NCBI RefSeq assembly: GCF_019449565.1
Contig: NZ_JAGRPM010000019.1
Span: forward strand, 12,838 to 76,837
Reading direction: 5' to 3'
DNA: 64,000 nt
Source of the DNA: Rhodoblastus sp.
GTDB taxonomy: Bacteria; Pseudomonadota; Alphaproteobacteria; Rhizobiales; Beijerinckiaceae
This document shows positions 1 to 64,000 of this stretch, piece after piece. Under the pieces are notes generated by a model. It was not told where the DNA came from, did no database searches, and worked only from the letters and a program-made list of their open reading frames with translations. Numbering within the stretch: the stretch's first letter is position 1; every line of letters begins with the position of its first letter. Made by a program: the position numbers and the translations under genes.

Positions 1-2
1 AG

Positions 3-971
3 GCGCCGTTCATCACGCCGACCGCCACTTCGTCCGGACGCCGTTCGGCTTTGGCGAACTGGGTCGCCAGCAGGGAAAATCCGCTGACCTCCCGCGTCTA
101 CGCCAACCGCGTCTGGAGCCAGTATTTCTCCTATGGCATCGTCCGCACGGTGAGTGATTTCGGCAAGGCGGGCGATCGTCCGACCAATCCGGAACTGCTC
201 GATTATCTGGCGGATTCCTTCGCCGGAAATGGCTGGAGCGTGAAGGCGTTGCATCGCCAGATCCTGCTGTCCAACACCTATCGCCAGTCTTCCGAGCCCC
301 GCGAGGAAGTGGCGAAGGCCGATCCCGACAACAAGCTTCTGGCGGTGTTCCCGCGCCAGCGCCTTGAGGCCGAGGAAATCCGCGACGCGCTGCTCGTTGC
401 GTCCGGCAAGCTGGAGGATCGCGTCGGCGGCCCGAGCGTGTTCCCTCCCGTCCCGGCAAATCTTGGCGCCGGTCAGGCCTGGCAGGTGTCTAAGGATCCC
501 AAGGATTGGTATCGCCGCAGCGTCTACATCTTCACGCGCCGCAGCGTTCCCTATCCGCTGCTCGAAGCCTTCAACGCGCCAAACACACAGCAGGTCCACA
601 GCACCCGCGAAGTGACGACGACCCCGTTGCAGGCGCTGGCGCTGATCAATGACGACGCGGTGTTCCAGCTGACGCAGGCGATCGCCGGCCGCGTGATCCA
701 GGAAGCGGGACCGGACGAGACGGCGCAGTTCAACCGCCTCTTCCAGATTCTGTTCAGCCGCGATGCCGACGATTACGAGAAGGCGGCTCTGACCCGCTTC
801 CTTGACGATCATCAGAAGGTCATCACCAGAAGAATCTTCGACGGCAAGTTCTCGCTCGCCCAGCCGATCGCGCTGAAGGAAGACGAGAACCCCAATCCCA
901 TCCGCGCGGCGGCTTTCGTGGATCTCGTCCACACCGTCGTGAATTCCAACGACTTCGTCTACCGCTTCTGA
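3..971 (+). CDS. DUF1553 (PSD1) domain protein, 5'-truncated by window edge
   Basis: Frame is open from base 3 (..SSGRRSALANW). Motifs NPLTSRVYANRVW, G...PTNPELLDYLA, RLEAEEIRDALL, RRSVY and TTPLQALAL are typical of DUF1549/DUF1553 proteins. Confidence 0.85.
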   Translation, partial: APFITPTATSSGRRSALANWVASRENPLTSRVYANRVWSQYFSYGIVRTVSDFGKAGDRPTNPELLDYLADSFAGNGWSVKALHRQILLSNTYRQSSEPREEVAKADPDNKLLAVFPRQRLEAEEIRDALLVASGKLEDRVGGPSVFPPVPANLGAGQAWQVSKDPKDWYRRSVYIFTRRSVPYPLLEAFNAPNTQQVHSTREVTTTPLQALALINDDAVFQLTQAIAGRVIQEAGPDETAQFNRLFQILFSRDADDYEKAALTRFLDDHQKVITRRIFDGKFSLAQPIALKEDENPNPIRAAAFVDLVHTVVNSNDFVYRF

Positions 972-1004
972 TTTTCCGCAAATTCGAGAACAAGGACTGC
1001 CCAG

Positions 1005-2444
1005 ATGACCAATCAATCAAGACGCCAGATGCTGTTTCGGACCGGCTTCGGACTCGGGGGCCTCACCCTCAGCTCGATGATGCCGGGCGGCGGCATTTTC
1101 GCCGCCAGCGCCGCCTCGCTGGTCGATCCGCTCGCCCCGAAGGACCCCCATTTCGCCGCCAAGGCGAAATCGGTGATCTGGCTGCACATGGATGGCGCGC
1201 CGAGCACGCTCGACCTGTTCGACTACAAGCCGGAATTGATCCGCCTCGCCGGTCAGGAAGTGCCGGCTTCCTTCCTGCAGGGCATCAAGACCTCGACCCA
1301 GGGCGGCGTCGGCAAGCTCTACGCCTCGAACCGCAGCTGGAAACAATATGGCCAGAGCGGCGCCTGGTTCTCCGACCTGTTGCCGAACATCGCCCAGCAC
1401 GCCGACAAGATTGCCTTCATCAAGAACAGCAAGACGGTCGGCGCGACGCATGACATTTCGATCCTGAAACTCAACACCGGCGATGTGCAGCCGGGCCGCC
1501 CCTCGCTCGGCGCCTGGGTCGCCTATGCGCTCGGCGCGGCCAATCCCGATCTGCCCGGCTATGTCGTGCTCTATGACGGCAATCGCGAGCCGACCGGCGG
1601 CTCCGTCAACTGGAGCTCCGGCTTCCTGCCGGCGGTCTATCAGGGCACCGCGTTCCGTCCCGGCGATTCGCCCATCATCGATCTCGAACATCCTGAACTG
1701 GTCTCGGACCCGCAGCAGCGCGAGGAGCTGAACCTGCTGAAGGCGCTGAACGATCATCGCTCGGCCCTGCGTCCCGAGGACACCGAACTTCAGGCCCGCG
1801 CGCGCTCCTATGAACTCGCCTATCGCATGGAGAAATCGGCGCCGGAAGCGATTGACCTGGCCAAGGAGAACGACGCGACCAAGGAGCTTTACGGCCTCAA
1901 CGACAATGCCACGAAGGGTTATGGAACGAACCTGCTGCGCGCCCGCCGCCTTGTCGAACGCGGCGTCCGCTTCATCCAGGTGGTGTCGGGCCCTGTAGCC
2001 GATACTGGCGGCGTGGATCGCAACTGGGACGCCCATTCGGCGCTCGAAAAGAACCATGGCGCGCATACGCGAAAGGTGGACAAGCCCATCGCCGGCCTGC
2101 TGCAGGACCTGAAGGACCGCGGCCTGCTCGACACCACGCTGGTGGTCTGGACCTCGGAATTCGGCCGCACTTCTTACGGCCAGTCCGGAGACGGGCGCGA
2201 CCATAATCCCTGGGGCTACACGCAGTGGCTCGCGGGCGGCGGTTCGAAGGCCGGCTATACCCATGGCGCGACCGACGAGATCGGCCTGCGTTCGATCGGG
2301 ACCGGTGTCGACACCTATGACCTCCACGCCACGGTTCTCAACCTGTTGGGCCTCGACCACCTCAAGGTGACCTATCTCCGTGGCGGCCGCCGCGAGCGCC
2401 CGACCGTCGTCTATGGCGACGTCGTGCGTGAGCTGATCGCCTGA
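1005..2444 (+). CDS. DUF1501 family protein (sulfatase-like fold), Tat signal
   Basis: SRRQML Tat motif; AKAKSVIWLHMDGAPS, DLFDYKP, RPSLGAW, RRLVERGVRF, EFGRT and GRDHNP motifs; follows DUF1553 as usual. Confidence 0.88.
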   Translation: MTNQSRRQMLFRTGFGLGGLTLSSMMPGGGIFAASAASLVDPLAPKDPHFAAKAKSVIWLHMDGAPSTLDLFDYKPELIRLAGQEVPASFLQGIKTSTQGGVGKLYASNRSWKQYGQSGAWFSDLLPNIAQHADKIAFIKNSKTVGATHDISILKLNTGDVQPGRPSLGAWVAYALGAANPDLPGYVVLYDGNREPTGGSVNWSSGFLPAVYQGTAFRPGDSPIIDLEHPELVSDPQQREELNLLKALNDHRSALRPEDTELQARARSYELAYRMEKSAPEAIDLAKENDATKELYGLNDNATKGYGTNLLRARRLVERGVRFIQVVSGPVADTGGVDRNWDAHSALEKNHGAHTRKVDKPIAGLLQDLKDRGLLDTTLVVWTSEFGRTSYGQSGDGRDHNPWGYTQWLAGGGSKAGYTHGATDEIGLRSIGTGVDTYDLHATVLNLLGLDHLKVTYLRGGRRERPTVVYGDVVRELIA

Positions 2445-2556
2445 GAAAATTAGCGCCGAAACCAAGGCCGCCTGGAAGGTCATCCTTCCAGGCGTTTCTT
2501 CGCCTGGCGTCCTGCCGGGAGCGAACGCAATTCACAGACGGGAAATCAAGGCTCAA

Positions 2557-2967
2557 ATGCGGAAAATGCTGATGCTTTCGACGCTGGCCGCGATGATCGG
2601 CGCAGCGCCGGTTCTGGCCCAACGCGTCACGATCGATCTCAAGGATTACGACGACGATCTGATGCACGATATCGACCGCGCGCTCAAAAATTTTGAGCCG
2701 GATATCTCCGGGCAGAACGCCGAGGCGGCGCGCGACGATGTCGCGGAATTGCGCCGTGGCTTCACCTATACCGAAGATTATTTCACGAAGAAGGGCAACA
2801 CGCCCGACGCGGTCGAGATCTCGCGGCAGGGGTTGCAATTGCTCGAAGCCGTGGTGAAGGATCTGGACGCGCAGAATTTCGATTCCGCCGCCGAAACCGC
2901 CCGCGACGTCTCGAAAGCGTGCCGGAGCTGCCACGACACCTATAAGCCCGACAAGGCGCGGTTCTAG
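2557..2967 (+). CDS. Secreted class II cytochrome c (cytochrome c'-like)
   Basis: Signal peptide, helical body, C-terminal CRSCH haem motif. Confidence 0.75.
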   Translation: MRKMLMLSTLAAMIGAAPVLAQRVTIDLKDYDDDLMHDIDRALKNFEPDISGQNAEAARDDVAELRRGFTYTEDYFTKKGNTPDAVEISRQGLQLLEAVVKDLDAQNFDSAAETARDVSKACRSCHDTYKPDKARF

Positions 2968-2971
2968 CGCC

Positions 2972-3766
2972 ATGCCGCTTGGGCCTGATGCGCGCCCGGG
3001 GCGCCCGACCGTCGTTTTGTTCGACCTTGACGACACCCTGCTCGACCATGGGAAGGCGATGCGTCAGGCGGTCGATCATGTCCACGCGGCCTTTCGGCTC
3101 GCCGCCTCGCTCGACGAGTTCCACCGGAATTGGTCCGACGCGTCAGAGCGTCACTACAGCCGCTACCTCGCCGGGGAAATCAGTTTCGCGGAGCAAAGGC
3201 GCGCCCGGGTGCGCGACGCCGTCGGGCAGGGGCTGAGCGTTGGTGCGGTCGATGAAATTCTTGGGCAATTCATTGCGGAATATGAGCGCCGCTGGATTTT
3301 GTTCGACGACGTCTTGCCCTGTCTCCAATCCTTGTCAGGCTTTCGCCTGGGGCTGCTGTCGAACGGCGCCGCCCGGGAGCAAAGGCGCAAGCTGGCGTCG
3401 CTGGGCCTGCTGTCGTGTTTTGAAATCGTCCTGACCTCGGAAGAGGCGGGCGCCGCCAAGCCGGACGCGGCGATTTTCCTGCGCGCCTGCGAGGCCTTGG
3501 GTGTCGCGCCCGCCGAGGCTATCTATGTCGGCGATCGCTGTGATCTGGACGCCGTCGCGGCCCGTCGCGCGGGGCTGGATGGCGTGTGGCTGAACCGACG
3601 CCGCAAGGGGCATCCGCTCGCCGCGACTGTCAACGCCATCGCCGGGCTCGACGAACTGGCGCCGCTGCTTAGAGAGCGGGCGCGAAAAATCATTGGCGCG
3701 TTGAAATTGAACCGGCGCGCTCTCAGAATTCCGCCGCGTCCGCCGCCGCCGAGGGGGCGTGGGTGA
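2972..3766 (+). CDS. HAD-family hydrolase (YjjG/YigB-like)
   Basis: FDLDDTL motif I, LSNG, KPDAAIF, YVGDRCDLD. The 3' end overlaps the convergent cytochrome b gene by 44 nt. Confidence 0.85.
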   Translation: MPLGPDARPGRPTVVLFDLDDTLLDHGKAMRQAVDHVHAAFRLAASLDEFHRNWSDASERHYSRYLAGEISFAEQRRARVRDAVGQGLSVGAVDEILGQFIAEYERRWILFDDVLPCLQSLSGFRLGLLSNGAAREQRRKLASLGLLSCFEIVLTSEEAGAAKPDAAIFLRACEALGVAPAEAIYVGDRCDLDAVAARRAGLDGVWLNRRRKGHPLAATVNAIAGLDELAPLLRERARKIIGALKLNRRALRIPPRPPPPRGRG

Positions 3767-4469
3767 CGATGACCACGAGAATGGCGGCCAAACCCACAAC
3801 CAGCAAAACCGCAAGCCAGGTCCGCGACCCCCGGATCGCTTCCCCGGAGGGCACGACGTGTTGCGGCTTGCGCCCCGTGATCATGGCGCGCGCCAGATTT
3901 TCATTCTTGAAAATCTTGTGGCCGATCACCGCCAGAACATGCAGCGCCACGGCGCCCGCCAGCCAGTAGAACAGCTTGCGGTGGATCGAGGTCGCCTCAA
4001 GGCTGAAATCCTTCGTGACATACCCCACGAGCGGCCCGACGTTGAAAATCTCGTCATTGCCGAACAGACCCAGCACGGCCTGCGCCGCCAGCGCGCCAAG
4101 CAGCGTGAGCACCATCAGCGCGCCCAGCGGATTATGGCCGGGATAATGGGCGTCCTTGCCCGCCGCCAGATCGCGCACATAGGCCAGGGTTTCCGAGGGG
4201 CCGCGTAAAAAATTCCGGAACAGCGCGTGGCGCGTGCCGACGAGGCCCCAGACGATGCGAAACGCGACCAGCACGATGACGGCGTAGCCGGACCAGACAT
4301 GATATTTGAAATAAGCGACGCCCAGCCTGTTGGTCACGAAAGCCGTCACGATGGCGGCGACGAGCGACCAGTGAAAAATCCGCACCGGCAGATCCCAAAC
4401 CTGCCGCTCCGCCACGGCGGGCTCCTGCGCGGTCGAGACGGAGTTCAGGGATTCTTCATAGGAGGTCAT
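3723..4469 (-). CDS. Cytochrome b/b6 domain protein (Ni/Fe-hydrogenase b-type family)
   Basis: VWDLPVRIFHW, HVWSGY, GHNPLG and AMITG motifs; several TM helices. Confidence 0.88.
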   Translation of the reverse strand: MTSYEESLNSVSTAQEPAVAERQVWDLPVRIFHWSLVAAIVTAFVTNRLGVAYFKYHVWSGYAVIVLVAFRIVWGLVGTRHALFRNFLRGPSETLAYVRDLAAGKDAHYPGHNPLGALMVLTLLGALAAQAVLGLFGNDEIFNVGPLVGYVTKDFSLEATSIHRKLFYWLAGAVALHVLAVIGHKIFKNENLARAMITGRKPQHVVPSGEAIRGSRTWLAVLLVVGLAAILVVIVTHAPSAAADAAEF

Positions 4470-4604
4470 GGACGTCGCGCTTGCGCTTGGGTTGGAAGGT
4501 CTTGGGTTTGAGAGATCCGGACGGGCGCGCCCGTGGGGCGATACAGTTGCGCCCGTCCGAGGCCGGGCCCAGCGCGGGAGGACGCCGGGCGCGGGGAGGC
4601 CGCC

Positions 4605-5150
4605 TTATTTCAGCTTGAACTCGTCGTGGCAGGACTTGCAGTCCTGTGCGACCGCGCCGAGCGCGGTCTTGAACGAATCCGTCAGGCCCTTGTCCTTTTC
4701 GTTGATGTCGGACAGCGCGACCAGATGGTCCTGAAAATCCTTCAGGCTCTTCTGGAATTCAGCGTGCTTGGTCCAGACTTCCGGCTTGGCCTTGGTGTCC
4801 GGCTCGCCGATGTTCGAGTTTTCAGGGAAAGCCTCGTTCAGCAGGCCGGACAGGAACAGGACGCGGGTGATGCGCTTGTTGACTTCGGCGGCGTCATAGG
4901 GGCCGCCGTCCTTCAGGATCGCGCCGAGCGGACGGAAATTCGCGCCGATCAGCTTGAAAATGGATTTGCGGACATCGGCGGCCTGGCGGGCGGCGTTAGC
5001 GCCGCCGGCGGCAGGGGCAGGCGCCGCCGCAGGGGCGGGGGCCGGTGCGGGCGCGTTCTGGGCCTCCGCGACCAGCGCGCCGCAGGCGCTCGTAGCGAGC
5101 GCCAAGCCTAAAATGGCGGCGCGGCGCCGCTTCGACACATGCGAGATCAT
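4605..5150 (-). CDS. Cytochrome c' / c556
   Basis: Signal peptide, T.AKPEVW motif, C-terminal CKSCH; adjacent to cytochrome b. Confidence 0.88.
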   Translation of the reverse strand: MISHVSKRRRAAILGLALATSACGALVAEAQNAPAPAPAPAAAPAPAAGGANAARQAADVRKSIFKLIGANFRPLGAILKDGGPYDAAEVNKRITRVLFLSGLLNEAFPENSNIGEPDTKAKPEVWTKHAEFQKSLKDFQDHLVALSDINEKDKGLTDSFKTALGAVAQDCKSCHDEFKLK

Positions 5151-5192
5151 CTTTAGAAAACTCCTTCGATTGTGGTTTGATCTGTTTCGATT

Positions 5193-6097
5193 TCAGCCGC
5201 GCAAAACGCGGTTGAAGAGAGCAAGGGTTCGCTCCCAGGCCAATTTGGCGGCCGCCTCGTCGAAACGCGGGGTGGTGTCGTTGTTGAAGCCGTGCTCGAC
5301 GCCGGGATAGATGTAGGCCTGATATTTGACGCCGGCCTTTTCCAGCGCGGCCTCATAGGCGGGCCAGCCAGCGTTGATGCGCTCATCCTTGCCCGCGAAT
5401 TGCAGAGCCAACTCGGCCTTGATGTCGGCGACCTTGTCGAGCTGCGGCGCCGCTCCATAGAAGGGAACGCCAGCGGCGAGCGTCGGCAGGCTGACCGCCA
5501 GGAAATTGACGATCCCGCCGCCGTAGCAGAAGCCGACCGCGCCCAGCTTGCCATTGCCGTCGGGCAGGGCGCGCGCGAAATTGGCGGCGGCGATGAAGTC
5601 CTCGCGGGTCTTGGTTTGGTCGAGCTTGGTGAAAAGCTCGCGCGCGGCGTCCTCATTGCCGGGATATCCGCCCAGCGGGAAGAGGGCGTCGGGCGCGAAG
5701 GCGATGAAATTATCGACCGCGAGCCGCCGCGCGATATCCTCGATATGCGGATTGAGGCCGCGATTCTCGTGGATGACGAGGACGACCGGGAGCTTGCCTT
5801 CCGCCTTGGCGGGGCGCGCCAGAAGCCCACGCACCTTGCCGAAACCAGGGGCGATTCGATCTCGACGAATTCGGTCTTGATGCGGGGATCCGTCGGCGCG
5901 ATTTTCTGCGCGGCGGCGAAGCGCGGGTTCAGCGCGTCGAGCAATTCGATGGCGGTGGCCCCGCTGAGCGCCGCATAGGTCGACGCGCCCTTCAGAAAGC
6001 CGCGCCGGGACGTCAGCCCATGCACATATTTGTCGAAAAGCCGCAGCACCTCGGGATGGAAATCGGTGGCCTGCGTCAGTTTCTTCTTGTCGTTCAT
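5193..6097 (-). pseudogene. YghX-like dienelactone hydrolase with a -1 frameshift near 5845
   Basis: The N-terminus (LFDKYVHG..SRRGFL) is in ORF 5153-6097. The catalytic part (HENRGLNPHI, GFCYGG, HGFNND) is in ORF 5193-5834. One extra G at CCCCTG(G)GTTTC would give a continuous ESPLGFGKVRGLLARP. May be a sequencing error. Confidence 0.75.
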
Positions 6098-6125
6098 TTT
6101 GGCGTCTCCGGCGCTTTCGCCGCGA

Positions 6126-6605
6126 TCAGGGTTTGGGCGCGGCGGGAGCGGTCTGGACAGCGGCTTCGCGCGGCGGCGGCGCGACGATCTTCACGATGGT
6201 CCCGCCTTCCTGCTCGTAAACCTGGGAGCCGACGGCGCCGACGACCTTGAAGCCCTTCTCGCTCAGCAGGTCGCCCGCTTTTCCAGCGCGGCCCGCATGG
6301 TTGGAGACCGTGACGATGGGGCGATCCTTCGGGATGAAGGCAAGGTTCTTTTCCAGCTCGTCGATCTGGACATTCAGATAGACGGGGAAGGTGCCGATCT
6401 TGGAGATCTCGTCGGGACGGCGCAGATCGATGAACAGGACGTGGCTGGGATCGGCGAGCAGGCCGTCGATGGCGGCGCGATGCAGCTCGGGCGTCTTGTA
6501 ATTATAGACAAACGCGGCCCGCGCAGGCGCCGCCGCCGGCGTCTGGGCCAGGGCGGGAGCGGCGAAGGTTGCGGAGAGGAGAAGAAGCGGCAAAATCTTG
6601 CGCAT
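6126..6605 (-). CDS. Secreted rhodanese-like domain protein
   Basis: Signal peptide; IDLRRPDE and IVTVSNHAGRA rhodanese-fold motifs, with Ser in place of the usual active Cys. Confidence 0.7.
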   Translation of the reverse strand: MRKILPLLLLSATFAAPALAQTPAAAPARAAFVYNYKTPELHRAAIDGLLADPSHVLFIDLRRPDEISKIGTFPVYLNVQIDELEKNLAFIPKDRPIVTVSNHAGRAGKAGDLLSEKGFKVVGAVGSQVYEQEGGTIVKIVAPPPREAAVQTAPAAPKP

Positions 6606-6631
6606 GAGGGTTCCTGGATTAGGTAAGATTT

Positions 6632-6663
6632 ACATAAAGCCTATCGACTAAATAGTATTATGT
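6632..6663. promoter_or_regulatory. 32-bp AT-rich pseudo-palindrome, copy 1 (putative operator)
   Basis: ACATAAAG-CCTATCGACTAAATAG-TATTATGT, just upstream of the rhodanese gene; 22/32 identical to 8859-8890. Confidence 0.55.
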
Positions 6664-6722
6664 CGGGACTTTTGCCTGCGCGCAACCCCGCACGGCGCGA
6701 AAATCGCGACATGCCCGCAAAG

Positions 6723-7274
6723 TCAGGGCTTGTGCTGTTCGCGCCACTGGCGCACGGCCGCCAGGGTGTTTTCGATATGCTTTTCGGGCGCGGAATCCTG
6801 ATAGGCGTAGATGATCTTGCCATCGGGCGCGATCACATAGGAGATCCGGTCGGCGACCATGGCGCCGGAGGCGCTGGGCTTGGTGCGCAGGGCGTCATAG
6901 GAGCGAATGACGGCGGCGTCGGGATCGGCGGCGACCGGGAATTTGTCGCGGCACTCTTTCGAGGAAAAGTCGATCTGGGTTTCGATGGTGTCGGACGACA
7001 GGCCGATCAGCGATGCGCCCGCCGCGGCGAAGTTCTCGGCGTTCTCGGCGAAATCATGCGCCTCGATGGTGCAGCCCTTGGTGAAGGACTTCGGGTAGAA
7101 ATAAAGGACCACGGGGCCCTTTTTCAGCGCCTCCGACAGCCTGAAGGTGAAGCTCTTGCCGGCTAACGCCGCCTGCAAGGTGAAGTCCGGAGCGGGGTCG
7201 CCATCCTTGAGCGCCGCGAGGGCGGCGGTGGAAAGCAGGGCGCAAAACAAGGCGCCAGCGAAAAGGGGTTTCAT
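6723..7274 (-). CDS. Peroxiredoxin (BCP/AhpC-TSA) with signal peptide
   Basis: GPVVLYFYPKSFTKGCTIEA peroxidatic motif. Confidence 0.9.
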   Translation of the reverse strand: MKPLFAGALFCALLSTAALAALKDGDPAPDFTLQAALAGKSFTFRLSEALKKGPVVLYFYPKSFTKGCTIEAHDFAENAENFAAAGASLIGLSSDTIETQIDFSSKECRDKFPVAADPDAAVIRSYDALRTKPSASGAMVADRISYVIAPDGKIIYAYQDSAPEKHIENTLAAVRQWREQHKP

Positions 7275-7414
7275 GGCTCGCTCCGTTGACATTCAGATAA
7301 CAGCAGATGGGCGGGATGTTGGGGCGCTTCAATGGCGATGGGAAAAATGCGCAATCCGGCGCTGCGCCCCCGTTTGAAAGGCGCGACGCCGGGCTGCCAG
7401 GGGGCGGCTTTTTC

Positions 7415-7942
7415 CTATTTCAAGCGCGCCTGAATCTTCTCCACGCCTGCCTTGGCGTAGGCCTCGTCCTTGTCCGAGCCTCGCGCGCCGCCGACGCCGA
7501 TGACGCCGATCACCTCGTCATTGACCTTGATGAGCACGGCTCCCGCGCGCGCCAGATAGTTCGGGTTGGCGGCGATTTTGTCGGCGAGATCCTTATTGGT
7601 TTTCACCTCTTCCGCCAGCTGGCCCGACGGCTCCTTGAAGGCGAGCGCGGCCTGCGCTTTGAAATTACTATTCTGTACGGCGCGAGGCCCAGTGCCGTCG
7701 GACACCAGCACCGCCTTGAGGACTCCGGCGGAATCGATCACGCTGACGGCGATCTTCTGGTCCGCCGCCTTGGCGGCCTCCAGCGCCGTTTGAGCGGCTT
7801 CAATGGCGAGATCGAGCGCCGGTCCGCGCGCGGGCGGCGGTGGCGGGTTTTGCGGCGCCCCGACCGGGGCGGGCGCGCCCTGCGCAAGCGCGGCGCCGGC
7901 GGAAGCCAAAAAGAACAGAAGGGAAGGGCTAAGCTTTTTCAT
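7415..7942 (-). CDS. GlcG/HbpS family haem-binding protein, secreted
   Basis: AVSVIDSAG..K, KAQAA, GAVLI..EVIGVIGVGGA....DEAYAKAG. Confidence 0.82.
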   Translation of the reverse strand: MKKLSPSLLFFLASAGAALAQGAPAPVGAPQNPPPPPARGPALDLAIEAAQTALEAAKAADQKIAVSVIDSAGVLKAVLVSDGTGPRAVQNSNFKAQAALAFKEPSGQLAEEVKTNKDLADKIAANPNYLARAGAVLIKVNDEVIGVIGVGGARGSDKDEAYAKAGVEKIQARLK

Positions 7943-7987
7943 TTTTCGTTTCTCGGGAGTTGCGGAGGTTTGACGAAATTGGTCACG

Positions 7988-8713
7988 TCAATATTTCGCG
8001 GCGGCGACAGTGGTTTCCGCAGCTCCAAATTTATAGGTAATGCCGGCCCGGACGACGCTGGTGCTGTAGCTTTCCGAAAAAACCTTGGGGGAGTTCAGCA
8101 GGTTGTTCGTGTTGCTGGCGAAGTTGTAATAGCGATATTCAAGTCGCGCGGACCATTTATTGTTGATCGCATATTCAACGCCGGCGCCGACGTCATAACC
8201 ATTGATCGCGTTGGAAACCCCGGCGACCTGAGTGCCGGCGACGTTCAAGGCGGTGTTGTTGGCGAGGAAGGCATAGCCGCCGATGGCATAGACCAGATAA
8301 TTCTTGACGGCGTAGCCCAGCCGTCCGTCGGCGGAGGCAAGCCAGTCATGATAGGATCTAACGGTAAAGGCTTTCGGAGCGTAAGGTACGGAGCTGCTCA
8401 GATTTCCCTCGACGCTCAGGAAATCGAACGATCCCTGTACGCCGAAAACGAGCGAATTAACCTGGTAATTATAGCCAAAATGGGCGCCGCCAATGAAGCC
8501 GTCATTGCGCCAGCTCGAGCTATAGGCGGCCGAGGGCAGGTTGAAATCGGTCGAGCCAAATGCGCCGCCCGCCTGTGCGCCGCCATAGGGGCCGGTCCAG
8601 TTGACGGACTCCGGCGCGAAGGCGGGAGGGGCTTTCTGCGCAGGCAGATCAGCCGCGGCGGCGGCGCCCGTCAGCGCGGAGAAGGCCAGAAGGAAAAGCG
8701 TGAATTTGCGCAT
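7988..8713 (-). CDS. Omp25/RopB-type outer-membrane beta-barrel protein
   Basis: AADLP..KAPP, NWTGPYGG, GAGVEYAI..KWSARLEYRY, RAGITYKF. Confidence 0.88.
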   Translation of the reverse strand: MRKFTLFLLAFSALTGAAAAADLPAQKAPPAFAPESVNWTGPYGGAQAGGAFGSTDFNLPSAAYSSSWRNDGFIGGAHFGYNYQVNSLVFGVQGSFDFLSVEGNLSSSVPYAPKAFTVRSYHDWLASADGRLGYAVKNYLVYAIGGYAFLANNTALNVAGTQVAGVSNAINGYDVGAGVEYAINNKWSARLEYRYYNFASNTNNLLNSPKVFSESYSTSVVRAGITYKFGAAETTVAAAKY

Positions 8714-8858
8714 GGTTTGTGTTCCTGAATTGAACTCTCTCGCGGAGGCGGACATTGTTTTTTGCTGACGCCGGCCCGCCGGGTCGGGCGGATCGGCGGC
8801 GGTCTTGGGAGCGACCATCGAAGAGCGCGCCGGTGTCTTTGGTAGCCTGAATTAAAAC

Positions 8859-8890
8859 ATATAAATCCTATCAAGATAATATATTTATAT
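8859..8890. promoter_or_regulatory. 32-bp AT-rich pseudo-palindrome, copy 2
   Basis: ATATAAAT-CCTATCAAGATAATAT-ATTTATAT; perfect 8-bp outer inverted repeat in the divergent intergenic region. Confidence 0.55.
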
Positions 8891-9140
8891 GCAAGCGATT
8901 ATCGTTGCGTGGCGCCGGATATGCAAAAATTTCGGGGCGATCGGCTGCTCGGCGCGCTTCGCCCCTGCAGGAGGTTCGGGCGAGCCCCGCCGCAGGCGAT
9001 CTTCACACCGGTCTGGCGCGGGCGCGCTTTACGTTCCGCGAGGGGAGGCTGGAGAAAGGCCTGTCGGGATCGAGGTCTTTGGCAGGACAATTGCTTGCGT
9101 CGTTCAAATGCGCAAACCTCGCGGTTTGCGCTCCGATCCG

Positions 9141-10040
9141 ATGCTGTCGGATTGGAACAGGCTCCAGAGGCTGTTCGCCATGGTTGAAAAATCTTCGCCC
9201 TTCCTGACGGGTTTCGCGCAAATCCACCCGGCGCTTGGCATATTGCGTCACGCCGCGCTGCTCGCAGAAGCCGACGCCGCGCCGGATGACGAAGAGTTGG
9301 ACCTGCTCTACCAGCAGGCCGACGCCGGCTTTCTCCTTGATACGGAGCCGGCAGACATCTGGCCCGAACTCGCGCGTGGCCTGATGGGGCGTGCGCCATC
9401 GAAAATGCTGGCCAATCTGCGGGAATGCCGGGCGCTGGAGCAAATCCTGCCCGAGGTCGAGGATTTGTTCGGCGTCCCGCTGCTCTCGGACGAGCCGGCC
9501 GAAGTAGACCTTGGCGATCACGTGCTGAAATCGCTCGACGAGGCGGCGAGCGCCGGCGCTGGACTGAGCGTGCGCTTCGCGCTGCTGACCATGCATGTCG
9601 GCAAATCGGATTCGCCGCGCGAACATCTGCCTATTCATTACAAGCATATCGAGCGGGCCCGCCCGCGCATCGAAGCCATCGCGGCGCGCTTCGACGTCGC
9701 GCCCGAATGTCGCGATCTTGCGCTACAGGCTCTGGCCGAATGCGAGAGGGTCCATCGCGTCTCGAAGATGCGCGCCGGGCCGGTCGCCCTCATGCTGGAA
9801 CGGCTGGGCGCCTTCGACACGCCGGAGATATTCGCGCATCTGTTGGCGGTCTGCGCCTGTGATTTCCGCGCCTTTCCAGGGCGCTCGGGCTTGCCTTATC
9901 CCAAGGCGGAGTTGTTGGAGTTGGCGCTCGGCGCCTGCGCGGATATCGCTCCCGGCGCGTCCGAGGCCGTACAGGAAGCCCGCGCTATGGCAATCGCGCG
10001 GGCGTTCCGTTCGTTGCGATGGGAAGACGAGGCCGATTAG
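9141..10040 (+). CDS. CCA-adding-enzyme-like protein lacking the N-terminal nucleotidyltransferase head (start uncertain)
   Basis: ERIWxEL-like 'ADIWPELARGL', ALEQILPEVEDLFGVP, DLGDH, VRFALLTMHVGK and ACDFRAFPG resemble the body/HD/tail region of Cca. No head-domain motifs are visible. Confidence 0.65.
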   Translation: MLSDWNRLQRLFAMVEKSSPFLTGFAQIHPALGILRHAALLAEADAAPDDEELDLLYQQADAGFLLDTEPADIWPELARGLMGRAPSKMLANLRECRALEQILPEVEDLFGVPLLSDEPAEVDLGDHVLKSLDEAASAGAGLSVRFALLTMHVGKSDSPREHLPIHYKHIERARPRIEAIAARFDVAPECRDLALQALAECERVHRVSKMRAGPVALMLERLGAFDTPEIFAHLLAVCACDFRAFPGRSGLPYPKAELLELALGACADIAPGASEAVQEARAMAIARAFRSLRWEDEAD

Positions 10041-13000
10041 GCTTCTTTCGGCGCCGGCTCGGGGGAGGCGGGCTGCGCGCCCTTCTTCTTCGCCTTGCGC
10101 AATTCCTCGAAACGCTGCAGCACGGCGAAGAAGGACGGCACAAACAATACGGCCAGACAGGTCGAGGCGATCATGCCGCTGAACACGCTGATGCCGAGCG
10201 AGCGTCGGGCGTTGGCGCCCGCGCCAGTGGCGAGCACCAGAGGCAGCACGCCGAGGATAAAGGCGAAGGACGTCATCAGAATTGGGCGAAAGCGAACCCG
10301 CGAGGCCTCGGTCGCCGCGTCGGCAATGGCCATGCCTTTGAAGACGCGGTTTTCGCGCGCGACTTCGACGATCAGGATGCCGTTCTTCGCCGAAAGCGCG
10401 ATCAGCAGCATCAGGCCGATCTGGGTGTAGAGATTATTGGCGGCGCCCAGACTCGTTAGCGCGACGACCGGGCCGAGTAGGGCCAGCGGCACGGCGGAAA
10501 GAACCGCCAGTGGCAGGATCCAGCTTTCATATTGGCCCGCGAGCACGAGATAGACCAGCAGGATCGACAGGCCGAAAACATAGTAGAGCTGGTTGCCGGT
10601 GATTTTTTCCTGATAGGACATCGCTGTCCATTCGAATGTGACATCCTTGGGCAGCACGCGCTTGGCGATGGCCTCCATGGCGTCGAGCGACTGTCCCGAG
10701 CTGTAACCGCGCGCCGATCCGCCGACGATGGTCGAGGACGGATAGAGATTATAGAGGGTGTCGAGCGCCGGCGCGACCGCTTCGCCGAGATGGGCGACCG
10801 CGCCGAGCGGAACCATATTGCCATCCTGACTGCGCACGTACAGATTCATCAGATCGTCCGGACGCAGGCGGAATTGCGAATCCGCTTGGACATAAATCTG
10901 CAGCGAGAGGCCGTATTTATTGAACTGGTTGACATAGGTCGAGCCGACATAATCGGTGAGGGTCGCAAAGACGTCGCCGACGGAGACGCGCAAGGCCTGC
11001 GCGCGGTCGCGGTCCACGGTGAGCGTCACGCGCGGCGCGTCGTTGCGGAAGGTGGTGAGGACATTCTGCACGGAGGGCTCTTTCTTCGCCTCCGAAACGA
11101 TCTGATTCGTCAGGTCGCCGAGCTTCTGGTAATCCGTGCTGCCGCCGAGCAGTTCGAGCTGCATCTGGAAACCGCCGGCGTTGCCGATGCCCTGGATCGC
11201 GGGCGGGGGCAGGACATGGGCCATTCCGTCTGGCAGGCTCGCGAGCGCGTTCGACAGGGCCTTGTAGATCGAGAGCAGGTCCTGGTCCTTGGCCTTCAGG
11301 CGTTCGTCGAAGGGCTTGAGCATGACCCAGGCCGCGCCCGCGTTGAACAGATCGGCGCTATTGTCGAGCAGAGACATGCCGGAAATGCTGATGACGCGAT
11401 CGACGCCGGGGATTTCCAGCGCCGCCGCCGCGGTCTTCTTCAGCGATTCCGTGGTGCGGCCCATCGCGGCGCCTTCGGGAAGCTGGAGCGCGACCATGAG
11501 ATAGCCCTGGTCGTCGATCGGAATGAAGGCGGTCGGAAGACGGGCGATGCCCCAGATCCCGAGACCGGACACGATCAGCGCAATCACGACCATCAGCCCG
11601 CAGCGGTGAACCATGCGGCTGATGAAATTGGCGTAGCCGCGCTCCATCGGATCATAGATCTTGTTGAAGGCGCGGAAGAAGAAGTTGCGCTGTTCCGGCG
11701 GCGTCGGCGGGCGCAGCCAGAGCGCGCATTGGGTGGGTTTCAGGGTCGCGGCGTTGAGCGCGCTGATCAGCGCGGTCACGGCGATCACCAGCGCGAATTG
11801 TGCGAACATGTTGCCGGTGAGGCCGGGAACGAAGGCGGCCGGAAGAAACACGGCCATCAGCACCAGCGTGATACCGATGATCGGCCCGAATAATTCGTCC
11901 ATCGCCTTGATCGCGGCGTCGTGTCCGGACAGGCCCCGTTCGATATATTTCGTCACGCCTTCGACGATGACGATGGCGTCGTCGACCACGATGCCAATCG
12001 CCAGCACGATGCCGAACAGGGTTGAGAGATTGATGCTGAATCCCAGCGCGGCCATGCCCGCGAAGGCGCCGATGATCGTCACCGGGACCGTGGTCGCGGG
12101 CACCAGCGTCGCGCGGAAATTCTGCAGGAAGACGAGAATGACGACCAGGACGAGGAGGCCGGCTTCATAAAGCGTGCGATAGACCTCGGAAATCGAATCC
12201 TGGACGAAAACCGTGGTGTCGTAAGGGACGGCATATTGCAGGCCGTCGGGGAAGCGCGTGGCCATCTCGGCCATCAGCTTCTTGACTTCCTGCCCGACCT
12301 GAAGGGAGTTCGAATCCGGCGTCTGATAGATGCCAATGCCGGCCGCCGCCTTGCCGTTGACGCGGAAATCCTGTGAATAGGTCTGCGAGCCGAGTTCGAT
12401 CCGCGCGACATCTCTCAAATGGATCAGCCGGCCGCCCTGTGCGGTCTGGTCCTTGATGACGATGCTGGCGAATTCCTCCGGCTCGTTCAGCCGCGATTTC
12501 ACATCGATCGTATATTGGAAGGCGACGTCGCCCGGCGCGGGCGGCGTGCCGGTCTGGCCGGCGGCGATGTTCTGGTTCTGCTCGCGGATTGCGCGGATGA
12601 CGTCCTTCGGCTCCATCCCGAAGCTTTGCAGCTTGCCGGGGTCCATCCAGATGCGCATGGAATAATTGCCGGCGCCGAAGACCTTGACGGCGCCGACGCC
12701 GGGCAGGCGCGCGAGCGCGTCGACCAGATTGATGGTCGCGTAATTGCTCATGTAGAGCGCGTCATATTTGTCGTCGGGCGATTGCAGCGTCACGATCTGC
12801 AAGATCGCAGTGTTCTTCTTCTGGACGCTGACGCCCTGCGACTGCACCGGCTGCGGCAGCGAGGCCAGCGCCAGCTGGACGCGGTTCTGCACCAGCACCT
12901 GGTCGATATTCGGATCCGTGCCGATCTCGAAGGTGACGGTCAGGCTATAGGTGCCGTCCGGCGCGCTGGTCGACTGCATGTAGAGCATGCGGTCGACGCC

Positions 13001-13213
13001 ATTGACCTGCGTCTCAATCGGCAGGGCGACCGTGTTGAGCACGGTCTGGGCGCTGGCGCCGGGATAGCTCGCCGTGACCGCCACGGTGGGCGGCACGACA
13101 TTGGGATATTCGGAAACGGGCAGGCGGAACAGCGACACCGCGCCGATGAGGACGAGCACGATTGCCAGCACATTGGCCAGCACCGGACGCTCGATGAAGA
13201 ATTTGGACATCAT
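10037..13213 (-). CDS. RND efflux permease (HAE1 family)
   Basis: FFIERPVLANV, GIVVDDAIVIVE, KNGILIVE, RFRPILMTSFAF; 1058 aa. Confidence 0.97.
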   Translation of the reverse strand: MMSKFFIERPVLANVLAIVLVLIGAVSLFRLPVSEYPNVVPPTVAVTASYPGASAQTVLNTVALPIETQVNGVDRMLYMQSTSAPDGTYSLTVTFEIGTDPNIDQVLVQNRVQLALASLPQPVQSQGVSVQKKNTAILQIVTLQSPDDKYDALYMSNYATINLVDALARLPGVGAVKVFGAGNYSMRIWMDPGKLQSFGMEPKDVIRAIREQNQNIAAGQTGTPPAPGDVAFQYTIDVKSRLNEPEEFASIVIKDQTAQGGRLIHLRDVARIELGSQTYSQDFRVNGKAAAGIGIYQTPDSNSLQVGQEVKKLMAEMATRFPDGLQYAVPYDTTVFVQDSISEVYRTLYEAGLLVLVVILVFLQNFRATLVPATTVPVTIIGAFAGMAALGFSINLSTLFGIVLAIGIVVDDAIVIVEGVTKYIERGLSGHDAAIKAMDELFGPIIGITLVLMAVFLPAAFVPGLTGNMFAQFALVIAVTALISALNAATLKPTQCALWLRPPTPPEQRNFFFRAFNKIYDPMERGYANFISRMVHRCGLMVVIALIVSGLGIWGIARLPTAFIPIDDQGYLMVALQLPEGAAMGRTTESLKKTAAAALEIPGVDRVISISGMSLLDNSADLFNAGAAWVMLKPFDERLKAKDQDLLSIYKALSNALASLPDGMAHVLPPPAIQGIGNAGGFQMQLELLGGSTDYQKLGDLTNQIVSEAKKEPSVQNVLTTFRNDAPRVTLTVDRDRAQALRVSVGDVFATLTDYVGSTYVNQFNKYGLSLQIYVQADSQFRLRPDDLMNLYVRSQDGNMVPLGAVAHLGEAVAPALDTLYNLYPSSTIVGGSARGYSSGQSLDAMEAIAKRVLPKDVTFEWTAMSYQEKITGNQLYYVFGLSILLVYLVLAGQYESWILPLAVLSAVPLALLGPVVALTSLGAANNLYTQIGLMLLIALSAKNGILIVEVARENRVFKGMAIADAATEASRVRFRPILMTSFAFILGVLPLVLATGAGANARRSLGISVFSGMIASTCLAVLFVPSFFAVLQRFEELRKAKKKGAQPASPEPAPKEA

Positions 13214-13235
13214 CGGCTGGGGTTCCCGTTCCTGG

Positions 13236-14414
13236 CTATTCGGCGCTGGTCAGTTTGGGCGTAACCGTCAGGCCCGGCGACGAGCGCCAGAGTTCGCCGA
13301 TGATGATGCGGTCGTTGCGGTCGATCCCGCTGGTGATTTCCTGCAACGATCCCACGGTCTGGCCGAGCTGCACATAGCGCTTCTCGATGACATTGGCGGC
13401 GTTGACGACAAGCAGGTAGCGCCCGCCTTGGTCCTCCTGTAGCGCGCGTTGGGGCGCCAGCAGGGCGTTCTGGACGACCTTGCCCATCGGCAGGCGCAGC
13501 TTGACGAAAACCCCCGGCAGCAGGGTCCGGTCGGCGTTAGGGAAGATCCCGCGCAGATAGAGCGTGCCGGTGGCGGCGTCGATGGCGGGCGCGACATATT
13601 CCAGCGTTCCCTTGTGCGGGAAGCCTGTTTCGTCGCTGAGCGCCGCCTCGACCGGAATCTTGTGCAGCTCTTCCAGCGTCAAACGGCGCTGGTCGAGATT
13701 GGCGCGGATCTGCAAGGCCTGCTGCGAGCTGATATTGGCGACGGCATAGATTGGATCGAGCTGGGTGATCTGCGCGAGAATGGCGGTCTGGGCGCTGGCG
13801 CCGACCATATTGCCGACATCGATGAGGTGCTTGCCCATCTGGCCGTCATAAGGCGCGCGCACTTCAGTATAGCCGAGATTGAGCTGGGCGAGCGCCACCT
13901 GCGCCTCCGCCGCCAGGATATTCGCTTCGGCGGTCTTCTGCTCATAGACCCAGTGATCGACCTCGACCTGTGAGGTGGCGCGTTGTTTCAGCAGCGCCGT
14001 GTAGCGTCCGACCTCCAGCTTGGCGTGGTCGCGCGCGACCGTGGCGGCTTGAAGCTGGGCCTGGGCCTGTTGCAATTGCGCCTTATATTGATCCTGCTGG
14101 ATGATGAACAGCAGGTCGCCCTTTTTGACGATCGCGCCGTCTTCGAAAAGGATCTGCTCCAGATAGCCCGGCACGCGCGCGACCAGCTTGACCTGGTTGA
14201 CCGCTTCGGCATTGCCGATGATTTCGAGCGTGTCGCTCACGGTCTGCGTCTTGGGCAGCATGACCGGGATGACCGGCGGCGCAGATGGCGCGCCGCTCTG
14301 GGCATGTACTGCAGCCGGGAGCGGATTGGCCAGCGTAGCGAGGAGGGCGAGGGCGGCGGCGCGCGCCGCGCGTTGCGGCGAAGAACGGAAAAGCTTTTTC
14401 ATGGCGATCACCAT
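13236..14414 (-). CDS. RND periplasmic adaptor (MFP)
   Basis: ARVPGYL..I.FEDG..VKKGDLLF, NLGYTEVRAPYDG, IDAATGT. Confidence 0.95.
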   Translation of the reverse strand: MVIAMKKLFRSSPQRAARAAALALLATLANPLPAAVHAQSGAPSAPPVIPVMLPKTQTVSDTLEIIGNAEAVNQVKLVARVPGYLEQILFEDGAIVKKGDLLFIIQQDQYKAQLQQAQAQLQAATVARDHAKLEVGRYTALLKQRATSQVEVDHWVYEQKTAEANILAAEAQVALAQLNLGYTEVRAPYDGQMGKHLIDVGNMVGASAQTAILAQITQLDPIYAVANISSQQALQIRANLDQRRLTLEELHKIPVEAALSDETGFPHKGTLEYVAPAIDAATGTLYLRGIFPNADRTLLPGVFVKLRLPMGKVVQNALLAPQRALQEDQGGRYLLVVNAANVIEKRYVQLGQTVGSLQEITSGIDRNDRIIIGELWRSSPGLTVTPKLTSAE

Positions 14415-16054
14415 TGCGGCGGCCTCACAGTCGGTCCGAGGTCAGACGGGCCAGGCAGCCCGGGCGTCGCCACCGGCTGCTGGCCGGCGGGCGGGAGCAA
14501 TTCGCCCCAATTGGTGCGCGCGCGCATTTCGTCGCGGACGGAATCGTTGACGAAATCCTTGCCCCAGCGGATCTGCCAGCCGCCGCCCATCGCGCGATAG
14601 GCGGTGGTGAGGCTGACGGAGACATTGCCCTCTGCGGCGGCGAGATTGTTCTGCGCCTGATAGAGGTTCTGCTCGGCGGTCAGGACCGTGGTGAAATCAC
14701 GCGTGCCAAGCTGGTACTGGGCGAGGGCGATGGTCAGGGCGTTGCTGGCCGCCGAAACGCTCTTCCTGAGGAAAGCGACCTGCTGGCGACCCTGAATGAA
14801 GCCGCTGAGGCCGTCCTCGACTTCGCGCTGCGCCTTGAGCACGCTGTTCTTGTAATTGGTGAGCAGCGCCTGCAATTCGGCGTCCTGCGCGCGGACATTA
14901 TTGGTGATCTGCCCGTAATTCAGGATCGGCCAGCTGAACGAGGGACCGAAGGCGAAAGTGAGGCTCGGCGAGGTGAACAGCTGGTTGATCTTGTTGCCAT
15001 TGGTGGTGCTGACCAAAGTGCCGAGCGCGCCGCCGAGCGAAAAGGCTGGATAGAGGTCCGCCTGGGCGATGCCGACCTGCGCGCCTTGCGCGATCGCCTT
15101 CAACTCCGCCACGCGGATATCGGGCCGGCGGCGCAGCAGATCGGCTGGAATGCCGACGGCGACGCTGGAGGGGGGCGCCGGAATGCCGCGCGAGCCTTTT
15201 AGCAGGCCGTCGACCGTCTCGGGCGGCTCGCCGAGCAGCACGCGCAGGGCGTTTTGCTGCTTTTGCAATTGGGCGGCATATTGCGGCACCGCCGCTTGCG
15301 TCTGGGCGAGCACGTTTTGGGCCTGATAGACGTCGAGCTCGGAGGTCGCGCCGCCCTTGAAGCGGGCGCGGGCGATGTCCAGCGCCTCCCGCTGCTTGAC
15401 GACATTCGATTGCGCGATGGCGATCTGCGCCTGCAGGGTGCGGATGGCGATGTAATCGCTGGCGACATCGCCGATCAAGGTGACCAGCACGTCGTCATAG
15501 CTGGCGATGGAGGCGAGATAGGCGGCGTCGGCGGATTCGACGCCGTGGCGGAACTTGCCCCAGAGGTCCAGTTCCCAGGTGGCCTGAGCGCCGAGATCGA
15601 CCCGCCAGAATTGCGTCGACAGCGTATTGCTGGGGTTGGAGGTCGCGTCCGTGCGGCTTGGCCGGAGATAATCCGCCGTGCCATTAAGCTGCTGGGTCTG
15701 CGGATAGACTTCGCCGGCGGCCTGTCCCAGCACCGCCCGCGCCTTGAGCACGCGCGCGCCGGCCTCCATCAGGGTCAGGTTCTGGTCATAGGCGATCTCG
15801 ACGAGCCGATTGAGCGTCGGGTCGCGGAAGGCGGTCCACCAGTTGCGGTAGTCCTGACGGCTGGTCTTGACCGCGGGATTGCTGGCTTCGCGCCATTTCC
15901 CGCCAATCGGCGCGTCGGGGATCACGACATTCGGGCCGACCGAACAGGCGGAGAGGGACGTCGCCAGGGCGAGGGCCGACAGAATTGCCATACGGCCGCG
16001 CGGCGCGCCGGCGGATCGGCGCCAGCGCCGGGACATGCCGCGATCTTGCTTCAT
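14408..16054 (-). CDS. NodT-family outer-membrane efflux lipoprotein (true start possibly 15991)
   Basis: LSAC lipobox, WELDLWGK, PADLLRRRPDI, AYRAMGGGW. Confidence 0.95.
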   Translation of the reverse strand: MKQDRGMSRRWRRSAGAPRGRMAILSALALATSLSACSVGPNVVIPDAPIGGKWREASNPAVKTSRQDYRNWWTAFRDPTLNRLVEIAYDQNLTLMEAGARVLKARAVLGQAAGEVYPQTQQLNGTADYLRPSRTDATSNPSNTLSTQFWRVDLGAQATWELDLWGKFRHGVESADAAYLASIASYDDVLVTLIGDVASDYIAIRTLQAQIAIAQSNVVKQREALDIARARFKGGATSELDVYQAQNVLAQTQAAVPQYAAQLQKQQNALRVLLGEPPETVDGLLKGSRGIPAPPSSVAVGIPADLLRRRPDIRVAELKAIAQGAQVGIAQADLYPAFSLGGALGTLVSTTNGNKINQLFTSPSLTFAFGPSFSWPILNYGQITNNVRAQDAELQALLTNYKNSVLKAQREVEDGLSGFIQGRQQVAFLRKSVSAASNALTIALAQYQLGTRDFTTVLTAEQNLYQAQNNLAAAEGNVSVSLTTAYRAMGGGWQIRWGKDFVNDSVRDEMRARTNWGELLPPAGQQPVATPGLPGPSDLGPTVRPPQW

Positions 16055-16296
16055 AAAACTCCGTCCCCGGGGCTCTTAACCGAGCGTCAACTAGTTAGCT
16101 TTTTAATGAAAAACGAATCTCGTGAAATGCTAGGCGCCACTGATCGGACGATCAAGCGGACCTGAGGCTTTGCGCGCAATTCCTGTCACGCGTGTCATTA
16201 GCGCAACAGGCATTTTTTCCCGGTCCGCCATAGATTTAGCATCACGCGACCAGAAAGCCGCGTGATAGCGCGTTGCGCTACGATCCGTATCGCAGG

Positions 16297-17034
16297 TCAG
16301 GCGAGGTAGTCGTGGACGACCTTGCCGAGATCGAGCGTCAGGTCCGCCAGGATATGGGTGGCGGAAACCACCTCCAGCACGGGCAGTTCCGCCACCGGCG
16401 CAAGCGCGTGATGGAACAGCTCCAGCGCCGCCGGGCCGGTCCAGGCGCCTTTGAGGTCGATGTCGGTGAGGTAATATTCGACCAGTTCGCAGATGCGCGG
16501 CGTCCCGTCGACATGCGGGATGATCTTGAGCAGGAAGTTCGGCGCCTCCATCGAGGCCTTCACCGCCGCGAGATCGGCCTGCTTGTGCTTGTAGCCCATG
16601 GTGCCGACGGCCACGCGCACGGGGCCGTAATGCAGCTCGCCGACGAACGTGTCGATCTCGGCTTTCAGGGTCGGGCTGGCCAGCTTTTTCGGGAAGCCCC
16701 ATAATTCGCGCCCGCCCGCGATTGGCGGATGGTCGTCGAGGAACATGCAATGGGTGTAGCCGCCCTTGCGGCCCTTGAAACTCACCGGAATGACCTGCCC
16801 GGTCTCGGTGTAATCGCCGAAGCCGGTTGAATCCGGCATGCGGATGAACTCATATTTGACCAGCGGTTCGTCGACCTGGAGCGGCTCGGGGACAAGCTCG
16901 CGCAGCTTCGCCGGATCGGTCCGATAGGTGATGATGAGATATTCGCGATTGACGAAACGATAGGGCCCGATGGGATAGGCGGGGCTGGTCAGGGGCATGG
17001 CGAATGCCCGGCCGAGTACGTCCTTTTCCTTCAT
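16297..17034 (-). CDS. adc: Acetoacetate decarboxylase
   Basis: [32 protein letters not shown] (Schiff-base Lys), [15 protein letters not shown]. Confidence 0.92.
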
Positions 17035-17069
17035 GTCTTGCTCCGTTAGATGGCGGCGTCGGTTGGGCG

Positions 17070-18239
17070 TCAGGCTTCGTGGGAGAAATCGAACACGCGG
17101 AAGCCTTCGCGATTATGCGGGCGTTGCAGAACCTCGGGATGGGAGAGCGCCTTGCGGCCGGCGGCATAGCCGGCGCTCCAATGCTCCTCCATCGTGCGGC
17201 GGGAGAATTCATAATCCTTCGCCGCCCCTTCGTAGTTCTTGGCGTGATAGATCAGATGGACGATGTTATAGACCGACTCATCGGCTTCCTTGGCGAGATA
17301 CGCAACCTCTGGCAACGCGCGAACTTCTTCCGGTAAATGCTCGTAAGCTTGACGGAAAATCCGCCTGAGCCTCTGGGCGTTGAGGACCTGGTGGGTCGCC
17401 TCGCGGGTCCGGCTGGAAAACATGATGTCCTTCTGCCGCACCTCGGCCTCCGAGAGATCGCGAGGCAGCTCGCCGGTGGCGCTCCAGAGATCGACCTGGA
17501 AGGTGAGCGTGTCCTTGCGCGGGCGGGAGTCGAGCACCCATTGCAGCGGCGTGTTGGAGACGATGCCGCCGTCCCAGTAAAACTCGCCGTCGATCTCGGT
17601 GGCCGGAAAGCCCGGCGGCAGCGAGCCGCTCGCCATGATATGGCGGAAGTCGATTCGATGGGTCTTGGTGTCGAAATAGGTGAAATTCCCGTTGCGGACA
17701 TTGACCGCGCCGACGCTGAGGCGGGATTCGCCGGAATTGAGCCGGTCGAAATCGACCAGCCGCTCCAGCGTCGCTTGCAGCGGCGCCACGTCGTAATGGC
17801 TGAGTTGAGCCGGACTCGGCGCGGGCCAGACGAAGGGGGACGGAACGCGCGGGCGGAAGAAGCCAGGCGCTCCCAGAGCCGCCACGCCCATGGCGCGGAA
17901 CTGGTTGAGCGCGCGGTGAACGGTCTCGTTCAGATGTTTGATGCTTGGATTATAAGGCGCGCCGAGCGGCCCGAGCGGTGGCTTGGTCACCGTCTCCCAG
18001 AACTCGCGCAGCTTTTCGACCCTCTTTTCCGGCGCATTGCCCGCGATCAAGGCTGAATTGACGGCCCCGATGGAAATGCCGGAAACCCAATCGGGATGAA
18101 TATCCGCCTCCGCCAGGGCCTGATAAACGCCCGCCTGGTAGGAGCCGAGCGCGCCTCCGCCCTGAAGGACCAGAGCAACCGAGTCGAACTGCTTTTCCGT
18201 GGCGTCACGCCCGGAACGGCGGGTTGAATTCTGGGCCAT
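17070..18239 (-). CDS. Patatin-like phospholipase with DUF3734 C-terminus
   Basis: GGGALG, GISIG nucleophile elbow, [17 protein letters not shown]. Confidence 0.9.
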
Positions 18240-18367
18240 GAACACTCCTGCGCGAGCTGAGTCGCGGCTGAGCCTCGCCTGGATAGTTCTTGGAAACAAG
18301 GCGAAAAATAATTCGGGCCCAAGGTTCTTTTAGAATGACGCGCGGCAGGTTTTGCGCGCGACGCGGC

Positions 18368-19570
18368 CTATTTGCCGCCCGCGTCGATGCCCGGCGGCGC
18401 GTGGCGCCAGGCATAGCCGTGAACCGCCTTGTCATAGCCATAGGAATAGAGCGCCCGCATATAGCTTTGGTCGAAATCTTCCTTGTGCGGGGCTTGGAAT
18501 TCCGGATCGATATAGGCGAGGTTGAAGGCGACATTCGCCTGTTTCACCAGCGAATAGATGCGGTAGAGATCGCCGACGCCGTTGTAATTGATCAGGGTGC
18601 TCACAGCCTTTTGCGCGATTGGCAGGGTGTGGCGGTCAACGTCGCTGAATTCCACCGTTAGACGCGCATTGCGTATGACATAGCCGAAGGCGCTTTTCCG
18701 CTGGTAGCCGGCCAGTTTTCGCGCCTTGCGAAGGTCTACGCCCGGCGGCAGTAAAAACGCCTGGCTGACGGCGCCGCCATCGACATGCAATTCGCGATAG
18801 GCGCGGCCATTGGCCTCGACATCGAACATGACGGGCGGGAAGGCGGCGGGAATCGCGGCCGAGGCGAGCATGATGTGGCGGATCAGGTCCAGTGCGCGCG
18901 GATCGCCGCTCTCGGCGATGGCGCCAATGTTCCAGCGCACGGGCACGCCGGCGTCGAGATCCGTAGTCTGGATGAAGAGCAGCCGTCCCTTGTGATATTC
19001 GGCCGCGATCTTCGCCATTAGGGTTTCGTCGATATGGCGGGAGATGGTCTGAAAGAGCGGCGCCGTGTCGGCGAGGGCGTCGTCGATGATCGCGGCGGAG
19101 AGGATGAAACGCTTCTGGTAGATGTGAGCCGGCGTCACATTGGTATAGACGTCAGTGAGTGCAGAATCATAATCCGAGCCCAGAAAGGCGAAGGGCGCGA
19201 TCAGGGCGCCGGTGCTGACGCCTGTCACCATCTTGAACTGCGGCCGGTCGCCATGCGCGGTCCAGCCCGCGAGCAGCCCGGCCCCAAAGGCGCCGTCGTC
19301 GCCGCCGCCCGAGAGAGCGAGGAAATGGGCGGGCGGAAGAACCGAGCCGCGCTTCAATCCGAGACTTGCGCCTTCGCGGATCAAGCTGCGCTCCAGTTCG
19401 CGGTCCATTTCGGCGGTTTGATCGGCGAAATAACGGGCGTTGGGAATGCCGGGAATCGTCGCGTATGATTTCGCACTGAGGGGCGCGACATCCGGGCGGC
19501 CACTTGGCGCGCAGCCCGACAGGGCAAGCCCGGCGATCAATGCGAGGGCGGAGGCGGCGACCCAGTTCAT
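18368..19570 (-). CDS. Patatin-like phospholipase, probable lipoprotein (start could be up to 19672)
   Basis: LSGC lipobox, LSGGGDDGAFGAG, GVSTG, HVDGG. Confidence 0.88.
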   Translation of the reverse strand: MNWVAASALALIAGLALSGCAPSGRPDVAPLSAKSYATIPGIPNARYFADQTAEMDRELERSLIREGASLGLKRGSVLPPAHFLALSGGGDDGAFGAGLLAGWTAHGDRPQFKMVTGVSTGALIAPFAFLGSDYDSALTDVYTNVTPAHIYQKRFILSAAIIDDALADTAPLFQTISRHIDETLMAKIAAEYHKGRLLFIQTTDLDAGVPVRWNIGAIAESGDPRALDLIRHIMLASAAIPAAFPPVMFDVEANGRAYRELHVDGGAVSQAFLLPPGVDLRKARKLAGYQRKSAFGYVIRNARLTVEFSDVDRHTLPIAQKAVSTLINYNGVGDLYRIYSLVKQANVAFNLAYIDPEFQAPHKEDFDQSYMRALYSYGYDKAVHGYAWRHAPPGIDAGGK

Positions 19571-19728
19571 ACGTGACAAATCGGCGGCTTTCCTTGAGCG
19601 GGCCAAGGTTGGCGCGCCGAGATCCATTGCAAAATGCATCTGATCGATAAACATGGGCGCGGCGGGGGGCAAGTCGCTTTTCTCCGCAAGGCGCCGGCTG
19701 TCGGCAGGCGGGGAGCGAATCGCTGAAC

Positions 19729-21411
19729 ATGGGCTTCAGGATTTTACAGGGACTTTTGCCGCTGAAGCCGCGCGAGGCTTTGAAAGACGCGCTCGCCGGT
19801 CTCACCTTGGCGTCGATGAACGTGCCTCAGGTGCTCGGTTATACGCGCATCGCGGGGACGCCGGTCGTCACCGGCCTCTATACCGTCCTGCTGCCGCTGG
19901 TCGGCTTCGCCTTGTTCGGCTCGTCGCGGCATCTGGTGGTGGCGGCAGATTCGGCGACCGCCGCGATCTTTTCCAGCTCGCTGTCGCGCGTGGCGCCTGT
20001 CGCCAGCGAAAAATACATGGCGCTGGTCGGCATGTTGACCCTGCTGACCGCCGCGCTGCTGTTGCTGGCGCGCATCTTCAAGCTGGGTTTCCTGGCGGAT
20101 TTTCTTTCGCGCACGGCGCTGGTCGGGTTTTTAACCGGGGTCGGCGTGCAGGTCGGCGTCGCCATGCTGCCCGACATGCTTGGCGTTGGCGCGGATTCGC
20201 ATCGCACGCTCGGCCAGCTCTGGGAAGTCCTGCGGGGCTTGCCCAATCTTCATGCGTTCGATTTGGCGCTTTCGGCGGTCGTCGTCGCCGCCATCCTGTT
20301 CGGGCGGCGGTTCGCCCCGCATTTCCCGATGTCTATGGTTCTCGTGGTCGGGATGATCGCGGCAAGCGCCTTCTTCGATTTCGCAGGGCGCGGCATCGCC
20401 GTTATCGGCCCCGTTCCGGGCGGTCTGCCGTCGCTGCGCTGGCCCGACGTGAGCTGGTCGGAGACGCTCCTGCTATTGCCGGTCGCAGCATCCTGCTTCG
20501 TGATGATCATCGCCCAGAGCGCCGCGACCTCGCGCGTCTACGCCTTGCGCCACAATGAGCGCGTCGATGAGAACGCCGACATTCTCGGCCTCGCGGCGGC
20601 CAATGCCGGGGCGGCGCTCACGGGCGCCTTTGTTGTCAATGGCAGCCCGACGCAGACCGCAATGGCCGACAACGCCGGCGCCCGCAGCCAGTTCGCGCAG
20701 CTTGTTTTCGCGGGCCTGGTGGTGGTCGTTCTGATCGCTTTGACGGGGCCGCTGCAATATTTGCCGCATTGTGTGCTCGCGGGCGTGGTTTTCACCATCG
20801 CGGTGGGAATGGTGGACGTCAAAGGGCTGATGGCGATCCGGCGCGAAAGCGCGAGCGAATTCCGTCTCGCCCTGTTTACCGCCGCCGCGGTTCCCTGCAT
20901 CGGCGTCGAGCCGGGCATTCTGCTCGCTATCGCTCTGTCGCTGGTTGGCCATGTTCGCCATTCCTACCGGCCGCATATCGCCATGCTGGCGCCGAATGGC
21001 GAGGGCCGCTGGGAGCCGAGGGACGCGCAGCCAGGCATTGAGACGGCGCCTGGCCTGATCGTTTTTCGCTTCGGCGCCGATCTGTTCTACGCCAATGCGG
21101 ATCGTTTCGCCGACACGGCGCGCGACCTGATCGCCAAGGCGCCGTCACCGGTGCGCCATTTCGTGATCGACGCAGCCGCCCTGACCGATATCGACTTTTC
21201 CGCCGCGCGGACCTTTCGCGACCTGCTCGGCGAACTCAGGGACAAGCAGATCGAAGTCGTGCTGGGCCGGGTCAGCGCCAATCTGCGCGCCGATCTGGAG
21301 CAGCACGCCCTTGTCGAGGCGCTCGGCGCGGAGAAAATTTTCCCGACGTTGCATAAGGCGCTGGCGGCGGTCGGCGTCGATGGCGCATCGCGCGTCGGTT
21401 CGGCGGCGTAG
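19729..21411 (+). CDS. SulP family anion permease with STAS domain
   Basis: DALAGLTLA, GSSRHL, GSPTQT, FRFGADLFYANA, IDAAALTDID. Confidence 0.93.
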   Translation: MGFRILQGLLPLKPREALKDALAGLTLASMNVPQVLGYTRIAGTPVVTGLYTVLLPLVGFALFGSSRHLVVAADSATAAIFSSSLSRVAPVASEKYMALVGMLTLLTAALLLLARIFKLGFLADFLSRTALVGFLTGVGVQVGVAMLPDMLGVGADSHRTLGQLWEVLRGLPNLHAFDLALSAVVVAAILFGRRFAPHFPMSMVLVVGMIAASAFFDFAGRGIAVIGPVPGGLPSLRWPDVSWSETLLLLPVAASCFVMIIAQSAATSRVYALRHNERVDENADILGLAAANAGAALTGAFVVNGSPTQTAMADNAGARSQFAQLVFAGLVVVVLIALTGPLQYLPHCVLAGVVFTIAVGMVDVKGLMAIRRESASEFRLALFTAAAVPCIGVEPGILLAIALSLVGHVRHSYRPHIAMLAPNGEGRWEPRDAQPGIETAPGLIVFRFGADLFYANADRFADTARDLIAKAPSPVRHFVIDAAALTDIDFSAARTFRDLLGELRDKQIEVVLGRVSANLRADLEQHALVEALGAEKIFPTLHKALAAVGVDGASRVGSAA

Positions 21412-21415
21412 GTCC

Positions 21416-22663
21416 TTAGGTCAGCGCGCCTATGACCGCGCCGCCCATCAGCGACGCCAACGCGCCGGCGACGAGCGCGCGAAAGCCGAGCGCGACGATG
21501 TCGTGCTTCCTCTCAGGCGCCATGGCGCACAGGCCGCCGACCAGAATGCCGACTGAGCCGAAATTGGCGAAGCCGCACAGGGCGTAAAGCAGGATCAGCC
21601 GCGAGCGTGGGCTCAGCGCGCTATCGGGTAGCGCGGCGAGATCGATATAGGCGATGAATTCGTTGAGCGCGATCTTCGTGCCGAGCAGCCGCGCGGCGGT
21701 ATCGACGTCGGGCGCATCGACGCCGATGGCGAAGGCCAGCGGCCGGAACAGCCAGGAGAAAATGCGTTGAAGGCTGAGCGGGGCGCCCCAGAGGTCGGGC
21801 AGGGCGCCGAGCATCGCGTTAAGAAGCGCGACCAGGGCGAGCAGCACGATCAGATGGGCCAGAACATGGGCGAGGATGACCACGCCATCGCTCGTGCCGC
21901 GCGCGAGGGCTTCAAGCGCATTGCGCGGCGGGTCGGCGATGACGATGGCCGCGTCGCGCTCATCGCTCGGTTCAAAGGGAATGAGAATGGCGGCCACCGC
22001 GATGGCCGCGGGCGCCGAGATCAGTGCAGCGGTCAGCACATGGCCGAAGGCCTCCGGAATGGCCGCGCCGAGGATATGGCCATAAATCACCATGACCGAG
22101 CCCGCGATGCCCGCCATGCCGGCGGACATCAGGGCGAAAATCTCGCCGCGCTGCATCCCCACGAGATAGGGCCGGATCAGGATCGGCGATTCGACCATGC
22201 CGACGAAAAAATTCACCGCAGCGCCCGTGCCGAGCGCGCCGCCGACGCCGACCGTGCGGCGCAGCGCGAAGGCCATGCCGCCGACAACCTTCTGCATGAG
22301 TCCCCAATGGAACAGCAGTGCGGAAATCGCGCAAATTACCAGAATCAGCGGAAAGACATGGAAGGCGAAAACCATCGGCGAGCCCTTGCCATTGGGCTCG
22401 AAGGGCAAAGGCGCGCCGCCGAGATAGCCGAAAACGAAACTTGTGCCGGCCTCAGTCGCCTTGTCGAGCGCGCCGACCGCGCTGGCGAGCGTCGCCATGA
22501 AGGCGCTGGCGGGCGGGAATTTCAGCAGCAGCAGGGCCAGCGCCGCCTGCATAGCAACGCCCGCAACGACAACGCGCCAGGGAATGGCGCGGCGGTTCTC
22601 GCTTAGGGCGAAGGCAAGGCCGAGCAGGCAGGAGAGGCCGAAAATTCCGTGCAGGATATTCAT
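21416..22663 (-). CDS. nupC: CNT/NupC family nucleoside transporter
   Basis: LSENRRAI, FVGMVES, LGTKIALNEF, YALCGFANFGS. Confidence 0.9.
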   Translation of the reverse strand: MNILHGIFGLSCLLGLAFALSENRRAIPWRVVVAGVAMQAALALLLLKFPPASAFMATLASAVGALDKATEAGTSFVFGYLGGAPLPFEPNGKGSPMVFAFHVFPLILVICAISALLFHWGLMQKVVGGMAFALRRTVGVGGALGTGAAVNFFVGMVESPILIRPYLVGMQRGEIFALMSAGMAGIAGSVMVIYGHILGAAIPEAFGHVLTAALISAPAAIAVAAILIPFEPSDERDAAIVIADPPRNALEALARGTSDGVVILAHVLAHLIVLLALVALLNAMLGALPDLWGAPLSLQRIFSWLFRPLAFAIGVDAPDVDTAARLLGTKIALNEFIAYIDLAALPDSALSPRSRLILLYALCGFANFGSVGILVGGLCAMAPERKHDIVALGFRALVAGALASLMGGAVIGALT

Positions 22664-22833
22664 TGGGGACCGGAAACAAGGGGCGGGGCTTGCACACCTT
22701 AAGCAATCGGAAGGCCAGAACCAGCGGGAAGGCCCCGATCTCGGAAAGGCGCCCGCGCTGCCAGCGCGAAAATCTTGAGCGCAAATTGTTCTCGCGCATT
22801 GCGGAGCAGACGTCGCAGGGCAACATAAAGCCC

Positions 22834-22955
22834 ATGCGCAAACTCGATCTCGGCAAGGTCTATCAGAAGCTCGAACCCGGGCCTGTCGTTCTGCTGACGA
22901 CGGCGGAGAATGGCCGCGCCAATGTGATGACGATGTCCTGGCACATGATGGTCGA
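22834..22955 (+). pseudogene. Flavin reductase family gene, 5' part (interrupted by the integrated element)
   Basis: MRKLDLGKVYQKLEPGPVVLLTT..NVMTMSWHMMVE; continues in frame at 36406. Confidence 0.85.
22942..22955 (+). repeat. Left attachment site (core TGGTCGA)
   Basis: CACATGATGGTCGA vs CACATATTGGTCGA at 36392-36405; the 7-bp identical core fits a tyrosine-recombinase overlap. Confidence 0.8.
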
Positions 22956-23180
22956 ATACGGATTTATTGGCTGATAAGTCTGTGATAACAATAGGATGGT
23001 GGGGTGGCCGGATAGTGGCGGAACACGGGGGGACGTGGGTAAAGCGAGGCATGAAAAATATTTCTTGGCACTGCCTTGCTCGGGGCCGTGGTGGCCATCG
23101 CCACGGGAAAAAACCGACCATAGTAAGGGCGTGATTTTTGAGTCATCTATCGGCTATCGATCTACGAAAGGATAAAGCTG

Positions 23181-23345
23181 ATGAAGACCCTTCTGCTGTG
23201 CAAGGCCACCATATCCGTGATGGCGCTGACGGTCCTTCTTGGGCTGCCGGAGGAATCGACGCCCGCGCAGGTCGCAACAGCCTTCGCCCAGTGGCTGGAG
23301 GACACCGGCGGTGAGCTGGTAGACGTTCAGCTCAAACGCCCATGA
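23181..23345 (+). CDS. Small hypothetical protein, 54 aa (below the ORF-track cutoff)
   Basis: AAAGGA RBS then MKTLLLCKATISVMALTVLLGLPEESTPAQVATAFAQWLEDTGGELVDVQLKRP. Confidence 0.4.
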   Translation: MKTLLLCKATISVMALTVLLGLPEESTPAQVATAFAQWLEDTGGELVDVQLKRP

Positions 23346-23673
23346 CGGTAATGAATTTTTGCCGGAGCTCTGAATATGGGGTGCGGCTTCCACACGACTG
23401 ACAAACATGACGCGGTCTTACACGCAACGTGCCCCGCTCCGGAATGCTCTCGTGGACCAGAATTATTTCCGGCAAGTCGTAGTCGTAAGCGCCCGAGATT
23501 TTCGCACAAATTAGACACGTCGCCGTCGCGCTGTCGAGGACGGCCCGACAGATGGCAAGATCCACATCATTGCGGTCCCGCCGAGCCATGGCTGTCGGAA
23601 CATCGATTAGCCTAATAGAGGTGGGGCGGGTGCGGTCCTTGGCGGCGGCTGGGGGCTTGGGCTTGGTGGTCAT
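23332..23673 (-). CDS. Hypothetical protein with two CxxC motifs (possible Zn finger)
   Basis: CLIC...CQSC; start overlaps the upstream stop (ATGA). Confidence 0.55.
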   Translation of the reverse strand: MTTKPKPPAAAKDRTRPTSIRLIDVPTAMARRDRNDVDLAICRAVLDSATATCLICAKISGAYDYDLPEIILVHESIPERGTLRVRPRHVCQSCGSRTPYSELRQKFITVMGV

Positions 23674-24188
23674 GCCGTCACCATGGTCAGCCGCCGCTCT
23701 TGGCGAAGGGCTTCAAGGCGACGCGCTACCCGCTCGTCAAAGGCGATCTTGGCCAGTCGCCGGTTTTCGGCGCGCTCGAGCTTCATGCGCTCGGTGTCCT
23801 CTGCCAGTAGCAGCGCCTTGGCCGCGCGCTTTGCCGCCAGCTTGTCCATGCGCCGGGTCAGACGTTCTTCCCTGAGCTGCTGCTCCGCCCGGACTCGGTC
23901 GGCTTCAAGTTGGGCTTCAAGCTGGACCTGACGTTCGGCGTCCATGCGGGCGGCTTCAAGGACGTGCTGCTCCCGCTGGAAGTTGGCATAGGCGATGGCA
24001 TGGGCGGTGACAGACCGCTCGTAAGCGCGCAGGACCATGACACACTCAACCTCCCAATGGTTCGCCGCCACGCCGTCGCCGTTGGCATAGGCTAACGCCC
24101 TTTGCCGTTGGGCGTCGCGCAACTGGATGCGAAGACGGTCCTTGGTGATGAAGGCGTGCAGGAGGTCAAGGCGTGTTTTTTCAAGCAT
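23670..24188 (-). CDS. Hypothetical coiled-coil protein
   Basis: 172 aa, E/R/A/L-rich helical composition, coupled to the next gene. Confidence 0.6.
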   Translation of the reverse strand: MLEKTRLDLLHAFITKDRLRIQLRDAQRQRALAYANGDGVAANHWEVECVMVLRAYERSVTAHAIAYANFQREQHVLEAARMDAERQVQLEAQLEADRVRAEQQLREERLTRRMDKLAAKRAAKALLLAEDTERMKLERAENRRLAKIAFDERVARRLEALRQERRLTMVTA

Positions 24189-24206
24189 GATGTGGTTGTC
24201 CAGGGT

Positions 24207-24557
24207 CTACGGCACGCGCCAAACCGGCGTGGCGCTGTTGGGACTGCGGGCGTCGGTGTGGAAGGGTGGCGTTGGTGGAGTGCCTGCGTCCCAGACCGGC
24301 AACGCGGCGGAATCGTGTGACTGGTCGCTTCCCGCAGCCGTGGCCAAGTCCGCCACGACTCTGACCGGACATGCGCCGCCATCATCCGCTTGCGAATTTG
24401 GCCAAGGGCCACCCCCCGGCTGGGGCACGAAATAGACCGGCTTCGCCGATTGAGCGTCCGTCTGCGAACTGGGCGGCTGACCTGTCCACGTTGGGCGTGG
24501 GACGATGCAAACCGGAATGGCCCCCGCTTCCAAATTCTGTTTGTTGGGATAGCTCAT
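24207..24557 (-). CDS. Protein built of five ~24-aa repeats
   Basis: A-x-P-V at residues 13, 38, 62, 85 and 109; start coupled to the upstream stop. Confidence 0.65.
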   Translation of the reverse strand: MSYPNKQNLEAGAIPVCIVPRPTWTGQPPSSQTDAQSAKPVYFVPQPGGGPWPNSQADDGGACPVRVVADLATAAGSDQSHDSAALPVWDAGTPPTPPFHTDARSPNSATPVWRVP

Positions 24558-24880
24558 CAGCTAAGACCTTTCGGTGTCCGTACCCATTGAGCGTAGGTGG
24601 CGGACAAGGAGCTTTCGCCAGCATCCACGGGGGCATCCATGGCGTCCACGACACCCGCCGTAGGATTGCACCGGGCGGGCGTGGTGGGCGGGGCCGTTGG
24701 CGTGGGCGGGTCCATACCGGGCGGAGGCGGCGGGGCCTGTGTGGCGTCCCCTGCGCTCTGGTCGAAGCTGTATCGGGGCGCCGGTGGCGTAACTGGAGCT
24801 AAGTGACCGAACGCCCTTGCAGCCATGTCCACGATCCGGCGGGCGAGGGGGACGTGACGGCGGGCAAGCTGATGGAGCAT
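24557..24880 (-). CDS. Proline-rich hypothetical protein
   Basis: 107 aa; TGATG-type overlap with the next gene. Confidence 0.45.
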   Translation of the reverse strand: MLHQLARRHVPLARRIVDMAARAFGHLAPVTPPAPRYSFDQSAGDATQAPPPPPGMDPPTPTAPPTTPARCNPTAGVVDAMDAPVDAGESSLSATYAQWVRTPKGLS

Positions 24881-25105
24881 GGCAGGCCTCGTGGAAGGTG
24901 GAGCCGCCCAACGCGGAGACGATGACGTCAGGCGGCCCCGTGCCCGCTCGAATACTCTTGATGCCGCTCAGAGAGTATCGACGTGCGGGAACTCAAATGG
25001 TTGGGGCGGCAACGCATAAGGGACATCGCCGCCCCGGTCCTCACCCCCGGCCAAGGGGCTAGGCTCTGGCCACGTAACCGAGCAGGAGCGTGGCCAGAAT
25101 TCAGT

Positions 25106-25684
25106 TCAGACCCACAGCGACCGCGACCGCTCAACAATCTGAGACGGGGTCAACATGCGGACGTGCTTCGCTGGCAATGTGAAGTCGCGGACGAAACTTT
25201 GGCGCGAGAAGAACTGATTTTCTTTGTGCCCAGAGACGGGATCGACCACGCGCCGCATGACCATCTCACCGTCTGGCACGGCATCGTTTGATACAGCAAA
25301 CCTCGAGACTTCATCGAATAATTGAGCCTCTAGGTTTGTGAAGGCCGCGTTCTTCGGCAGGGCGGCGAAATCCACCCGCTTCAGCTCAGACGAGTTTGGG
25401 AGACGCTGCTGCAACTCGCTCGCAATCCTCGAGCGGTACGAGAATTCATCTTCACCCGGCAATGCCCTTGGCGCTGCTCGATTGAATAAACTGAGCACTT
25501 CGTCGCACCTCGACTGAGCCTGCCTACAGGCGCTGTCCGCCCGTTTTTGGCTTTCCTCCCGCTCAGCAATTTGCCGGCGACGAAGGTTCTCCCGCGCGGT
25601 GGCGTCTTCAGCTTCAATCTTGTCCATGGCTTTATCGATGCTGTTTAGCTTGGACATGACGCGGTCTAGCATTGTGGACATCAT
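25106..25684 (-). CDS. Putative head scaffold-like protein (resembles the C-terminal part of DUF2213-type phage proteins)
   Basis: GGAG RBS; N-terminal coiled coil, then AQSRCDEV...APRALPGEDEFSYRSR...VDFAAL...EAQLF. Similarity is recalled, not searched. Confidence 0.55.
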   Translation of the reverse strand: MMSTMLDRVMSKLNSIDKAMDKIEAEDATARENLRRRQIAEREESQKRADSACRQAQSRCDEVLSLFNRAAPRALPGEDEFSYRSRIASELQQRLPNSSELKRVDFAALPKNAAFTNLEAQLFDEVSRFAVSNDAVPDGEMVMRRVVDPVSGHKENQFFSRQSFVRDFTLPAKHVRMLTPSQIVERSRSLWV

Positions 25685-25883
25685 TGGTCTCCTTTATTTG
25701 ACGACGAGTTCGGGTATGGAGCACCGGCCCCCGGCGGTGTGGACATGGGGACGTTCCCCGGAGTGTCGTCGCCACGGCCATTGCTGGGACTCGACCCCGC
25801 ACCGGGTGAGCGTGGTTTGGTAGCACCCGGCGAGGGCTTGCTGTGAATCGTGCTGCTGCGGCTGCGAACGGTCTTCATGGCAG

Positions 25884-26240
25884 TCAAGCTCCAGCCGCCG
25901 CCCGGTGACGGGGGCGGTCCAAGGTGGGAATGGGGTTGATGGGTAACGCCCGGTCGAAGTCCCGGAGGCTGCTGGCGTACACCTGAGCCTGTTGTGGCAA
26001 CACGGCCGCCGCGTTGTCTGGCATCAGAAAATGGAGCCGAGTCTCGGGTTGGATTTCGTTTTCAATGAGCAAGGCCGTCGCGGCGTCCCGGATCGGGCTT
26101 GGCGTGTCGGTAATGACGACCACACCACACAGGCGACTGACGGCGTACAAACCGCCGGGGAGGGCGGAGACGCGGAGTCGCAGGGGGGAGGGACCAACAG
26201 CCATAGCTCTGCACACGCAAAAAAGAGACTTTGCGGGCAA
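25884..26240 (-). CDS. Hypothetical protein
   Basis: 118-aa ORF co-oriented with the element; no motif recognised. Confidence 0.3.
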   Translation of the reverse strand: MPAKSLFCVCRAMAVGPSPLRLRVSALPGGLYAVSRLCGVVVITDTPSPIRDAATALLIENEIQPETRLHFLMPDNAAAVLPQQAQVYASSLRDFDRALPINPIPTLDRPRHRAAAGA

Positions 26241-26703
26241 GACGGATGTGTAGTTGGTGGATAAGTGAGGTAGATGGTAGTATTGAGGCCCTGCCCGGGA
26301 TAAAAACAGCTTACGGCGTTTTTTGGGGTTTGGGTACTGTTATTGCATATCACTCGGTAATTACTTGTATCGTGGTTTTTACCAGTCCCAGACCAGCACC
26401 TTTTCCCGCGCGGCTGTTCCATGTCCTCGACCAAGTCCATAACTCTGTTTTAGTTATGAGTATATCTTGGAAGTGAGTTCATAACATCTTGGTGCAGGCA
26501 ACCGGTTTGATCAGATGAAGGCGGTCGAGCCCCAACGCCGCGCCGATGAACGCCTTGGCCACGCTATCCATGTGTGGTGGTGCAACCACACATGCGGCCC
26601 ATAACAGTCTAATACGGTTCCAGAGGTGTTATATCATTGATATACCGAGCTTTTTTCTCGACCATGACCATCAGCGGATGCGATGCGGATGAGTTGGCGG
26701 GGG

Positions 26704-27321
26704 TTATTCCGCAGCCTCGCTGGACTGCTGGTTGCCCTCAAACACGCGAACAGCCGACACCAACGCCCCGTGATAGCGTGCCAACCTGAATCCGTTCGTG
26801 ACGTGGTTAAAATGGTCATAGGCCAGCTTGGCCAAGGCGTGATCATCGGCCGTGAGATTCTGGTCGTACTGGGCCTTCCAAAGGGCGGTGCGAACGATGT
26901 TGGTGCTGGCCGTGGGGAACTGCTCGACAATGGCCAACACCAACCGCAGGGCCGTGATCGTTGGTTCTTTGGTCAGCGTGTCCCGGACAAGGTCCATGAT
27001 TTCGGTGTTGAACCTTAAATGGTTGGGGAACTTGCCCCGGTGGACGGGCGGCAACTCGACCATAAGGTCGCCGGTGATCTCGTCAAGGACAACAGGCTTC
27101 CAACCCGAGGAACTCGGCGGCGTTGGCGCGGCCATGGCGGCTTTGGCGAATTTTGCGCGGGTGTCCGGGGTGGCGTTCTTCCAAGCGGTGACGAGCGCCA
27201 CGAGATCGGGGGACGGCTTCACCGGTTCCGCCAATTTGCTGGACATGGACGTGTCCAGCTTGGTGGCCGGTTTGGTGGCCGAAGAAGTCGTGGAGTTTTT
27301 GAGGTCCATGTGCTTGGTCAT
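26704..27321 (-). CDS. Hypothetical protein
   Basis: AAGGAA RBS; 205 aa with a low-complexity N-terminus and a helical C-terminus. Confidence 0.6.
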   Translation of the reverse strand: MTKHMDLKNSTTSSATKPATKLDTSMSSKLAEPVKPSPDLVALVTAWKNATPDTRAKFAKAAMAAPTPPSSSGWKPVVLDEITGDLMVELPPVHRGKFPNHLRFNTEIMDLVRDTLTKEPTITALRLVLAIVEQFPTASTNIVRTALWKAQYDQNLTADDHALAKLAYDHFNHVTNGFRLARYHGALVSAVRVFEGNQQSSEAAE

Positions 27322-27661
27322 TCAGGTATTCCTTTTCCGTGTTGTTAAAGACGTGTTGGGTGTCGGACGTGTAGGGAGCGCCGTGGGCTGGTTTGGGGAG
27401 CCGTTGGGGCGGGGTAGTACCGGACAGGGTGGACATCCCAGCCCACACCCTCCGGTGCTGGCCGGTGCCCCCGCCGGTGCCCCGGCAACTGCCCCGCGGC
27501 GGCGTGGAGTTGGTGGGTTACGGGCTGGGGGGCAGAACTGGCAACATCCTCTACGGGCTGGGGGGATAGAACCACGCCCCTTGCAGCTTCCTCGGTCCTG
27601 GATCACTTCCTCCAAGGATCCACGTGAGTAAATAAAATACGGGCAGGGGGGACAGGGCGGT

Positions 27662-27733
27662 GGAAGGTGGGGAACGTAACACGCCCGTCACCCCCTTTAG
27701 GGGGTGCCAGTGTTGTGTTCCTCCCCATCCTCC
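27662..27733. repeat. Long imperfect inverted repeat downstream of the helicase (candidate replication origin)
   Basis: Core CACCCCCT-TT-AGGGGGTG (27689-27706) with flanking AACAC/GTGTT, GGAAC/GTTCC and GGAAGGTGGGG/CCCCATCCTCC arms. Confidence 0.5.
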
Positions 27734-27803
27734 GTAACCGGCCGCCCCTACAGCCTTGAATGTTGGTATGAGGCCTTTGTTACCGGCCCCATACCGTTTG
27801 ACC

Positions 27804-29057
27804 TCAGAACGGCAGCAGTTCATCCCCGCCCATCCAGACCAGCACCGGCCGGCTGTTGTCGCCCCTCAGCACACCAATCTTACGCTTCTCCTCCGCATCA
27901 GCGAGGCTGCGGCTGAACGCAACCTTGCGTGACTCAGCCGAGATATCCTGCCGCTTCCCGTAGAACGCTGCACGCAGCCGCTCGGCATCGTGCGCCATCA
28001 CTTCCACAGTCCCGACCTTGTGGGGCTGCCCACCTCCCCCCGCCTCGATCTCCTTCATGCACTCGACAACGATGTCCATGTTGAAATTGGTGGACGGCTC
28101 CTTGGTCTTGGTGGCCTTGCTCTTGGGCGAGCGGTCTTCCGCCTCCTCGCCGACATAAGCCCCCTTCCACTCGACAATGGCGGGAGAGCCCTCCGACTCG
28201 GCGGTCAGGTCAAACTTGACAGGCGGCAGGGGATCGCCAGCCCTGAACTTTTCAAACACGACACGCCGGTTGCTGTGAACCATCGTTGCAATATCAATGT
28301 CGGTCCGCACGCTCAGAATGGCATCATAGGCCGCCGTCTTAGCCGATGATCCACGCGCCCCCTTCGTCTGGTCCTTACCCAGATGGTCAACGACCAAAAA
28401 CAAGACTTGGTGCTCATGCGCCAGCCGGGCCAGCATGGCCAGAACCCGGTCCACCTCGCCCGCTTCATTCTCATTGCTGAACATGGCCCCGCGCGTCAGG
28501 GTGTCCACAACGACCATGCGCAGGTCACCGCCACCATGCTCGGCCACCTGTTCCTTATAGCGAACGATCAGAGTTCCCAGCCATTCCTCAGCGTTTTCGT
28601 CCGTTAGCGCAATGCGGGTGCGGGTCGGGCGGCCGAAGGGAACCTTACTCAGGTCTGTTTCCCCGTACTTACGCCGCAAGGTCTCGGCCGCCCGTGGTGC
28701 CACCGATGGCGCACCTTCATAGGCCAACCAAAGAACCGCACCCGGAGCCAGCACCTTACGCCCGGCAAACTCGCCGCCTTTGACTACAGCGAGGGCCGCG
28801 TCATTGACCGCGTAGCTCTTTCCCGCATAGGCCAAGCCCAGAACGGTGGCCACGCCGACCAGCGGCAGCATGCCTTCAACCAATTGAGGCTCGGGTGTCG
28901 GCTCCTCGTCCCCGAGCCACGTAATGCCGTAATCAGCTTCCTCGATCACCGACCGCACTTGGACAGAGGTAGTGCTCCGCCGCCTGCTAAAGGCGTCGTC
29001 CTCCATCAGTTTTTCCGCCCGCTGTTCGTCCCAAAAGTTGTCTGAATGATTATTCAT
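27804..29057 (-). CDS. AAA_25 / RepA-like replicative helicase
   Basis: LVEGMLP, Walker A GLAYAGKS, LAYEG, Walker B MVVVDTL, VVDHLGKD...RGSSA. Confidence 0.88.
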   Translation of the reverse strand: MNNHSDNFWDEQRAEKLMEDDAFSRRRSTTSVQVRSVIEEADYGITWLGDEEPTPEPQLVEGMLPLVGVATVLGLAYAGKSYAVNDAALAVVKGGEFAGRKVLAPGAVLWLAYEGAPSVAPRAAETLRRKYGETDLSKVPFGRPTRTRIALTDENAEEWLGTLIVRYKEQVAEHGGGDLRMVVVDTLTRGAMFSNENEAGEVDRVLAMLARLAHEHQVLFLVVDHLGKDQTKGARGSSAKTAAYDAILSVRTDIDIATMVHSNRRVVFEKFRAGDPLPPVKFDLTAESEGSPAIVEWKGAYVGEEAEDRSPKSKATKTKEPSTNFNMDIVVECMKEIEAGGGGQPHKVGTVEVMAHDAERLRAAFYGKRQDISAESRKVAFSRSLADAEEKRKIGVLRGDNSRPVLVWMGGDELLPF

Positions 29058-29071
29058 TGCTCTGCTCCCAG

Positions 29072-30622
29072 TTAGCGCAGGTAAACTTCAACATCGACGC
29101 CTGCGCGCGCCCATTGGTGACAGGCAACGGAGGCCGCCCGCCTTTTGTCCTCACCGACAAGGAGCTTCACCTTGTGGAAGCCGGTGCCGATGAGGAGTGT
29201 TTCGATACCGTTGACGGCGACCACGACCGGCCCATGACCCGCCCGTTGCAGCCCGGTCACCAGCTTGTCTGTGACCACGAGGACGTCGCCCTCGCAGGCG
29301 TCGGTCAGCCAGATGCCGCCGCCATGGGCCGGGCCATGGGTCGTGATGGAGCCGTCCAAGCTGACCGACCAGACGCCACAAAAGCCATCCGTCACGCGAT
29401 GTAGGGCAGCCCAGACGGTGGGCCGGTCAGGGGTGAAGCGCAGGCGGGTCAGGGCCGCCGAGGGCAGGGCGTCGAGCTTGGCGTGCTGGAGCAGCCAGCG
29501 TTCCCCGTCCGTGTCGGCGATGGGCTGGGCGTTGTGCCACAAGGGCCGCACCAGATCGACCTTGGCGGCGTCCTCGGGCCGGGGGGCTGTGGCCACATCA
29601 AGGTTCTTGGAGCTCCACCCGTAATGTTCATTAGCGATGTGAAATATCGTCGCCAGTGTGTAGGTTTTACCGGATGTCCTGAGCCTGAACCCGCTGTAGG
29701 TCTTGACCGTATAGCGTGGGTCATTTCTGGTACATAGCGCCGACCAGCGATAAAAGAGGTCGCGGTAGGCCTCCGCTAAATCAAAAGCGTCGGCGCTGAC
29801 ATCCCCCGAGTCCTGCTCCTCACGATCCGGGCAGACGTTGCCATGTTTCAGGTTGTCAGCCTCGACGCCGGCGCGCTTCAAACCGGCGCAGACCTTCAAC
29901 CATGTGTAACGGTCAACTCCCTCGCCCCGGTTGTTGATGGCCATGACGGCACTGGCTACCTCAGCATAGGTCGGGGCAGAGCCTTGGGGCTGGGGTGGAG
30001 TCGGAGGGACGTAGGGCTGGCCGGACAGGTTCGGTCCCGCTACCCGGAGCAGCCATTCCAAATCCTCAGGCCGCAGGGGAGCAATAGCGTCGCCTTTGAT
30101 TGATTGGCCAGTGAACGCAAACCAGCCCTCAAACTTGAGCTCGATGGCCAGTGGATGGCGGCCCTTGCTTTGGACCTTGGTGAAGGTGCGGTTGTGGCAC
30201 TCTCCCCCCGACACCCGTTCAAGGTCTTCGACGTCCTGCTTTTTGATTAGGCAGTAGATCTTGAGGCCGGTTTGACTGGGGCTGATCTCGGTGTAGGAGT
30301 CGAGGCGATCAACGATGTCCTGTGCCCATGGTGTTAGCTCGCCGGTGTCCGTGTCGCGGCAGCTATCGAGGTCGACGCCAAAGATGGGGAAGGATTTCTG
30401 GCCAAGGATGAGAGCCAGGCCTTGGGTAGGGGAGGGTTGGCCAACAGCAGCGGCGGCGACGGCGTAGGGTTGCCACGGCTCGGCTCTTGTGTAGGACGCC
30501 CAACGCCGGGTGATTGGATCGCGCGGGGCGCCCTTGTTCCATGAACCGTCGTCGCGTTGTGTGGCCTGCCAGTAGGCCCAGACGGGGGCATCTCTAAGAA
30601 GTAATTTTGTTTGTGTATTCAT
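29072..30622 (-). CDS. Primase-polymerase (AEP-type) with PriCT-2 and an extra C-terminal domain
   Basis: GVDLDSCRD, WAQDIVDRLDSYTEISPSQTGL; PriCT-2-like YTWLKVCAGLK..FYRWS..TLATIFHIA. Confidence 0.82.
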   Translation of the reverse strand: MNTQTKLLLRDAPVWAYWQATQRDDGSWNKGAPRDPITRRWASYTRAEPWQPYAVAAAAVGQPSPTQGLALILGQKSFPIFGVDLDSCRDTDTGELTPWAQDIVDRLDSYTEISPSQTGLKIYCLIKKQDVEDLERVSGGECHNRTFTKVQSKGRHPLAIELKFEGWFAFTGQSIKGDAIAPLRPEDLEWLLRVAGPNLSGQPYVPPTPPQPQGSAPTYAEVASAVMAINNRGEGVDRYTWLKVCAGLKRAGVEADNLKHGNVCPDREEQDSGDVSADAFDLAEAYRDLFYRWSALCTRNDPRYTVKTYSGFRLRTSGKTYTLATIFHIANEHYGWSSKNLDVATAPRPEDAAKVDLVRPLWHNAQPIADTDGERWLLQHAKLDALPSAALTRLRFTPDRPTVWAALHRVTDGFCGVWSVSLDGSITTHGPAHGGGIWLTDACEGDVLVVTDKLVTGLQRAGHGPVVVAVNGIETLLIGTGFHKVKLLVGEDKRRAASVACHQWARAGVDVEVYLR

Positions 30623-30738
30623 CACCAACCGCCCAAGATTTTTTGGGGCGGGAAGGTCAAAGCAGCTTTACAAAGTCGGACAGGTGGGCTATACCTAGAT
30701 TGCTTTGCTACCCGCCTACCTGTTCAACCTGAACAAAG

Positions 30739-30769
30739 AACGCCTCCGCACCAACGGGGGCGTTTTTTT
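30739..30769 (+). terminator. Intrinsic terminator-like hairpin, possibly bidirectional
   Basis: AACGCCTCCG-CACCAA-CGGGGGCGTT followed by a T run. Confidence 0.55.
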
Positions 30770-30926
30770 GTGCTTTGCACATCACGCCACTATTGTAACC
30801 TGCCTCAGGCTAAGCTGCTTCCCGCGGTCCTGTAAAGGGATAAACGCCGAGGGAGCTATGCTATTACTGCCGGACAGCGCCTTTTACCTATGCAGCTCTT
30901 GCATGACAGCGCCTTTTACTTGGGGA

Positions 30927-31313
30927 TCAAAACGCGATCTCCCGGCCCCGCTGCCGTTCTGCTGCCACCATCTTCCGCAGCTCCAGCATGTGGGGGCCGG
31001 TGGCTACGCCCTCGCCATACTCGTGGAAGACCGTACCGGCCTCGTCAATAATTGCGCGCACTTCAGAGCCAGTGTAGTCGATGCGCTCCCAAGCTTCATG
31101 AATGGCCGGGACCAGCCATTCCCTGCTGCCGGTCTTAATGATCACCCAGATGCTGTCCCGGTGTGCGTAAAGGCCGAGGATGTTGCTACCTTCCACGCGG
31201 AGCTGGATCTCCACCAATGGCCGCCTTGCTTCAACAAAGCCCAGCAGCCGGTAAAGGTCGTTCACACAACAGCAGCACTCGTCACTGTTGGTCTGGTGGA
31301 CTACTGGGCGCAT
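30927..31313 (-). CDS. Hypothetical protein
   Basis: 128 aa, overlaps the stop of the upstream gene. Confidence 0.45.
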   Translation of the reverse strand: MRPVVHQTNSDECCCCVNDLYRLLGFVEARRPLVEIQLRVEGSNILGLYAHRDSIWVIIKTGSREWLVPAIHEAWERIDYTGSEVRAIIDEAGTVFHEYGEGVATGPHMLELRKMVAAERQRGREIAF

Positions 31314-31678
31314 GTCGTCGATCCTGCCGTGTTTGCCAGACCAAAAACATCCTTAAAGAGCCGGTAGGTCTTGATGTCCTCCGGTGGTAGCATTTCATCC
31401 CCCGGGAGAAGACCAAAGAGCGTCGCAACGACATTCCAATACTCACGCATGATCCTTGAGGTTTTATTGTACGGGTCATCCCTCAAGCGCGCGGCCATGA
31501 ACTCGTTGACATCAACAAAGTCGCTTGTGCGGTGCATGTGGACTTCTATTTTAGACCGCAGGCGCATGGCGTAGATTTTCAGTTCCCGTCCCCACGTAGC
31601 AGTAGACTCTGAACGTCCTTTGTCGCGCAGTTTTTCATAGACCGTGTCGGCCTCATGCCGGCGTTGTTGATGGTTCAT
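31301..31678 (-). CDS. Hypothetical protein
   Basis: AGGAGG RBS before MNHQQRR. Confidence 0.6.
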   Translation of the reverse strand: MNHQQRRHEADTVYEKLRDKGRSESTATWGRELKIYAMRLRSKIEVHMHRTSDFVDVNEFMAARLRDDPYNKTSRIMREYWNVVATLFGLLPGDEMLPPEDIKTYRLFKDVFGLANTAGSTTCAQ

Positions 31679-31811
31679 TTTTGCCTCCTGTTTGACCTGA
31701 ATCCGGCGCTGGCGCATCCGCACCAAGTCCGCATTTTGGTAGTGCCCCCGACATCATGCTCTATGTCGTTGGAATCACGGTCTATTTTCCGGACGTATAC
31801 AGACTAGTCGA

Positions 31812-32051
31812 TTATGTGCCGGTCTTTGCGACGGCCTCGGCATAGGAGGAGAAGGTCAAAGCTTCTTCAAAAGCCTCGACATCCTTCACGCGGTAGAAAT
31901 AGGAACGAGGACCGATACGTAAAAATTTGGGACCGGTCCCGCTGCACCGCAAGGAGGAGATGTGGTTGATTGACCGGCCCCAACGCTTGGCGAGGTCAGC
32001 AGTGGTGAGTAGATCGGCGGCGGGGGTGCGGTTGTTGCTTGGAGTGTTCAT
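31812..32051 (-). CDS. AlpA/Xis-like helix-turn-helix regulator
   Basis: LLTTADLAKRWGRS...GTGPKFLRIG...YRVKDVEAF. Confidence 0.88.
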   Translation of the reverse strand: MNTPSNNRTPAADLLTTADLAKRWGRSINHISSLRCSGTGPKFLRIGPRSYFYRVKDVEAFEEALTFSSYAEAVAKTGT

Positions 32052-32202
32052 GTGGTTTACCTACTAGTTCCAAAGGATATTGGAGGGTAAACCGTGTTCG
32101 TGGGCAATGTCCAGTGTTATTTGTGTACAAAGCCCTTTACAAGCTTGTATAACGGACTTTACAACTACAGGCAATCAATAATAGTGAGTATAGAAAACAG
32201 GC

Positions 32203-32418
32203 TTACTCGACGGCATGGGGTAGTTGGACGCCAGACAAGGCCATCGTGTAGCTGTTGACCGCTGCCTGTAGCTCTTGTCTACGCCGCAACAAGACCTTTG
32301 AGCTGCATTTACCGGCGTAATGATCCCGCTCCGCCTTGGTGGCGCGGGCGCGGCAAGCATTGAGGTTGTCACGGGTCTTCTGTACTTGGACAGGGTTAGA
32401 CATGGTGATCTCCGTCAA
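32203..32418 (-). CDS. Hypothetical protein coupled to terL
   Basis: Start overlaps the terL stop; 71 aa helical. Confidence 0.5.
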   Translation of the reverse strand: MTEITMSNPVQVQKTRDNLNACRARATKAERDHYAGKCSSKVLLRRRQELQAAVNSYTMALSGVQLPHAVE

Positions 32419-34037
32419 TTCTGGTCGTAGGCCAAGAGGATGCCGTACACCCCCGCGTCCAGCAAATCATCGGCACGCCGGTAGGCTTGCTTGTCCCCGA
32501 CCCTGAAGCTGCCGAACTGCGCCAGCAAATGGTTGCGGACGACGCCCTTCAACTTGAGAGTCTTGTTGAATGCGTGGTCGGTAATCTTGACCTGCCCCTC
32601 GTTGACCAAGGGTTCCGCTGCCAATGCGCGGAGGTCTTTACCACGGGCCACAAGATGGCTCGGGATGGGCTGGCAAATGTGCGGGAACTTCGCCAGCAAC
32701 ATCTCTCCCAACGCCACGCCCTCGATGTAGATGCCTTGCTCGTTCAACCGGACCTTGTCCCCGGTGAGCTCTTGCAGGCGTGCCTCGCACGTCAACAACC
32801 ATTGCTCAACGTCAGCAGCTCCAACTTCTACGGCATCCCAATCGAGTATGAAAAGGCCACGGGGCTCAAGGTGGACGTTGAGGCCGAAGAAGACGCAGGC
32901 CGCCGCATCGTTTTCACTACCGCCCTTCACGGCCGAGTCGATCACGGCAAAGGCGATGTCAAAGGTCTTTGGGACCGGCGGGGCAACACCGTCAACTAGC
33001 AGCTTGGTGATGCTGAACAGGGCGAGGCCACTGAGGTCCACGAACTCAGCAAGGAACTCCTGCCTGAAAATTAGCGGGTGATGGACACGCGAAAGCCTGT
33101 CCAATTCCTTGGCCGGCAAAAAGGGATTTTTTGAGCTGGGGGCATGGAACTGCGTAAATCCAAGCTCGGTCTGGTGGCATATCTTATAAAAAAAATTGGA
33201 CTCGTCGATGCCGTTTGGCGTTGAAGCCACGACAACATCACCGGCGAAATCAGAATAATCGAGTGTAGTTGCCAATATACTCGCGTCGTAAATGTCGCTC
33301 AGGTCCGGGCCACCAAACGCGGCCTCGTCAATTAGAACGCGATGGTACTTGCGGGACCGGCCAGCTCGTTCATGCTCAAGGGACCAGCATTCAATAGACC
33401 CGCCTCCGGGCAAGGAGAGGTACCCGGCGCTCTTGTTGGACGTGTCCGCGACACCGCCCAGAACCATGTCAAGGGCCATGAAGGTCGGGGCACTGAGTTT
33501 GTAGGTGGGAGCAAAGATTCCACAGGCCCGACCAAGCAAAGCATCATCGATGGCGAGGGCCGTTATGAGAGCGGTCTTGCCAAACCGGCGACCACAGCGC
33601 AACGCCGTGAAGCGTCCGGATTGGATGGTGGCCAAGGCGTCAATCTGGCCTTGGTGCAAGGGGCCGTCTGGCAGGCGCAGCACACTATTAGGCAACCCTA
33701 CAGCTTGCAGGGCTTGCGCTGGGTGGCCTTCGTCGGCGTGGGTGGTGGTGGCGTCCCCGGCAGCAGGCCGGAGGCCGCCCACGACCAGCCTCTGGGCGCC
33801 GTGGACCATGGCGTCATTGTGGGCGCGCTGGGTGAAGTCCGTATAGAGTTCGCCCTGACCCTGGATGGTGGTAGAGACGATCCGGCCCTTGGCATCGGTC
33901 GCGCGAGCAAAGTCGGCACGCTGGCCGGTGAGAAAGTCCACGGCGGCGAAGGTGCGCAGGGCCGGCGCGCTCCGGGTGGCCAAGGCCGTGCTGAGCATGG
34001 ACTGGACTAGGCGGCTGGCCGTGGCGAGGTTGCTCAT
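32415..34037 (-). CDS. terL: Terminase large subunit
   Basis: Walker A CGRRFGKT, Walker B VLIDEAA, coupling STPNG, FRQEFLAEF, nuclease IDSAVKGG..ND and DDLLD. Confidence 0.93.
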   Translation of the reverse strand: MSNLATASRLVQSMLSTALATRSAPALRTFAAVDFLTGQRADFARATDAKGRIVSTTIQGQGELYTDFTQRAHNDAMVHGAQRLVVGGLRPAAGDATTTHADEGHPAQALQAVGLPNSVLRLPDGPLHQGQIDALATIQSGRFTALRCGRRFGKTALITALAIDDALLGRACGIFAPTYKLSAPTFMALDMVLGGVADTSNKSAGYLSLPGGGSIECWSLEHERAGRSRKYHRVLIDEAAFGGPDLSDIYDASILATTLDYSDFAGDVVVASTPNGIDESNFFYKICHQTELGFTQFHAPSSKNPFLPAKELDRLSRVHHPLIFRQEFLAEFVDLSGLALFSITKLLVDGVAPPVPKTFDIAFAVIDSAVKGGSENDAAACVFFGLNVHLEPRGLFILDWDAVEVGAADVEQWLLTCEARLQELTGDKVRLNEQGIYIEGVALGEMLLAKFPHICQPIPSHLVARGKDLRALAAEPLVNEGQVKITDHAFNKTLKLKGVVRNHLLAQFGSFRVGDKQAYRRADDLLDAGVYGILLAYDQN

Positions 34038-34519
34038 TGATCGCCGCTTAGCAGAGCTTGCAGCTTGGCGATATTTCCTTCCAGCTGAACACCAACGAGC
34101 AGTTCGGTGAAGGCCTTTGCGCCGTCGATTAGGAATTTCGCGGCGTCGGTGTCGAGTTCCCCGGCAGTCGCCTTTTCCAGTACCTTTGAGACGAATTGTG
34201 ATGCGTCCGTCGCCGTCACCAGCTTGGGCAAGTCTGCACTCGGTTCAATGAAGCGCAGGGGCGGTTTCGGGCTGGGCTTCGATTCAAGGTAAGCGGTTGC
34301 GGCGCGCAAGCATGCAAGCTTCAGTTCGGGGTCAACTCCCTCGGCGTGGGCCATCTCCATCATTTCAATGGGGCCGCGTTTCCATCCACGCTTTTCGAAC
34401 TCGTCCAGCAGCTCTTGAGTGCGCTTGTTGGGGGTTCCTTTTGCTCGCCCCATCCCAACATTCTGCAAGGTTTCGGGATGCCCCCTACTCTTCGCTACCT
34501 TTGGGGATTCTTTGGTCAT
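34034..34519 (-). CDS. terS: Terminase small subunit-like protein
   Basis: GRAKGTPNK motif; lies directly upstream of terL with an ATGA overlap. Confidence 0.7.
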   Translation of the reverse strand: MTKESPKVAKSRGHPETLQNVGMGRAKGTPNKRTQELLDEFEKRGWKRGPIEMMEMAHAEGVDPELKLACLRAATAYLESKPSPKPPLRFIEPSADLPKLVTATDASQFVSKVLEKATAGELDTDAAKFLIDGAKAFTELLVGVQLEGNIAKLQALLSGDQ

Positions 34520-34593
34520 CAGAATAGTTCTCAGTAGTTGCTTATCCGACGCAAACAATACCCTATTGGCGGTATCTCAGCAACTATTGTGTA

Positions 34594-34779
34594 TTATTCA
34601 GGACGCCGGAACAACACAACATTATCCCTCAATACTGGCTCTATCCTTGATCGTGGTCTAAGAGCCAAGGCCACACGGCAAACCACCACGACCAGCCTAC
34701 ACACCGCCCAGCCCGAGGCCATGACAAGAACATAGGCCAGCCAGCCGAGGACCAGCATCACCATGGCCAAGCTCAGCAT
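34594..34779 (-). CDS. Small membrane protein (~61 aa)
   Basis: MLSLAMVMLVLGWLAYVLVMASGWAVCRLVVVVCRVALAL; overlaps the upstream stop. Confidence 0.45.
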   Translation of the reverse strand: MLSLAMVMLVLGWLAYVLVMASGWAVCRLVVVVCRVALALRPRSRIEPVLRDNVVLFRRPE

Positions 34780-34985
34780 TTGGGGGCTTCCCGCGCCGCC
34801 TCGGGCCAGCCATAAATGATGGTGTCGATCTTGATGGAGCGGGCTTCCAGCGCCGCCAAAGCCGCTCTCTTGTGCTCCGGCGTGCGACACACCATCGCAA
34901 TCAGCTTGGTGTAAAACGGCACCATGCTCTCCAACAGCTTGGGCGGCCCATCCGCGATAGTGAATATCGTGAAGTCCTCGTTCAT
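34773..34985 (-). CDS. Small hypothetical protein directly after the integrase
   Basis: ATG 3 nt after the integrase stop; 70 aa. Confidence 0.45.
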   Translation of the reverse strand: MNEDFTIFTIADGPPKLLESMVPFYTKLIAMVCRTPEHKRAALAALEARSIKIDTIIYGWPEAAREAPKC

Positions 34986-34988
34986 GCC

Positions 34989-36230
34989 TCAGCCCTGCTT
35001 CTTCATCGGGATTACGTTGGCGGTGTCGACCTTACCCTCGGCGAGGAACTGCCCCCACATCCTCAAGGCCTCGGCGCGCTTCTCGGCGAAATCGTGCTGC
35101 TGGTAGATGAGTGCGACCGAGGACAGCGACGACGACTTATGGGCCAAAAGCTTGTCAGCCACGTCCACGCCGACACCCTTCTTCGCCAGCCAAGTGACCC
35201 CCGACCTGCGGAAATCATGATAGGTCCACGGCTTCATCACAGGGCCGCCGTCCCGTACCAGCGCCTCATCGAGCGCCACCTTGATCCTCTGCATCCCGCC
35301 CATCACCCTTAGGCCGTCCGTGGTGAAGACGATGTCGCTCGTGTCATGCCGTGGCAGGGTGGCCAGCACGTCCTTGGCCGGGGGTGCAAGATCCACCCGA
35401 TGCGGCTTGGCCTGCTTCATCCGTGCGCCGGGAATGTGCCAGACGTCCCCGGTGATCTCCGCCCAACGCAAACCGAGGGCCTCGGTGCGGCGAACCAGTG
35501 TGAGCATCAGGAAGCGGACATAGGCCGCGCGCAATGGGGACAGGGTACCAGCCGCCGCCCAAACACGGTGCAACTCCTCCTCCGTCAGGGACCGGTCGCG
35601 GGCTGCACCGGCCGGGGGCAGTTTCAGCCGGTCGTCCAGTTGGTTCACGTCAATATGGCCCTCGCTGTAAGCCCAGCGAAACACCGCCTTGATTCTTACG
35701 GCCGCCGCGTGCATCGCGATGGGGCCGCTGTTGGCGCGCACAAGATCCAGGGCCTTGGACACATCTTTGACCTGAATGGCGGCAACCGGCTTGGCCAGCA
35801 GCCCAGCGAAACCGCGCGTCAAGGACGAGAGGGTAACCTTGAGCGAGTTGGGGCGGCATTTGGGGGCCATGGCCTTCTCCCAATCGCCCAGCAGGACCGC
35901 GAGGGTGAAGGCGTCGGCCTCCCGGCGCTGACGGAGAATGGCCTTGTCCTCCTCGCGTTTGGCGAACGGGTCCAAGGTCGTGACCATGGCGGCCGATTCC
36001 AGCTTGGCCAAGTTGCGAGCCTGCATCACCGTCAGGTTGCCGAACCGGCCGAGCGCCTTGCGGAAGCTGCGCCCGTCCTTGGTGCGGCTCTGGAATAGGA
36101 AGGTCTTGCGCCCCGACGACGAAACGCGGACGCCCAGCGAGGGCGTTTCGGTGTCAAACACAAGGTAGTCCTTGCGGGAAGGCTCAGGTTTCAAGCCGTT
36201 GACAGAGGTGTCGGTGAATTTGATTGCCAT
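34989..36230 (-). CDS. int: Tyrosine integrase with arm-DNA-binding (DUF4102-type) N-domain
   Basis: FTD..V..LKP..DTETPSLGVRV..SGRKTF; catalytic R (LVRRTE), HDFRR, LLAH and Y (IYQQH). Confidence 0.95.
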   Translation of the reverse strand: MAIKFTDTSVNGLKPEPSRKDYLVFDTETPSLGVRVSSSGRKTFLFQSRTKDGRSFRKALGRFGNLTVMQARNLAKLESAAMVTTLDPFAKREEDKAILRQRREADAFTLAVLLGDWEKAMAPKCRPNSLKVTLSSLTRGFAGLLAKPVAAIQVKDVSKALDLVRANSGPIAMHAAAVRIKAVFRWAYSEGHIDVNQLDDRLKLPPAGAARDRSLTEEELHRVWAAAGTLSPLRAAYVRFLMLTLVRRTEALGLRWAEITGDVWHIPGARMKQAKPHRVDLAPPAKDVLATLPRHDTSDIVFTTDGLRVMGGMQRIKVALDEALVRDGGPVMKPWTYHDFRRSGVTWLAKKGVGVDVADKLLAHKSSSLSSVALIYQQHDFAEKRAEALRMWGQFLAEGKVDTANVIPMKKQG

Positions 36231-36351
36231 GATTTTTGCGGACCTTTTGCGGACGCGACCCGGATGGTGTTAGGTGCGTTTCTTGGCCCTTATATGCGAT
36301 CCGGCTAATCAGTCGTCAAGGCCGCAGCCCTTGTAAACCAAGGCATTCAGA

Positions 36352-36380
36352 GGTTAGCGGGTGTTAGCGGGTGTTAGTTG
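36352..36380 (+). repeat. Tandem 10-bp repeats next to the right att site (putative integrase arm sites)
   Basis: GTTAGCGGGT GTTAGCGGGT GTTAGTTG; a further GTGTTAG near 36267. Confidence 0.6.
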
Positions 36381-36391
36381 TAAAGGTCCGT

Positions 36392-36405
36392 CACATATTG
36401 GTCGA
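36392..36405 (+). repeat. Right attachment site (core TGGTCGA)
   Basis: Matches 22942-22955. Confidence 0.8.
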
Positions 36406-36814
36406 GTTCAATCCGCCGCTGATCGCCTGCGTTGTCAGTGAGGGTGATTACTCGCATCGGGCGCTGAAGAAGACCGGCGAATGCGTGCTCGCCATTCCAC
36501 CCGCCGAACTTGCTGGGACGGTGGTGGCCATCGGCAATTGCTCGGGGCGCGAGGTCGATAAATTCGGGCGTTTCGGCCTCACGGTCAGACCAGCAAAAGA
36601 AGTTGCCGCGCCGCTGATCGACGAGTGCATCGTCAATATCGAATGCAAGGTCGTGGATCGCGCGCTCGTGACGGCTTACAATCTGTTCGTTCTAGAGGCG
36701 GTGCGGGCCTGGATCGACCCGAAGAAGGCCAAGGCCCGCACCCTGCACCATTGCGGCTATGGCCGCTTTCTGCTGGATGGCGAGGAGTTGCGACTGCGGT
36801 CCGCAAAACCATGA
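36406..36814 (+). pseudogene. Flavin reductase family gene, 3' part
   Basis: (E)FNPPLIACVV..GECVLAIP..IGNCSGREVDKF..APLI.EC..NIECKV..TLHHCG.G.F. Confidence 0.85.
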
Positions 36815-36856
36815 TGTTTCAATGAATTGGAAGCCATAATTGCCGGGAGAAATGAA

Positions 36857-37126
36857 ATGACAGTCTATCGCCTCTCGCCCATCGCCCCCGACGATCCGTC
36901 CTGGAAATATTCGGTGGAGAAAGCCCATGTTTGGGCGGGCGCCGCGACGCCCGAGGACGCCCGCGAGCTCGTCGCAGTCAAAACCGGATTTTTGAAACTT
37001 GCCGGGCAAGGCGCCATCTCGCCCTGGAAGAACGAGGGCGTCACATCCTGCAACGAAGAGCCAACGATGAACTATCCTGACCCGGGCGAGGTCATCCGCG
37101 AAGACGGCAGCCGGGTGGATCCCTGA
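36857..37126 (+). CDS. Hypothetical protein
   Basis: GGAG RBS, host-like codon use. Confidence 0.6.
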   Translation: MTVYRLSPIAPDDPSWKYSVEKAHVWAGAATPEDARELVAVKTGFLKLAGQGAISPWKNEGVTSCNEEPTMNYPDPGEVIREDGSRVDP

Positions 37127-37183
37127 CAAGAATGCCGCCGCCGGTCGAGGACCTGCGGCGGCGAGAACAGGTGTGACGGGCGT

Positions 37184-38011
37184 TCAGGCCACGTTGTGCA
37201 GGCCGGCGTCGACATAGATCGTGTCGCCGGTCATGCCCGAGGCGGCGCCGCCGACGAGGAAGGCGGCGACGCGCCCGACTTCGGCGATATCGACCAGACG
37301 ATGGGCGGGGCTGCGCTTCACAGCCGCGTCGATCAGCTCGTCGAATTCGGCTATGCCGCTTGCGGCGCGGGTCTTGAGCGGGCCGGGCGAGACGGCGTAG
37401 ACGCGGATGTTCTTGTCCCCGAGTTCCGCCGCGAGATAGCGGGTGGTGGCCTGCAGGGCGGATTTGACCGGACCCATCACATTGTAATGGTTCACGACCT
37501 TGTCGGCGCCGTAATAGCTCATGGTCAGCAGCGCGCCGCCCTGTTTCATCAGCGGCTCGGCCAGCCGCGCCATTTCGATGAAGGAATAGCAGGAAACGTG
37601 CATCGCCTGCAGGAAGCCTTCCAGGGAGCAATCCACCACCCGGCCATGCAGATCCTTGCGCGGGGCGAAGGCGATGGAATGAATGACGAAATCGAGCTGG
37701 CCCCATTCGGCCGCGATGCGCTCGAAAACGCTTTCCATCTCGCCGGGCTTTTCGACGTCGAGCGGCAGCAGCAGGCTGGCTTCGATCTGATCGGCCAGCG
37801 GCTGGACGAAGGGTTTGGCCTTTTCATTGAGATAGGTCAGCGCCAGTTCCGCGCCGAAGCCGCGCAATTTGGCGGCGCAGCCAAAGGCGATGGAATGCTC
37901 GTTGCTGACGCCGACGACGAGGCCGCGCTTGCCCTTGAGCATTTCGCCGATCTTGAGGTCGGGATCCCACACCTTGGGCAAGGGATCGATCTTGATGGCT
38001 TGTTCGCGCAT
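37184..38011 (-). CDS. fabI: Enoyl-ACP reductase
   Basis: GKRGLVVG..NEHSIAFG, HSIAFAP, Y..MGPVK, SPGPLKTRAASGI. Confidence 0.92.
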   Translation of the reverse strand: MREQAIKIDPLPKVWDPDLKIGEMLKGKRGLVVGVSNEHSIAFGCAAKLRGFGAELALTYLNEKAKPFVQPLADQIEASLLLPLDVEKPGEMESVFERIAAEWGQLDFVIHSIAFAPRKDLHGRVVDCSLEGFLQAMHVSCYSFIEMARLAEPLMKQGGALLTMSYYGADKVVNHYNVMGPVKSALQATTRYLAAELGDKNIRVYAVSPGPLKTRAASGIAEFDELIDAAVKRSPAHRLVDIAEVGRVAAFLVGGAASGMTGDTIYVDAGLHNVA

Positions 38012-38066
38012 TTTTCGCTCCTGATGTAAGCGCCACCCGGCGAGGCCAGGGCAGCGCGGCGGGTGT

Positions 38067-38927
38067 TCAGTTCGCGTAGGAGAAGAAGCCGCGCCCCGAC
38101 TTGCGGCCGAGATAGCCAGCGTCGCACATCTGCTTTAGCAGAGGGCTGGGGCGGAATTTGGGATCGTTGAAGCCGGCGTAAAGCGTCTCCATCACGTCGA
38201 GAACGATGTCGAGGCCAATGAGATCGCCCAGCGACAGCGGACCCATCGGATGGGCGGCGCCGAGCTTCATCATGGCGTCCACGTCCTCCGGCGTGGCGAC
38301 GCCTTCATAGACGCAATTGACCGCCTCGTTGATCATCGGGATCAGCACGCGATTGACCACAAAGCCATAGGAGTCCTTGGAGACGCGCGCGTCCTTGCCG
38401 ATGGCGCCGACCAGGGCCGTGATCGCCGCGCAGGTTTCGTCGCTCGTCTGCATCGCGCGGATGATCTCGACCAGCGGCATCATCGGAACGGGATTGAAGA
38501 AATGCATGCCAATGACGCGCGACGGAATTTTCGATGTCGCCGCGATCTTGGTCAGCGAAATGGAGGAAGTGTTTGAGGCGAGGATGGCGTCGGCGCGGCA
38601 GACCCGGTCGAGTTCGCCGATGATGGCCTTCTTGACCTCGAATTTTTCAACGACGGCTTCGACGACGAGGTCGCAGCCGTGCAAATCCTCGACGGCCAGC
38701 GTGGTCGTGATGCGGGCGAGGGCGGCGTCGGCGTCGGCTGCGGAGAGCTTGTTTTTCGAGACGAGGCGGCCGAGGCTGGTCTGGACGACGGATCGGGCGT
38801 GATCGAGCGCGCCCTGCGCCAGATCGCGCAAAACGACATGGAAGCCGGAGACCGCAAAAGCCTGCGCGATGCCAGAGCCCATTGTGCCCGCGCCGACAAC
38901 GCCGATTTTCTGGATTTTCAAACTCAT
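38067..38927 (-). CDS. hbd: 3-hydroxybutyryl-CoA dehydrogenase
   Basis: GVVGAGTMGSGIAQ, ASNTSSISLT, GMHFFNPVP, GFVVNR, HPMGPL. Confidence 0.92.
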   Translation of the reverse strand: MSLKIQKIGVVGAGTMGSGIAQAFAVSGFHVVLRDLAQGALDHARSVVQTSLGRLVSKNKLSAADADAALARITTTLAVEDLHGCDLVVEAVVEKFEVKKAIIGELDRVCRADAILASNTSSISLTKIAATSKIPSRVIGMHFFNPVPMMPLVEIIRAMQTSDETCAAITALVGAIGKDARVSKDSYGFVVNRVLIPMINEAVNCVYEGVATPEDVDAMMKLGAAHPMGPLSLGDLIGLDIVLDVMETLYAGFNDPKFRPSPLLKQMCDAGYLGRKSGRGFFSYAN

Positions 38928-39173
38928 CAGAGCCTCTTTCGCCGAGGCGCGCCGCCCGCAGGGCCGGAGGCCCAGGACGAAGCGCGCGCCAAACAAGGGA
39001 CCGGCGCCAATCGCAAGTCCGTGGCGACCGGGAAACCCCGGCCTCAAGCTTTTATAAACGGCTCTTGACGGGATGACGACTGCCGCATCCATATCACGGT
39101 TTCCATAGGCCCCGTTGATGCAAAGCCGTGAACGCGGTTTTTCAAGGCCCACTCGGCGCCATTGGCGAAATAA

Positions 39174-39190
39174 TACACGTTAAACGTGTA
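39174..39190. promoter_or_regulatory. Perfect palindrome in a divergent promoter region
   Basis: TACACGTT-A-AACGTGTA between hbd and the GGDEF/EAL gene. Confidence 0.5.
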
Positions 39191-39285
39191 ATAATGCATT
39201 TTACATCCTTAAATTGAGCAGTTGTTTACCGTCGCCCCTTAACGTCGCCAGGGCGTCGCCTATCGGGAGGCGCGGCGGGGAAGGG

Positions 39286-41691
39286 ATGAACCGCGGCCTG
39301 TTGGCGGCGTTTCATCCGGTCGCCGGATCGCCTGTTCGGCGGCTCAAGGATGGTGCGTTGACGATAGCCCTGGTCCAATCGCGCAATTCGGTCGGGACTG
39401 GATCTCCGGCGCCGGCGAGCGCGCTCGCGAAAGAGCGCAATGAGGGCAGGGCCTTTCTCGACGCCGCACCGGCTTTGACCCTGGGCGGCGCCGTGCTCGG
39501 CTGCAATTTTGGCCTGCTCAGCAATTTCGCGGGTTGGGCGCTCGTCGCCGCCGCCGGCGTCAAGATCGGTGTCCAGAGCCTCGAAAGCCGGCTGGGCGGC
39601 GGCGCGACCAAATTTCCTGACGCAGCTCACGGCCTCGCCGGCGCAGCAATGGCGGCGGCGCTCGGGTTTGTCTGCCTTTCAGTCTTTCTTACGGAAACTC
39701 CGGCGAGCATTCGGACGGCGGCAGTCATTTCCACGGTCGGCTACGCCGTCCTGGCGGCGGAGCGCGAGGCGTCGCGCCCGCGTTTCGCCAATCTGCAGGC
39801 CGCCTGCGCGCTTGGCCTGTTCGCTCTTGGCCTCGCGCTGAGCTGGGACAAATATTCGCCCATCGCAATAGCTTCGACTTTGACTCTCGGCTTCGCCTTG
39901 TTCATGGCGACGCGGCGGCGCACGCGCGGCGTGGCGCAAACGGCCGAGTCCGAGCGTCGCTTTACCATCGCGCTCAATAGTATGAGCCATTGCGTCGGAA
40001 TGTTCGACGGCTCGGGGCGGCTGATCGCCGGAAACCAGCAGTTCCTGCGCATGTTCCGTTTCGCCGAGCCAGCCTTCGGGAACGCGCCGGTCGAGGATAT
40101 GCTGCGGAAAAGCCTGGGGCTTCGACTGAGGAACCCCTCGGCGGCCGATGTCCTGTGCGACGCGGCGGCGGAGGTCCTGAAACGGCAGGCGCGCGAATGC
40201 GTCGCGCTTGAGCTGTCCGACGCCCGCTTCATGGAATTTACCTTCCAGACGACGCCGGAAGGTTTCTCGCTGCTGATCGAGGACGTCACGGCGCGACGGG
40301 TCTCCGAACTGAGAATCGAGCGCGTTGCTCGCGTGGACGATCTTACCGGCCTGTCGAACCGGACCAGTTTTCGAGAATCGTTGGAGCGCGCGACCGCCGC
40401 GATCGGGGAGGCCTCGCCGCCTTTCGCCGTGATGATGGTCGATCTCGACCGCTTCAAGCATGTCAACGATTCGCTGGGCCATCCGGTGGGCGACAAATTG
40501 CTGCAAAGGGTCGCCAAACGCATGCAGGAAATGGCCGATCCGGAAGATGTCGTTGCTCGGCTTGGCTGCGACGAATTCGTCTTTCTGCGCTTCAGCGCGC
40601 GCGAGGACGCGGCGCGTTTTGCCGCCAGCGCGGTCGAGACTTTGAGCGAGCCCTATCACGTCGAAGGCGCGAAACTGATGATCGGCGCCTCGATCGGAAT
40701 CGCCATGGCGCCCGAGGATGCGACCGAGACCAGCGATCTGATGAAAGCGGCTGACATGGCCCTTTACGCGGCCAAGGACGCGGGGCGGGGCGCCTTCCGC
40801 TTTTTCCACGCGGAGATGGCCGAGGAGGCGCGTCGCAAACAGGAGATCGAGCAGGATCTGCGCATCGGCATCAGCCGCAACGAGTTGGAGGTGCATTACC
40901 AGCCCATCGTCAGCCTCGTCAAAAGGCGCATTTGCAGCTGCGAGGCTCTTGTGCGCTGGCGTCATCCCGTGCGCGGGCTGATCTCGCCGGCGGACTTCAT
41001 GGAAATCGCGGAGGATTCGGGCCTCATCGTGCCACTCGGCGAATGGGTATTGCGGCAGGCCTGCAATGACGCGAAATCATGGCCCCGCGACGTGCGGCTG
41101 GCGGTGAATTTCTCGGGCATCCAGTTCGCGCGAAGCAATGTCGCCGACACCGTGCGCCGTGTGCTCAAGGAAACGAAATTCCCGGCGTCGCGGCTGGAAA
41201 TGGAGATCACGGAATCGGTGCTGATGCATGATTTCGAGGCCGTGCTCGACACCATCAATGAGTTGCGCGACATGGGAATGCGGGTCGCGCTGGACGATTT
41301 TGGCGCCGGCTATTCATCGCTCGCCTATCTCAGCCGTTTCCGCCCCGACAAAGTGAAAATCGACCAGTGTTTCGTGCGGGACATGGCGAAGAACGGAACG
41401 GCGCTCGCGATTATCAAGGCGGTCAAGGCGATTGTTCAGGAGCTTGAAATCGACATGCTGGTCGAAGGCGTCGAAACGATGGAGCAGTTCGAAATCCTGC
41501 GCGCACATGGCGCCGACGAAGCGCAGGGCTATCTGTTCAGCAAGCCGCGCCCGGCGCAGGAGATCGCACGTTTCGTCGCGGATCCGGCGCAACTCGTGCG
41601 TGGCCGCAAGCTGCTGATCGAAAAATCCGCGCCCTGGGTGAAGGCCTGCGAGCGCGTCAATCCGGCGATGGCGCGGCGCGCCGCCGGGTAA
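39286..41691 (+). CDS. Membrane-bound PAS-GGDEF-EAL protein
   Basis: N-terminal TM helices, DDLTGLSNR, DLDRFK.VND..GH, LGCDEF, CEAL, ALDDFGAGYSSL. Confidence 0.92.
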   Translation: MNRGLLAAFHPVAGSPVRRLKDGALTIALVQSRNSVGTGSPAPASALAKERNEGRAFLDAAPALTLGGAVLGCNFGLLSNFAGWALVAAAGVKIGVQSLESRLGGGATKFPDAAHGLAGAAMAAALGFVCLSVFLTETPASIRTAAVISTVGYAVLAAEREASRPRFANLQAACALGLFALGLALSWDKYSPIAIASTLTLGFALFMATRRRTRGVAQTAESERRFTIALNSMSHCVGMFDGSGRLIAGNQQFLRMFRFAEPAFGNAPVEDMLRKSLGLRLRNPSAADVLCDAAAEVLKRQARECVALELSDARFMEFTFQTTPEGFSLLIEDVTARRVSELRIERVARVDDLTGLSNRTSFRESLERATAAIGEASPPFAVMMVDLDRFKHVNDSLGHPVGDKLLQRVAKRMQEMADPEDVVARLGCDEFVFLRFSAREDAARFAASAVETLSEPYHVEGAKLMIGASIGIAMAPEDATETSDLMKAADMALYAAKDAGRGAFRFFHAEMAEEARRKQEIEQDLRIGISRNELEVHYQPIVSLVKRRICSCEALVRWRHPVRGLISPADFMEIAEDSGLIVPLGEWVLRQACNDAKSWPRDVRLAVNFSGIQFARSNVADTVRRVLKETKFPASRLEMEITESVLMHDFEAVLDTINELRDMGMRVALDDFGAGYSSLAYLSRFRPDKVKIDQCFVRDMAKNGTALAIIKAVKAIVQELEIDMLVEGVETMEQFEILRAHGADEAQGYLFSKPRPAQEIARFVADPAQLVRGRKLLIEKSAPWVKACERVNPAMARRAAG

Positions 41692-41737
41692 GGCTCGGCG
41701 CGCGCGATGTTTTGCGCGCGCGCCAGACATTCAGCCA

Positions 41738-42346
41738 TTACGGGGCGGGAACGACCCGGTAATAGACGCCATTGGCGCCATAGGCCGGCTGCAACCAGCC
41801 GGAATCGCAGCGATAAAACACCTGTCCCGCGACATCCTGATAGGCGCAACCCGTCGGCAGATAGCCATAGGTCGCCCCGACGGGCCAGGCGTAAGCCGCC
41901 GCCGTCGCAGCCGCCGCGCCTACGACCGCTCCCGCCGCCACAGCGCCCGCGCCCCAGCCCGCCGCGCCGCAGCCGGCGCAATAAGCGCCATAGCTATTGA
42001 CCACCACTGGCTGATGATAATAAGCGCCATAGCCTCCGGTGTGATAGACGCCGCCGCCATCCACCGCAGTCCCGTGATAATAGCCGCCGTAATCGCTGGC
42101 GTGCGCAACGCCATTGGGACCGGCGGCGGTTCCGTGCCAATAGCCGCCCGCGTCGCTCACATGGGCCACGCCGTCAGGTCCCGCCACCGTTGCGTGATCG
42201 AAGCCGCCAGCATCGCCGGCATGAAAACCGCCGCCGCCGAAGTCTCCGCCGTGGAAGCCGCCGCCGCCGCGAAAAAACGCGCTAGCCGGCTGCATCGAGG
42301 CTGCCAAAGCCAGGGCGGCCGAAATCGCAATGATCGTTTTTTTCAT
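41738..42346 (-). CDS. Secreted Gly-rich protein with short repeats
   Basis: Signal peptide; GGY(W/Y)HGTA repeats; C-terminal LPTGC..YRC..W..PAYG. Confidence 0.7.
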   Translation of the reverse strand: MKKTIIAISAALALAASMQPASAFFRGGGGFHGGDFGGGGFHAGDAGGFDHATVAGPDGVAHVSDAGGYWHGTAAGPNGVAHASDYGGYYHGTAVDGGGVYHTGGYGAYYHQPVVVNSYGAYCAGCGAAGWGAGAVAAGAVVGAAAATAAAYAWPVGATYGYLPTGCAYQDVAGQVFYRCDSGWLQPAYGANGVYYRVVPAP

Positions 42347-42378
42347 CGCAAGAACTCCTGTGCCTAAGGGGCCGGGTT

Positions 42379-43218
42379 TCACTTCTTGTCCACGGGCGGC
42401 TGCGGGGGCGCAGGCGGCTCTGGGGCTGCCGGCGGCTTGGGAGCGTCCGGAGGGGAGAACGCGATGCGTTTGGCCTTGGCCGCCTTTTCGGAGGCGAAGG
42501 CTGTCGCTTCGACCTTTTCGCCGAGCTTCCAGTTTGAAAACTCCGTCTGGTAGAGCGCATGCGCAGGCTCATGCGCATAGACGACCGCGATCTTGCGCGG
42601 CAGATGGTCCTCGGCGCCGAGCCAGATCTGCCCGGCGGCGTCGTCGCCCGCGATGGCGATCATGTCGGTCGTCGTTCCGCCGACGGTGATCGAGCGCCCG
42701 ATATAGAAGGCCGAATGGAGGTTCTTGGAGAGTTCGGCATAGGGATTGGAGGCGAGCACATCGGCGAAGGGGAAATAGATCGCGGCCTTTTCCCAGACCT
42801 CGTCGAGCAGCTTGTCGATGGTTGGCGGAGCATCCGCGATGGCTACAAGTTCGAGCGAGGGAATGTAGGCCGACATAGTCTTGCCGTCGTAATAGAACTC
42901 GTCCGGCGTGCCGTCGCCCAGCGTGATGACGCGCAGCTTGTCGGGGCGCTGCAGAGCCACCTGACTTACCGAGCTATAGAATAGCGGCTGTCCGTTCAGG
43001 GCCACGCGCTCGTAAGTGGACGTGGCGTTGAAGGTCACGGATTGCGCGCCCGCGAGCGCCGCGCTCGCGGCCTTGAGCAGGTCCAGCGCCTTGGGTTCAA
43101 GCTTTGGGGCCGCCGGCGCCGCTGCGGGCGGAGGCGGGGCGTTTTGCGCCAGCGCCGGGGGCGCGGCTAGAGAAGCCATCATGGCCAGGCAAAGGCCGAG
43201 CGTCAGTATTTTTGACAT
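42379..43218 (-). CDS. DUF2092 family periplasmic protein
   Basis: LQRPDKLRV, YYDGKT, AP.TID, QIW......LPRK. Confidence 0.8.
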   Translation of the reverse strand: MSKILTLGLCLAMMASLAAPPALAQNAPPPPAAAPAAPKLEPKALDLLKAASAALAGAQSVTFNATSTYERVALNGQPLFYSSVSQVALQRPDKLRVITLGDGTPDEFYYDGKTMSAYIPSLELVAIADAPPTIDKLLDEVWEKAAIYFPFADVLASNPYAELSKNLHSAFYIGRSITVGGTTTDMIAIAGDDAAGQIWLGAEDHLPRKIAVVYAHEPAHALYQTEFSNWKLGEKVEATAFASEKAAKAKRIAFSPPDAPKPPAAPEPPAPPQPPVDKK

Positions 43219-43372
43219 TTGGGTTTTGCTCCCTTCTTTCGGCGACCGTCTTGAAAATGAAAGGTCCGCCTCAAAACACGCCGCCAGAAATCATGCGCTT
43301 GAATGAAGAATCGGGCGTTTGAAAGAGGCCTTGAGCCTAGCATTTCCGAGCGAGGCAGAAAACATGAACAAT

Positions 43373-43397
43373 CGCGCCCGGACGGGGTCCGGGCGCG
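43373..43397 (-). terminator. GC hairpin (terminator-like)
   Basis: CGCGCCCGGAC-GGG-GTCCGGGCGCG with a T-rich tail on the minus strand. Confidence 0.5.
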
Positions 43398-43469
43398 TCG
43401 TTGCGACAATAAGATTTGAAACTTGCCTGGCCCTGGAGACGCGCCGCGCCAGCGCGGGAAAACCCGTGC

Positions 43470-44303
43470 TCAGAACGCGTAGGTGATCGTCACCTGCGGC
43501 CCGAGCAGGGTCTGCTGGAAGCGGAAGCTGCCATTGAAATTATTGGCCTTTTCATAGTCGACATAAAGCGCGCGGAAGCCCAAGGTCGAAGAAATATGCT
43601 GCGTCCAGTTATATCCGACTGCGGCAAAAGTCTGCCATGTCACGCTCTTGTTGTAGCCGCCAACGTCGGCTTCGGCGTCCACGTACCATTTTTCATTGAT
43701 GACGTAGCGCGAGGCGAAGCCGATGATCGGGTCGACCCAATCCTTGCCTTGCTGCGCGGACAGGCCGAGACCGGGGATAGCGGTGTTCAAAGTGAGCGTG
43801 TTGTTGACGTTGAAATAGCGGGCGCCAGCAATCCCGTAGAAGCTCAAATTGGTGACTTGAAACGGGAGCCGCACGCCGCCGAAACCGGTCAGAATCGTTT
43901 GGGCCGTGTGGAGATTGGCGTTCACGCCGCCGAAATTTGCGAGGGTTCCCGTTCCACGCAAGTGCGAGCCCGCCGACAGGGCGCTCCAATAGAGGTCCAC
44001 GCCTAAAATGAAACTATCGTTCCGGGCGATGAGACTCAGCGGGACGACGCCATTGAGTTTGGAAAGAATTTTGAAGAAGCCCACATCGACCGAGGAGGTC
44101 GGGAAGCTGGCGACGCCGACATTGGCGATCATGCTCGGCATCCAACCATTGACCGTCGCCTCGAAACGCCAACCGCTGGGAATCGGCGCCAATACGGGGG
44201 CGGGCGCTTCCTTGACCGACGGAAGATCCGCCGCGAACGCTGGCGCCGAGAACGGCAGAGTTAGGGCGAGAACGGCAGCGCCGCTCGATATGACTTTCCG
44301 CAC
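43470..44303 (-). CDS. Outer-membrane beta-barrel protein
   Basis: AADLP, DWVDPIIG, alternating beta strands, C-terminal YAF. Confidence 0.75.
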   Translation of the reverse strand: MRKVISSGAAVLALTLPFSAPAFAADLPSVKEAPAPVLAPIPSGWRFEATVNGWMPSMIANVGVASFPTSSVDVGFFKILSKLNGVVPLSLIARNDSFILGVDLYWSALSAGSHLRGTGTLANFGGVNANLHTAQTILTGFGGVRLPFQVTNLSFYGIAGARYFNVNNTLTLNTAIPGLGLSAQQGKDWVDPIIGFASRYVINEKWYVDAEADVGGYNKSVTWQTFAAVGYNWTQHISSTLGFRALYVDYEKANNFNGSFRFQQTLLGPQVTITYAF

Positions 44304-44458
44304 GCGGTCTCTCCCAAACCAAAGCCGATTTTCTTGCGCTTAGAATGACAAAATAACCGCGCGAATGAAACGACCATCCGAGACAGGCGGGCGCCATTTC
44401 CCCCCGACGTGGCAAATTTACGACAAGCGGGAAGCGGCTTTTCGCGCTGGTGCACGCT

Positions 44459-45901
44459 TCATGAGACTTTCTTCACCACCGGCGGCTTCCATTCGCCCTT
44501 GCCGGGCGGAAGAATCGAGGGTTTTTCGGTCTTGGGCCAATAAAGCCGCATCACCAGATAAATCGGTCCGGCTGGCGCCGGAAGCCAGTTCGGCTCCTTG
44601 TCCGGCCCGGGCGATTGATTCTGAATATAGAGCGTCAGTGAGCCATCCGCGTTGCGCTTCATATTGGGCAGCATCGGCGAATTAATCAGGTAGCGGTCAA
44701 TTGGATTCTGGATCAGGAGCTGGGTCTTGCCGTCATACATGGTGACGGACCAGAAGGCGTTGACCGGAGGCAAGCCGTCGGCGGCAAAAGTCAGCGTATA
44801 GGCGTGCGCGGCGCCGTCGAGCAGTTCGCCGTCGCCGTCCAGGCGGGTCATCGGATACATCGCCTCTTCGGCGTCATTGGCGTAGATTCCAGCCTTCGCC
44901 AATGCGGCGCGGGAGAGCCAGTCGCCATTGAAAAAGGCGGCGTCGCCGCCGGCCGCGCCGACGCGCCAGCCGTTCACATCGACGCCGCGCTTCGCCACGG
45001 CCCCATCTATCTTGCGGGCGCCCTGCTGCATGCCAAGCGCGATTTCGCGCTTCTGTTCGACCGTCATGTCATCGAAATTGAATTTCTTGCCGGGACCGAT
45101 TCCGATCTGCGCCATTCTGGCGCGAATCTCCTCTTCATTGGGCGCGGGGGGAATGAATTGCAGGGCGAAATCGAGGAATTCGAAAAACAGTCCCCTGACG
45201 GAATCCTTGTCGATCTTCGGAAAATCGATCGGCGGCGCGGAGGGCGGCGCCGGCTGCTTCAAAAAGGCGGAGAGCGGCTGAACCTTGTAGCCAGACTGCA
45301 CCTTGATGACATTGTCGATATCGGCGGCGTCGAACAGCTGAGTGCGGTAGATCGCGCCGCCGAGCTGGCTCCCGGATCGGAAAACCTTCTTGATCCCGGG
45401 CGGAATCTCGCCCTTCCAGTCAGGGCCGACCACAAGATAGTCGCCCGCTTCGCTTCCCGTCGTCCGCGAGCCGATATAGCCGAAATTATAGGTGCTGCCG
45501 TCGAACAGCTGCACGGAATAATAGCGCTTCGGATCGATGGCGGGCACGGACAGCACCAGCGGTTCCGTGCGCAAATCCATGAACAGCATCGAATAGGGCG
45601 TGTCGCTGTTCGGCGTGACGACTGCGGTATCCTTATAGGTGAAAACCTCGTGGGCGTTGGCGATCTCGTTGAACGGCGCCTTGAACTGGCTCGAACTCCG
45701 GTCGATCGCGATCTGATACATCACGGAGTAATTCATGACGATGGGCAGGCCGAAGATGAACGCTTCTTCCGCGATATCTCTGGCCGAGAGATCGCCGGGA
45801 CGCGAAGCGTCGGTTTGCGCGCGGGCGCTCAATGGCGCGTAGGAGGCCGCGGCCAAAGCTGTGAAACCAGCGGATTTCAGTAAGTCGCGCTTGGATATCA
45901 T
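44459..45901 (-). CDS. DUF1254/DUF1214 protein, Tat signal
   Basis: SKRDLLK, VVTPNSDTPYS, ANDAEEAMYP, PPVNAFWSVTMY, NWLPAP. Confidence 0.88.
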   Translation of the reverse strand: MISKRDLLKSAGFTALAAASYAPLSARAQTDASRPGDLSARDIAEEAFIFGLPIVMNYSVMYQIAIDRSSSQFKAPFNEIANAHEVFTYKDTAVVTPNSDTPYSMLFMDLRTEPLVLSVPAIDPKRYYSVQLFDGSTYNFGYIGSRTTGSEAGDYLVVGPDWKGEIPPGIKKVFRSGSQLGGAIYRTQLFDAADIDNVIKVQSGYKVQPLSAFLKQPAPPSAPPIDFPKIDKDSVRGLFFEFLDFALQFIPPAPNEEEIRARMAQIGIGPGKKFNFDDMTVEQKREIALGMQQGARKIDGAVAKRGVDVNGWRVGAAGGDAAFFNGDWLSRAALAKAGIYANDAEEAMYPMTRLDGDGELLDGAAHAYTLTFAADGLPPVNAFWSVTMYDGKTQLLIQNPIDRYLINSPMLPNMKRNADGSLTLYIQNQSPGPDKEPNWLPAPAGPIYLVMRLYWPKTEKPSILPPGKGEWKPPVVKKVS

Positions 45902-46005
45902 GAGGCGTTCTCCCGTTTTCAGGAATCATTGCGGCGGCGCAAGGGCGCCGCCGCTTGTTCGCATTGTCAGACGCTGGGCGTGACGGCGTCGCTTTGGCCT
46001 ATGCC

Positions 46006-48582
46006 TTATTTGGCGTCCTGGCCCGACGCCATGCCTTCCGCCAGCTTTTTCTTGTCGGCGTCGGTGAGGACCGGCGGCTCGACCGTGATGTTCAGCTTGT
46101 CGATCTTGCCGGTGAAGGCGAAGGGCGTCTGATAGTCGCGGTCGTCGATCGGCGTGCCGGATTTCGCGCCAATGTCGAAGGTTTCATCGATCGGCAGCAT
46201 GATCGGGATCGTCTTATCAAGCGTCTGCGTCGCAACCACCTTACCGTCGACGCTGAGCGTTCCCGTGCCCGGACGTCCAAGGCCGCTGACATTGTTGAAG
46301 GCAAGGGTGGCGAAGCCCAGCCCGTCAAATTTGAAGTCGAAGACGAGCGTGTGCTTGCCCGGCGCTAGAACGTCCGGGCCTTCCCATTTCACGCGCTTGA
46401 GGTCGAGCAGGTTCCAGTTGAAGACCGGCTTGCCTTTCAGCAGATAGAGGCCATAGCCGCCGAAGCGGCCGCCTTCCGACACGATATTGCCTTCGGCGCC
46501 GCCTTGCGGGACATCGATTTCGGCCGTGATCGTATATGAGGTGTTCAGCAGGTTGGGCGCGGCATTGTCGACGATGCCGGTGACCGGGTTGCCTGAATAG
46601 TTGAAGACCTTGCGGCCGGCGGCGAGGCCTGGCCGCGGCGCCACCACGCGGGTGATGACGGAAGCGTCGAGCGGCAGCACCTGATATTTGGCGAATTCGC
46701 CAAACATCTGCTCGGTCATTTCCTTGACCTTTGCCGGGTTCTGGGCGGCGACGTCGGTGTTCTGGGTCCAGTCGTGGGCGACGTCATAAAGCTCGAACTG
46801 GAAGGAATTGGCCGGGTCGAGATTGACATTGCCGAAGCCCAGCACCCACGGCGGGCGTTTTGGCACGGCCGAAAGCATCCAGCCGTCGTTATAAAGGCCC
46901 TGCACGCCGAACATTTCAAAATATTGCGTCTTGTGCGGCGTGGCCGCGTCCGCATTGGCCTTGTCGAAAGTATAAGCCAGGCTGACGCCCTCGATAGGCT
47001 TCTGGGCGATGCCGTCCACCATGTTCGGCGCAGTGACGCCGGTTGCCTCCAGAATGGTCGGCACGACGTCGATCACATGGTGGAACTGCCAGCGGACGCC
47101 GCCCTTGTCCTTGATCCTGTTGGGCCAGGAAACGACCATGCCGTTGCGGGTGCCCCCGAAGAAGGACGGGATCTGCTTGGTCCACTTATACGGCGTGTCG
47201 AAGGTCCAGGCCCACGGCACGGCGAAATGCGGATAGGTCTGGTCCGTGCCCCAGGCGTCATAAAAATATTTCAGCTGGTCCGCGACGGGGATTTCGACGG
47301 CGTTGAACGTCATGATCTCGCTCGGCGTGCCATTCAGCCCGCCTTCGGCCGAAGCGCCATTGTCGCCATTGATGAAAATGATCAGCGTGTTGTCGAGCTT
47401 GCCGAGCCTTTCGATTTCTCCGATCACGCGGCCGATTTCATTGTCGGTATAAGCCAGATAGGCGGCATAGACCTCCGCCTGCCGGATATAGAGCTTCTTT
47501 TCGTCGGCGCTCAGCTCGTCCCAGTTCTTGAACATGTCATGCGGCCAGGCGGTCAGCTGCGCGTCCTGCGGAATCACGCCGAGCTTCTTCTGATTGGCGA
47601 AGATCTGCTCACGGACCTTGTTCCAGCCCTGGTCGAACAGGTGCATGTCGCCGATCTTCTTGGTCCATTCCGGGGTCGGATGATGCGGCGCATGGGTGGC
47701 GCCCGGCGCGAAATAGAGCATGAACGGCATCGAGGGATCGATGTCATTCAACTGGTCGACCCAGTGAATGGCGTCATCGGCCATGGCGGTGACGAGATTC
47801 CACTTCGGATTGCCCTGAAAGGGCTGGATCGCGGTCGTGTTGCGAAACAGGTTCGGCTGCCACTGGCTCGTGTCGCCGCCGACGAAACCGTAGAAATATT
47901 CGAAGCCCATGCCGCTCGGCCACTGGTCGAACGGGCCGGCCTGGCTGGCCTGATAGGTCGGCGTGTTGTGATTCTTGCCGAACCAGGAGGTGCGATAGCC
48001 GTTCTCCAGCAGGACGCGACCGATGGTGGCGCTGTCCTTCGGGATGATGGAATTATAGCCGGGGAAGCCGGTCGATTGTTCCGAAACCACGCCGAAGCCG
48101 ACCGAGTGATGGTTACGGCCGGTGATTAGCGCCGCGCGGGTCGGCGAACACAGCGAGGTGGTGTGGAAATTGGTGTAGCGGAGGCCCTGCGCCGCGACTT
48201 TGTCGAGCGTCGGTGTCGGGATGACGCCGCCGAAGGTCGAGTTGGCGCCGAAGCCCTCGTCATCGATCAGAATCAGCAGAATATTCGGAGCGTCTTTCGG
48301 CGGCACGACGCGGGCAGGCCAATAGGGCTTGGATTGGGCGGCGTTGAGGCCGATCTGCCCGCCGAAATTCTGCGGAAAGGGGGGTAGCACATGGCCGTCG
48401 ATCGTGGTCGTCGCATTGGGCGCGCCTGGCGAGCCGGTGATCTGCTGCGCCTGGGCGGCGCCTTCCGTCAGGCCGATGGCCAGAACCAGCGCGAATCCGA
48501 ATCCTCCGAGCCGCAAGCCCGCGAGCGTCGTGGTCTTGCTTGGCGGTATAATTTCCGCGACCATCTGTCGGAACGCTATCAT
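46006..48582 (-). CDS. Arylsulfatase (Cys-type, FGly-dependent)
   Basis: PNILLILIDD, CSPTRAALITGRNHH, FGKNH, GDNGAS, HHVIDV.PT. Confidence 0.93.
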   Translation of the reverse strand: MIAFRQMVAEIIPPSKTTTLAGLRLGGFGFALVLAIGLTEGAAQAQQITGSPGAPNATTTIDGHVLPPFPQNFGGQIGLNAAQSKPYWPARVVPPKDAPNILLILIDDEGFGANSTFGGVIPTPTLDKVAAQGLRYTNFHTTSLCSPTRAALITGRNHHSVGFGVVSEQSTGFPGYNSIIPKDSATIGRVLLENGYRTSWFGKNHNTPTYQASQAGPFDQWPSGMGFEYFYGFVGGDTSQWQPNLFRNTTAIQPFQGNPKWNLVTAMADDAIHWVDQLNDIDPSMPFMLYFAPGATHAPHHPTPEWTKKIGDMHLFDQGWNKVREQIFANQKKLGVIPQDAQLTAWPHDMFKNWDELSADEKKLYIRQAEVYAAYLAYTDNEIGRVIGEIERLGKLDNTLIIFINGDNGASAEGGLNGTPSEIMTFNAVEIPVADQLKYFYDAWGTDQTYPHFAVPWAWTFDTPYKWTKQIPSFFGGTRNGMVVSWPNRIKDKGGVRWQFHHVIDVVPTILEATGVTAPNMVDGIAQKPIEGVSLAYTFDKANADAATPHKTQYFEMFGVQGLYNDGWMLSAVPKRPPWVLGFGNVNLDPANSFQFELYDVAHDWTQNTDVAAQNPAKVKEMTEQMFGEFAKYQVLPLDASVITRVVAPRPGLAAGRKVFNYSGNPVTGIVDNAAPNLLNTSYTITAEIDVPQGGAEGNIVSEGGRFGGYGLYLLKGKPVFNWNLLDLKRVKWEGPDVLAPGKHTLVFDFKFDGLGFATLAFNNVSGLGRPGTGTLSVDGKVVATQTLDKTIPIMLPIDETFDIGAKSGTPIDDRDYQTPFAFTGKIDKLNITVEPPVLTDADKKKLAEGMASGQDAK

Positions 48583-48986
48583 GGCGTCTTCCCTCAAAAT
48601 TGTTCTTTGAACTCCCGGGATCTGGGTACGGGAAAAGAATTTGCCCGCACGACCCAGGGGGCAAACTTAGCAGGGGCAGCGCATCTGTCATCCGGATTTT
48701 CTTGGCAAAAACTTATTTTTTGTCGCAGCAAATGTTGCGGTTTTGCTGCGATTTCCGATGGTGGCGGCAGTTTGAGACCCATCGCGGGGCTCGGCGCTCA
48801 GGTCCAGCGCAAAGAATCGAAGCCCCGAATGCTTTGTCAGCTTTTGGCCCCAACCGTTCATGACGCGTCGCGTGTGCGACGCGCGCAACAGATAAAATAA
48901 TTACATAACGATTTATACCTTCATTCCAAGCCGCACAAAGGCTGGCCTATGTATTGCATTCACATGTTGAGAGCATGAGGTCGCCC

Positions 48987-49853
48987 ATGTCGAAAGCCGG
49001 TCAGAACCTTTTTTCGTTTCAAAGCCGCCGTCTCGCTGTCGTGATGGGGACGAATGAAATCGCTTCGGCTGTCGCGGTCGCGCTGATCCGGGCCGGCTAT
49101 CCGACGGTCATGAGCCATGATCCGTATCCGCCCGTCATCCGGCGCGGCATGGCCTTCCACGATGCGCTCTTTGACGATTACATCGAACTCGGCGGCATTG
49201 TCGGGCGGCGCGCGGAAAGCCTGCTCGAAATCGCTTCGGTCCTCGCGCGCAAGAAAAGCGTGGCGGTGTCGCCGCTCTCGCTTACCGATTTGCTGGCCCT
49301 GCGCGTGGCCGACGTCCTGATCGACGCGCGGATGCAGAAGCACCGCGTCACGCCGGATTTTCGTGGCCTGGCGCGGATCACGGTCGGGCTGGGGCCGAAA
49401 TTCGTCGTCGGCGCCAATTGCGACATAGCGGTCGAGACCCGGCCGGCGCGCACGGGCGCGCTTGTCGAGACCGGAGCGACGGAAGAGCCGGACGGCGAGG
49501 CGCGCCAGCTTGGCGGCGTGGGCCGCGAACGCTTCGTCTATTCCGGCCGCACGGGCGTCTGGCGTACGCCGGTCGATATCGGCATGTGGGTTCCCAAGGG
49601 CTTTCTGATCGGGCGCCACGAGGGGGCTCCCGTCCTTGCGCCGCTCGACGGCCATGTGCGCGGCGTGGCGCGGGATTCGGCTTTCGCGCCCGAGGGCGTG
49701 AAACTGCTCGAAATCGATCCGCGCGGCCGCGCCGAGGGCTGCAGGGGCGCCGACGAGCGCGGGCGGATGATCGCCGCCGCGACCCTGAAGGCGGTCAAGC
49801 TGGAATCCGCCCGGCGCGAAGCCCTGGCGGAGGCGGGGGCGGGAACTCGCTGA
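48987..49853 (+). CDS. YqeB-like molybdenum-hydroxylase accessory protein
   Basis: G.NEIASAVA..L.RAG, IRRGMAF, LIDARMQK, AVET, GVGRER..Y, A...G.VRG. Confidence 0.7.
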   Translation: MSKAGQNLFSFQSRRLAVVMGTNEIASAVAVALIRAGYPTVMSHDPYPPVIRRGMAFHDALFDDYIELGGIVGRRAESLLEIASVLARKKSVAVSPLSLTDLLALRVADVLIDARMQKHRVTPDFRGLARITVGLGPKFVVGANCDIAVETRPARTGALVETGATEEPDGEARQLGGVGRERFVYSGRTGVWRTPVDIGMWVPKGFLIGRHEGAPVLAPLDGHVRGVARDSAFAPEGVKLLEIDPRGRAEGCRGADERGRMIAAATLKAVKLESARREALAEAGAGTR

Positions 49854-49979
49854 CAGGCGTGGGGCGTTCCAATATTTCTTCAAAGGGATTGCAGGCCTAC
49901 GTCCGGGCGCGGTGGAACCGAAAATCAACCCTATTGCCCTAACAAGACCTCTTACGGCGCCATTGCCGTCGGGAGAGCT

Positions 49980-50318
49980 ATGATGCTGCCGAATAGTGTG
50001 ACGACCGCGCTGGAGCTGCCGGGTTACCGCGTGGTCCGAAATATCGGGATTGTGCGCGGAATCACGGTCCGCTCGCGCTCCGTCGTTGGAAATATCGCCG
50101 GCGCGTTCCAGATATTCTTTGGCGGAAGTATCTCGGTCTACACCAATCTCTGCGAGCGCACCCGCACGGAAGCCTATGAAATGATGTGCGAACACGCCGA
50201 TGCGGTCGGCGCCAACGCGATTCTGATGATGCGCTATGACGCCAATGAAATCCTGAGCGGCGTCACTGAAGTCATCTGTTACGGGACGGCCGTGGTCGTC
50301 GAAGAGGAGCAGACATGA
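49980..50318 (+). CDS. YbjQ (UPF0145) family protein
   Basis: GIVRGITVRSRS, GANAI..MRYD, CYGTAV. Confidence 0.9.
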   Translation: MMLPNSVTTALELPGYRVVRNIGIVRGITVRSRSVVGNIAGAFQIFFGGSISVYTNLCERTRTEAYEMMCEHADAVGANAILMMRYDANEILSGVTEVICYGTAVVVEEEQT

Positions 50319-50527
50319 ACTGGACGGTTCCCGCCGGTTTTGGCCTTTTCCTGATCGGCGCGATCGTGGCGCTGATTCAGCTCTGGCTCCGGGTTCTCGA
50401 TCCCGAAACCTTCGTGAAGGCGATGATCACGCTCGGCGTGCTGCTGGCTCTCATCCTGGCCTGGGGCCTCGTCCTGCGCGAGCGGCGCGATGCGGCGAGG
50501 CTGAAGGACAAGAGCCGGCTCGATTAG
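50315..50527 (+). CDS. Small two-TM membrane protein
   Basis: Coupled to the YbjQ gene (ATGA overlap). Confidence 0.6.
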   Translation: MNWTVPAGFGLFLIGAIVALIQLWLRVLDPETFVKAMITLGVLLALILAWGLVLRERRDAARLKDKSRLD

Positions 50528-50540
50528 CCTCAAGCACACG

Positions 50541-51611
50541 TCACGAATGGTCGTGGCGGTGATGCAGGTCCGGATAATGCGGATGGGAATGCGCCAGCCG
50601 TCTGTGCCGATGACGATGGGAATGCGGTTCGACCACGTCTTCGCCGTCATGGCTGTGCTGGTGGTGCTCGTCATGCACATGGCTGTGCTCGTGATCCAGC
50701 GGTTCGTGGGCGTGCTGGTGTTCATGCCGTTCGGCGAGATGCAGCCACACGCCGAGGCCCATCAAGGCGCCGGCGACGAGCAGGCTCGGCGTCGCCGGTT
50801 CGCGCAGCAGCGCGATGGCGGCGACGGCGCCGATGAAGGGGGCGAGGGAGAAATAGGCGCCGGCGCGCGCGGTCCCCAGATGGCGCAGCGCCAGAATGAA
50901 CAGCACGAGGCTGACGCCCACGCCGAAAAAGCCGAGGGTAGCGGCGGCGGCCACCGGGACGGGGCCGGGGAGGTCGGCGCCGCGCGCGAGCGCAATGACG
51001 CAATTGACCGAACCCGCCGCAAGCCCCTTGATCGCGGCAATCGCCACCGGGTCGGCCGAAGATAATTTGCGCGTGAGATTATTGTCGACGCCCCAGGCGA
51101 GGCAGGCGCCGGCGATCAGCACCGCGCCTTTGTCCAGCGACACGCCCGCGCCGTTCCATGACAGCACGGCCGCCCCGGCCAGGATCGCCATGGCCCCGGC
51201 GAAAAGCCGAGCGTCGACATTCTCGCGAAAGACCAGCCAGGCGATTGCCATGGTCGCCAGCCCTTCGAGATTGAGCAGCAGCGAGCCATTGGCGGCGCTG
51301 GTCGATTGCAGGCCCGCCATCAGCAGCAGCGGGCCGATCAGTCCGCCCGCGATGACGACCGCCGCGAGCCACGGCAGATCGGGCCGTCGCAAGGGCGCCT
51401 CGGCGCCGGGCAGGCCGATCGCGCGCCGCCCGAAATTGACCGCCGCAAGGCCGAGGCCCGCGCCGAGATAAAGCACGCCCGCCAGCAATTGCGGATCGAA
51501 CCGGTCAAGCAGAAGCTTGCTGAGCGGCGCCGTCAGGCCGAACAGCAAGGCGGAGCCGAAGGCGAACGCCGCCCCCGGCAGAAGTTGGGATTGAAAAGGA
51601 AGGCCAGACAT
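50541..51611 (-). CDS. EamA/DMT transporter with a His-rich C-terminal tail
   Basis: Ten TM segments; tail HEHQHAHEPLDHEHSHVHDEHHQHSH..HYPDLHHRHDH. Confidence 0.88.
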   Translation of the reverse strand: MSGLPFQSQLLPGAAFAFGSALLFGLTAPLSKLLLDRFDPQLLAGVLYLGAGLGLAAVNFGRRAIGLPGAEAPLRRPDLPWLAAVVIAGGLIGPLLLMAGLQSTSAANGSLLLNLEGLATMAIAWLVFRENVDARLFAGAMAILAGAAVLSWNGAGVSLDKGAVLIAGACLAWGVDNNLTRKLSSADPVAIAAIKGLAAGSVNCVIALARGADLPGPVPVAAAATLGFFGVGVSLVLFILALRHLGTARAGAYFSLAPFIGAVAAIALLREPATPSLLVAGALMGLGVWLHLAERHEHQHAHEPLDHEHSHVHDEHHQHSHDGEDVVEPHSHRHRHRRLAHSHPHYPDLHHRHDHS

Positions 51612-51650
51612 GACGCCTTCTACCACGGCGCCCGTGGCGGCAGCCAAATT

Positions 51651-51962
51651 TCACGCCGCGCAGGAGATGCACTTAATTGCCGTCGGCAATGCTTTCAGGC
51701 GTTTCGGGTCGATGGGTTCGCCGCATTGCGCGCAGACGCCATAGCTTCCTTCAGCGATCCGATTCAGTGCATCGCGGATCTGGCGAATCTCCTCAAGCTT
51801 GGACTTCTCGATGCCTTCAAGCGCGTCCTGGTCCTCAAGCTTGGTCGCCTGTTCTTCCCAGTTTGCGGGCAGCCCGCTGCGCAATTCGCTGTCGATCTCG
51901 GCGACATTGCCCATCAGTTCCGCCAGACGACGCTGAAGCGCCTTTTCGATGTCCTTGCTCAT
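51651..51962 (-). CDS. TraR/DksA C4 zinc-finger protein
   Basis: ALNRIAEGSYGVCAQCGEPI...RL.ALP....CISC. Confidence 0.9.
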   Translation of the reverse strand: MSKDIEKALQRRLAELMGNVAEIDSELRSGLPANWEEQATKLEDQDALEGIEKSKLEEIRQIRDALNRIAEGSYGVCAQCGEPIDPKRLKALPTAIKCISCAA

Positions 51963-52065
51963 TTCTTTCCCCAGTCGCATTTCCGATGGCTTTCCGGTCC
52001 TTCTTAACCTGACTCCAGGATTGCCGCCATTCGCAATGGAGAGAGGGGCAGGGGCAGACGCCCCC

Positions 52066-52656
52066 TCAATAGGGGGGCGGGCGCAGCGCCCGCTGCGCTT
52101 TGGCTGCGTCGGCCCACCAGGCGAGGTCGTCCGCGAACCTTGGGAACGCCTGTTCCAGAGCCTTTCCCGCAGGGCCCGACGGGGCGCCGTCCGCGTCCAG
52201 GGTCTGTACGATCGGACCGACCGCCAGGGCGCTCGAAATCACCACCATGCCCATTTCGGACAGACTATTATGCCAGGCAAAGCTCGACCGCGCTCCCGAA
52301 AGACGACCAGCCGAATAGCTGGCGATTGCTGCGGGGCGCCAGAACCATTCTTCAAGAAAATGATCGGTCAGGTTCTTCAGACCCGGCTGCACACCCCAGT
52401 TATATTCGCCGACGACGAAGACGAAGGCGTCCGCGCCGCGAATTTTCGACGCCAGAGCTTCCATGGCGGGCGGAGCCGAACCTGACGGATATTCCTTGTA
52501 CATCCGGTCCAGCATGGGAAGGCCGACAGCCTTTGCGTCAATAAGTTCGGCAGCGTCGCCGCGCGCGCGAAGCCCTGCGACAATGAAGTCCGCCAGTCGG
52601 ATGCCCATCCGGTCCGACCGATAGGAACCGTAAAAAACGAGGATCTTGTGAGCCAT
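52066..52656 (-). CDS. NADPH-dependent FMN reductase
   Basis: GSYRSDRMG, EYNWG..PGLKN..DH, SYSAG..SG.R. Confidence 0.88.
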   Translation of the reverse strand: MAHKILVFYGSYRSDRMGIRLADFIVAGLRARGDAAELIDAKAVGLPMLDRMYKEYPSGSAPPAMEALASKIRGADAFVFVVGEYNWGVQPGLKNLTDHFLEEWFWRPAAIASYSAGRLSGARSSFAWHNSLSEMGMVVISSALAVGPIVQTLDADGAPSGPAGKALEQAFPRFADDLAWWADAAKAQRALRPPPY

Positions 52657-52777
52657 CTTTCGCCTCGCCTCTAATACCTAAGGCAACTTCGATGATTGCC
52701 AAATGGTTCAGATCAATGAGACGCCTTCCATAGAAGTCCATATCGAAGCGATGGAAAGCGGCCATGCTTTGGAGCGA

Positions 52778-54067
52778 TCAAGCGGGATCCTGACGTTCCG
52801 GCGCCGCCGATCCGGGCGAATGCGGCAGGAAGGCCGCAAGCGTCAAGCCAATGCATACCGCAACCGCAGCAATGATCACGCCGGGGATTTCGGCGGCGCC
52901 CGTCTGTCGTTGCAAGGTTTGGACGACATAGGGCGCTGCTCCGCCGAACAAGGCCGTCGCAGTGGTGGCGCCCAGGGCTAGACCGGTCAGACGCACCGCC
53001 CCGGAGAATTGTTCGGCGGTCGCCGTCGCGCCGACCGCGCTGACGCCGCCGCCAAGCGCGGCCAGAATGGCGACGCCTGCTATCGCAGCCTCGGTGGAGC
53101 CGCTAGCGATGAGACGAAACATCGCGACCGGAAGAATGACGCAGGCGAGACAAAGGCCCAGCAAGACCGGTTTGCGCCCGACGAGATCGGAAAGCCATCC
53201 AAACCAGGGCGTCACCGCAATGACGACCACCGCCGCGATACTGGAAAATTCCAGCGCCTGAGCCTCATTGCCCCGTCCGGCCGTCGCGAGAAAAGAGGGG
53301 ACATAGGTAATGCCGATGTAATAGGTCACCGATCCCAGAGCGGAAATGGCGAAGCCGAGCGCAACGCCGCGACCTTCGTTGCGCAGGACTTGGATGAGAG
53401 GCCGGATCGTGCTGGCGGCGCCGACCGGCGGCTCCATAAAAAGCGGCGTTTCCACAATCATGTTGCGCGCGACAAAGACGGCGCCCGCCAGCACCCCGCC
53501 GAACAGGAATGGAAGCCTCCATCCCCATGCGTCGAGCTGCGCAACATCGAGCTTGCGCGCCAGGACCGCGCAGAAGCCGACAGCCAACAATCCGCCAATC
53601 TCGCTCGCCGCCGCCGCAAGGGACGTGACAAGACCTCTTAGATGAGATGGCGCGCTTTCAAAGAGATAGGCGACCACGGCGGTATATTCGCCTCCGACGC
53701 TGAAACCCATAAGGCAACGCATCAGGATCAGTCCCGCTCCCGCGATGGAGCCGACCTGGGCGTGGGTTGGCAACAAGGCGAGGCACAGCATCGTCAGAGT
53801 CATCGCCGCCATCGACATGAGCAGCGTCGGCCTTCGGCCGTACCGGTCGCCGAACAGTCCAAACAGGATGGCGCCGAACGGCCGCATCAAATAGGCGATG
53901 GCGAAACCGGCCAGCGTTTTGCCCAGAGCCATCTCATCCTGGCCAAAGAACACGCGCGACAAGGTTGGCGCGAAATAGAGGCAGAGCGTAAAATCATACC
54001 ACTCGACCACGGTGGAAAGGCCCACGGCCAACATGGAGACGGCGCGGCGCGGGCCGGCGGCGGTCAT
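52778..54067 (-). CDS. MFS transporter (MHS/ProP-like)
   Basis: VEWYDF, MRPFGAILFG..GDRYGRR, GFSVGGEY, WGWRLPF. Confidence 0.92.
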   Translation of the reverse strand: MTAAGPRRAVSMLAVGLSTVVEWYDFTLCLYFAPTLSRVFFGQDEMALGKTLAGFAIAYLMRPFGAILFGLFGDRYGRRPTLLMSMAAMTLTMLCLALLPTHAQVGSIAGAGLILMRCLMGFSVGGEYTAVVAYLFESAPSHLRGLVTSLAAAASEIGGLLAVGFCAVLARKLDVAQLDAWGWRLPFLFGGVLAGAVFVARNMIVETPLFMEPPVGAASTIRPLIQVLRNEGRGVALGFAISALGSVTYYIGITYVPSFLATAGRGNEAQALEFSSIAAVVVIAVTPWFGWLSDLVGRKPVLLGLCLACVILPVAMFRLIASGSTEAAIAGVAILAALGGGVSAVGATATAEQFSGAVRLTGLALGATTATALFGGAAPYVVQTLQRQTGAAEIPGVIIAAVAVCIGLTLAAFLPHSPGSAAPERQDPA

Positions 54068-54547
54068 GCGCCATCCTTGGCCAATCGCGGGCCGTTCAGT
54101 CGCCAATCCTGATGAGGTTCAAAAAATTCGCTAGTCGTGCGCGATTGGACGCAGGGAGACGCGTGACCGCTTTTGAGAAAAACGAACTGCCCGTTCATCG
54201 ACCTGCCATTAGCATCCCTGATCGCTGATTGCGCGATCCGATAGCCAGGATAGTTCCGCCAAGCGTCGCCCGTCCATCCACGCTTCAATCCTTCTTATTT
54301 TCCAGCTGTTTGTGGAAAGATAGTGCCGCCGCGTCAATCGGGACCTGGTGGGCGGCCTGCCGGTCGTCAGGTTTCCCGGAAAGGTGGCGGTTGGGCGGCT
54401 TTCTCGCGCTGCAGCTTGTAAGGCGTTGGCGTCCAGCTATAAATTGAAGTTCGGCGAAGCGGCGCGAAACAATACATATTGGGCGCAACGTCGGCGTTCT
54501 TGCATTCGCCAATGCCGACCTGACTCGATTGAAATGGGAGCGCTTCG

Positions 54548-55069
54548 ATGAGGACTTCCGCGTTATTGCGCTGGCTGCTCACGGCGGGCGCCATTTTCGG
54601 AGCGAGCGCCGCCCATGCGGATGGGGCCGGTAGCCCGACGCCGGCGACTTCAACCAATGGCGAATATTTCGATAAGCAGGGAAATCCCACATACAAGATC
54701 GAGAAAGACGGCACGGTGGATTGGTATACTTACATCGGCTACACGATGTATGGCGCCAATTGCTTGCAATGCCATGGTCCCGATGCGCTCGGATCGAGCT
54801 ATGCGCCTTCGCTGGTCGATGCTTTGAAGTCGTTGAATACGTCGGACGCGATGGGAATTATTATCGGCGGGAAGAAAAATATCAGTAGTTCCCAGGAACT
54901 GGTGATGCCCTCCTTCGGCCTCAACAAGAACGTCATGTGTTACATCGACGCAATCTATATCTATTTGAGGGCGCGTTCCGACGGTGCGCTTGGCAGGGGT
55001 TGGCCAGACAAATTTGAGGCCAGGCCGGCGAATTACGAAAAAAGCCTGAATTCCTGCCTGGGCGGTTAA
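54548..55069 (+). CDS. XoxG-like methanol-metabolism-related cytochrome c
   Basis: DGTVDWYTY.G, CLQCHGPD, SSYAP.L, MPSFG.NKNVMCY.D.IY.YLRAR. Confidence 0.78.
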   Translation: MRTSALLRWLLTAGAIFGASAAHADGAGSPTPATSTNGEYFDKQGNPTYKIEKDGTVDWYTYIGYTMYGANCLQCHGPDALGSSYAPSLVDALKSLNTSDAMGIIIGGKKNISSSQELVMPSFGLNKNVMCYIDAIYIYLRARSDGALGRGWPDKFEARPANYEKSLNSCLGG

Positions 55070-55112
55070 TTCCGTCACACATCCGTCAAGCCGCGCGCCT
55101 GTATCGGCATCC

Positions 55113-56363
55113 TCATTGGGGACCGCTTGACCCGATCTGCCGCACCGATTGATTGAACTGGTTAAGCTGGTCGCCGAAACCATTCCGCGTTTCCGGGTCG
55201 ACGATGGCGACCGGGGCGGAAAGGACCAGTCCGGCGGCGTTCCCGACCGAACCCGCGGCGCCCGCCGTCACCTGCATCATCCGGGCGCCGACGCCCACGC
55301 GCTGGTCGGTCAGCGTCTGCCCCGCCGCGATCCTGCGGCCGATCAATTCGACGACACGCGGATCTTCCGCGAACTTGCCGTGATTGAAAAAATCATGTGA
55401 GGGCAATCGGGTCATGTTGACGACCGACAATTGCTCTTGTTCGATCTTGCTCTTGTACGGCTCGACATTGGGATCGATGGCCCCCAGTCGCGGTGCCTCC
55501 CAAAGGTCCCGCGACGCCGCCAGCGCGCGGTCGTTTTCGGACACGAACAGCACGATGTGCGGGCGTTGGGGGCCGAGCGTGGCGAATTGTTGCCACGCGA
55601 TATCAACATCGACATCGGCGTCCGCCAGCATGACCAGCCTGATCTTGGGGGCGACGCGGCCGTCGCGGATCGCCATCTGCCGCAGCGCTTCGAGCGTCAC
55701 CCAATTGCCCATCGAATGGGCGAGGACACTGATCTTTTTGACCTCGGGGTTCTTGTCTAAATCCCGCAACAAGGCTTCAAGCGCGTCGCGCGAATAATTG
55801 GCGCTGTCGCGATCGTAATTATACGCGGAAATCTTGCCTTTCGACGGCCAAGTGAACAGAACCGGCGCCACGTCGGGGCTGGCTCCGGAATCATGCAGAA
55901 TCTGCGCGAAGCGATAGACCGCGTCTTCGTAACGGTTGTTGAAGCCGTGCACGAAGACCAGCGCCTGCTTCTCGCGGGACTGGTCGACCAGGCGCGAGAA
56001 CGAGGCCTTGGCCTGGTCCATCGTGATGATCTCGGATTTGAGGGTCACGAAGTCCGTTTCAGGATTGCCGGGCGGCTGACGCGGCCACTCGACTTCGCCG
56101 ATCTTGCGGTTGGCGTCGGGCGGGATCGAAACCACCATGTCGGCGAAGGAAACCTCCGGCGCCCGACCGCCGCCGAACAGAAAGGCGCGCGACTCCGCCT
56201 TGGTCCGCGTTGTCGCGACGACCATTTCGACGTGGCTCGTCCCCGGCGCATGAGCGGCTGACGGGACGGGGACGAGAAAGCCTTCGGAGCTGGCGCAGCC
56301 CGAAAGTCCCAAGGCGACGATGATCGCAAAGCCTAATCCACGCAAAACCGTCCCCGCTTTCAA
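55113..56363 (-). CDS. DUF900 family alpha/beta hydrolase, lipoprotein
   Basis: LSGC, FVHGFNN, FTWPS, LAHSMGN. Confidence 0.88.
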   Translation of the reverse strand: MKAGTVLRGLGFAIIVALGLSGCASSEGFLVPVPSAAHAPGTSHVEMVVATTRTKAESRAFLFGGGRAPEVSFADMVVSIPPDANRKIGEVEWPRQPPGNPETDFVTLKSEIITMDQAKASFSRLVDQSREKQALVFVHGFNNRYEDAVYRFAQILHDSGASPDVAPVLFTWPSKGKISAYNYDRDSANYSRDALEALLRDLDKNPEVKKISVLAHSMGNWVTLEALRQMAIRDGRVAPKIRLVMLADADVDVDIAWQQFATLGPQRPHIVLFVSENDRALAASRDLWEAPRLGAIDPNVEPYKSKIEQEQLSVVNMTRLPSHDFFNHGKFAEDPRVVELIGRRIAAGQTLTDQRVGVGARMMQVTAGAAGSVGNAAGLVLSAPVAIVDPETRNGFGDQLNQFNQSVRQIGSSGPQ

Positions 56364-56387
56364 TAAATTCCGGCTACTCCCGGTCCG

Positions 56388-57243
56388 TTAGAAGATGAAA
56401 GTCACTTGTGTACGCAATTGCCAGTCGGCGCCGAGATCCGGCCGGATAACATTGTAATAGGCGCCAACCATCAGATTGACCGGCAGCTTGCCGATCTTGA
56501 TCACGCGGCCCACGCCGCCGCCCACCGGAACCGTCCATTTGGTTCCCTGCGTCTCCCAGTTGGCCGTGACGATCGGGGAGCTGGTGACATACCAGCCGGC
56601 GCCGAAATTATAGTTCACGAAGGGCTGGGTCAGGAAATTGTTATAGCTCGTGCCGAAGCGCCCGCTGGTTCCGCCGAGCGACCAGACGTTATTGACCAGC
56701 ACGCCCGCGACCCACGGTCCCTTCATATAGACGAGGACGCCGGTCGCTCCGCCGCCCCAGACGCTGGAGCCGAGCAGGGGCGAACTGGCAGTCGGGATCT
56801 GGACGACAGGGCCGACGCCCCAGAGCCAGCCGTCGGTCGGATTGCGCGGCGACAGGAAGGCCGAGAAGGTCGTGGCGCTCGTGCCGAAGTCCTTGCTCGG
56901 CAGCGGCGACATGTCGGGATTCCAGACCAAAGGCAGGATGGTGCGGGTGATGATGTTCCAGTTGTCGCTGATGTGAAACGGAATCACCGGCTGGATATTA
57001 AGAATTTCCTGCGTGCCGTTATGTGGCCCGACGCCGAAATTGGTGTTGCCCTGGAAGGGGAAACTGTAGAGATCGCCGATCGGATTCTGCAGTTTCTTGG
57101 CGAGGTCGGATGCGCTGTCGCCGCCGCTCGCATCGGCAGGCCTGTCCGCGGACGCCTGCTGGGCCTGCGCGGGGGCAAGACCGACGAGCGCCGTGGTGGT
57201 CAGGAAGGCCCGCCAGCAGCGCCGGCGTCTTGAGAGAGATCAT
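56388..57243 (-). pseudogene. Outer-membrane barrel ('neuromedin U'-annotated family) with a +1 frameshift in the signal peptide
   Basis: ATG at 57243. Removing one base from the CCC run at 57209-57211 joins LLAAFLTTTALVG..SDLAKKLQNPIGDL to ORF 56388-56987. Confidence 0.7.
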
Positions 57244-57317
57244 CGGGGTGCGCCTTGGCTTGCGATCGGCCCTTTGTGGGCGATCGTTAAATGAACGATA
57301 GGGCAGGTCTTCGAAAA

Positions 57318-59384
57318 TCACCACGGCTGCGCCGGTCCGATTTGCGGCGACTTCACCGGTTTGGCCATGCCATAGAAGATCACGACACCCTGGCCGCCGC
57401 AGCGGGTGGACAGAGCCTCGTTGGGCTTGAAGGCCACGCAGCTGTCGATATCCTGCCAGTTGTTCATCGCCCAGACGTTGCCGGCAGGATCAACAGCAAT
57501 GTCGGTCTGCATCTGCAAGCCGCCGCCGACATAGCCACCGGGCGGTGCAATCTGATCGCCCGTTTTGAAGCCGGGAGGGCAGGTTTCGGTGCGGACGCCG
57601 CACAGCTGCACGATCGGACTGCTCGGCATCGCGAAGTTGGAGACCCAGACGTTGTCGTCGCCATCGACGGCGGCGGCCCATGGCCCAGGCAGACCGCCGC
57701 CGGTGAAGGGCGAGCCCGCATAAGCCGAACCGTCGGGCCGAAGCAGCGCGACGCTGCCGCCGAAACGGCCGCCCTTCTGCTTGGACATCGTTTCGGTCAG
57801 GTAGTCGGAAGCCGCCTCCACGCCTTTGAGTTTCAGTCGAATGCCCATATCGACCAGATGCATCATGCCCAGCAGCCCGCTGCCGAACCGTTCCGTGACC
57901 CAGACATTGCCCTTGCTGTCGATGGCGAGGCCGCTGCTGTTGAAGCCGACCTTGAAGTTCTCGACCTTGGTCGGATCGGACGCAGGAAAACGGGTGACGT
58001 GGTCGACGCCGCTGTTGGACACCCAGATTCGGTCCTGCTGGTCAACCCCGAGGTGGAACGGCGCCATGAACGACTTGCACGGCTCGGCCGAGTCGGCTTC
58101 GCAAACGATCCGGCCTTTGGTCCAGTCGCCTTTGGGAAAGTGAACCAATTGCCGCTTTTCGATCCCCAGCACCCAGACATCGCCACTCGTCGTGACGATG
58201 ACGCCCTGCATCAGTCCGAGACGCCCGTCGAAAGTGATGCCCTCGGCGGGCGTCAAAGGCTTGCCGTTCTTGTCGAACACTGTGATCGACTTGCTGCCGT
58301 AACTTGTGAGCCAGGCATTGTCGTGGGAATCGACCGCGGCGCCGAAGGTGCCTCCCTCCATGCCGCCGCCCGTGAAGCCGGTGGTCTTTGGCGAAAGCGG
58401 GCGGCCATTCGGAGCGAATTTGGAGGCGTGACCCTGCCACAGCGAATCCTGGCCCTGCCAGCCGACGGAGAAGTTGTCGCCGACCCAAAGGTTGCCCTCA
58501 CTGTCGAACATCGCCTTGCCGCCGGCGCGATAGCCGCCGCCGTCGAATTTCAGCGGCAGCACCCAGGCGCTGGGCGGGTAGTTCAAATAGGGCATGAAAG
58601 GAACCGGCCGTAGGTTCTTGCCTTGCGGAACGGGGTAAAATGAATCGAGAAGCGCAAAAAGACGTTCGGGTTGGCGCCAAGGATAACGCGCAATCGATTG
58701 CGCGGCGGTCAGCATGTCGACGGGAGCCGCGCCTTTGGGCGGCGTCGCCGCCGCGAAGAGCTGAGTGCAGGCGTCGGCCGTTGCACGGCTGGCGCAGCCG
58801 GCCAGCACGTCAGCCAATGTGGCGAAATTGGCCATGGTCGGGGTCTGGCCGCTGTTGAGCGGGTCCTGGATGGCCTCCCCCCATCCGCCGCTTTGTAGAT
58901 CGACGAAATTGGGCACATTGCCGGCGGCGATGCGCAAGCCGAGGGCGTGGCCTTTGATCTCGGCGCCCTCGATGAACTGCGCGTGGGTCCACACCGAGGC
59001 CACAGTGGTCATTTCGTTGATCGCCACCTGGGCCGGCGGCTTGTTCCCCAAAACCGTCAGAAGGGCGATCGCCGGATTGTCGCCGTCGATCTTGTCGGCG
59101 GCCGAATGCCCGCCCTTGGCGACGAGATAGAGCGAGGCGTCCGGGCCGGGCGCATTGGCCGATGCGAAGGAGAAATGTCCGTCGCCATCAGTGCGCGCCT
59201 GCGCCAGCTGCTGCGGCGCGCCGGCGCCCGCCGCCCAGAGCGTCACCGTGGAATTGGCGACCGGCTGGCCGCCGCCAAAGACGCGCCCGTCGAGAGCGTC
59301 GGCCGCAGCCGCATTGGCGGCCAAGCCAATCATGCCGGTCGTCAAAAGGATCGCGGCCAGTTTTGCGTTGTCGACCTTCCGCAT
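57318..59384 (-). CDS. Secreted NHL/beta-propeller repeat protein
   Basis: Signal peptide; repeated xDSxGNxWV blades. Confidence 0.8.
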   Translation of the reverse strand: MRKVDNAKLAAILLTTGMIGLAANAAAADALDGRVFGGGQPVANSTVTLWAAGAGAPQQLAQARTDGDGHFSFASANAPGPDASLYLVAKGGHSAADKIDGDNPAIALLTVLGNKPPAQVAINEMTTVASVWTHAQFIEGAEIKGHALGLRIAAGNVPNFVDLQSGGWGEAIQDPLNSGQTPTMANFATLADVLAGCASRATADACTQLFAAATPPKGAAPVDMLTAAQSIARYPWRQPERLFALLDSFYPVPQGKNLRPVPFMPYLNYPPSAWVLPLKFDGGGYRAGGKAMFDSEGNLWVGDNFSVGWQGQDSLWQGHASKFAPNGRPLSPKTTGFTGGGMEGGTFGAAVDSHDNAWLTSYGSKSITVFDKNGKPLTPAEGITFDGRLGLMQGVIVTTSGDVWVLGIEKRQLVHFPKGDWTKGRIVCEADSAEPCKSFMAPFHLGVDQQDRIWVSNSGVDHVTRFPASDPTKVENFKVGFNSSGLAIDSKGNVWVTERFGSGLLGMMHLVDMGIRLKLKGVEAASDYLTETMSKQKGGRFGGSVALLRPDGSAYAGSPFTGGGLPGPWAAAVDGDDNVWVSNFAMPSSPIVQLCGVRTETCPPGFKTGDQIAPPGGYVGGGLQMQTDIAVDPAGNVWAMNNWQDIDSCVAFKPNEALSTRCGGQGVVIFYGMAKPVKSPQIGPAQPW

Positions 59385-59590
59385 CCTTGCTCCCCTCTTG
59401 AAAAAAACAACGTCCGTCGTGGACGGCATTTATGATCTTGTCCCTTCATCCGTCCAAGCTTCAGACGGCTGGGTTGGGACGCTAACATTGAAAAAAATTT
59501 TCAGGTTGCACAATTTTGGGCAATTAATGGACTTCACCGCAAGATTTCATGGCGATCATAAGGGATTTTGACTTGGATCAAGAAGAGGGG

Positions 59591-59890
59591 ATGCGCATTC
59601 TGACGGGTCGCGGCTGGCTCAGCGCGACCTCGGTCGATTTTCAGCGTGCTATCTTGTCGTTTTGCCGCCGGGATCGCCTCGAAGCCGGCGCCCCGATTCA
59701 GGAAGGCGGCGAGGAAATTGGCGAATTGCTCGGACTTGCGAGTGGCGTCGCTGAAATGAGGAAGATCCTCGGCCCGGCGGACACGCCCATCATGCATTTC
59801 GCGCATCCGGTTTTCTGGTTTGGTTATGTCCCGATCATCTTTGGTAAGCCACGGCGCATCACCGGCGCAGCCAAGACGACGGTTTGGACC
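59591..59890 (+). pseudogene. Truncated Crp/Fnr regulator (cNMP domain only)
   Basis: GWLS...DFQ..IL..C, GLASG, FWFG; no C-terminal HTH. Confidence 0.5.
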
Positions 59891-60120
59891 TCCATCTCCA
59901 TCATTCGCTCGGCGGCAAAGCCGATGAAGAGCGGCGGCCGCAGGCGTGACCAGTTGGACGCGGACTGGAAGGTGTTGAGATCGGGGAAGTTCTGGCCGAT
60001 CAGCTGCATGCGCGCCGGCATCCGGTCCCCGACAATGCCGAGCGGCGCGTCAACGATCGGATAGCGATTGAGGAGGTTCCATGGCCATCTCAGCGCGTAT
60101 GCGCCTGCAAGTTTTGAGGG
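59890..60120 (-). pseudogene. Remnant of an amidase C-terminus
   Basis: WPWNLLNRYPIVDAPLG...P..MQLIG..F.DL..FQ.A resembles the amidase-signature family C-terminus. Confidence 0.45.
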
Positions 60121-60145
60121 GATGCGTTTCGGCCATCGCACGGTC

Positions 60146-61972
60146 TCAGGCGTGCTGCTCGTGTACAAACTTTCCGTTCATCACGGTCATCAGAACCTTC
60201 GTCTTGTGGATGTCCTGTGGCGCGACCTCGAACAGGTTTTTTTCAAGCACGACGAGATCGGCAAGTTTGCCAACCTTGATCGATCCGACCTCGCGCTCCA
60301 TCCGAACCTGATGTGCGGCGGCTAGTGTATTGGCTTTCAGGGCAGCTTCGAGCGAGAGCGCCTCGTTGATTGGCGAAAGTTGCGGGCCTTGGGGCTTGTC
60401 GAGCTCGCGCCGGGTAGTTGCAATCTCGATCGCGTCGAGGGGGCGGTAGGTGCTGTAATAGCCCGCCGCCGGCCAGTCCGTGCCGAGCGAGACAATGCCG
60501 CTATGGTCGAGGATCGACTTCACGCTATACAGCGCGTCGCTACGGGCTGCGCCCCAACGGGCGCGCGTGATGTCCCGCCATTGCTGGTCAGGCGCCGCCC
60601 ACTGAGCCGAGAACTGCGCGACGATCCCGAGCTTTCCGAACCTCGGGACGTCCTGCGGGTCGATCAGGATCAGGTGCGCCAACGCATTCCGGCGATTGCG
60701 GGGCGGGTTCGCCTTGATCGCCGCTTCGAACGCATCGAGCGACAGCCGCGTGCTTCGGTCGCCATAGGAATGGATGTGGATATCAACCCCCTCCCGATCG
60801 GCGCGCCTGATAATGTCGGCGAACAGCTCGGGCGGCAGCAGGGTGTCTCCGCTCGTCGCAGGGTTGTCCGAGTAGGGCGCGAGCATGGCGGCCGTGTACT
60901 GCGCGTCGCCGCCGTCGATGTTCAGCTTCAGCACAGAAGCCTTTACCAGCTCGGACTGGAACTCCCGGCGCAAAGCCTGAATCACCGGCACGGGATCGAT
61001 CGCCGGGTTGTTGTGGTAATAGGATCCGATCACCCGGAACGGCAACTTTCCGTCCCGCTCGGCCTTTGCATATATGTTGAAGCCTTCCGTCTCCGGTAAG
61101 ATCTGCATGCCGGCGTCGAAAACGGTGGTAATGCCGGCAGCCGAGGCTCGCGGAAGCCATTCCGCAAGGGATTCGGCGACATAATTCGCGCTGAACGGTT
61201 CGATGGCGTTGTTGACCTGGATGATGGCCGGAACTTCAACGAGATAGCCCGTCGGCTCGCGTGTCGTCGGATCGCGCGCGAAGTAGCTGAAGCCGGGCAG
61301 GGGGTCCTTCGTGTCCTTCGTAACGCCCGCGAGCGCCAAAGCCTGCGAATTGACCCAGGCGCTATGTCCGTCGATAGCGAGCAGGATGACCGGAACGTCG
61401 GGCCAGATCGCGTCCAGATCCTCCTTGCGCGGGCCGGTCGCCGGGAAGGCGAAGTACCGCCAGCCGAAGCCGCGGACGACATCAACCTTGCCGACCGAAT
61501 CGCGATAGGCCCTGAGCGAGGCGAGAATTTCCTCGCGGCTATTCATTTGCAGATCTGCGCCGCGGGTGAGGGTGGCCCCGATGAGCGGATGGATGTGTCC
61601 TTCGACGAAGCCGGGCAGCAGCATCTTGCCCGCGAGATCCACGACGCGCGTTTCAGGCCCGATGAAGCTTTGAACGCCGGACTCGTCGCCGACAAACGCG
61701 ATGCGTTTGCCCTTGATCGCGACGGCGCGCGCCCACGGCTTGTCGTCGTCGACCGTGTAGACCGGGCCATTCCTGAAAACAATGTCGGCGCTCGGATCCG
61801 CTGCGGCGACCGCCTCCGCAACGAACGACGGCGTAGCGGAGGCCGCGGCTGCCGAGGCCGCGAAGACCACGCTGCGTTTGAGCGCGTTGCGTCGCGTTAG
61901 TCCGGTGGGTTCCGATGTCGATGCGTTGGGGAAGTATTGGCGGAATTTCGCCCAGTGACAACCGATGCACAT
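60146..61972 (-). CDS. Amidohydrolase family 3 (YtcJ-like), Tat signal
   Basis: TRRNALK, NG.VYT, PGFVEGHIH, DGHSAW.NS, IHSYGD, LGTDWP, GKLADLVVL. Confidence 0.92.
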   Translation of the reverse strand: MCIGCHWAKFRQYFPNASTSEPTGLTRRNALKRSVVFAASAAAASATPSFVAEAVAAADPSADIVFRNGPVYTVDDDKPWARAVAIKGKRIAFVGDESGVQSFIGPETRVVDLAGKMLLPGFVEGHIHPLIGATLTRGADLQMNSREEILASLRAYRDSVGKVDVVRGFGWRYFAFPATGPRKEDLDAIWPDVPVILLAIDGHSAWVNSQALALAGVTKDTKDPLPGFSYFARDPTTREPTGYLVEVPAIIQVNNAIEPFSANYVAESLAEWLPRASAAGITTVFDAGMQILPETEGFNIYAKAERDGKLPFRVIGSYYHNNPAIDPVPVIQALRREFQSELVKASVLKLNIDGGDAQYTAAMLAPYSDNPATSGDTLLPPELFADIIRRADREGVDIHIHSYGDRSTRLSLDAFEAAIKANPPRNRRNALAHLILIDPQDVPRFGKLGIVAQFSAQWAAPDQQWRDITRARWGAARSDALYSVKSILDHSGIVSLGTDWPAAGYYSTYRPLDAIEIATTRRELDKPQGPQLSPINEALSLEAALKANTLAAAHQVRMEREVGSIKVGKLADLVVLEKNLFEVAPQDIHKTKVLMTVMNGKFVHEQHA

Positions 61973-62003
61973 GACCGCTTCTCCTTGCGTCCGATCCGGA
62001 CGC

Positions 62004-62321
62004 TCAATGCGAGAGTTTCAGGGTGACGACGCCGGCAAGGATGAGCCCGACGCCGAAAAACCGGCCCAGGCTGACGGCGTCGCCGTAAAACAGGATCCCG
62101 AACAGAAACGTCCCCGCCGCGCCGATGCCCGTCCACACCGCATAGGACGTGCCCATGGGGATTTCTCGTTGCGCCAGCCAGAGGAGATAGCCGCTCCCGA
62201 ACATGAACATCAGCGCGACGATCACACCGATCAGGCGCTGTCCTTCGACCTGCGCCATCTTCAGGCCGACCGGCCAGCCGATCTCGAGGAGCCCGGCGGA
62301 CATAAGATAGATCCAGGACAA
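62004..62321 (-). CDS. SMR family transporter (SugE/Gdx-like)
   Basis: TTG start after GGGAG; AGLLEIGWPVGLK, GTSYAVWTGIGAAG. Confidence 0.88.
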   Translation of the reverse strand: MSWIYLMSAGLLEIGWPVGLKMAQVEGQRLIGVIVALMFMFGSGYLLWLAQREIPMGTSYAVWTGIGAAGTFLFGILFYGDAVSLGRFFGVGLILAGVVTLKLSH

Positions 62322-62383
62322 GGAATTCTCCCATTGAATGGCGCGGATGCGATGACGGCCTGCGGCCCTCACCGTTTGTCGCA

Positions 62384-63238
62384 TCAGAAGATGAACGTAA
62401 GTTGGGTGCTCAATTGCCAATGCGCGCCGACATCCGGTTTGACGACGTTGTAATAAGCGCTGACCGACAGATCGACCGGCTGATCGCCGATATGGAAGAC
62501 GCGGCCCGCCCCGCCGCCGATCGGCACGGTCCATTTGGTTCCCTGAAACTGCCAGTTCGCCGTGACATTCGGACTGGAGGAGAGATACCAGCCGTCGTCG
62601 AGGTTGTAGGCGACGAAGGGATTGAGGAGGAAAGTGCTGTAGCCGCTGCCGGATGGTCCGCGCGTCCCGCCGAGCGACCAGATGTTGTTGAACAGCGCGC
62701 CAGTGACCCAGGGGCCGGTCGAATAGACGATCGCCGCGCTGGGGCCTCCGCCCCAGACGCTCGAACCGAGCGTTGTGCTGCTGATCGTCGGGAACTGCAC
62801 CACGGGGCCCACGCCCCAGAGCCAGCCGTTGATGTCATGACGAGGCGCGAGGAAGGCGGTGAAGGATGTCGGGCCTGTGCCGACCGGCACGGTCGGAATT
62901 GGCGAGGCGTCCGGGTTCCACACGACCGGCAGGATCGTTCGGGTGATGACGTTCCAGTCGTCGCTCACGTGGAAGGGGAGCACCGGCTGCGCTTGAAGAA
63001 CGTTTTGCGTCCCGCCGCGCGGTCCATAGCCGCAGTTCACCTTGTTCTGCAGCGGCACGCTGATGAGGTCGCCGACCGGGTTCTGGATTTGCTTGGCGAG
63101 ATCGCTGCTGCTCTCGGACTTCGCATTGTCGCCGATCAGGCGTTCGGCGGCGGCGCAGGATGGCGCTGAAGCGCCCGCGACGACCAAAGAGAGCAGGCCG
63201 GCTGCCACCTTCAAAGTAAAATGGCCGCATTTCAGCAT
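62384..63238 (-). CDS. Outer-membrane barrel, paralogue of 56388-57243
   Basis: SDLAKQIQNPVGDL, WNVITRTILP, KWTVPIGGG.GRV, C-terminal TFIF. Confidence 0.8.
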   Translation of the reverse strand: MLKCGHFTLKVAAGLLSLVVAGASAPSCAAAERLIGDNAKSESSSDLAKQIQNPVGDLISVPLQNKVNCGYGPRGGTQNVLQAQPVLPFHVSDDWNVITRTILPVVWNPDASPIPTVPVGTGPTSFTAFLAPRHDINGWLWGVGPVVQFPTISSTTLGSSVWGGGPSAAIVYSTGPWVTGALFNNIWSLGGTRGPSGSGYSTFLLNPFVAYNLDDGWYLSSSPNVTANWQFQGTKWTVPIGGGAGRVFHIGDQPVDLSVSAYYNVVKPDVGAHWQLSTQLTFIF

Positions 63239-63421
63239 TGAACGATCTCAATTCCAGACCGTTTGCTTCTATGGTTTTCAGGCAATGATTGAATTGATCC
63301 AAGTCAACCGCTAAGAAACATCGTATGGGTAGGGTGTTTTTTCAGTAAAGACATGGCGAGCCAGTTGAATTCAAATTCGATCAATGAAAACAGCGGCGCC
63401 ACCCGCTCAATACGGAACGAC

Positions 63422-64000
63422 TCACGAGGCTACGAAGGTCATTTGAGGGGCATGGCCTGACGAACCGACAAGGTGGAGCCGCACCCTGCGCGGGCTCGCT
63501 CCATACCATTTGTTGAAAGCGCGGGTGAAGGCCGAATTCTCCGAATAACCCAACATGTAGGCGATCTCAGTCAACGGAAGCTGCCGCTGCGCGATATAGG
63601 AGCGCGCCAGGCCGCGGCGCGTTTCTTCAAGCAGAGCGGAAAATGAGGTTCCCTCCTCGGCCAGTCGACGCTGGAGGGTCCAGCGATGCATGCCGATCGC
63701 TTCGGAAAGATCCTCTACGCCGATGCGGTTGGTCGCCAGTAATTGCCGGATTTCGCCCTTGACACGGTTGATAAACCTTGGCGCGCCAATTGATCCCGTC
63801 AACCGCAAAAGTTCCTGCGTGCGCAACGCCAGAGCCGTTCGATCCGCCTGCGGCATCGAGGCGGCCAATTTCGCATTCTTGAAAATGATCGCATTTTGCT
63901 GCTGCGACCAGTGGATCTCGGCGTCGAAGATTGTTTCGTGCTGCTTCCAGTAGGCCGGCCGCGGATGCTCGAACAGGACGATGTCGGGCGTCCAGCGCGC
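63422..64000 (-). CDS. AraC family regulator, cut by the window edge
   Basis: MH..TLQRRLAEEGTSF..LL, IAYMLGYSENSAFTRAF.KW.G.SP; frame open to base 64000. Confidence 0.9.
   Translation of the reverse strand, partial: ARWTPDIVLFEHPRPAYWKQHETIFDAEIHWSQQQNAIIFKNAKLAASMPQADRTALALRTQELLRLTGSIGAPRFINRVKGEIRQLLATNRIGVEDLSEAIGMHRWTLQRRLAEEGTSFSALLEETRRGLARSYIAQRQLPLTEIAYMLGYSENSAFTRAFNKWYGASPRRVRLHLVGSSGHAPQMTFVAS

What the first reader, a model, noticed from the sequence alone, without database searches (positions are those of the whole stretch)
22949..36405. Candidate new phage-satellite type: PICI-like island with its own TerS+TerL but no portal, capsid or tail
Seen: an intact-looking 13.45-kb element with both att cores, an intact integrase, AlpA-like HTH, prim-pol, helicase, terS and terL. 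No ORF resembles a portal, major capsid, protease or tail. Established: Gram-negative PICIs carry TerS only; cf-PICIs carry TerS/TerL plus portal, protease and capsid; P4-like elements use Sid/Psu and no terminase; PICMIs have no packaging genes. Inference: this element brings a complete packaging nuclease/ATPase and borrows helper procapsids and tails, a combination outside those definitions.
Basis: partly seen in the sequence, partly recalled or inferred. Interest (0 to 1): 0.92.

Follow-up and report, generated by a model that had tools for sequence, protein, structure and literature searches.

The report
Capsid-less island with its own terminase
A 13.45-kb mobile island, inserted in a flavin-reductase gene of an uncultured freshwater-sediment bacterium whose nearest relatives are alphaproteobacterial, carries both subunits of a phage DNA-packaging enzyme but no portal, capsid or tail genes; it belongs to a distinct, conserved clade of such islands that are most likely phage parasites bringing their own packaging motor, an arrangement I found described nowhere.

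Summary
A 13,450-bp element lies between two imperfect cores (CACATgaTGGTCGA / CACATatTGGTCGA) and splits a Flavin_Reduct gene cleanly. On the minus strand it encodes a P4-type tyrosine integrase, a TerS-like protein coupled by a 4-nt overlap to an intact 540-aa TerL, an AlpA-like HTH, a prim-pol, an AAA_25 RecA-like ATPase with iterons downstream, and a 192-aa copy of the C-terminal domain of a phage head-morphogenesis protein. No portal, capsid, MuF or tail gene or remnant was found in any frame.

The TerL belongs to a monophyletic clade (bootstrap 200/200) marked by a unique ~126-aa N-terminal domain. None of its 11 examined contexts, the window included, has portal or capsid genes, against 120 of 169 related phage TerL loci that have a portal directly downstream. 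TerL dN/dS in the clade is 0.15-0.22.

Best reading: a PICI-like phage satellite that packages itself with its own terminase into helper procapsids. This is a new variant of a known kind. Mobilisation is untested, the contig is metagenomic, and about 27% of the island has no confident gene.

The parts
22942..22955 (+). attL core CACATGATGGTCGA (perfect part TGGTCGA at 22949-22955)
36392..36405 (+). attR core CACATATTGGTCGA (perfect part TGGTCGA at 36399-36405)
22834..22974 (+). 5' fragment of the interrupted flavin-reductase gene; reads into the island and stops after 6 foreign codons
   Evidence: Pfam Flavin_Reduct positions 5-31; the joined protein gives a contiguous match
36371..36814 (+). 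3' fragment of the flavin-reductase gene; its first codons, with a GTG, are supplied by the island end
   Evidence: Pfam Flavin_Reduct positions 30-140, 1.3e-20
34989..36230 (-). P4-type tyrosine integrase, 413 aa
   Evidence: Pfam Phage_integrase, Arm-DNA-bind_3 and Phage_int_M; phrog_1 at 1.8e-49. 37% identical to the integrase next to TerS-TerL in L076
34773..34985 (-). 70-aa ORF of unknown function; starts 4 nt after the int stop; GC3 0.80
34522..34599 (.). 21-nt inverted repeat around the terS start; candidate operator or pac-region element (inference)
34034..34558 (-). TerS-like protein (ORF 174 aa; likely start ATG 34519, giving 161 aa). Its stop overlaps the TerL start by 4 nt
   Evidence: Same family as the small proteins directly upstream of TerL in all relatives (phmmer 1.2e-5 to the L078 148-aa protein; alignment A3). 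6 of 8 family members hit phrog_641 'terminase small subunit'. 46% identical to P0122, which sits in the terS position of a Rhodoblastus PICI-like element
32415..34037 (-). Terminase large subunit, 540 aa: clade-specific N-terminal domain (residues ~1-126), ATPase and RNase-H-like nuclease
32203..32402 (-). 66-aa ORF directly after terL, with a GGAG ribosome-binding site; function unknown; not similar to the 125-154-aa 'X' gene of relatives
32124..32164 (.). Two 19-nt direct repeats upstream of alpA; candidate operator (inference)
31812..32051 (-). AlpA-like HTH regulator/excisionase, 79 aa
   Evidence: HTH_17 at 1.8e-5; phrog_66 at 4.6e-5. 50% identical to the alpA-position gene of L164
31301..31726 (-). 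141-aa ORF, unknown
   Evidence: no family hit
30927..31313 (-). 128-aa ORF, unknown
   Evidence: no family hit
30856..30919 (.). Two tandem 32-nt direct repeats
30735..30768 (.). Strong hairpin terminator (14-bp stem, T-run on the + strand and A-run before the stem) separating the regulatory and replication units
29072..30628 (-). Primase-polymerase-like replication protein, 518 aa
   Evidence: phrog_13901 at 6.6e-16; phrog_1829, phrog_15962 and phrog_3022; PriCT_2 weak
27804..29057 (-). AAA_25 RecA/DnaB-like ATPase, 417 aa; putative replicative helicase
   Evidence: Pfam AAA_25 at 2.8e-26; phrog_906 and phrog_3228
27519..27651 (.). Three copies of TACGGGC(T/A)GGGGGG in the 480-bp gap downstream of the ATPase gene; candidate ori iterons (inference)
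26704..27321 (-). 205-aa ORF, unknown; good codon signal
25688..26703 (.). About 1 kb without a confident gene
25106..25684 (-). 192-aa stand-alone homologue of the C-terminal ~155 residues of the NUDIX+DUF2213 head-morphogenesis protein (phrog_6216) of the phage lineage that also holds the nearest canonical TerLs
   Evidence: phrog_6216 at 1.2e-12. Lineage profile at 6.9e-32, positions 369-524 of 526. In 12 phage or prophage loci the matching gene lies about 2.2-2.8 kb (in most) downstream of the TerL stop, after portal and MuF
24189..25105 (.). About 0.9 kb, proline/GC-rich, with no codon-position signal; probably non-coding or decayed
23670..24188 (-). 172-aa charged, coiled-coil-like ORF, unknown
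23332..23673 (-). 113-aa ORF with two CxxC pairs, unknown
23181..23345 (+). 54-aa ORF with an N-terminal hydrophobic stretch, unknown

Best explanation
This is an integrated, PICI-like phage satellite of an uncultured bacterium from freshwater sediment; its relatives point to Alphaproteobacteria. Its hijacking module is a complete terminase rather than a TerS alone.

Shown by sequence:
- A P4-type tyrosine integrase inserted the 13.45-kb element into a flavin-reductase gene.
- The element has its own replication set: prim-pol, an AAA_25 ATPase and iterons downstream.
- It has an AlpA-like regulator.
- It has a translationally coupled TerS-like/TerL pair, with TerL ATPase and nuclease motifs intact.
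- It has a stand-alone copy of the C-terminal domain of a phage head-morphogenesis protein (p192).
- It has no portal, capsid, MuF or tail gene.

Inferred mechanism:
1. On infection or induction of a helper phage, the element excises and replicates. The helper would come from the lineage with Phage_portal_3, MuF, NUDIX-DUF2213 and DUF2184-type capsid genes and roughly 44-47-kb genomes.
2. Its TerS recognises a pac site on the element.
3. Its own TerL cuts the DNA, docks on the helper's portal and fills helper procapsids by the headful.
4. p192 binds the helper capsid protein or competes with the helper's protease/scaffold protein. It thereby either shifts capsid size or interferes with helper head maturation. 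The element is about 0.3 of a helper genome, the ratio seen for satellites that make small capsids.
5. Helper head-completion and tail proteins finish the particle.

The N-terminal domain unique to this TerL clade is proposed, without direct evidence, to adapt the motor to its own TerS or to a foreign portal.
For: - Clean insertion with att cores and a split target gene.
- All PICI core functions are present.
- TerL is genuine by sequence, profile and fold.
- TerS-TerL coupling by a 4-nt overlap is conserved in every relative.
- The TerL clade is monophyletic (200/200) and deep: 47-52% identity to the window, and at most 117 clusters at 50% identity that carry the N-terminal domain (E <= 0.001; 61 at E <= 1e-10), many of them short fragments.
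- It is under purifying selection: omega 0.15-0.22 overall, 0.2-0.46 in the N-terminal domain.
- It is portal- and capsid-less in 11 of 11 contexts, the window included, against 120 of 169 with a portal outside the clade.
- Two independent genes, the TerL core and p192, point to the same phage lineage.
- Element size is 13.45 kb against 43.8-47.5 kb for the related phages. This is the one-third ratio noted for satellites (PMC9618062).
- The closest homologue of the window's TerS sits in the terS position of a classical alpA/prim-pol element without TerL.
- There are no defence-system hits.
- The clade is absent from the 80 best IMG/VR matches, as expected for elements without structural genes.
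Against: - There is no experimental or read-level evidence of excision, circles or packaging. The only run holding the sequence is kept as contigs, with flat 12x depth and no joint.
- No helper prophage lies in the window.
- About 27% of the island has no confident gene, which is low density for an active satellite and may mean partial decay.
- The window's own TerS candidate is assigned only through its family.
- p192's function is unknown. A nested-scaffold origin is not supported: only 4 of 96 phage genes have an internal ATG with a Shine-Dalgarno motif.
- Some relatives are 4.7-kb int-TerS-TerL-X units with no replication genes. These fit a classical satellite life cycle poorly.
- A TerL working on a foreign portal has no precedent that I could find.
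Confidence: 0.6

Rival explanations
1. Composite or tandem array. A minimal int-TerS-TerL unit (right part, about 32.2-36.4 kb), like those in L075 and L076, sits next to an integrase-less AlpA/prim-pol PICI-like element (left part). The 13.45 kb would then not be one co-evolved element.
For: - Int-TerS-TerL-X units of about 4.7 kb exist on their own and carry a homologous integrase, 33-37% identical.
- An alpA/prim-pol/TerS element without TerL exists in Rhodoblastus.
- terS-terL lies next to int and upstream of alpA, which is not the usual PICI order.
- A 2.6-kb TerS-TerL-X cassette moves between contexts.
Against: - There is no internal copy of the att core with 1 mismatch or fewer.
- There is only one integrase and one pair of cores, and the target gene is restored exactly across the outer cores.
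- The window's TerS is closest to the Rhodoblastus PICI-type TerS, so the two 'halves' share ancestry.
- Modular origin is compatible with the element now behaving as one unit.
Confidence: 0.15
2. Fossil satellite. The element was once a terminase-bearing satellite but is no longer mobile. It persists as a genomic island with some genes decayed.
For: About 3.6 kb has no confident coding signal. The att copies differ at 2 of 14 positions. p174 has one close homologue in 5.8 billion proteins, and p192 has none besides itself.
Against: The integrase, TerS-like gene, TerL, prim-pol and AAA_25 gene are all full-length without stops. TerL keeps every clade-invariant residue. Imperfect cores are common for tyrosine integrases.
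Confidence: 0.12
3. The TerS-TerL pair works mainly as phage interference or defence, or in some other DNA transaction, rather than for the element's own transfer. It might sabotage packaging of an infecting phage or drive lateral transduction of flanking genes.
For: The minimal relatives lack replication genes and are too small for one headful. Satellites are known to interfere with helper packaging (PMC11417361, listed). The cassette occurs in several chromosomal contexts, in L074 with no integrase called in the flank held.
Against: No PADLOC model matches any island protein. Here the pair is embedded in a full integration, regulation and replication backbone. Interference and self-transfer are not exclusive in known satellites.
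Confidence: 0.1
4. Deleted prophage. This is an ordinary temperate phage that lost its structural genes in this lineage.
For: TerS and TerL are phage genes. The island has gene-poor stretches.
Against: - The TerL clade is monophyletic, old and uniformly portal-less, and is under purifying selection.
- No remnant of portal, MuF or capsid lies in any frame.
- The backbone is of PICI type (alpA, prim-pol), not a phage early region.
- There are no lysis or tail remnants.
Confidence: 0.03

Closest known systems
Classical Gram-negative PICIs (EcCICFT073-type; SatelliteFinder 'PICI' model)
   Same: Both have an integrase at one end, an AlpA-type regulator, a primase-replicase module, a small-terminase-like gene and a capsid-interacting gene. 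Both are about 10-15 kb and have no tail, lysis, portal or capsid genes.
   Different: This element carries a full TerL, which classical PICIs lack (PMC13612085, PMC10085698). terS-terL sits beside int rather than at the far end. It integrates into a protein-coding gene. Its proteins do not reach the known family profiles, apart from int.
Capsid-forming PICIs (cf-PICIs)
   Same: Both encode TerS and TerL on a PICI backbone.
   Different: cf-PICIs also encode the major capsid protein, protease, portal, head-tail connector and adaptor (and HNH), and they steal only tails. None of these genes is present here or in any clade member examined.
SaPIs of Staphylococcus aureus (TerS plus CpmA/CpmB)
   Same: Both redirect packaging with a satellite-encoded terminase component. 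In both, a small satellite protein resembles the C-terminal capsid-binding part of a helper head protein; this role is proposed for p192.
   Different: SaPIs use the helper's TerL. CpmB is related to the scaffold C-terminus, whereas p192 is related to the C-terminal domain of a NUDIX-DUF2213 protein. The hosts are different phyla.
P4-like satellites
   Same: Both have a P4-type integrase, a primase-type replication protein, a size about one third of the helper's, and dependence on helper heads and tails.
   Different: P4 uses cos sites with the P2 terminase and the external scaffold Sid and Psu. No Sid, Psu or delta homologues are present here, and P4 has no terminase genes.
PICMIs and VEIMEs (marine minimalist satellites)
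   Same: The 4.7-kb int-TerS-TerL-X relatives recall minimalist islands that would have to be packaged as concatemers. Some VEIMEs carry TerS.
   Different: PICMIs have no packaging genes. VEIMEs are reported with TerS and 'motor-like ATPases', not a TerL (PMC9618062, PMC10803314). The window element has its own replication module.
Canonical TerL of Sf6-TerS-type temperate phages (Yersinia phage vB_YenM_29.18, Pantoea phage PdC23, Klebsiella phage Chronis)
   Same: 39-40% identity over residues 127-537, the same fold and the same catalytic motifs.
   Different: The phage proteins are about 425-440 aa, lack the N-terminal domain and are followed directly by the portal gene.

Membership tests
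Terminase large subunit (TerL) | N-terminal ASCE ATPase with Walker A, Walker B and C-motif | tested here: met
   GRRFGKT (149-155), IDEAAF (D237, E238) and STP (272-274) are invariant in 29 clade sequences. The profile hits the T4 gp17 ATPase at 2.2e-9.
Terminase large subunit (TerL) | C-terminal RNase-H-like nuclease with conserved acidic residues | tested here: met
   D367, E439, D523, D524 and D527 are invariant. Terminase_6C is weak and phrog_38 scores 2.3e-9. Foldseek gives full-length matches to the D6E (TMt 0.66), T4, HK97 and Sf6 TerLs.
Terminase large subunit (TerL) | Gene adjacent to a portal gene, as in tailed phages | tested here: not met
   0 of 7 distinct clade loci with DNA have a portal downstream, and neither do 4 further annotated contexts. 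Outside the clade the figure is 120 of 169.
PICI (classical) | Site-specific integrase and flanking att repeats | tested here: met
PICI (classical) | AlpA, MerR or Stl-type master regulator | tested here: inconclusive
   HTH_17 scores 25.3 bits, below the 27-bit cut-off. phrog_66 scores 4.6e-5. The position and a 50%-identical homologue in L164 fit.
PICI (classical) | Primase-replicase module with an adjacent origin | tested here: met
   Prim-pol PHROGs at 1e-12 to 1e-16 and AAA_25 at 2.8e-26. Three iterons lie downstream; their role as an origin is inferred.
PICI (classical) | Small terminase subunit that redirects packaging | tested here: inconclusive
   There is no direct family hit. Six of 8 members of its family hit phrog_641. 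The position and the 4-nt overlap with TerL are conserved.
PICI (classical) | No TerL and no other phage morphogenesis or packaging-enzyme genes | tested here: not met
   An intact TerL is present. Classical PICIs lack TerL (PMC13612085).
PICI (classical) | Helper-phage-induced excision, replication and high-frequency transfer | not testable with these tools
   The contig is metagenomic. The only run is kept as contigs and shows no joint.
cf-PICI | TerS and TerL | tested here: met
cf-PICI | Major capsid protein and prohead protease | tested here: not met
   There is no Pfam or PHROG hit. Lineage capsid and protease profiles find nothing in six frames except the protease protein's non-catalytic C-terminal domain.
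cf-PICI | Portal, head-tail connector and adaptor | tested here: not met
   There is no hit, and no unassigned ORF exceeds 205 aa.
P4-like satellites | Sid, Psu, Delta, Ash/epsilon and alpha primase-helicase; cos site used by the helper terminase | tested here: not met
   No island protein hit a PHROG annotated with any of these functions. The element has its own terminase instead.
PICMI | About 5-6 kb, with no replication, capsid-remodelling or packaging genes | tested here: not met
   The element is 13.45 kb and has replication and packaging genes.
Known anti-phage defence systems (PADLOC) | A match to any defence-system protein model | tested here: not met
   Ten island proteins gave 0 hits.

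The most novel reading that the evidence does not exclude
Soil and freshwater Alphaproteobacteria may harbour an unrecognised class of integrative elements that carry a complete terminase (TerS+TerL) but no portal, capsid or tail.

The class would comprise at least two independently derived, robustly monophyletic TerL clades:
- the N-terminally extended clade of this window, associated with tyrosine integrases;
- a ParB-methylase/DUF5681/TerL clade associated with large serine recombinases.

They range from 13-kb replicative satellites down to 4.7-kb int-TerS-TerL units. They would be the first satellites shown to bring the packaging motor itself and to dock it on a foreign portal. The minimal forms may act by in-situ packaging (lateral transduction) or by exploiting small-headed particles such as gene transfer agents.
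Probability: 0.4. Interest if true: 0.85.

Novelty: new variant of a known kind. Interest (0 to 1): 0.74.

Why it matters
Known satellites sit at two levels of dependence. Some take the helper's whole head and its TerL (P4, PICI, PLE, PICMI). Others build their own head and take only tails (cf-PICI, the Streptomyces satellites).

An element that supplies only the packaging enzyme fills the gap between the two. It implies that a TerL can be selected to work on another genome's portal. That bears on how terminase-portal specificity evolves, and on how packaging could be re-targeted in laboratory phage systems.

The clade-specific N-terminal domain of TerL is a concrete handle for testing this. 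The finding also extends satellites into soil and sediment Alphaproteobacteria. In this sample the clade did not appear among the best 80 IMG/VR matches, and NCBIfam and Pfam give the window's TerL no name.

Tried and rejected
- tRNA target: none in the window or in seven related loci.
- Rfam scan of the island: nothing.
- Excised or empty-site forms: the single run that holds the sequence is kept as contigs and shows no joint.
- Targeted scan for the N-terminal extension in metagenome contigs: the alignment was too variable. The full-length scans of GTDB genomes, JGI metagenome contigs and IMG/VR returned only canonical or G2 TerLs, not the extended clade. Clade contexts therefore came only from exact-protein look-ups, all 12 of which were used.
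- att repeats for the 4.7-kb relatives: none convincing.
- N-terminal domain of TerL: the model is confident for residues 28-88, but Foldseek finds no PDB match (best E 0.5). No homologue occurs as a separate gene in the 245 loci then held.
- p192 as a nested scaffold, like lambda Nu3 or Mu Z: not supported, 4 of 96.
- TerS-like family against PDB: nothing. It is not detectably related to DUF5681.
- p205: no PDB sequence match. p205, p172, p141, p128 and p113: no Pfam or PHROG family hit (weak sub-threshold only for p141 and p113), no PADLOC hit, and no NCBIfam hit for p205 and p172, the two of them tested there.
- p192 and p174: essentially orphans in the 5.8-billion-protein search.
- Plasmid collection: no related element.
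- Internal att copy that would show a tandem array: none.
- SatelliteFinder and HHpred could not be run.

Full report
**1. The observation**

The window is chromosomal DNA at about 63% GC. It comes from a freshwater-sediment metagenome: one public run holds it, as contigs.

The pattern CACATNNTGGTCGA occurs without mismatch only at 22942-22955 and 36392-36405. The repeat alone is short, and the copies differ at 2 of 14 positions.

The decisive evidence is the target gene. The ORF ending at 22974 matches Pfam Flavin_Reduct positions 5-31, and the ORF at 36371-36814 matches positions 30-140. The protein obtained by joining the two across the core gives one uninterrupted match, 5-140 of 153, E 2.5e-30. 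So the element is a precise insertion into a protein-coding gene. There is no tRNA in the window. Island GC is 59.8% against 62.7% elsewhere.

**2. Gene content**

All confident genes but one lie on the minus strand. From attR to attL they are:
- a 413-aa P4-type tyrosine integrase (Arm-DNA-bind_3, Phage_int_M, Phage_integrase; phrog_1 at 1.8e-49);
- a 70-aa ORF;
- a 174-aa ORF (p174) whose stop overlaps the next start by 4 nt;
- a 540-aa TerL (phrog_2 at 2.9e-25);
- a 66-aa ORF;
- a 79-aa HTH_17/AlpA-like protein;
- two unknown ORFs of 141 and 128 aa;
- a strong hairpin terminator;
- a 518-aa prim-pol-like protein (primase PHROGs at 1e-12 to 1e-16);
- a 417-aa AAA_25 ATPase (2.8e-26);
- a 480-bp gap with three copies of a 14-nt repeat, as expected of an origin beside a satellite replication gene;
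- unknown ORFs of 205, 172 and 113 aa;
- a 192-aa ORF (p192) that matches phrog_6216

.

About 27% of the island, mainly 24189-25105 and 25688-26703, has no codon-position signal and no convincing ORF. PADLOC and NCBIfam name nothing except the integrase. Rfam finds nothing.

**3. Is TerL real and intact?**

Yes.
- A profile of the clade hits the ATPase domains of T4 gp17 (2.2e-9), P74-26 TerL and herpesvirus pUL15.
- The AlphaFold2 model has mean pLDDT 84 and pTM 0.73.
- Foldseek matches full-length T4 gp17 (1e-17), D6E TerL (TM 0.66 on the target), HK97 TerL and Sf6 gp2.
- Walker A (GRRFGKT), Walker B (IDEAAF), the STP coupling motif and the nuclease acidic residues (D367, E439, D523, D524, D527) are invariant across 29 clade sequences, the window's included.

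**4. The relatives**

The protein search separates two sets.
- About 45 metagenomic proteins of 515-552 aa cover the whole query at 40-52% identity.
- Hundreds of proteins of about 425-440 aa match only residues ~127-537 at 39-46%. These include named TerLs of 44-48-kb phages: Yersinia phage vB_YenM_29.18, Pantoea phage PdC23 and Klebsiella phage Chronis.

In the second set the gene order is Sf6-type TerS, TerL, portal (PF06381), MuF-like protein, a 526-aa NUDIX+DUF2213 protein (phrog_6216), phrog_6268, and a DUF2184-type major capsid protein.

In the first set I could read ten contexts.
- L075 and L076/L077: integrase, a 175-179-aa protein, TerL and a 125-150-aa protein, then ordinary cell genes. 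The unit is about 4.7 kb.
- L078/L079: integrase, several small genes, Prim-Pol, a DNA methylase, more small genes, a 148-aa protein and TerL, then copCD.
- L080 and the P0002, P0029 and P0037 contigs: DNA_pol_A, MT-A70 or other methylases, small proteins and TerL. All but L080, a contig end with IS110 elements, also carry an integrase.
- L082, L074 and the P0056 contig are similar.

None has a gene with a portal, capsid, protease or tail domain. TerL lies at or near the element's end in most of them, followed within about 1 kb by an integrase, a resolvase, cell genes or IS elements.

To make this quantitative I built profiles for the portal, MuF, phrog_6216, phrog_6268 and capsid proteins from the phage loci. 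The portal profile finds a gene within 3 kb downstream of TerL in 120 of 169 loci outside the clade, and in 0 of 7 distinct loci of the extended clade, the window included (Fisher p = 2.5e-4). The same profiles, run at maximum sensitivity on all six frames of the island, find nothing (E > 0.07) except p192.

**5. Phylogeny and selection**

In a neighbour-joining tree of 131 non-redundant TerL cores, the extended clade is monophyletic in 200 of 200 bootstraps and branches outside the phage TerLs sampled. Among four members 82-86% identical, dN/dS is 0.15-0.22 for the whole gene and 0.21-0.46 for the N-terminal extension.

A profile of the extension alone, searched against 1.84 billion representative proteins, finds 117 clusters. 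In nearly all of them the domain is at the N-terminus, and the full-length ones are 532-562 aa. It is not found as a separate gene in any of the 245 loci then held.

In the model, residues 28-88 form a confident beta-beta-beta-alpha-beta unit joined to the ATPase by a disordered linker. Foldseek finds no solved relative.

The conclusion is that this is an old, diverse TerL lineage under selection that lives in portal-less integrative elements. It is not a recent deletion derivative.

**6. The TerS call**

The window's p174 matches no family by itself. It does belong to the family of small proteins that directly precede TerL in every clade locus.
- phmmer gives 1.2e-5 to the L078 protein.
- Alignment A3 shows shared GRxKG, P(L/I)E..M and Y motifs.
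- Six of eight members hit phrog_641 'terminase small subunit', best 3.9e-6.
- The 4-nt overlap with TerL is conserved.

Its only close homologue in 5.8 billion proteins is P0122 (46% identity, Rhodoblastus sp.). P0122 lies in an element with an AlpA homologue (50% identical to the window's) and a Prim-Pol/DUF3987 protein, and with no TerL. That is the terS position of a classical PICI. I therefore accept 'TerS-like' with moderate confidence.

**7. p192**

The lineage profile of the NUDIX+DUF2213 head protein aligns p192 to positions 369-524 of 526 at 6.9e-32. In twelve phage or prophage loci the matching gene sits at the same place after portal and MuF.

The N-terminal two thirds of those phage proteins carry NUDIX and a region matching head-maturation-protease PHROGs. 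p192 lacks both. It is a stand-alone copy of the C-terminal domain. In head proteases and scaffolds this is usually the part that binds the capsid shell (general knowledge; not shown here).

A nested internal start in the phage genes is not conserved, 4 of 96. So I do not call p192 a scaffold; I call it a capsid-module mimic. The TerL core and p192 both trace to one phage lineage, and that lineage is the best clue to the helper.

**8. Mechanism and rivals**

The best-supported reading is a PICI-like satellite whose packaging module is a complete terminase (confidence 0.6). The steps shown and the steps inferred are separated in the 'best explanation' field.

Size agrees: 13.45 kb is 0.28-0.31 of the related phages' 43.8-47.5 kb. 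This is the ratio typical of satellites (PMC9618062).

Rivals:
- A composite of a minimal int-TerS-TerL unit with an integrase-less PICI-like element (0.15; no internal att).
- A fossil satellite (0.12; low coding density).
- A primarily interference or other role for the terminase (0.10; no PADLOC hit).
- A deleted prophage (0.03; contradicted by sections 4 and 5).

**9. Comparison with the known**

SatelliteFinder's definitions give PICI five core components, with TerS as the only terminase component. They give cf-PICI eleven, including terL, capsid, protease, portal, connector and adaptor (PMC10085698). A 2026 survey states again that classical PICIs lack TerL (PMC13612085).

The other classes also differ.
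- VEIMEs and tycheposons carry TerS or a capsid protein, not TerL.
- The Streptomyces satellites have full head modules.
- The mycobacterial EPIPs carry several head and tail-associated genes but no TerL.

Five full-text searches for a terminase-bearing, capsid-less satellite found none. That is absence in the held library, not proof of absence.

The element meets the PICI backbone features but fails 'no TerL'. It meets only the terminase features of cf-PICI. I therefore file it as a new variant of the satellite kind and not as a member of either family.

**10. Verdict**

The mechanism is inferred, and nothing is experimental. Interest is 0.74. A specialist would be surprised by a conserved clade of satellites that carry TerL without a portal. 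The clade-specific TerL domain makes the question of terminase-portal compatibility testable. The score is tempered by the metagenomic origin, the gene-poor quarter of the island and the lack of any mobility evidence.

Noticed in passing
L004, L006, L008, L013, L016, L019, L020, L022, L023, L026, L035, L044, L116, L147 and others (TerL at about 10001-11320 in most): A second, independent portal-less TerL clade (bootstrap 200/200; 21 of 21 loci with enough flank lack a portal) occurs in alphaproteobacterial genomes: Rhizomicrobium, Bradyrhizobium (including the complete chromosome NZ_CP188255.1), Reyranella, Methylocapsa and Methylocella. Its conserved cassette is a 257-aa unknown, a ParB_N+N6_N4 methylase, DUF5681 and a TerL of 451-469 aa. 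It is often followed by HTH, DUF3489, DUF2924 and a large serine recombinase. One MAG has four copies.
   Followed up: partly
L074 9439-11960; L076 9408-12321; L080 5542-8397; L082 9413-12007: Four loci with 82-86% identical TerL share only a 2.6-2.9-kb DNA segment, TerS-TerL-X, where X is a 125-154-aa gene overlapping the TerL 3' end. The flanks are unrelated, and the integrase lies on either side or was not seen in the flank held. Adenylate/guanylate-cyclase-TPR paralogues recur nearby.
   Followed up: partly
L164 5899-10869 (Rhodoblastus sp. contig): This classical-looking PICI-type element has an AlpA homologue (50% identical to the window's), a 900-aa Prim-Pol/DUF3987 protein and the only close homologue of the window's TerS-like protein (46% identical), followed by a 128-aa ORF. 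It has no TerL.
   Followed up: partly
window 24189-25105 and 25688-26703: Two stretches of about 1 kb inside the island have no codon-position GC signal and no credible ORF. The first is GC- and proline-codon-rich in all frames. They may be decayed genes, or regulatory or pac sequences.
   Followed up: partly
window 36371-36405: The island's right end supplies an in-frame GTG and 10 to 12 codons to the 3' fragment of the flavin-reductase gene. A truncated product lacking the first ~40 residues could still be made.
   Followed up: no
L083 12578-14209 (Yersinia phage vB_YenM_29.18, UNA05545.1): The protein is annotated 'glycosyl transferase'. Its homologue in L010, at the same place after portal and MuF, is the NUDIX + DUF2213/protease-like head protein of phrog_6216, so the annotation looks wrong.
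   Followed up: partly
L076 7335-9284; L075 7062-8816: The integrases next to the minimal TerS-TerL units are 584-649 aa. They carry a C-terminal extension of about 170-250 aa, of unknown function, beyond the catalytic domain.
   Followed up: no
window 30735-30768, 30856-30919, 32124-32164: A 14-bp-stem terminator lies between the regulatory and replication units. There are two tandem 32-nt repeats, and two 19-nt repeats upstream of alpA. All are candidate control sites.
   Followed up: no

Follow-up and report, generated by a model that had tools for sequence, protein, structure and literature searches.

A stand-alone relative of the C-terminus of phage DUF2213 head proteins in an integrated satellite-like island: a candidate factor for hijacking or shrinking helper-phage capsids

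The ORF at 25106..25684 on the minus strand of the window (the whole 64,000-nt stretch of DNA analyzed here) encodes a small stand-alone protein, hereafter the mini-scaffold, which on the evidence of profile and sequence comparisons is almost certainly homologous to the C-terminus of phage DUF2213 head proteins. It is best explained as a shortened copy of the scaffold half of a helper-type protease-scaffold protein, as judged from sequence alignment, and it lies in a 13.45-kb island that is very probably an integrated phage satellite. The mini-scaffold is therefore a good candidate for hijacking or shrinking the capsids of a helper phage, and by analogy with known satellites we give a probability of roughly 0.5 to the reading that a protease-less, linker-shortened satellite copy mimics the helper scaffold and so redirects capsid size.

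The ORF translates to 192 amino acids from its first ATG, and an AAGGAG ribosome-binding site at 25694-25689 lies 4 nt ahead of that codon and 7 nt ahead of a second ATG at 25681, the start used in public gene calls, which yields 191 aa. The motifs quoted from this protein in an earlier note on the same DNA (AQSRCDEVL, APRALPGEDEFSYRSR, VDFAAL, EAQLF and EMVMRRVVDPVSGH) were all found in the translation. The ORF is a real gene beyond a chance reading frame, since an exhaustive HMMER search for relatives among 1.84 billion representatives returned 448 cluster representatives at E<=1e-3, 41 of them at E<=1e-10. An AF2 model built with a 28-sequence alignment reached a mean pLDDT of 91.3; the segment that had been described as a coiled coil is a single helix in this model (residues 2-67), and after it comes a compact alpha/beta domain with helices (80-92, 113-130) and a beta-hairpin (141-160). 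No meaningful match to the mini-scaffold was found in Pfam, NCBIfam or PADLOC, PF09979 (DUF2213) being absent even at E<=0.1, and Foldseek with the AF2 model returned nothing from PDB or BFVD at E<=0.001. Neither the family profile nor a full-length relative, used as a query against PDB sequences, returned anything but coiled-coil noise; tblastn of the mini-scaffold against 50,697 phage records gave no match, and a scan for promoters and terminators at the locus remained at background level.

The homology emerged from profile searches. phrog_6216, a family of "unknown function", matched the mini-scaffold at E=1.2e-12, with residues 14-159 aligned to profile positions 383-523 of 545, i.e. the last quarter of a longer protein of phages. 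In phmmer the mini-scaffold matched the C-termini of PF09979-bearing fusion proteins with E of 1e-8 to 1e-13, and hhalign of the stand-alone family (alignment A1) against the full-length family (A7) gave a probability of 99.95% and E=2.2e-38, the 131 aligned columns lying at the very C-terminal end of the latter. These three results bear out the earlier proposal that the protein resembles the C-terminal region of DUF2213-type head proteins. A comparison with head proteins by profile or structure had been suggested as a check; its profile half succeeded, and its structural half (Foldseek) returned no solved head protein. One correction is required, in that the matched region lies outside the Pfam PF09979 model and is not the DUF2213 domain itself.

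Among the best 150 of the 448 relatives, 62 are 186-235 aa long, 41 are 236-360 aa and 17 exceed 360 aa. The match is always C-terminal in the longer proteins, so that the ~130-residue domain of the mini-scaffold corresponds to the C-terminus of phage head proteins of 300-1256 aa. The gene, which had been called truncated, is instead a member of a conserved stand-alone class of ~200 aa. The majority of family members lie on contigs under 2 kb, and scans of viral and metagenome sequences yielded in addition only phage-type loci and short contigs. A word-indexed homologue search with the mini-scaffold returned only itself, and the same search with the family profile added three relatives; scans of the GTDB species representatives with the family and TerL alignments found no relatives. 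The match to P0028, a repeat protein, was discarded as a false positive.

Alignment of short and long forms (A3) located what the mini-scaffold retains. Its N-terminus, LDRVMSKLNSIDKAMDKIEA, pairs with IDKVLSHLDSISKRLDAFE, a conserved post-protease helix (LDKVLSxLDSI) directly after the DUF2213 domain; the entire DUF2213 domain and ~60-150 residues of charged linker are absent, and the whole C-domain is aligned again beyond the gap. Between the helix motif and the AP..E..YR motif lie ~65-81 residues in the short forms versus 108-215 in longer ones, in a small sample. The parts kept are the post-protease helix, about half of the charged linker and the ~130-residue C-terminal domain.

The full-length relatives carry PF09979 above the Pfam cut-off at their N-termini (P0084, P0093, P0100, P0121, P0124 and gp04 of Pantoea phage PdC23), frequently with NUDIX fused ahead of DUF2213 and in one case with an ADP-ribosyltransferase. 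Their match to phrog_6216 spans the entire length (E of 1e-91 to 1e-147), and their DUF2213 part matches phrog_530, annotated "head maturation protease". Invariant His90, Ser141/Ser143 and His176 in the family alignment are compatible with an assemblin-type Ser-His-His site. The AF2 model of P0084 (mean pLDDT 79) comprises an N-terminal alpha/beta domain, long helices at 228-400 and a C-domain like that of the mini-scaffold. Nearly all of its top Foldseek matches in PDB were assemblins of herpesviruses or the capsid protease gp21 of T4, with probabilities up to 0.98 and TM up to 0.48 at E of only 2.8e-3 to 1e-1, so the model lends weak statistical support (best E=2.8e-3) to an assemblin-like N-domain.

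In PdC23 the genes for TerL, the portal and a MuF-like head morphogenesis protein are followed by that for the 553-aa NUDIX-DUF2213-C-domain protein, then by a 290-aa gene and the major capsid gene. Rac-SA53 has the same head-module order, as do three metagenomic phages (L015, L019 and L021). The DUF2213 gene of these phages sits between the portal (PF06381)/MuF-like gene and the major capsid gene, with the 290-aa gene as the sole other gene between fusion and capsid genes. That neighbor was considered as the real scaffold and rejected, its composition being Gly/Ser/Thr-rich and not charged. On one phage contig the scaffold half is encoded apart, by a 341-aa gene that immediately follows that of a 364-aa NUDIX protein; split protease/scaffold versions are present in phages of the DUF2213 family.

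Herpesvirus UL26 and lambda C/Nu3 share a layout of protease, helical scaffold and C-terminal domain, and in UL26, lambda C/Nu3 and P2 gpO the C-terminus docks on the capsid protein. The best reading of the full-length DUF2213 proteins, suggested by the model and this analogy, is that they are protease-scaffold fusions of the same kind. With no solved or BFVD fold relative of the C-domain, a capsid-binding role rests on its position and on the UL26/Nu3/gpO analogy, from which it appears somewhat probable that the mini-scaffold binds capsid protein. One could argue instead that the domain has a non-capsid role, e.g. as a regulator or anti-defence factor, and is incidental in head proteins: no solved structure defines its function, and the NUDIX and ADP-ribosyltransferase fusions may mean that it simply delivers enzymes into the virion. 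Such cargo delivery is, however, capsid-interior targeting and amounts to the same binding activity, and the phage genes always lie in the head module, so we regard a non-capsid role as very unlikely.

The island itself extends from about 22942 to 36407 and is inserted in a flavin-reductase gene of the host, the two parts of which match consecutive stretches of the Flavin_Reduct profile. Its junctions form an imperfect 16-nt direct repeat (13/16 identical). The features are as follows.

22834..22974, plus strand: 5' fragment of the flavin-reductase gene (Pfam Flavin_Reduct profile positions 5-31)
22942..22957, no strand: left junction (attL-like), CACATGATGGTCGAAT, at the break in the Flavin_Reduct gene
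23332..23673, minus strand: 113-aa CxxC...CxxC protein, conserved in L011
23670..24188, minus strand: 172-aa coiled-coil protein, conserved in L009 and L011, where it too lies downstream of the mini-scaffold
24207..24557, minus strand: 116-aa ORF, 72% identical to a gene adjoining the mini-scaffold in L009
25106..25684, minus strand: stand-alone mini-scaffold, 191/192 aa, predicted as a 66-residue N-terminal helix plus an alpha/beta domain of ~125 aa (sequence homology and AF2)
25884..26240, minus strand: small ORF that lies upstream of the mini-scaffold and is conserved in the sister islands L009 and L006/L007
27804..29057, minus strand: AAA_25 replicative helicase-like ATPase (AAA_25 at 2.8e-26)
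29072..30628, minus strand: DNA primase (PHROG primase families, E down to 6.6e-16; weak PriCT_2 match)
31812..32051, minus strand: AlpA/excisionase-like HTH_17 protein (HTH_17 E=1.8e-5; phrog_66 4.6e-5)
32415..34037, minus strand: large terminase (TerL), intact (phrog_2 at 2.9e-25)
34034..34558, minus strand: putative small terminase (TerS), 174 aa, by position only, its stop overlapping the TerL start
34989..36230, minus strand: tyrosine integrase (Arm-DNA-bind_3, Phage_int_M, Phage_integrase; phrog_1 at 1.8e-49)
36371..36814, plus strand: 3' part of the flavin-reductase gene (Pfam Flavin_Reduct profile positions 30-140)
36392..36407, no strand: right junction (attR-like), CACATATTGGTCGAGT

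The plausible island genes, which also include a 70-aa minus-strand ORF, are all on the minus strand except one 54-aa plus-strand ORF at the left end. The HTH_17 score of the AlpA-like protein is 25.3 bits versus a Pfam cut-off of 27, and phrog_66 is an excisionase/regulator family. The putative TerS has homologues in the sister islands L009 and L011 and no family match in Pfam, PHROGs or NCBIfam. TerL carries Walker A (GRRFGKT), Walker B (LIDEAAF) and nuclease Asp motifs, and both terminase motifs quoted in the earlier note, VIDSAVKGGSEND and RADDLLD, were located in it. Tail, lysis, portal and capsid genes are absent from the island; no unassigned ORF has the size of a portal or major capsid gene, and Pfam and PHROGs detected no other head-gene fragments. 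This agrees with the earlier observation that the scaffold-like gene has no capsid gene alongside, and gives the island a satellite-like character. No tRNA or Rfam match was found near it, and contigs of the source run (SRR13494970) mapped to the island revealed no excised, empty-site or second-copy forms. The neighboring conserved ORFs of 116, 172 and 113 aa could be the real remodellers, a possibility that counts against the role proposed for the mini-scaffold.

The TerL links the island to a particular type of phage. tblastn of TerL against phages yielded 17 records, of which 14 were strong (38.7-39.9% identity, E of 1e-75 to 3e-81), and these are exactly the 14 records matched by the DUF2213 fusion protein P0084: five Yersinia vB_YenM, Actinobacillus pPE4, Rac-SA53, Pantoea PdC23 (two records), Shewanella QDWS, zrk29-1 and Klebsiella Chronis, RothC and RothD. 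The claim that this terminase family is that of DUF2213 phages is thereby confirmed. Within TerL the match is limited to residues 127-537; the ~125 residues at the N-terminus form an extension common to the TerL of the L017 satellite. In PdC23 and Rac-SA53, the two phages checked, the portal is PF06381 (formerly DUF1073), as the earlier note had predicted for such phages, and the capsid protein of PdC23 weakly matches PF09950 (formerly DUF2184). From this TerL link to DUF2213/PF06381 phages, the predicted helper would have a PF06381 portal, a DUF2213 protease-scaffold and a PF09950-like capsid. A search for a helper phage in the window, the sample contigs examined and reference genomes identified none, and the mini-scaffold shares its conserved sequence with the DUF2213 phage family in general and is not matched to one specific helper.

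Stand-alone forms recur in other elements. The context census is small and covers eight short forms (<=211 aa), namely those of the window and of the seven contigs below, together with about six long cases.

L006 (P0002): Toprim/D5_N primase island
L009 (P0003): Prim-Pol/DUF3987
L011 (P0004): D5_N primase and integrase
L016 (P0010): integrase, Toprim and AAA_25, adjoining a Flavin_Reduct gene
L017 (P0011): TerS-like gene, TerL 45% identical to that of the window, integrase
L001 (P0040): nanopore-type contig, no recognisable island genes
P0152 contig: small ORFs only, without island hallmarks

None of the eight has a portal or capsid gene next to it. Six (window, L006, L009, L011, L016 and L017) lie in islands with integrase and/or primase, some of which have a putative TerS and none of which has an unassigned gene of portal or capsid size. 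The layout TerS-TerL-...-mini-scaffold-integrase of L017 is that of the window, and a 273-aa form (L018) sits in an AlpA/primase/TerL/HNH element. BLAST revealed a module common to the window, L009 and L011, consisting of TerS-like, orf118-like, orf116-like, mini-scaffold, coiled-coil (172-192 aa) and CxxC (113 aa) genes. The contigs of L009 and L011 are from the same sample as that of the window (ENA ERZ3898269, a true sediment metagenome); the three are NODE_90, NODE_72 and NODE_77, with coverage 10.9, 11.0 and 10.3, and the three mini-scaffold copies are 33-39% identical. One population thus probably carries three such islands, as far as these sequences indicate, and equal coverage, taken by itself, suggested that they share one genome.

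These contexts bear on the reading of the mini-scaffold as a currently functionless relic, in which a prophage head module would have decayed and left behind the 3' part of its protease-scaffold gene. It does correspond to part of a phage gene, and the island has no other head genes. Yet the ORF has its own ribosome-binding site and start codon, the AF2 model is confident as a full-length fold, the family is a conserved size class with many diverged members, the gene module recurs in independent integrase-bounded islands, and fragments of other head genes are absent from the island. Together these points make a relic highly improbable.

The same census addresses whether the mini-scaffold acts as an adaptor without any size change, nucleating capsid protein at the helper portal or recruiting the satellite terminase, with island multimers packaged in normal heads. 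TerL and mini-scaffold occur together in the window and L017, and the satellite TerLs have the conserved N-terminal extension of ~125 aa. Four sister islands (L009, L011, L006 and L016), however, carry the mini-scaffold without TerL, so its role is not tied to a satellite TerL, and we consider an adaptor role distinctly unlikely. Separately, a satellite with TerS and TerL could spread via multimers in full-size heads, a possibility that speaks against size change.

Under the preferred reading of scaffold mimicry, the C-domain of the mini-scaffold would, during helper infection, take the site that the helper's protease-scaffold normally fills on the interior side of its major capsid protein, and the long N-terminal helix would oligomerise. 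The shorter spacer would lead to a tighter shell, e.g. T=4 instead of T=7, which would fit about one 13.5-kb satellite genome, packaged by the satellite TerS/TerL, and shut out a helper genome of ~44-52 kb; the helper protease would afterwards clear the mini-scaffold. The 13.45-kb island is 0.26-0.31 of the length of the DUF2213-fusion phages (43.8-52.3 kb), and the genome ratios of SaPI1/80alpha and P4/P2 are close to this range. Size redirection is favored because of this ratio, because short forms have a linker of about half the length, and because CpmB and Rcm set a precedent: as mimics of the helper scaffold they use conserved motifs to compete with it for capsid protein, and capsid size is redirected as a result (PMC12409344, citing Dearborn 2017). 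By these analogies, size redirection specifically has a chance that approaches but may not reach even.

A simpler activity would be that of a decoy which fills the protease-scaffold docking site and poisons helper procapsid assembly or maturation, protecting the host population without forming functional small capsids. The C-domain homology fits this equally well, shells filled with mini-scaffold alone might not mature given that the protease domain is absent, and satellites often interfere with their helpers (PMC12409344, PMC10945586). On the other hand, the island's own TerS and TerL imply that it is packaged into heads derived from the helper, a factor that did nothing but poison assembly would also stop the satellite from being transferred, and the long helix and partial linker, kept at a tight 186-235 aa in 62 of the best 150 relatives, suggest an architectural role. 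We therefore judge interference alone to be unlikely.

Among known systems, Nu3 and UL26.5 are protease-less proteins that share the C-terminus of a capsid protease. The full-length relatives of the mini-scaffold resemble UL26/UL26.5, lambda C/Nu3 and P2 gpO in combining an assemblin-like protease, a helical scaffold and a C-terminal domain; unlike UL26.5 and Nu3, the protease-less form here is on a different genetic element, with a linker about half as long. To SaPI1 CpmB and SaPIpT1028 Rcm the mini-scaffold is similar as a small helical satellite protein that is shorter than the helper-type scaffold and shares its conserved sequence, in an integrase/primase/TerS island lacking a capsid gene, with an expected competition for the inner face of the capsid protein. 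It differs from them in several respects: no sequence relationship appeared in family or structure searches, the mimicked protein is a DUF2213 protease-scaffold fusion and not a free scaffold, what is shared is an alpha/beta domain of ~130 residues in place of a short helical motif (RIIK, for example), the bacterium is a high-GC one (about 62%) from freshwater sediment and not Staphylococcus, and the island also has a TerL. CpmB/Rcm are the closest counterparts in proposed function, and short scaffolds of the Nu3/UL26.5 type the closest in origin.

P4 Sid and PLE TcaP are likewise satellite-encoded capsid-size determinants (a putative role for the mini-scaffold), but they form external lattices unrelated to the helper's internal scaffold, and no homologues of TcaP or of P4-like Sid, Psu or Delta were detected among the small island ORFs in PHROGs or Pfam. 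Whereas the phage DUF2213 relatives sit in a head module, the island has no portal/capsid module. At least provisionally, the island fits four of the five PICI core components (PMC10085698): an integrase and a primase/helicase are present, the AlpA-like regulator is a candidate with a Pfam score below the cut-off, and the TerS is putative, assigned by position only. The candidate capsid-morphogenesis gene and the size of ~13.5 kb also recall PICIs. It departs from the PICI description, which allows no further structural or packaging genes, by the presence of TerL, which is a cfPICI-specific marker in PMC10085698; its own TerL and putative TerS recall cfPICIs, from which it differs in lacking capsid, portal, protease and head-tail connector genes.

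A broader possibility, tentative and in our view doubtful, is that the island is the first to be recognised of a widespread proteobacterial satellite lineage, of which the mini-scaffold, captured from a helper assemblin-type gene, would be the hallmark; the halved linker would be a ruler setting a smaller triangulation number and the diverged copies would be tuned to different helpers or engaged in an arms race. We found no paper on the function of DUF2213 proteins or on this satellite type; the protein family and the satellite architecture are undescribed, and the strategy, scaffold mimicry, is already known. To our knowledge only a handful of capsid-remodelling mechanisms of satellites are known (Sid, CpmAB, Ccm, Rcm and TcaP), nearly all of them from Staphylococcus, E. 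coli and Vibrio. What is unusual here is a satellite protein demonstrably homologous to a defined domain of a helper-type head protein. The comparison also offers a likely function for the uncharacterised DUF2213/phrog_6216 proteins, which may be assemblin-like proteases fused to a scaffold. With more than 400 cluster representatives, the mini-scaffold would serve as a sequence marker for finding a new satellite class in environmental Proteobacteria, and it may allow the idea that capsid size depends on scaffold length to be tested cleanly.

The freshwater-sediment sample ERZ3898269 contains three distinct integrase/primase islands, on NODE_90 (L009), NODE_72 (L011) and NODE_77 (the window), and coverage of the three contigs is nearly equal (10.3-11.0). 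Each island carries one mini-scaffold, a homologue of the C-terminus of phage DUF2213 protease-scaffold proteins; the three copies are diverged (33-39% identity), the small-gene module around them is partly common to all three islands, and the primase type varies (PriCT_2-like, Prim-Pol/DUF3987 and D5_N). Comparing the window with L009 revealed that a 116-aa ORF (window 24207-24557; L009:9633-9989) is 72% identical, whereas the mini-scaffolds of the same two islands share only 37%, and this disparity in sequence identity suggests that constraint differs greatly between the two genes, or that there has been recent exchange. Two further genes downstream of the mini-scaffold are conserved in L009 and L011:

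window 23670-24188, 172-aa coiled-coil protein
window 23332-23673, 113-aa CxxC...CxxC protein

No family matches were found for either protein; both could be additional morphogenesis or interference factors.

The large terminase subunit (TerL) of the window island (32415-34037) aligned to phage TerLs by tblastn only over residues 127-537, and the matching phage TerLs (439 aa) lack its N-terminal extension of ~125 aa (residues 1-126). The TerL of an independent mini-scaffold island, L017 (L017:817-2475), also has the extension and is 45% identical to the window TerL over 524 aa. Possibly the extension serves satellites specifically, as a domain for docking or for binding TerS. Two repeat-containing non-coding sites lie within the window island:

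window 27519-27655, three copies of TACGGGC(T/A)GGGGGG and other short repeats, in a ~480-bp gap directly downstream of the helicase gene
window 30856-30919, 32-nt tandem direct repeat (78% identity), intergenic, upstream of the primase gene

The repeats at the first site could be iterons of a replication origin, like those of SaPIs, and the tandem repeat at the second is a candidate for an operator or a regulatory element.

The window island interrupts a flavin-reductase gene (22834-22974 / 36371-36814), whose 3′ part is not restored. Since L016, an unrelated mini-scaffold island, likewise adjoins a Flavin_Reduct gene (L016:5655-6185), there is a hint that this gene is a preferred integration target.

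In L018, a 15-kb AlpA/primase/TerL/HNH element, the scaffold homologue is 273 aa long. This element also encodes a 327-aa protein (L018:9168-10151) matching phrog_196 'baseplate hub' (E=1.3e-22), an unexpected gene in a satellite-like element.

In DUF2213-type phages, a conserved Gly/Ser/Thr-rich protein of ~290-300 aa, annotated as 'endosialidase' in Pantoea phage PdC23, is always encoded between the protease-scaffold and major capsid genes, as in two phage loci:

L004:5303-6175, Gly/Ser/Thr-rich protein gene
L019:10477-11385, Gly/Ser/Thr-rich protein gene

Many full-length phage protease-scaffold proteins of the mini-scaffold's family bear an N-terminal NUDIX hydrolase (enzyme-fusion set: P0047, P0078, P0100, P0110, P0111, P0120, P0126, P0145 and L004:3625-5286); P0110 additionally bears an ADP-ribosyltransferase, and P0124 a tail-lysozyme domain. 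These fusions suggest that the phage protease-scaffold carries enzymes into the capsid.
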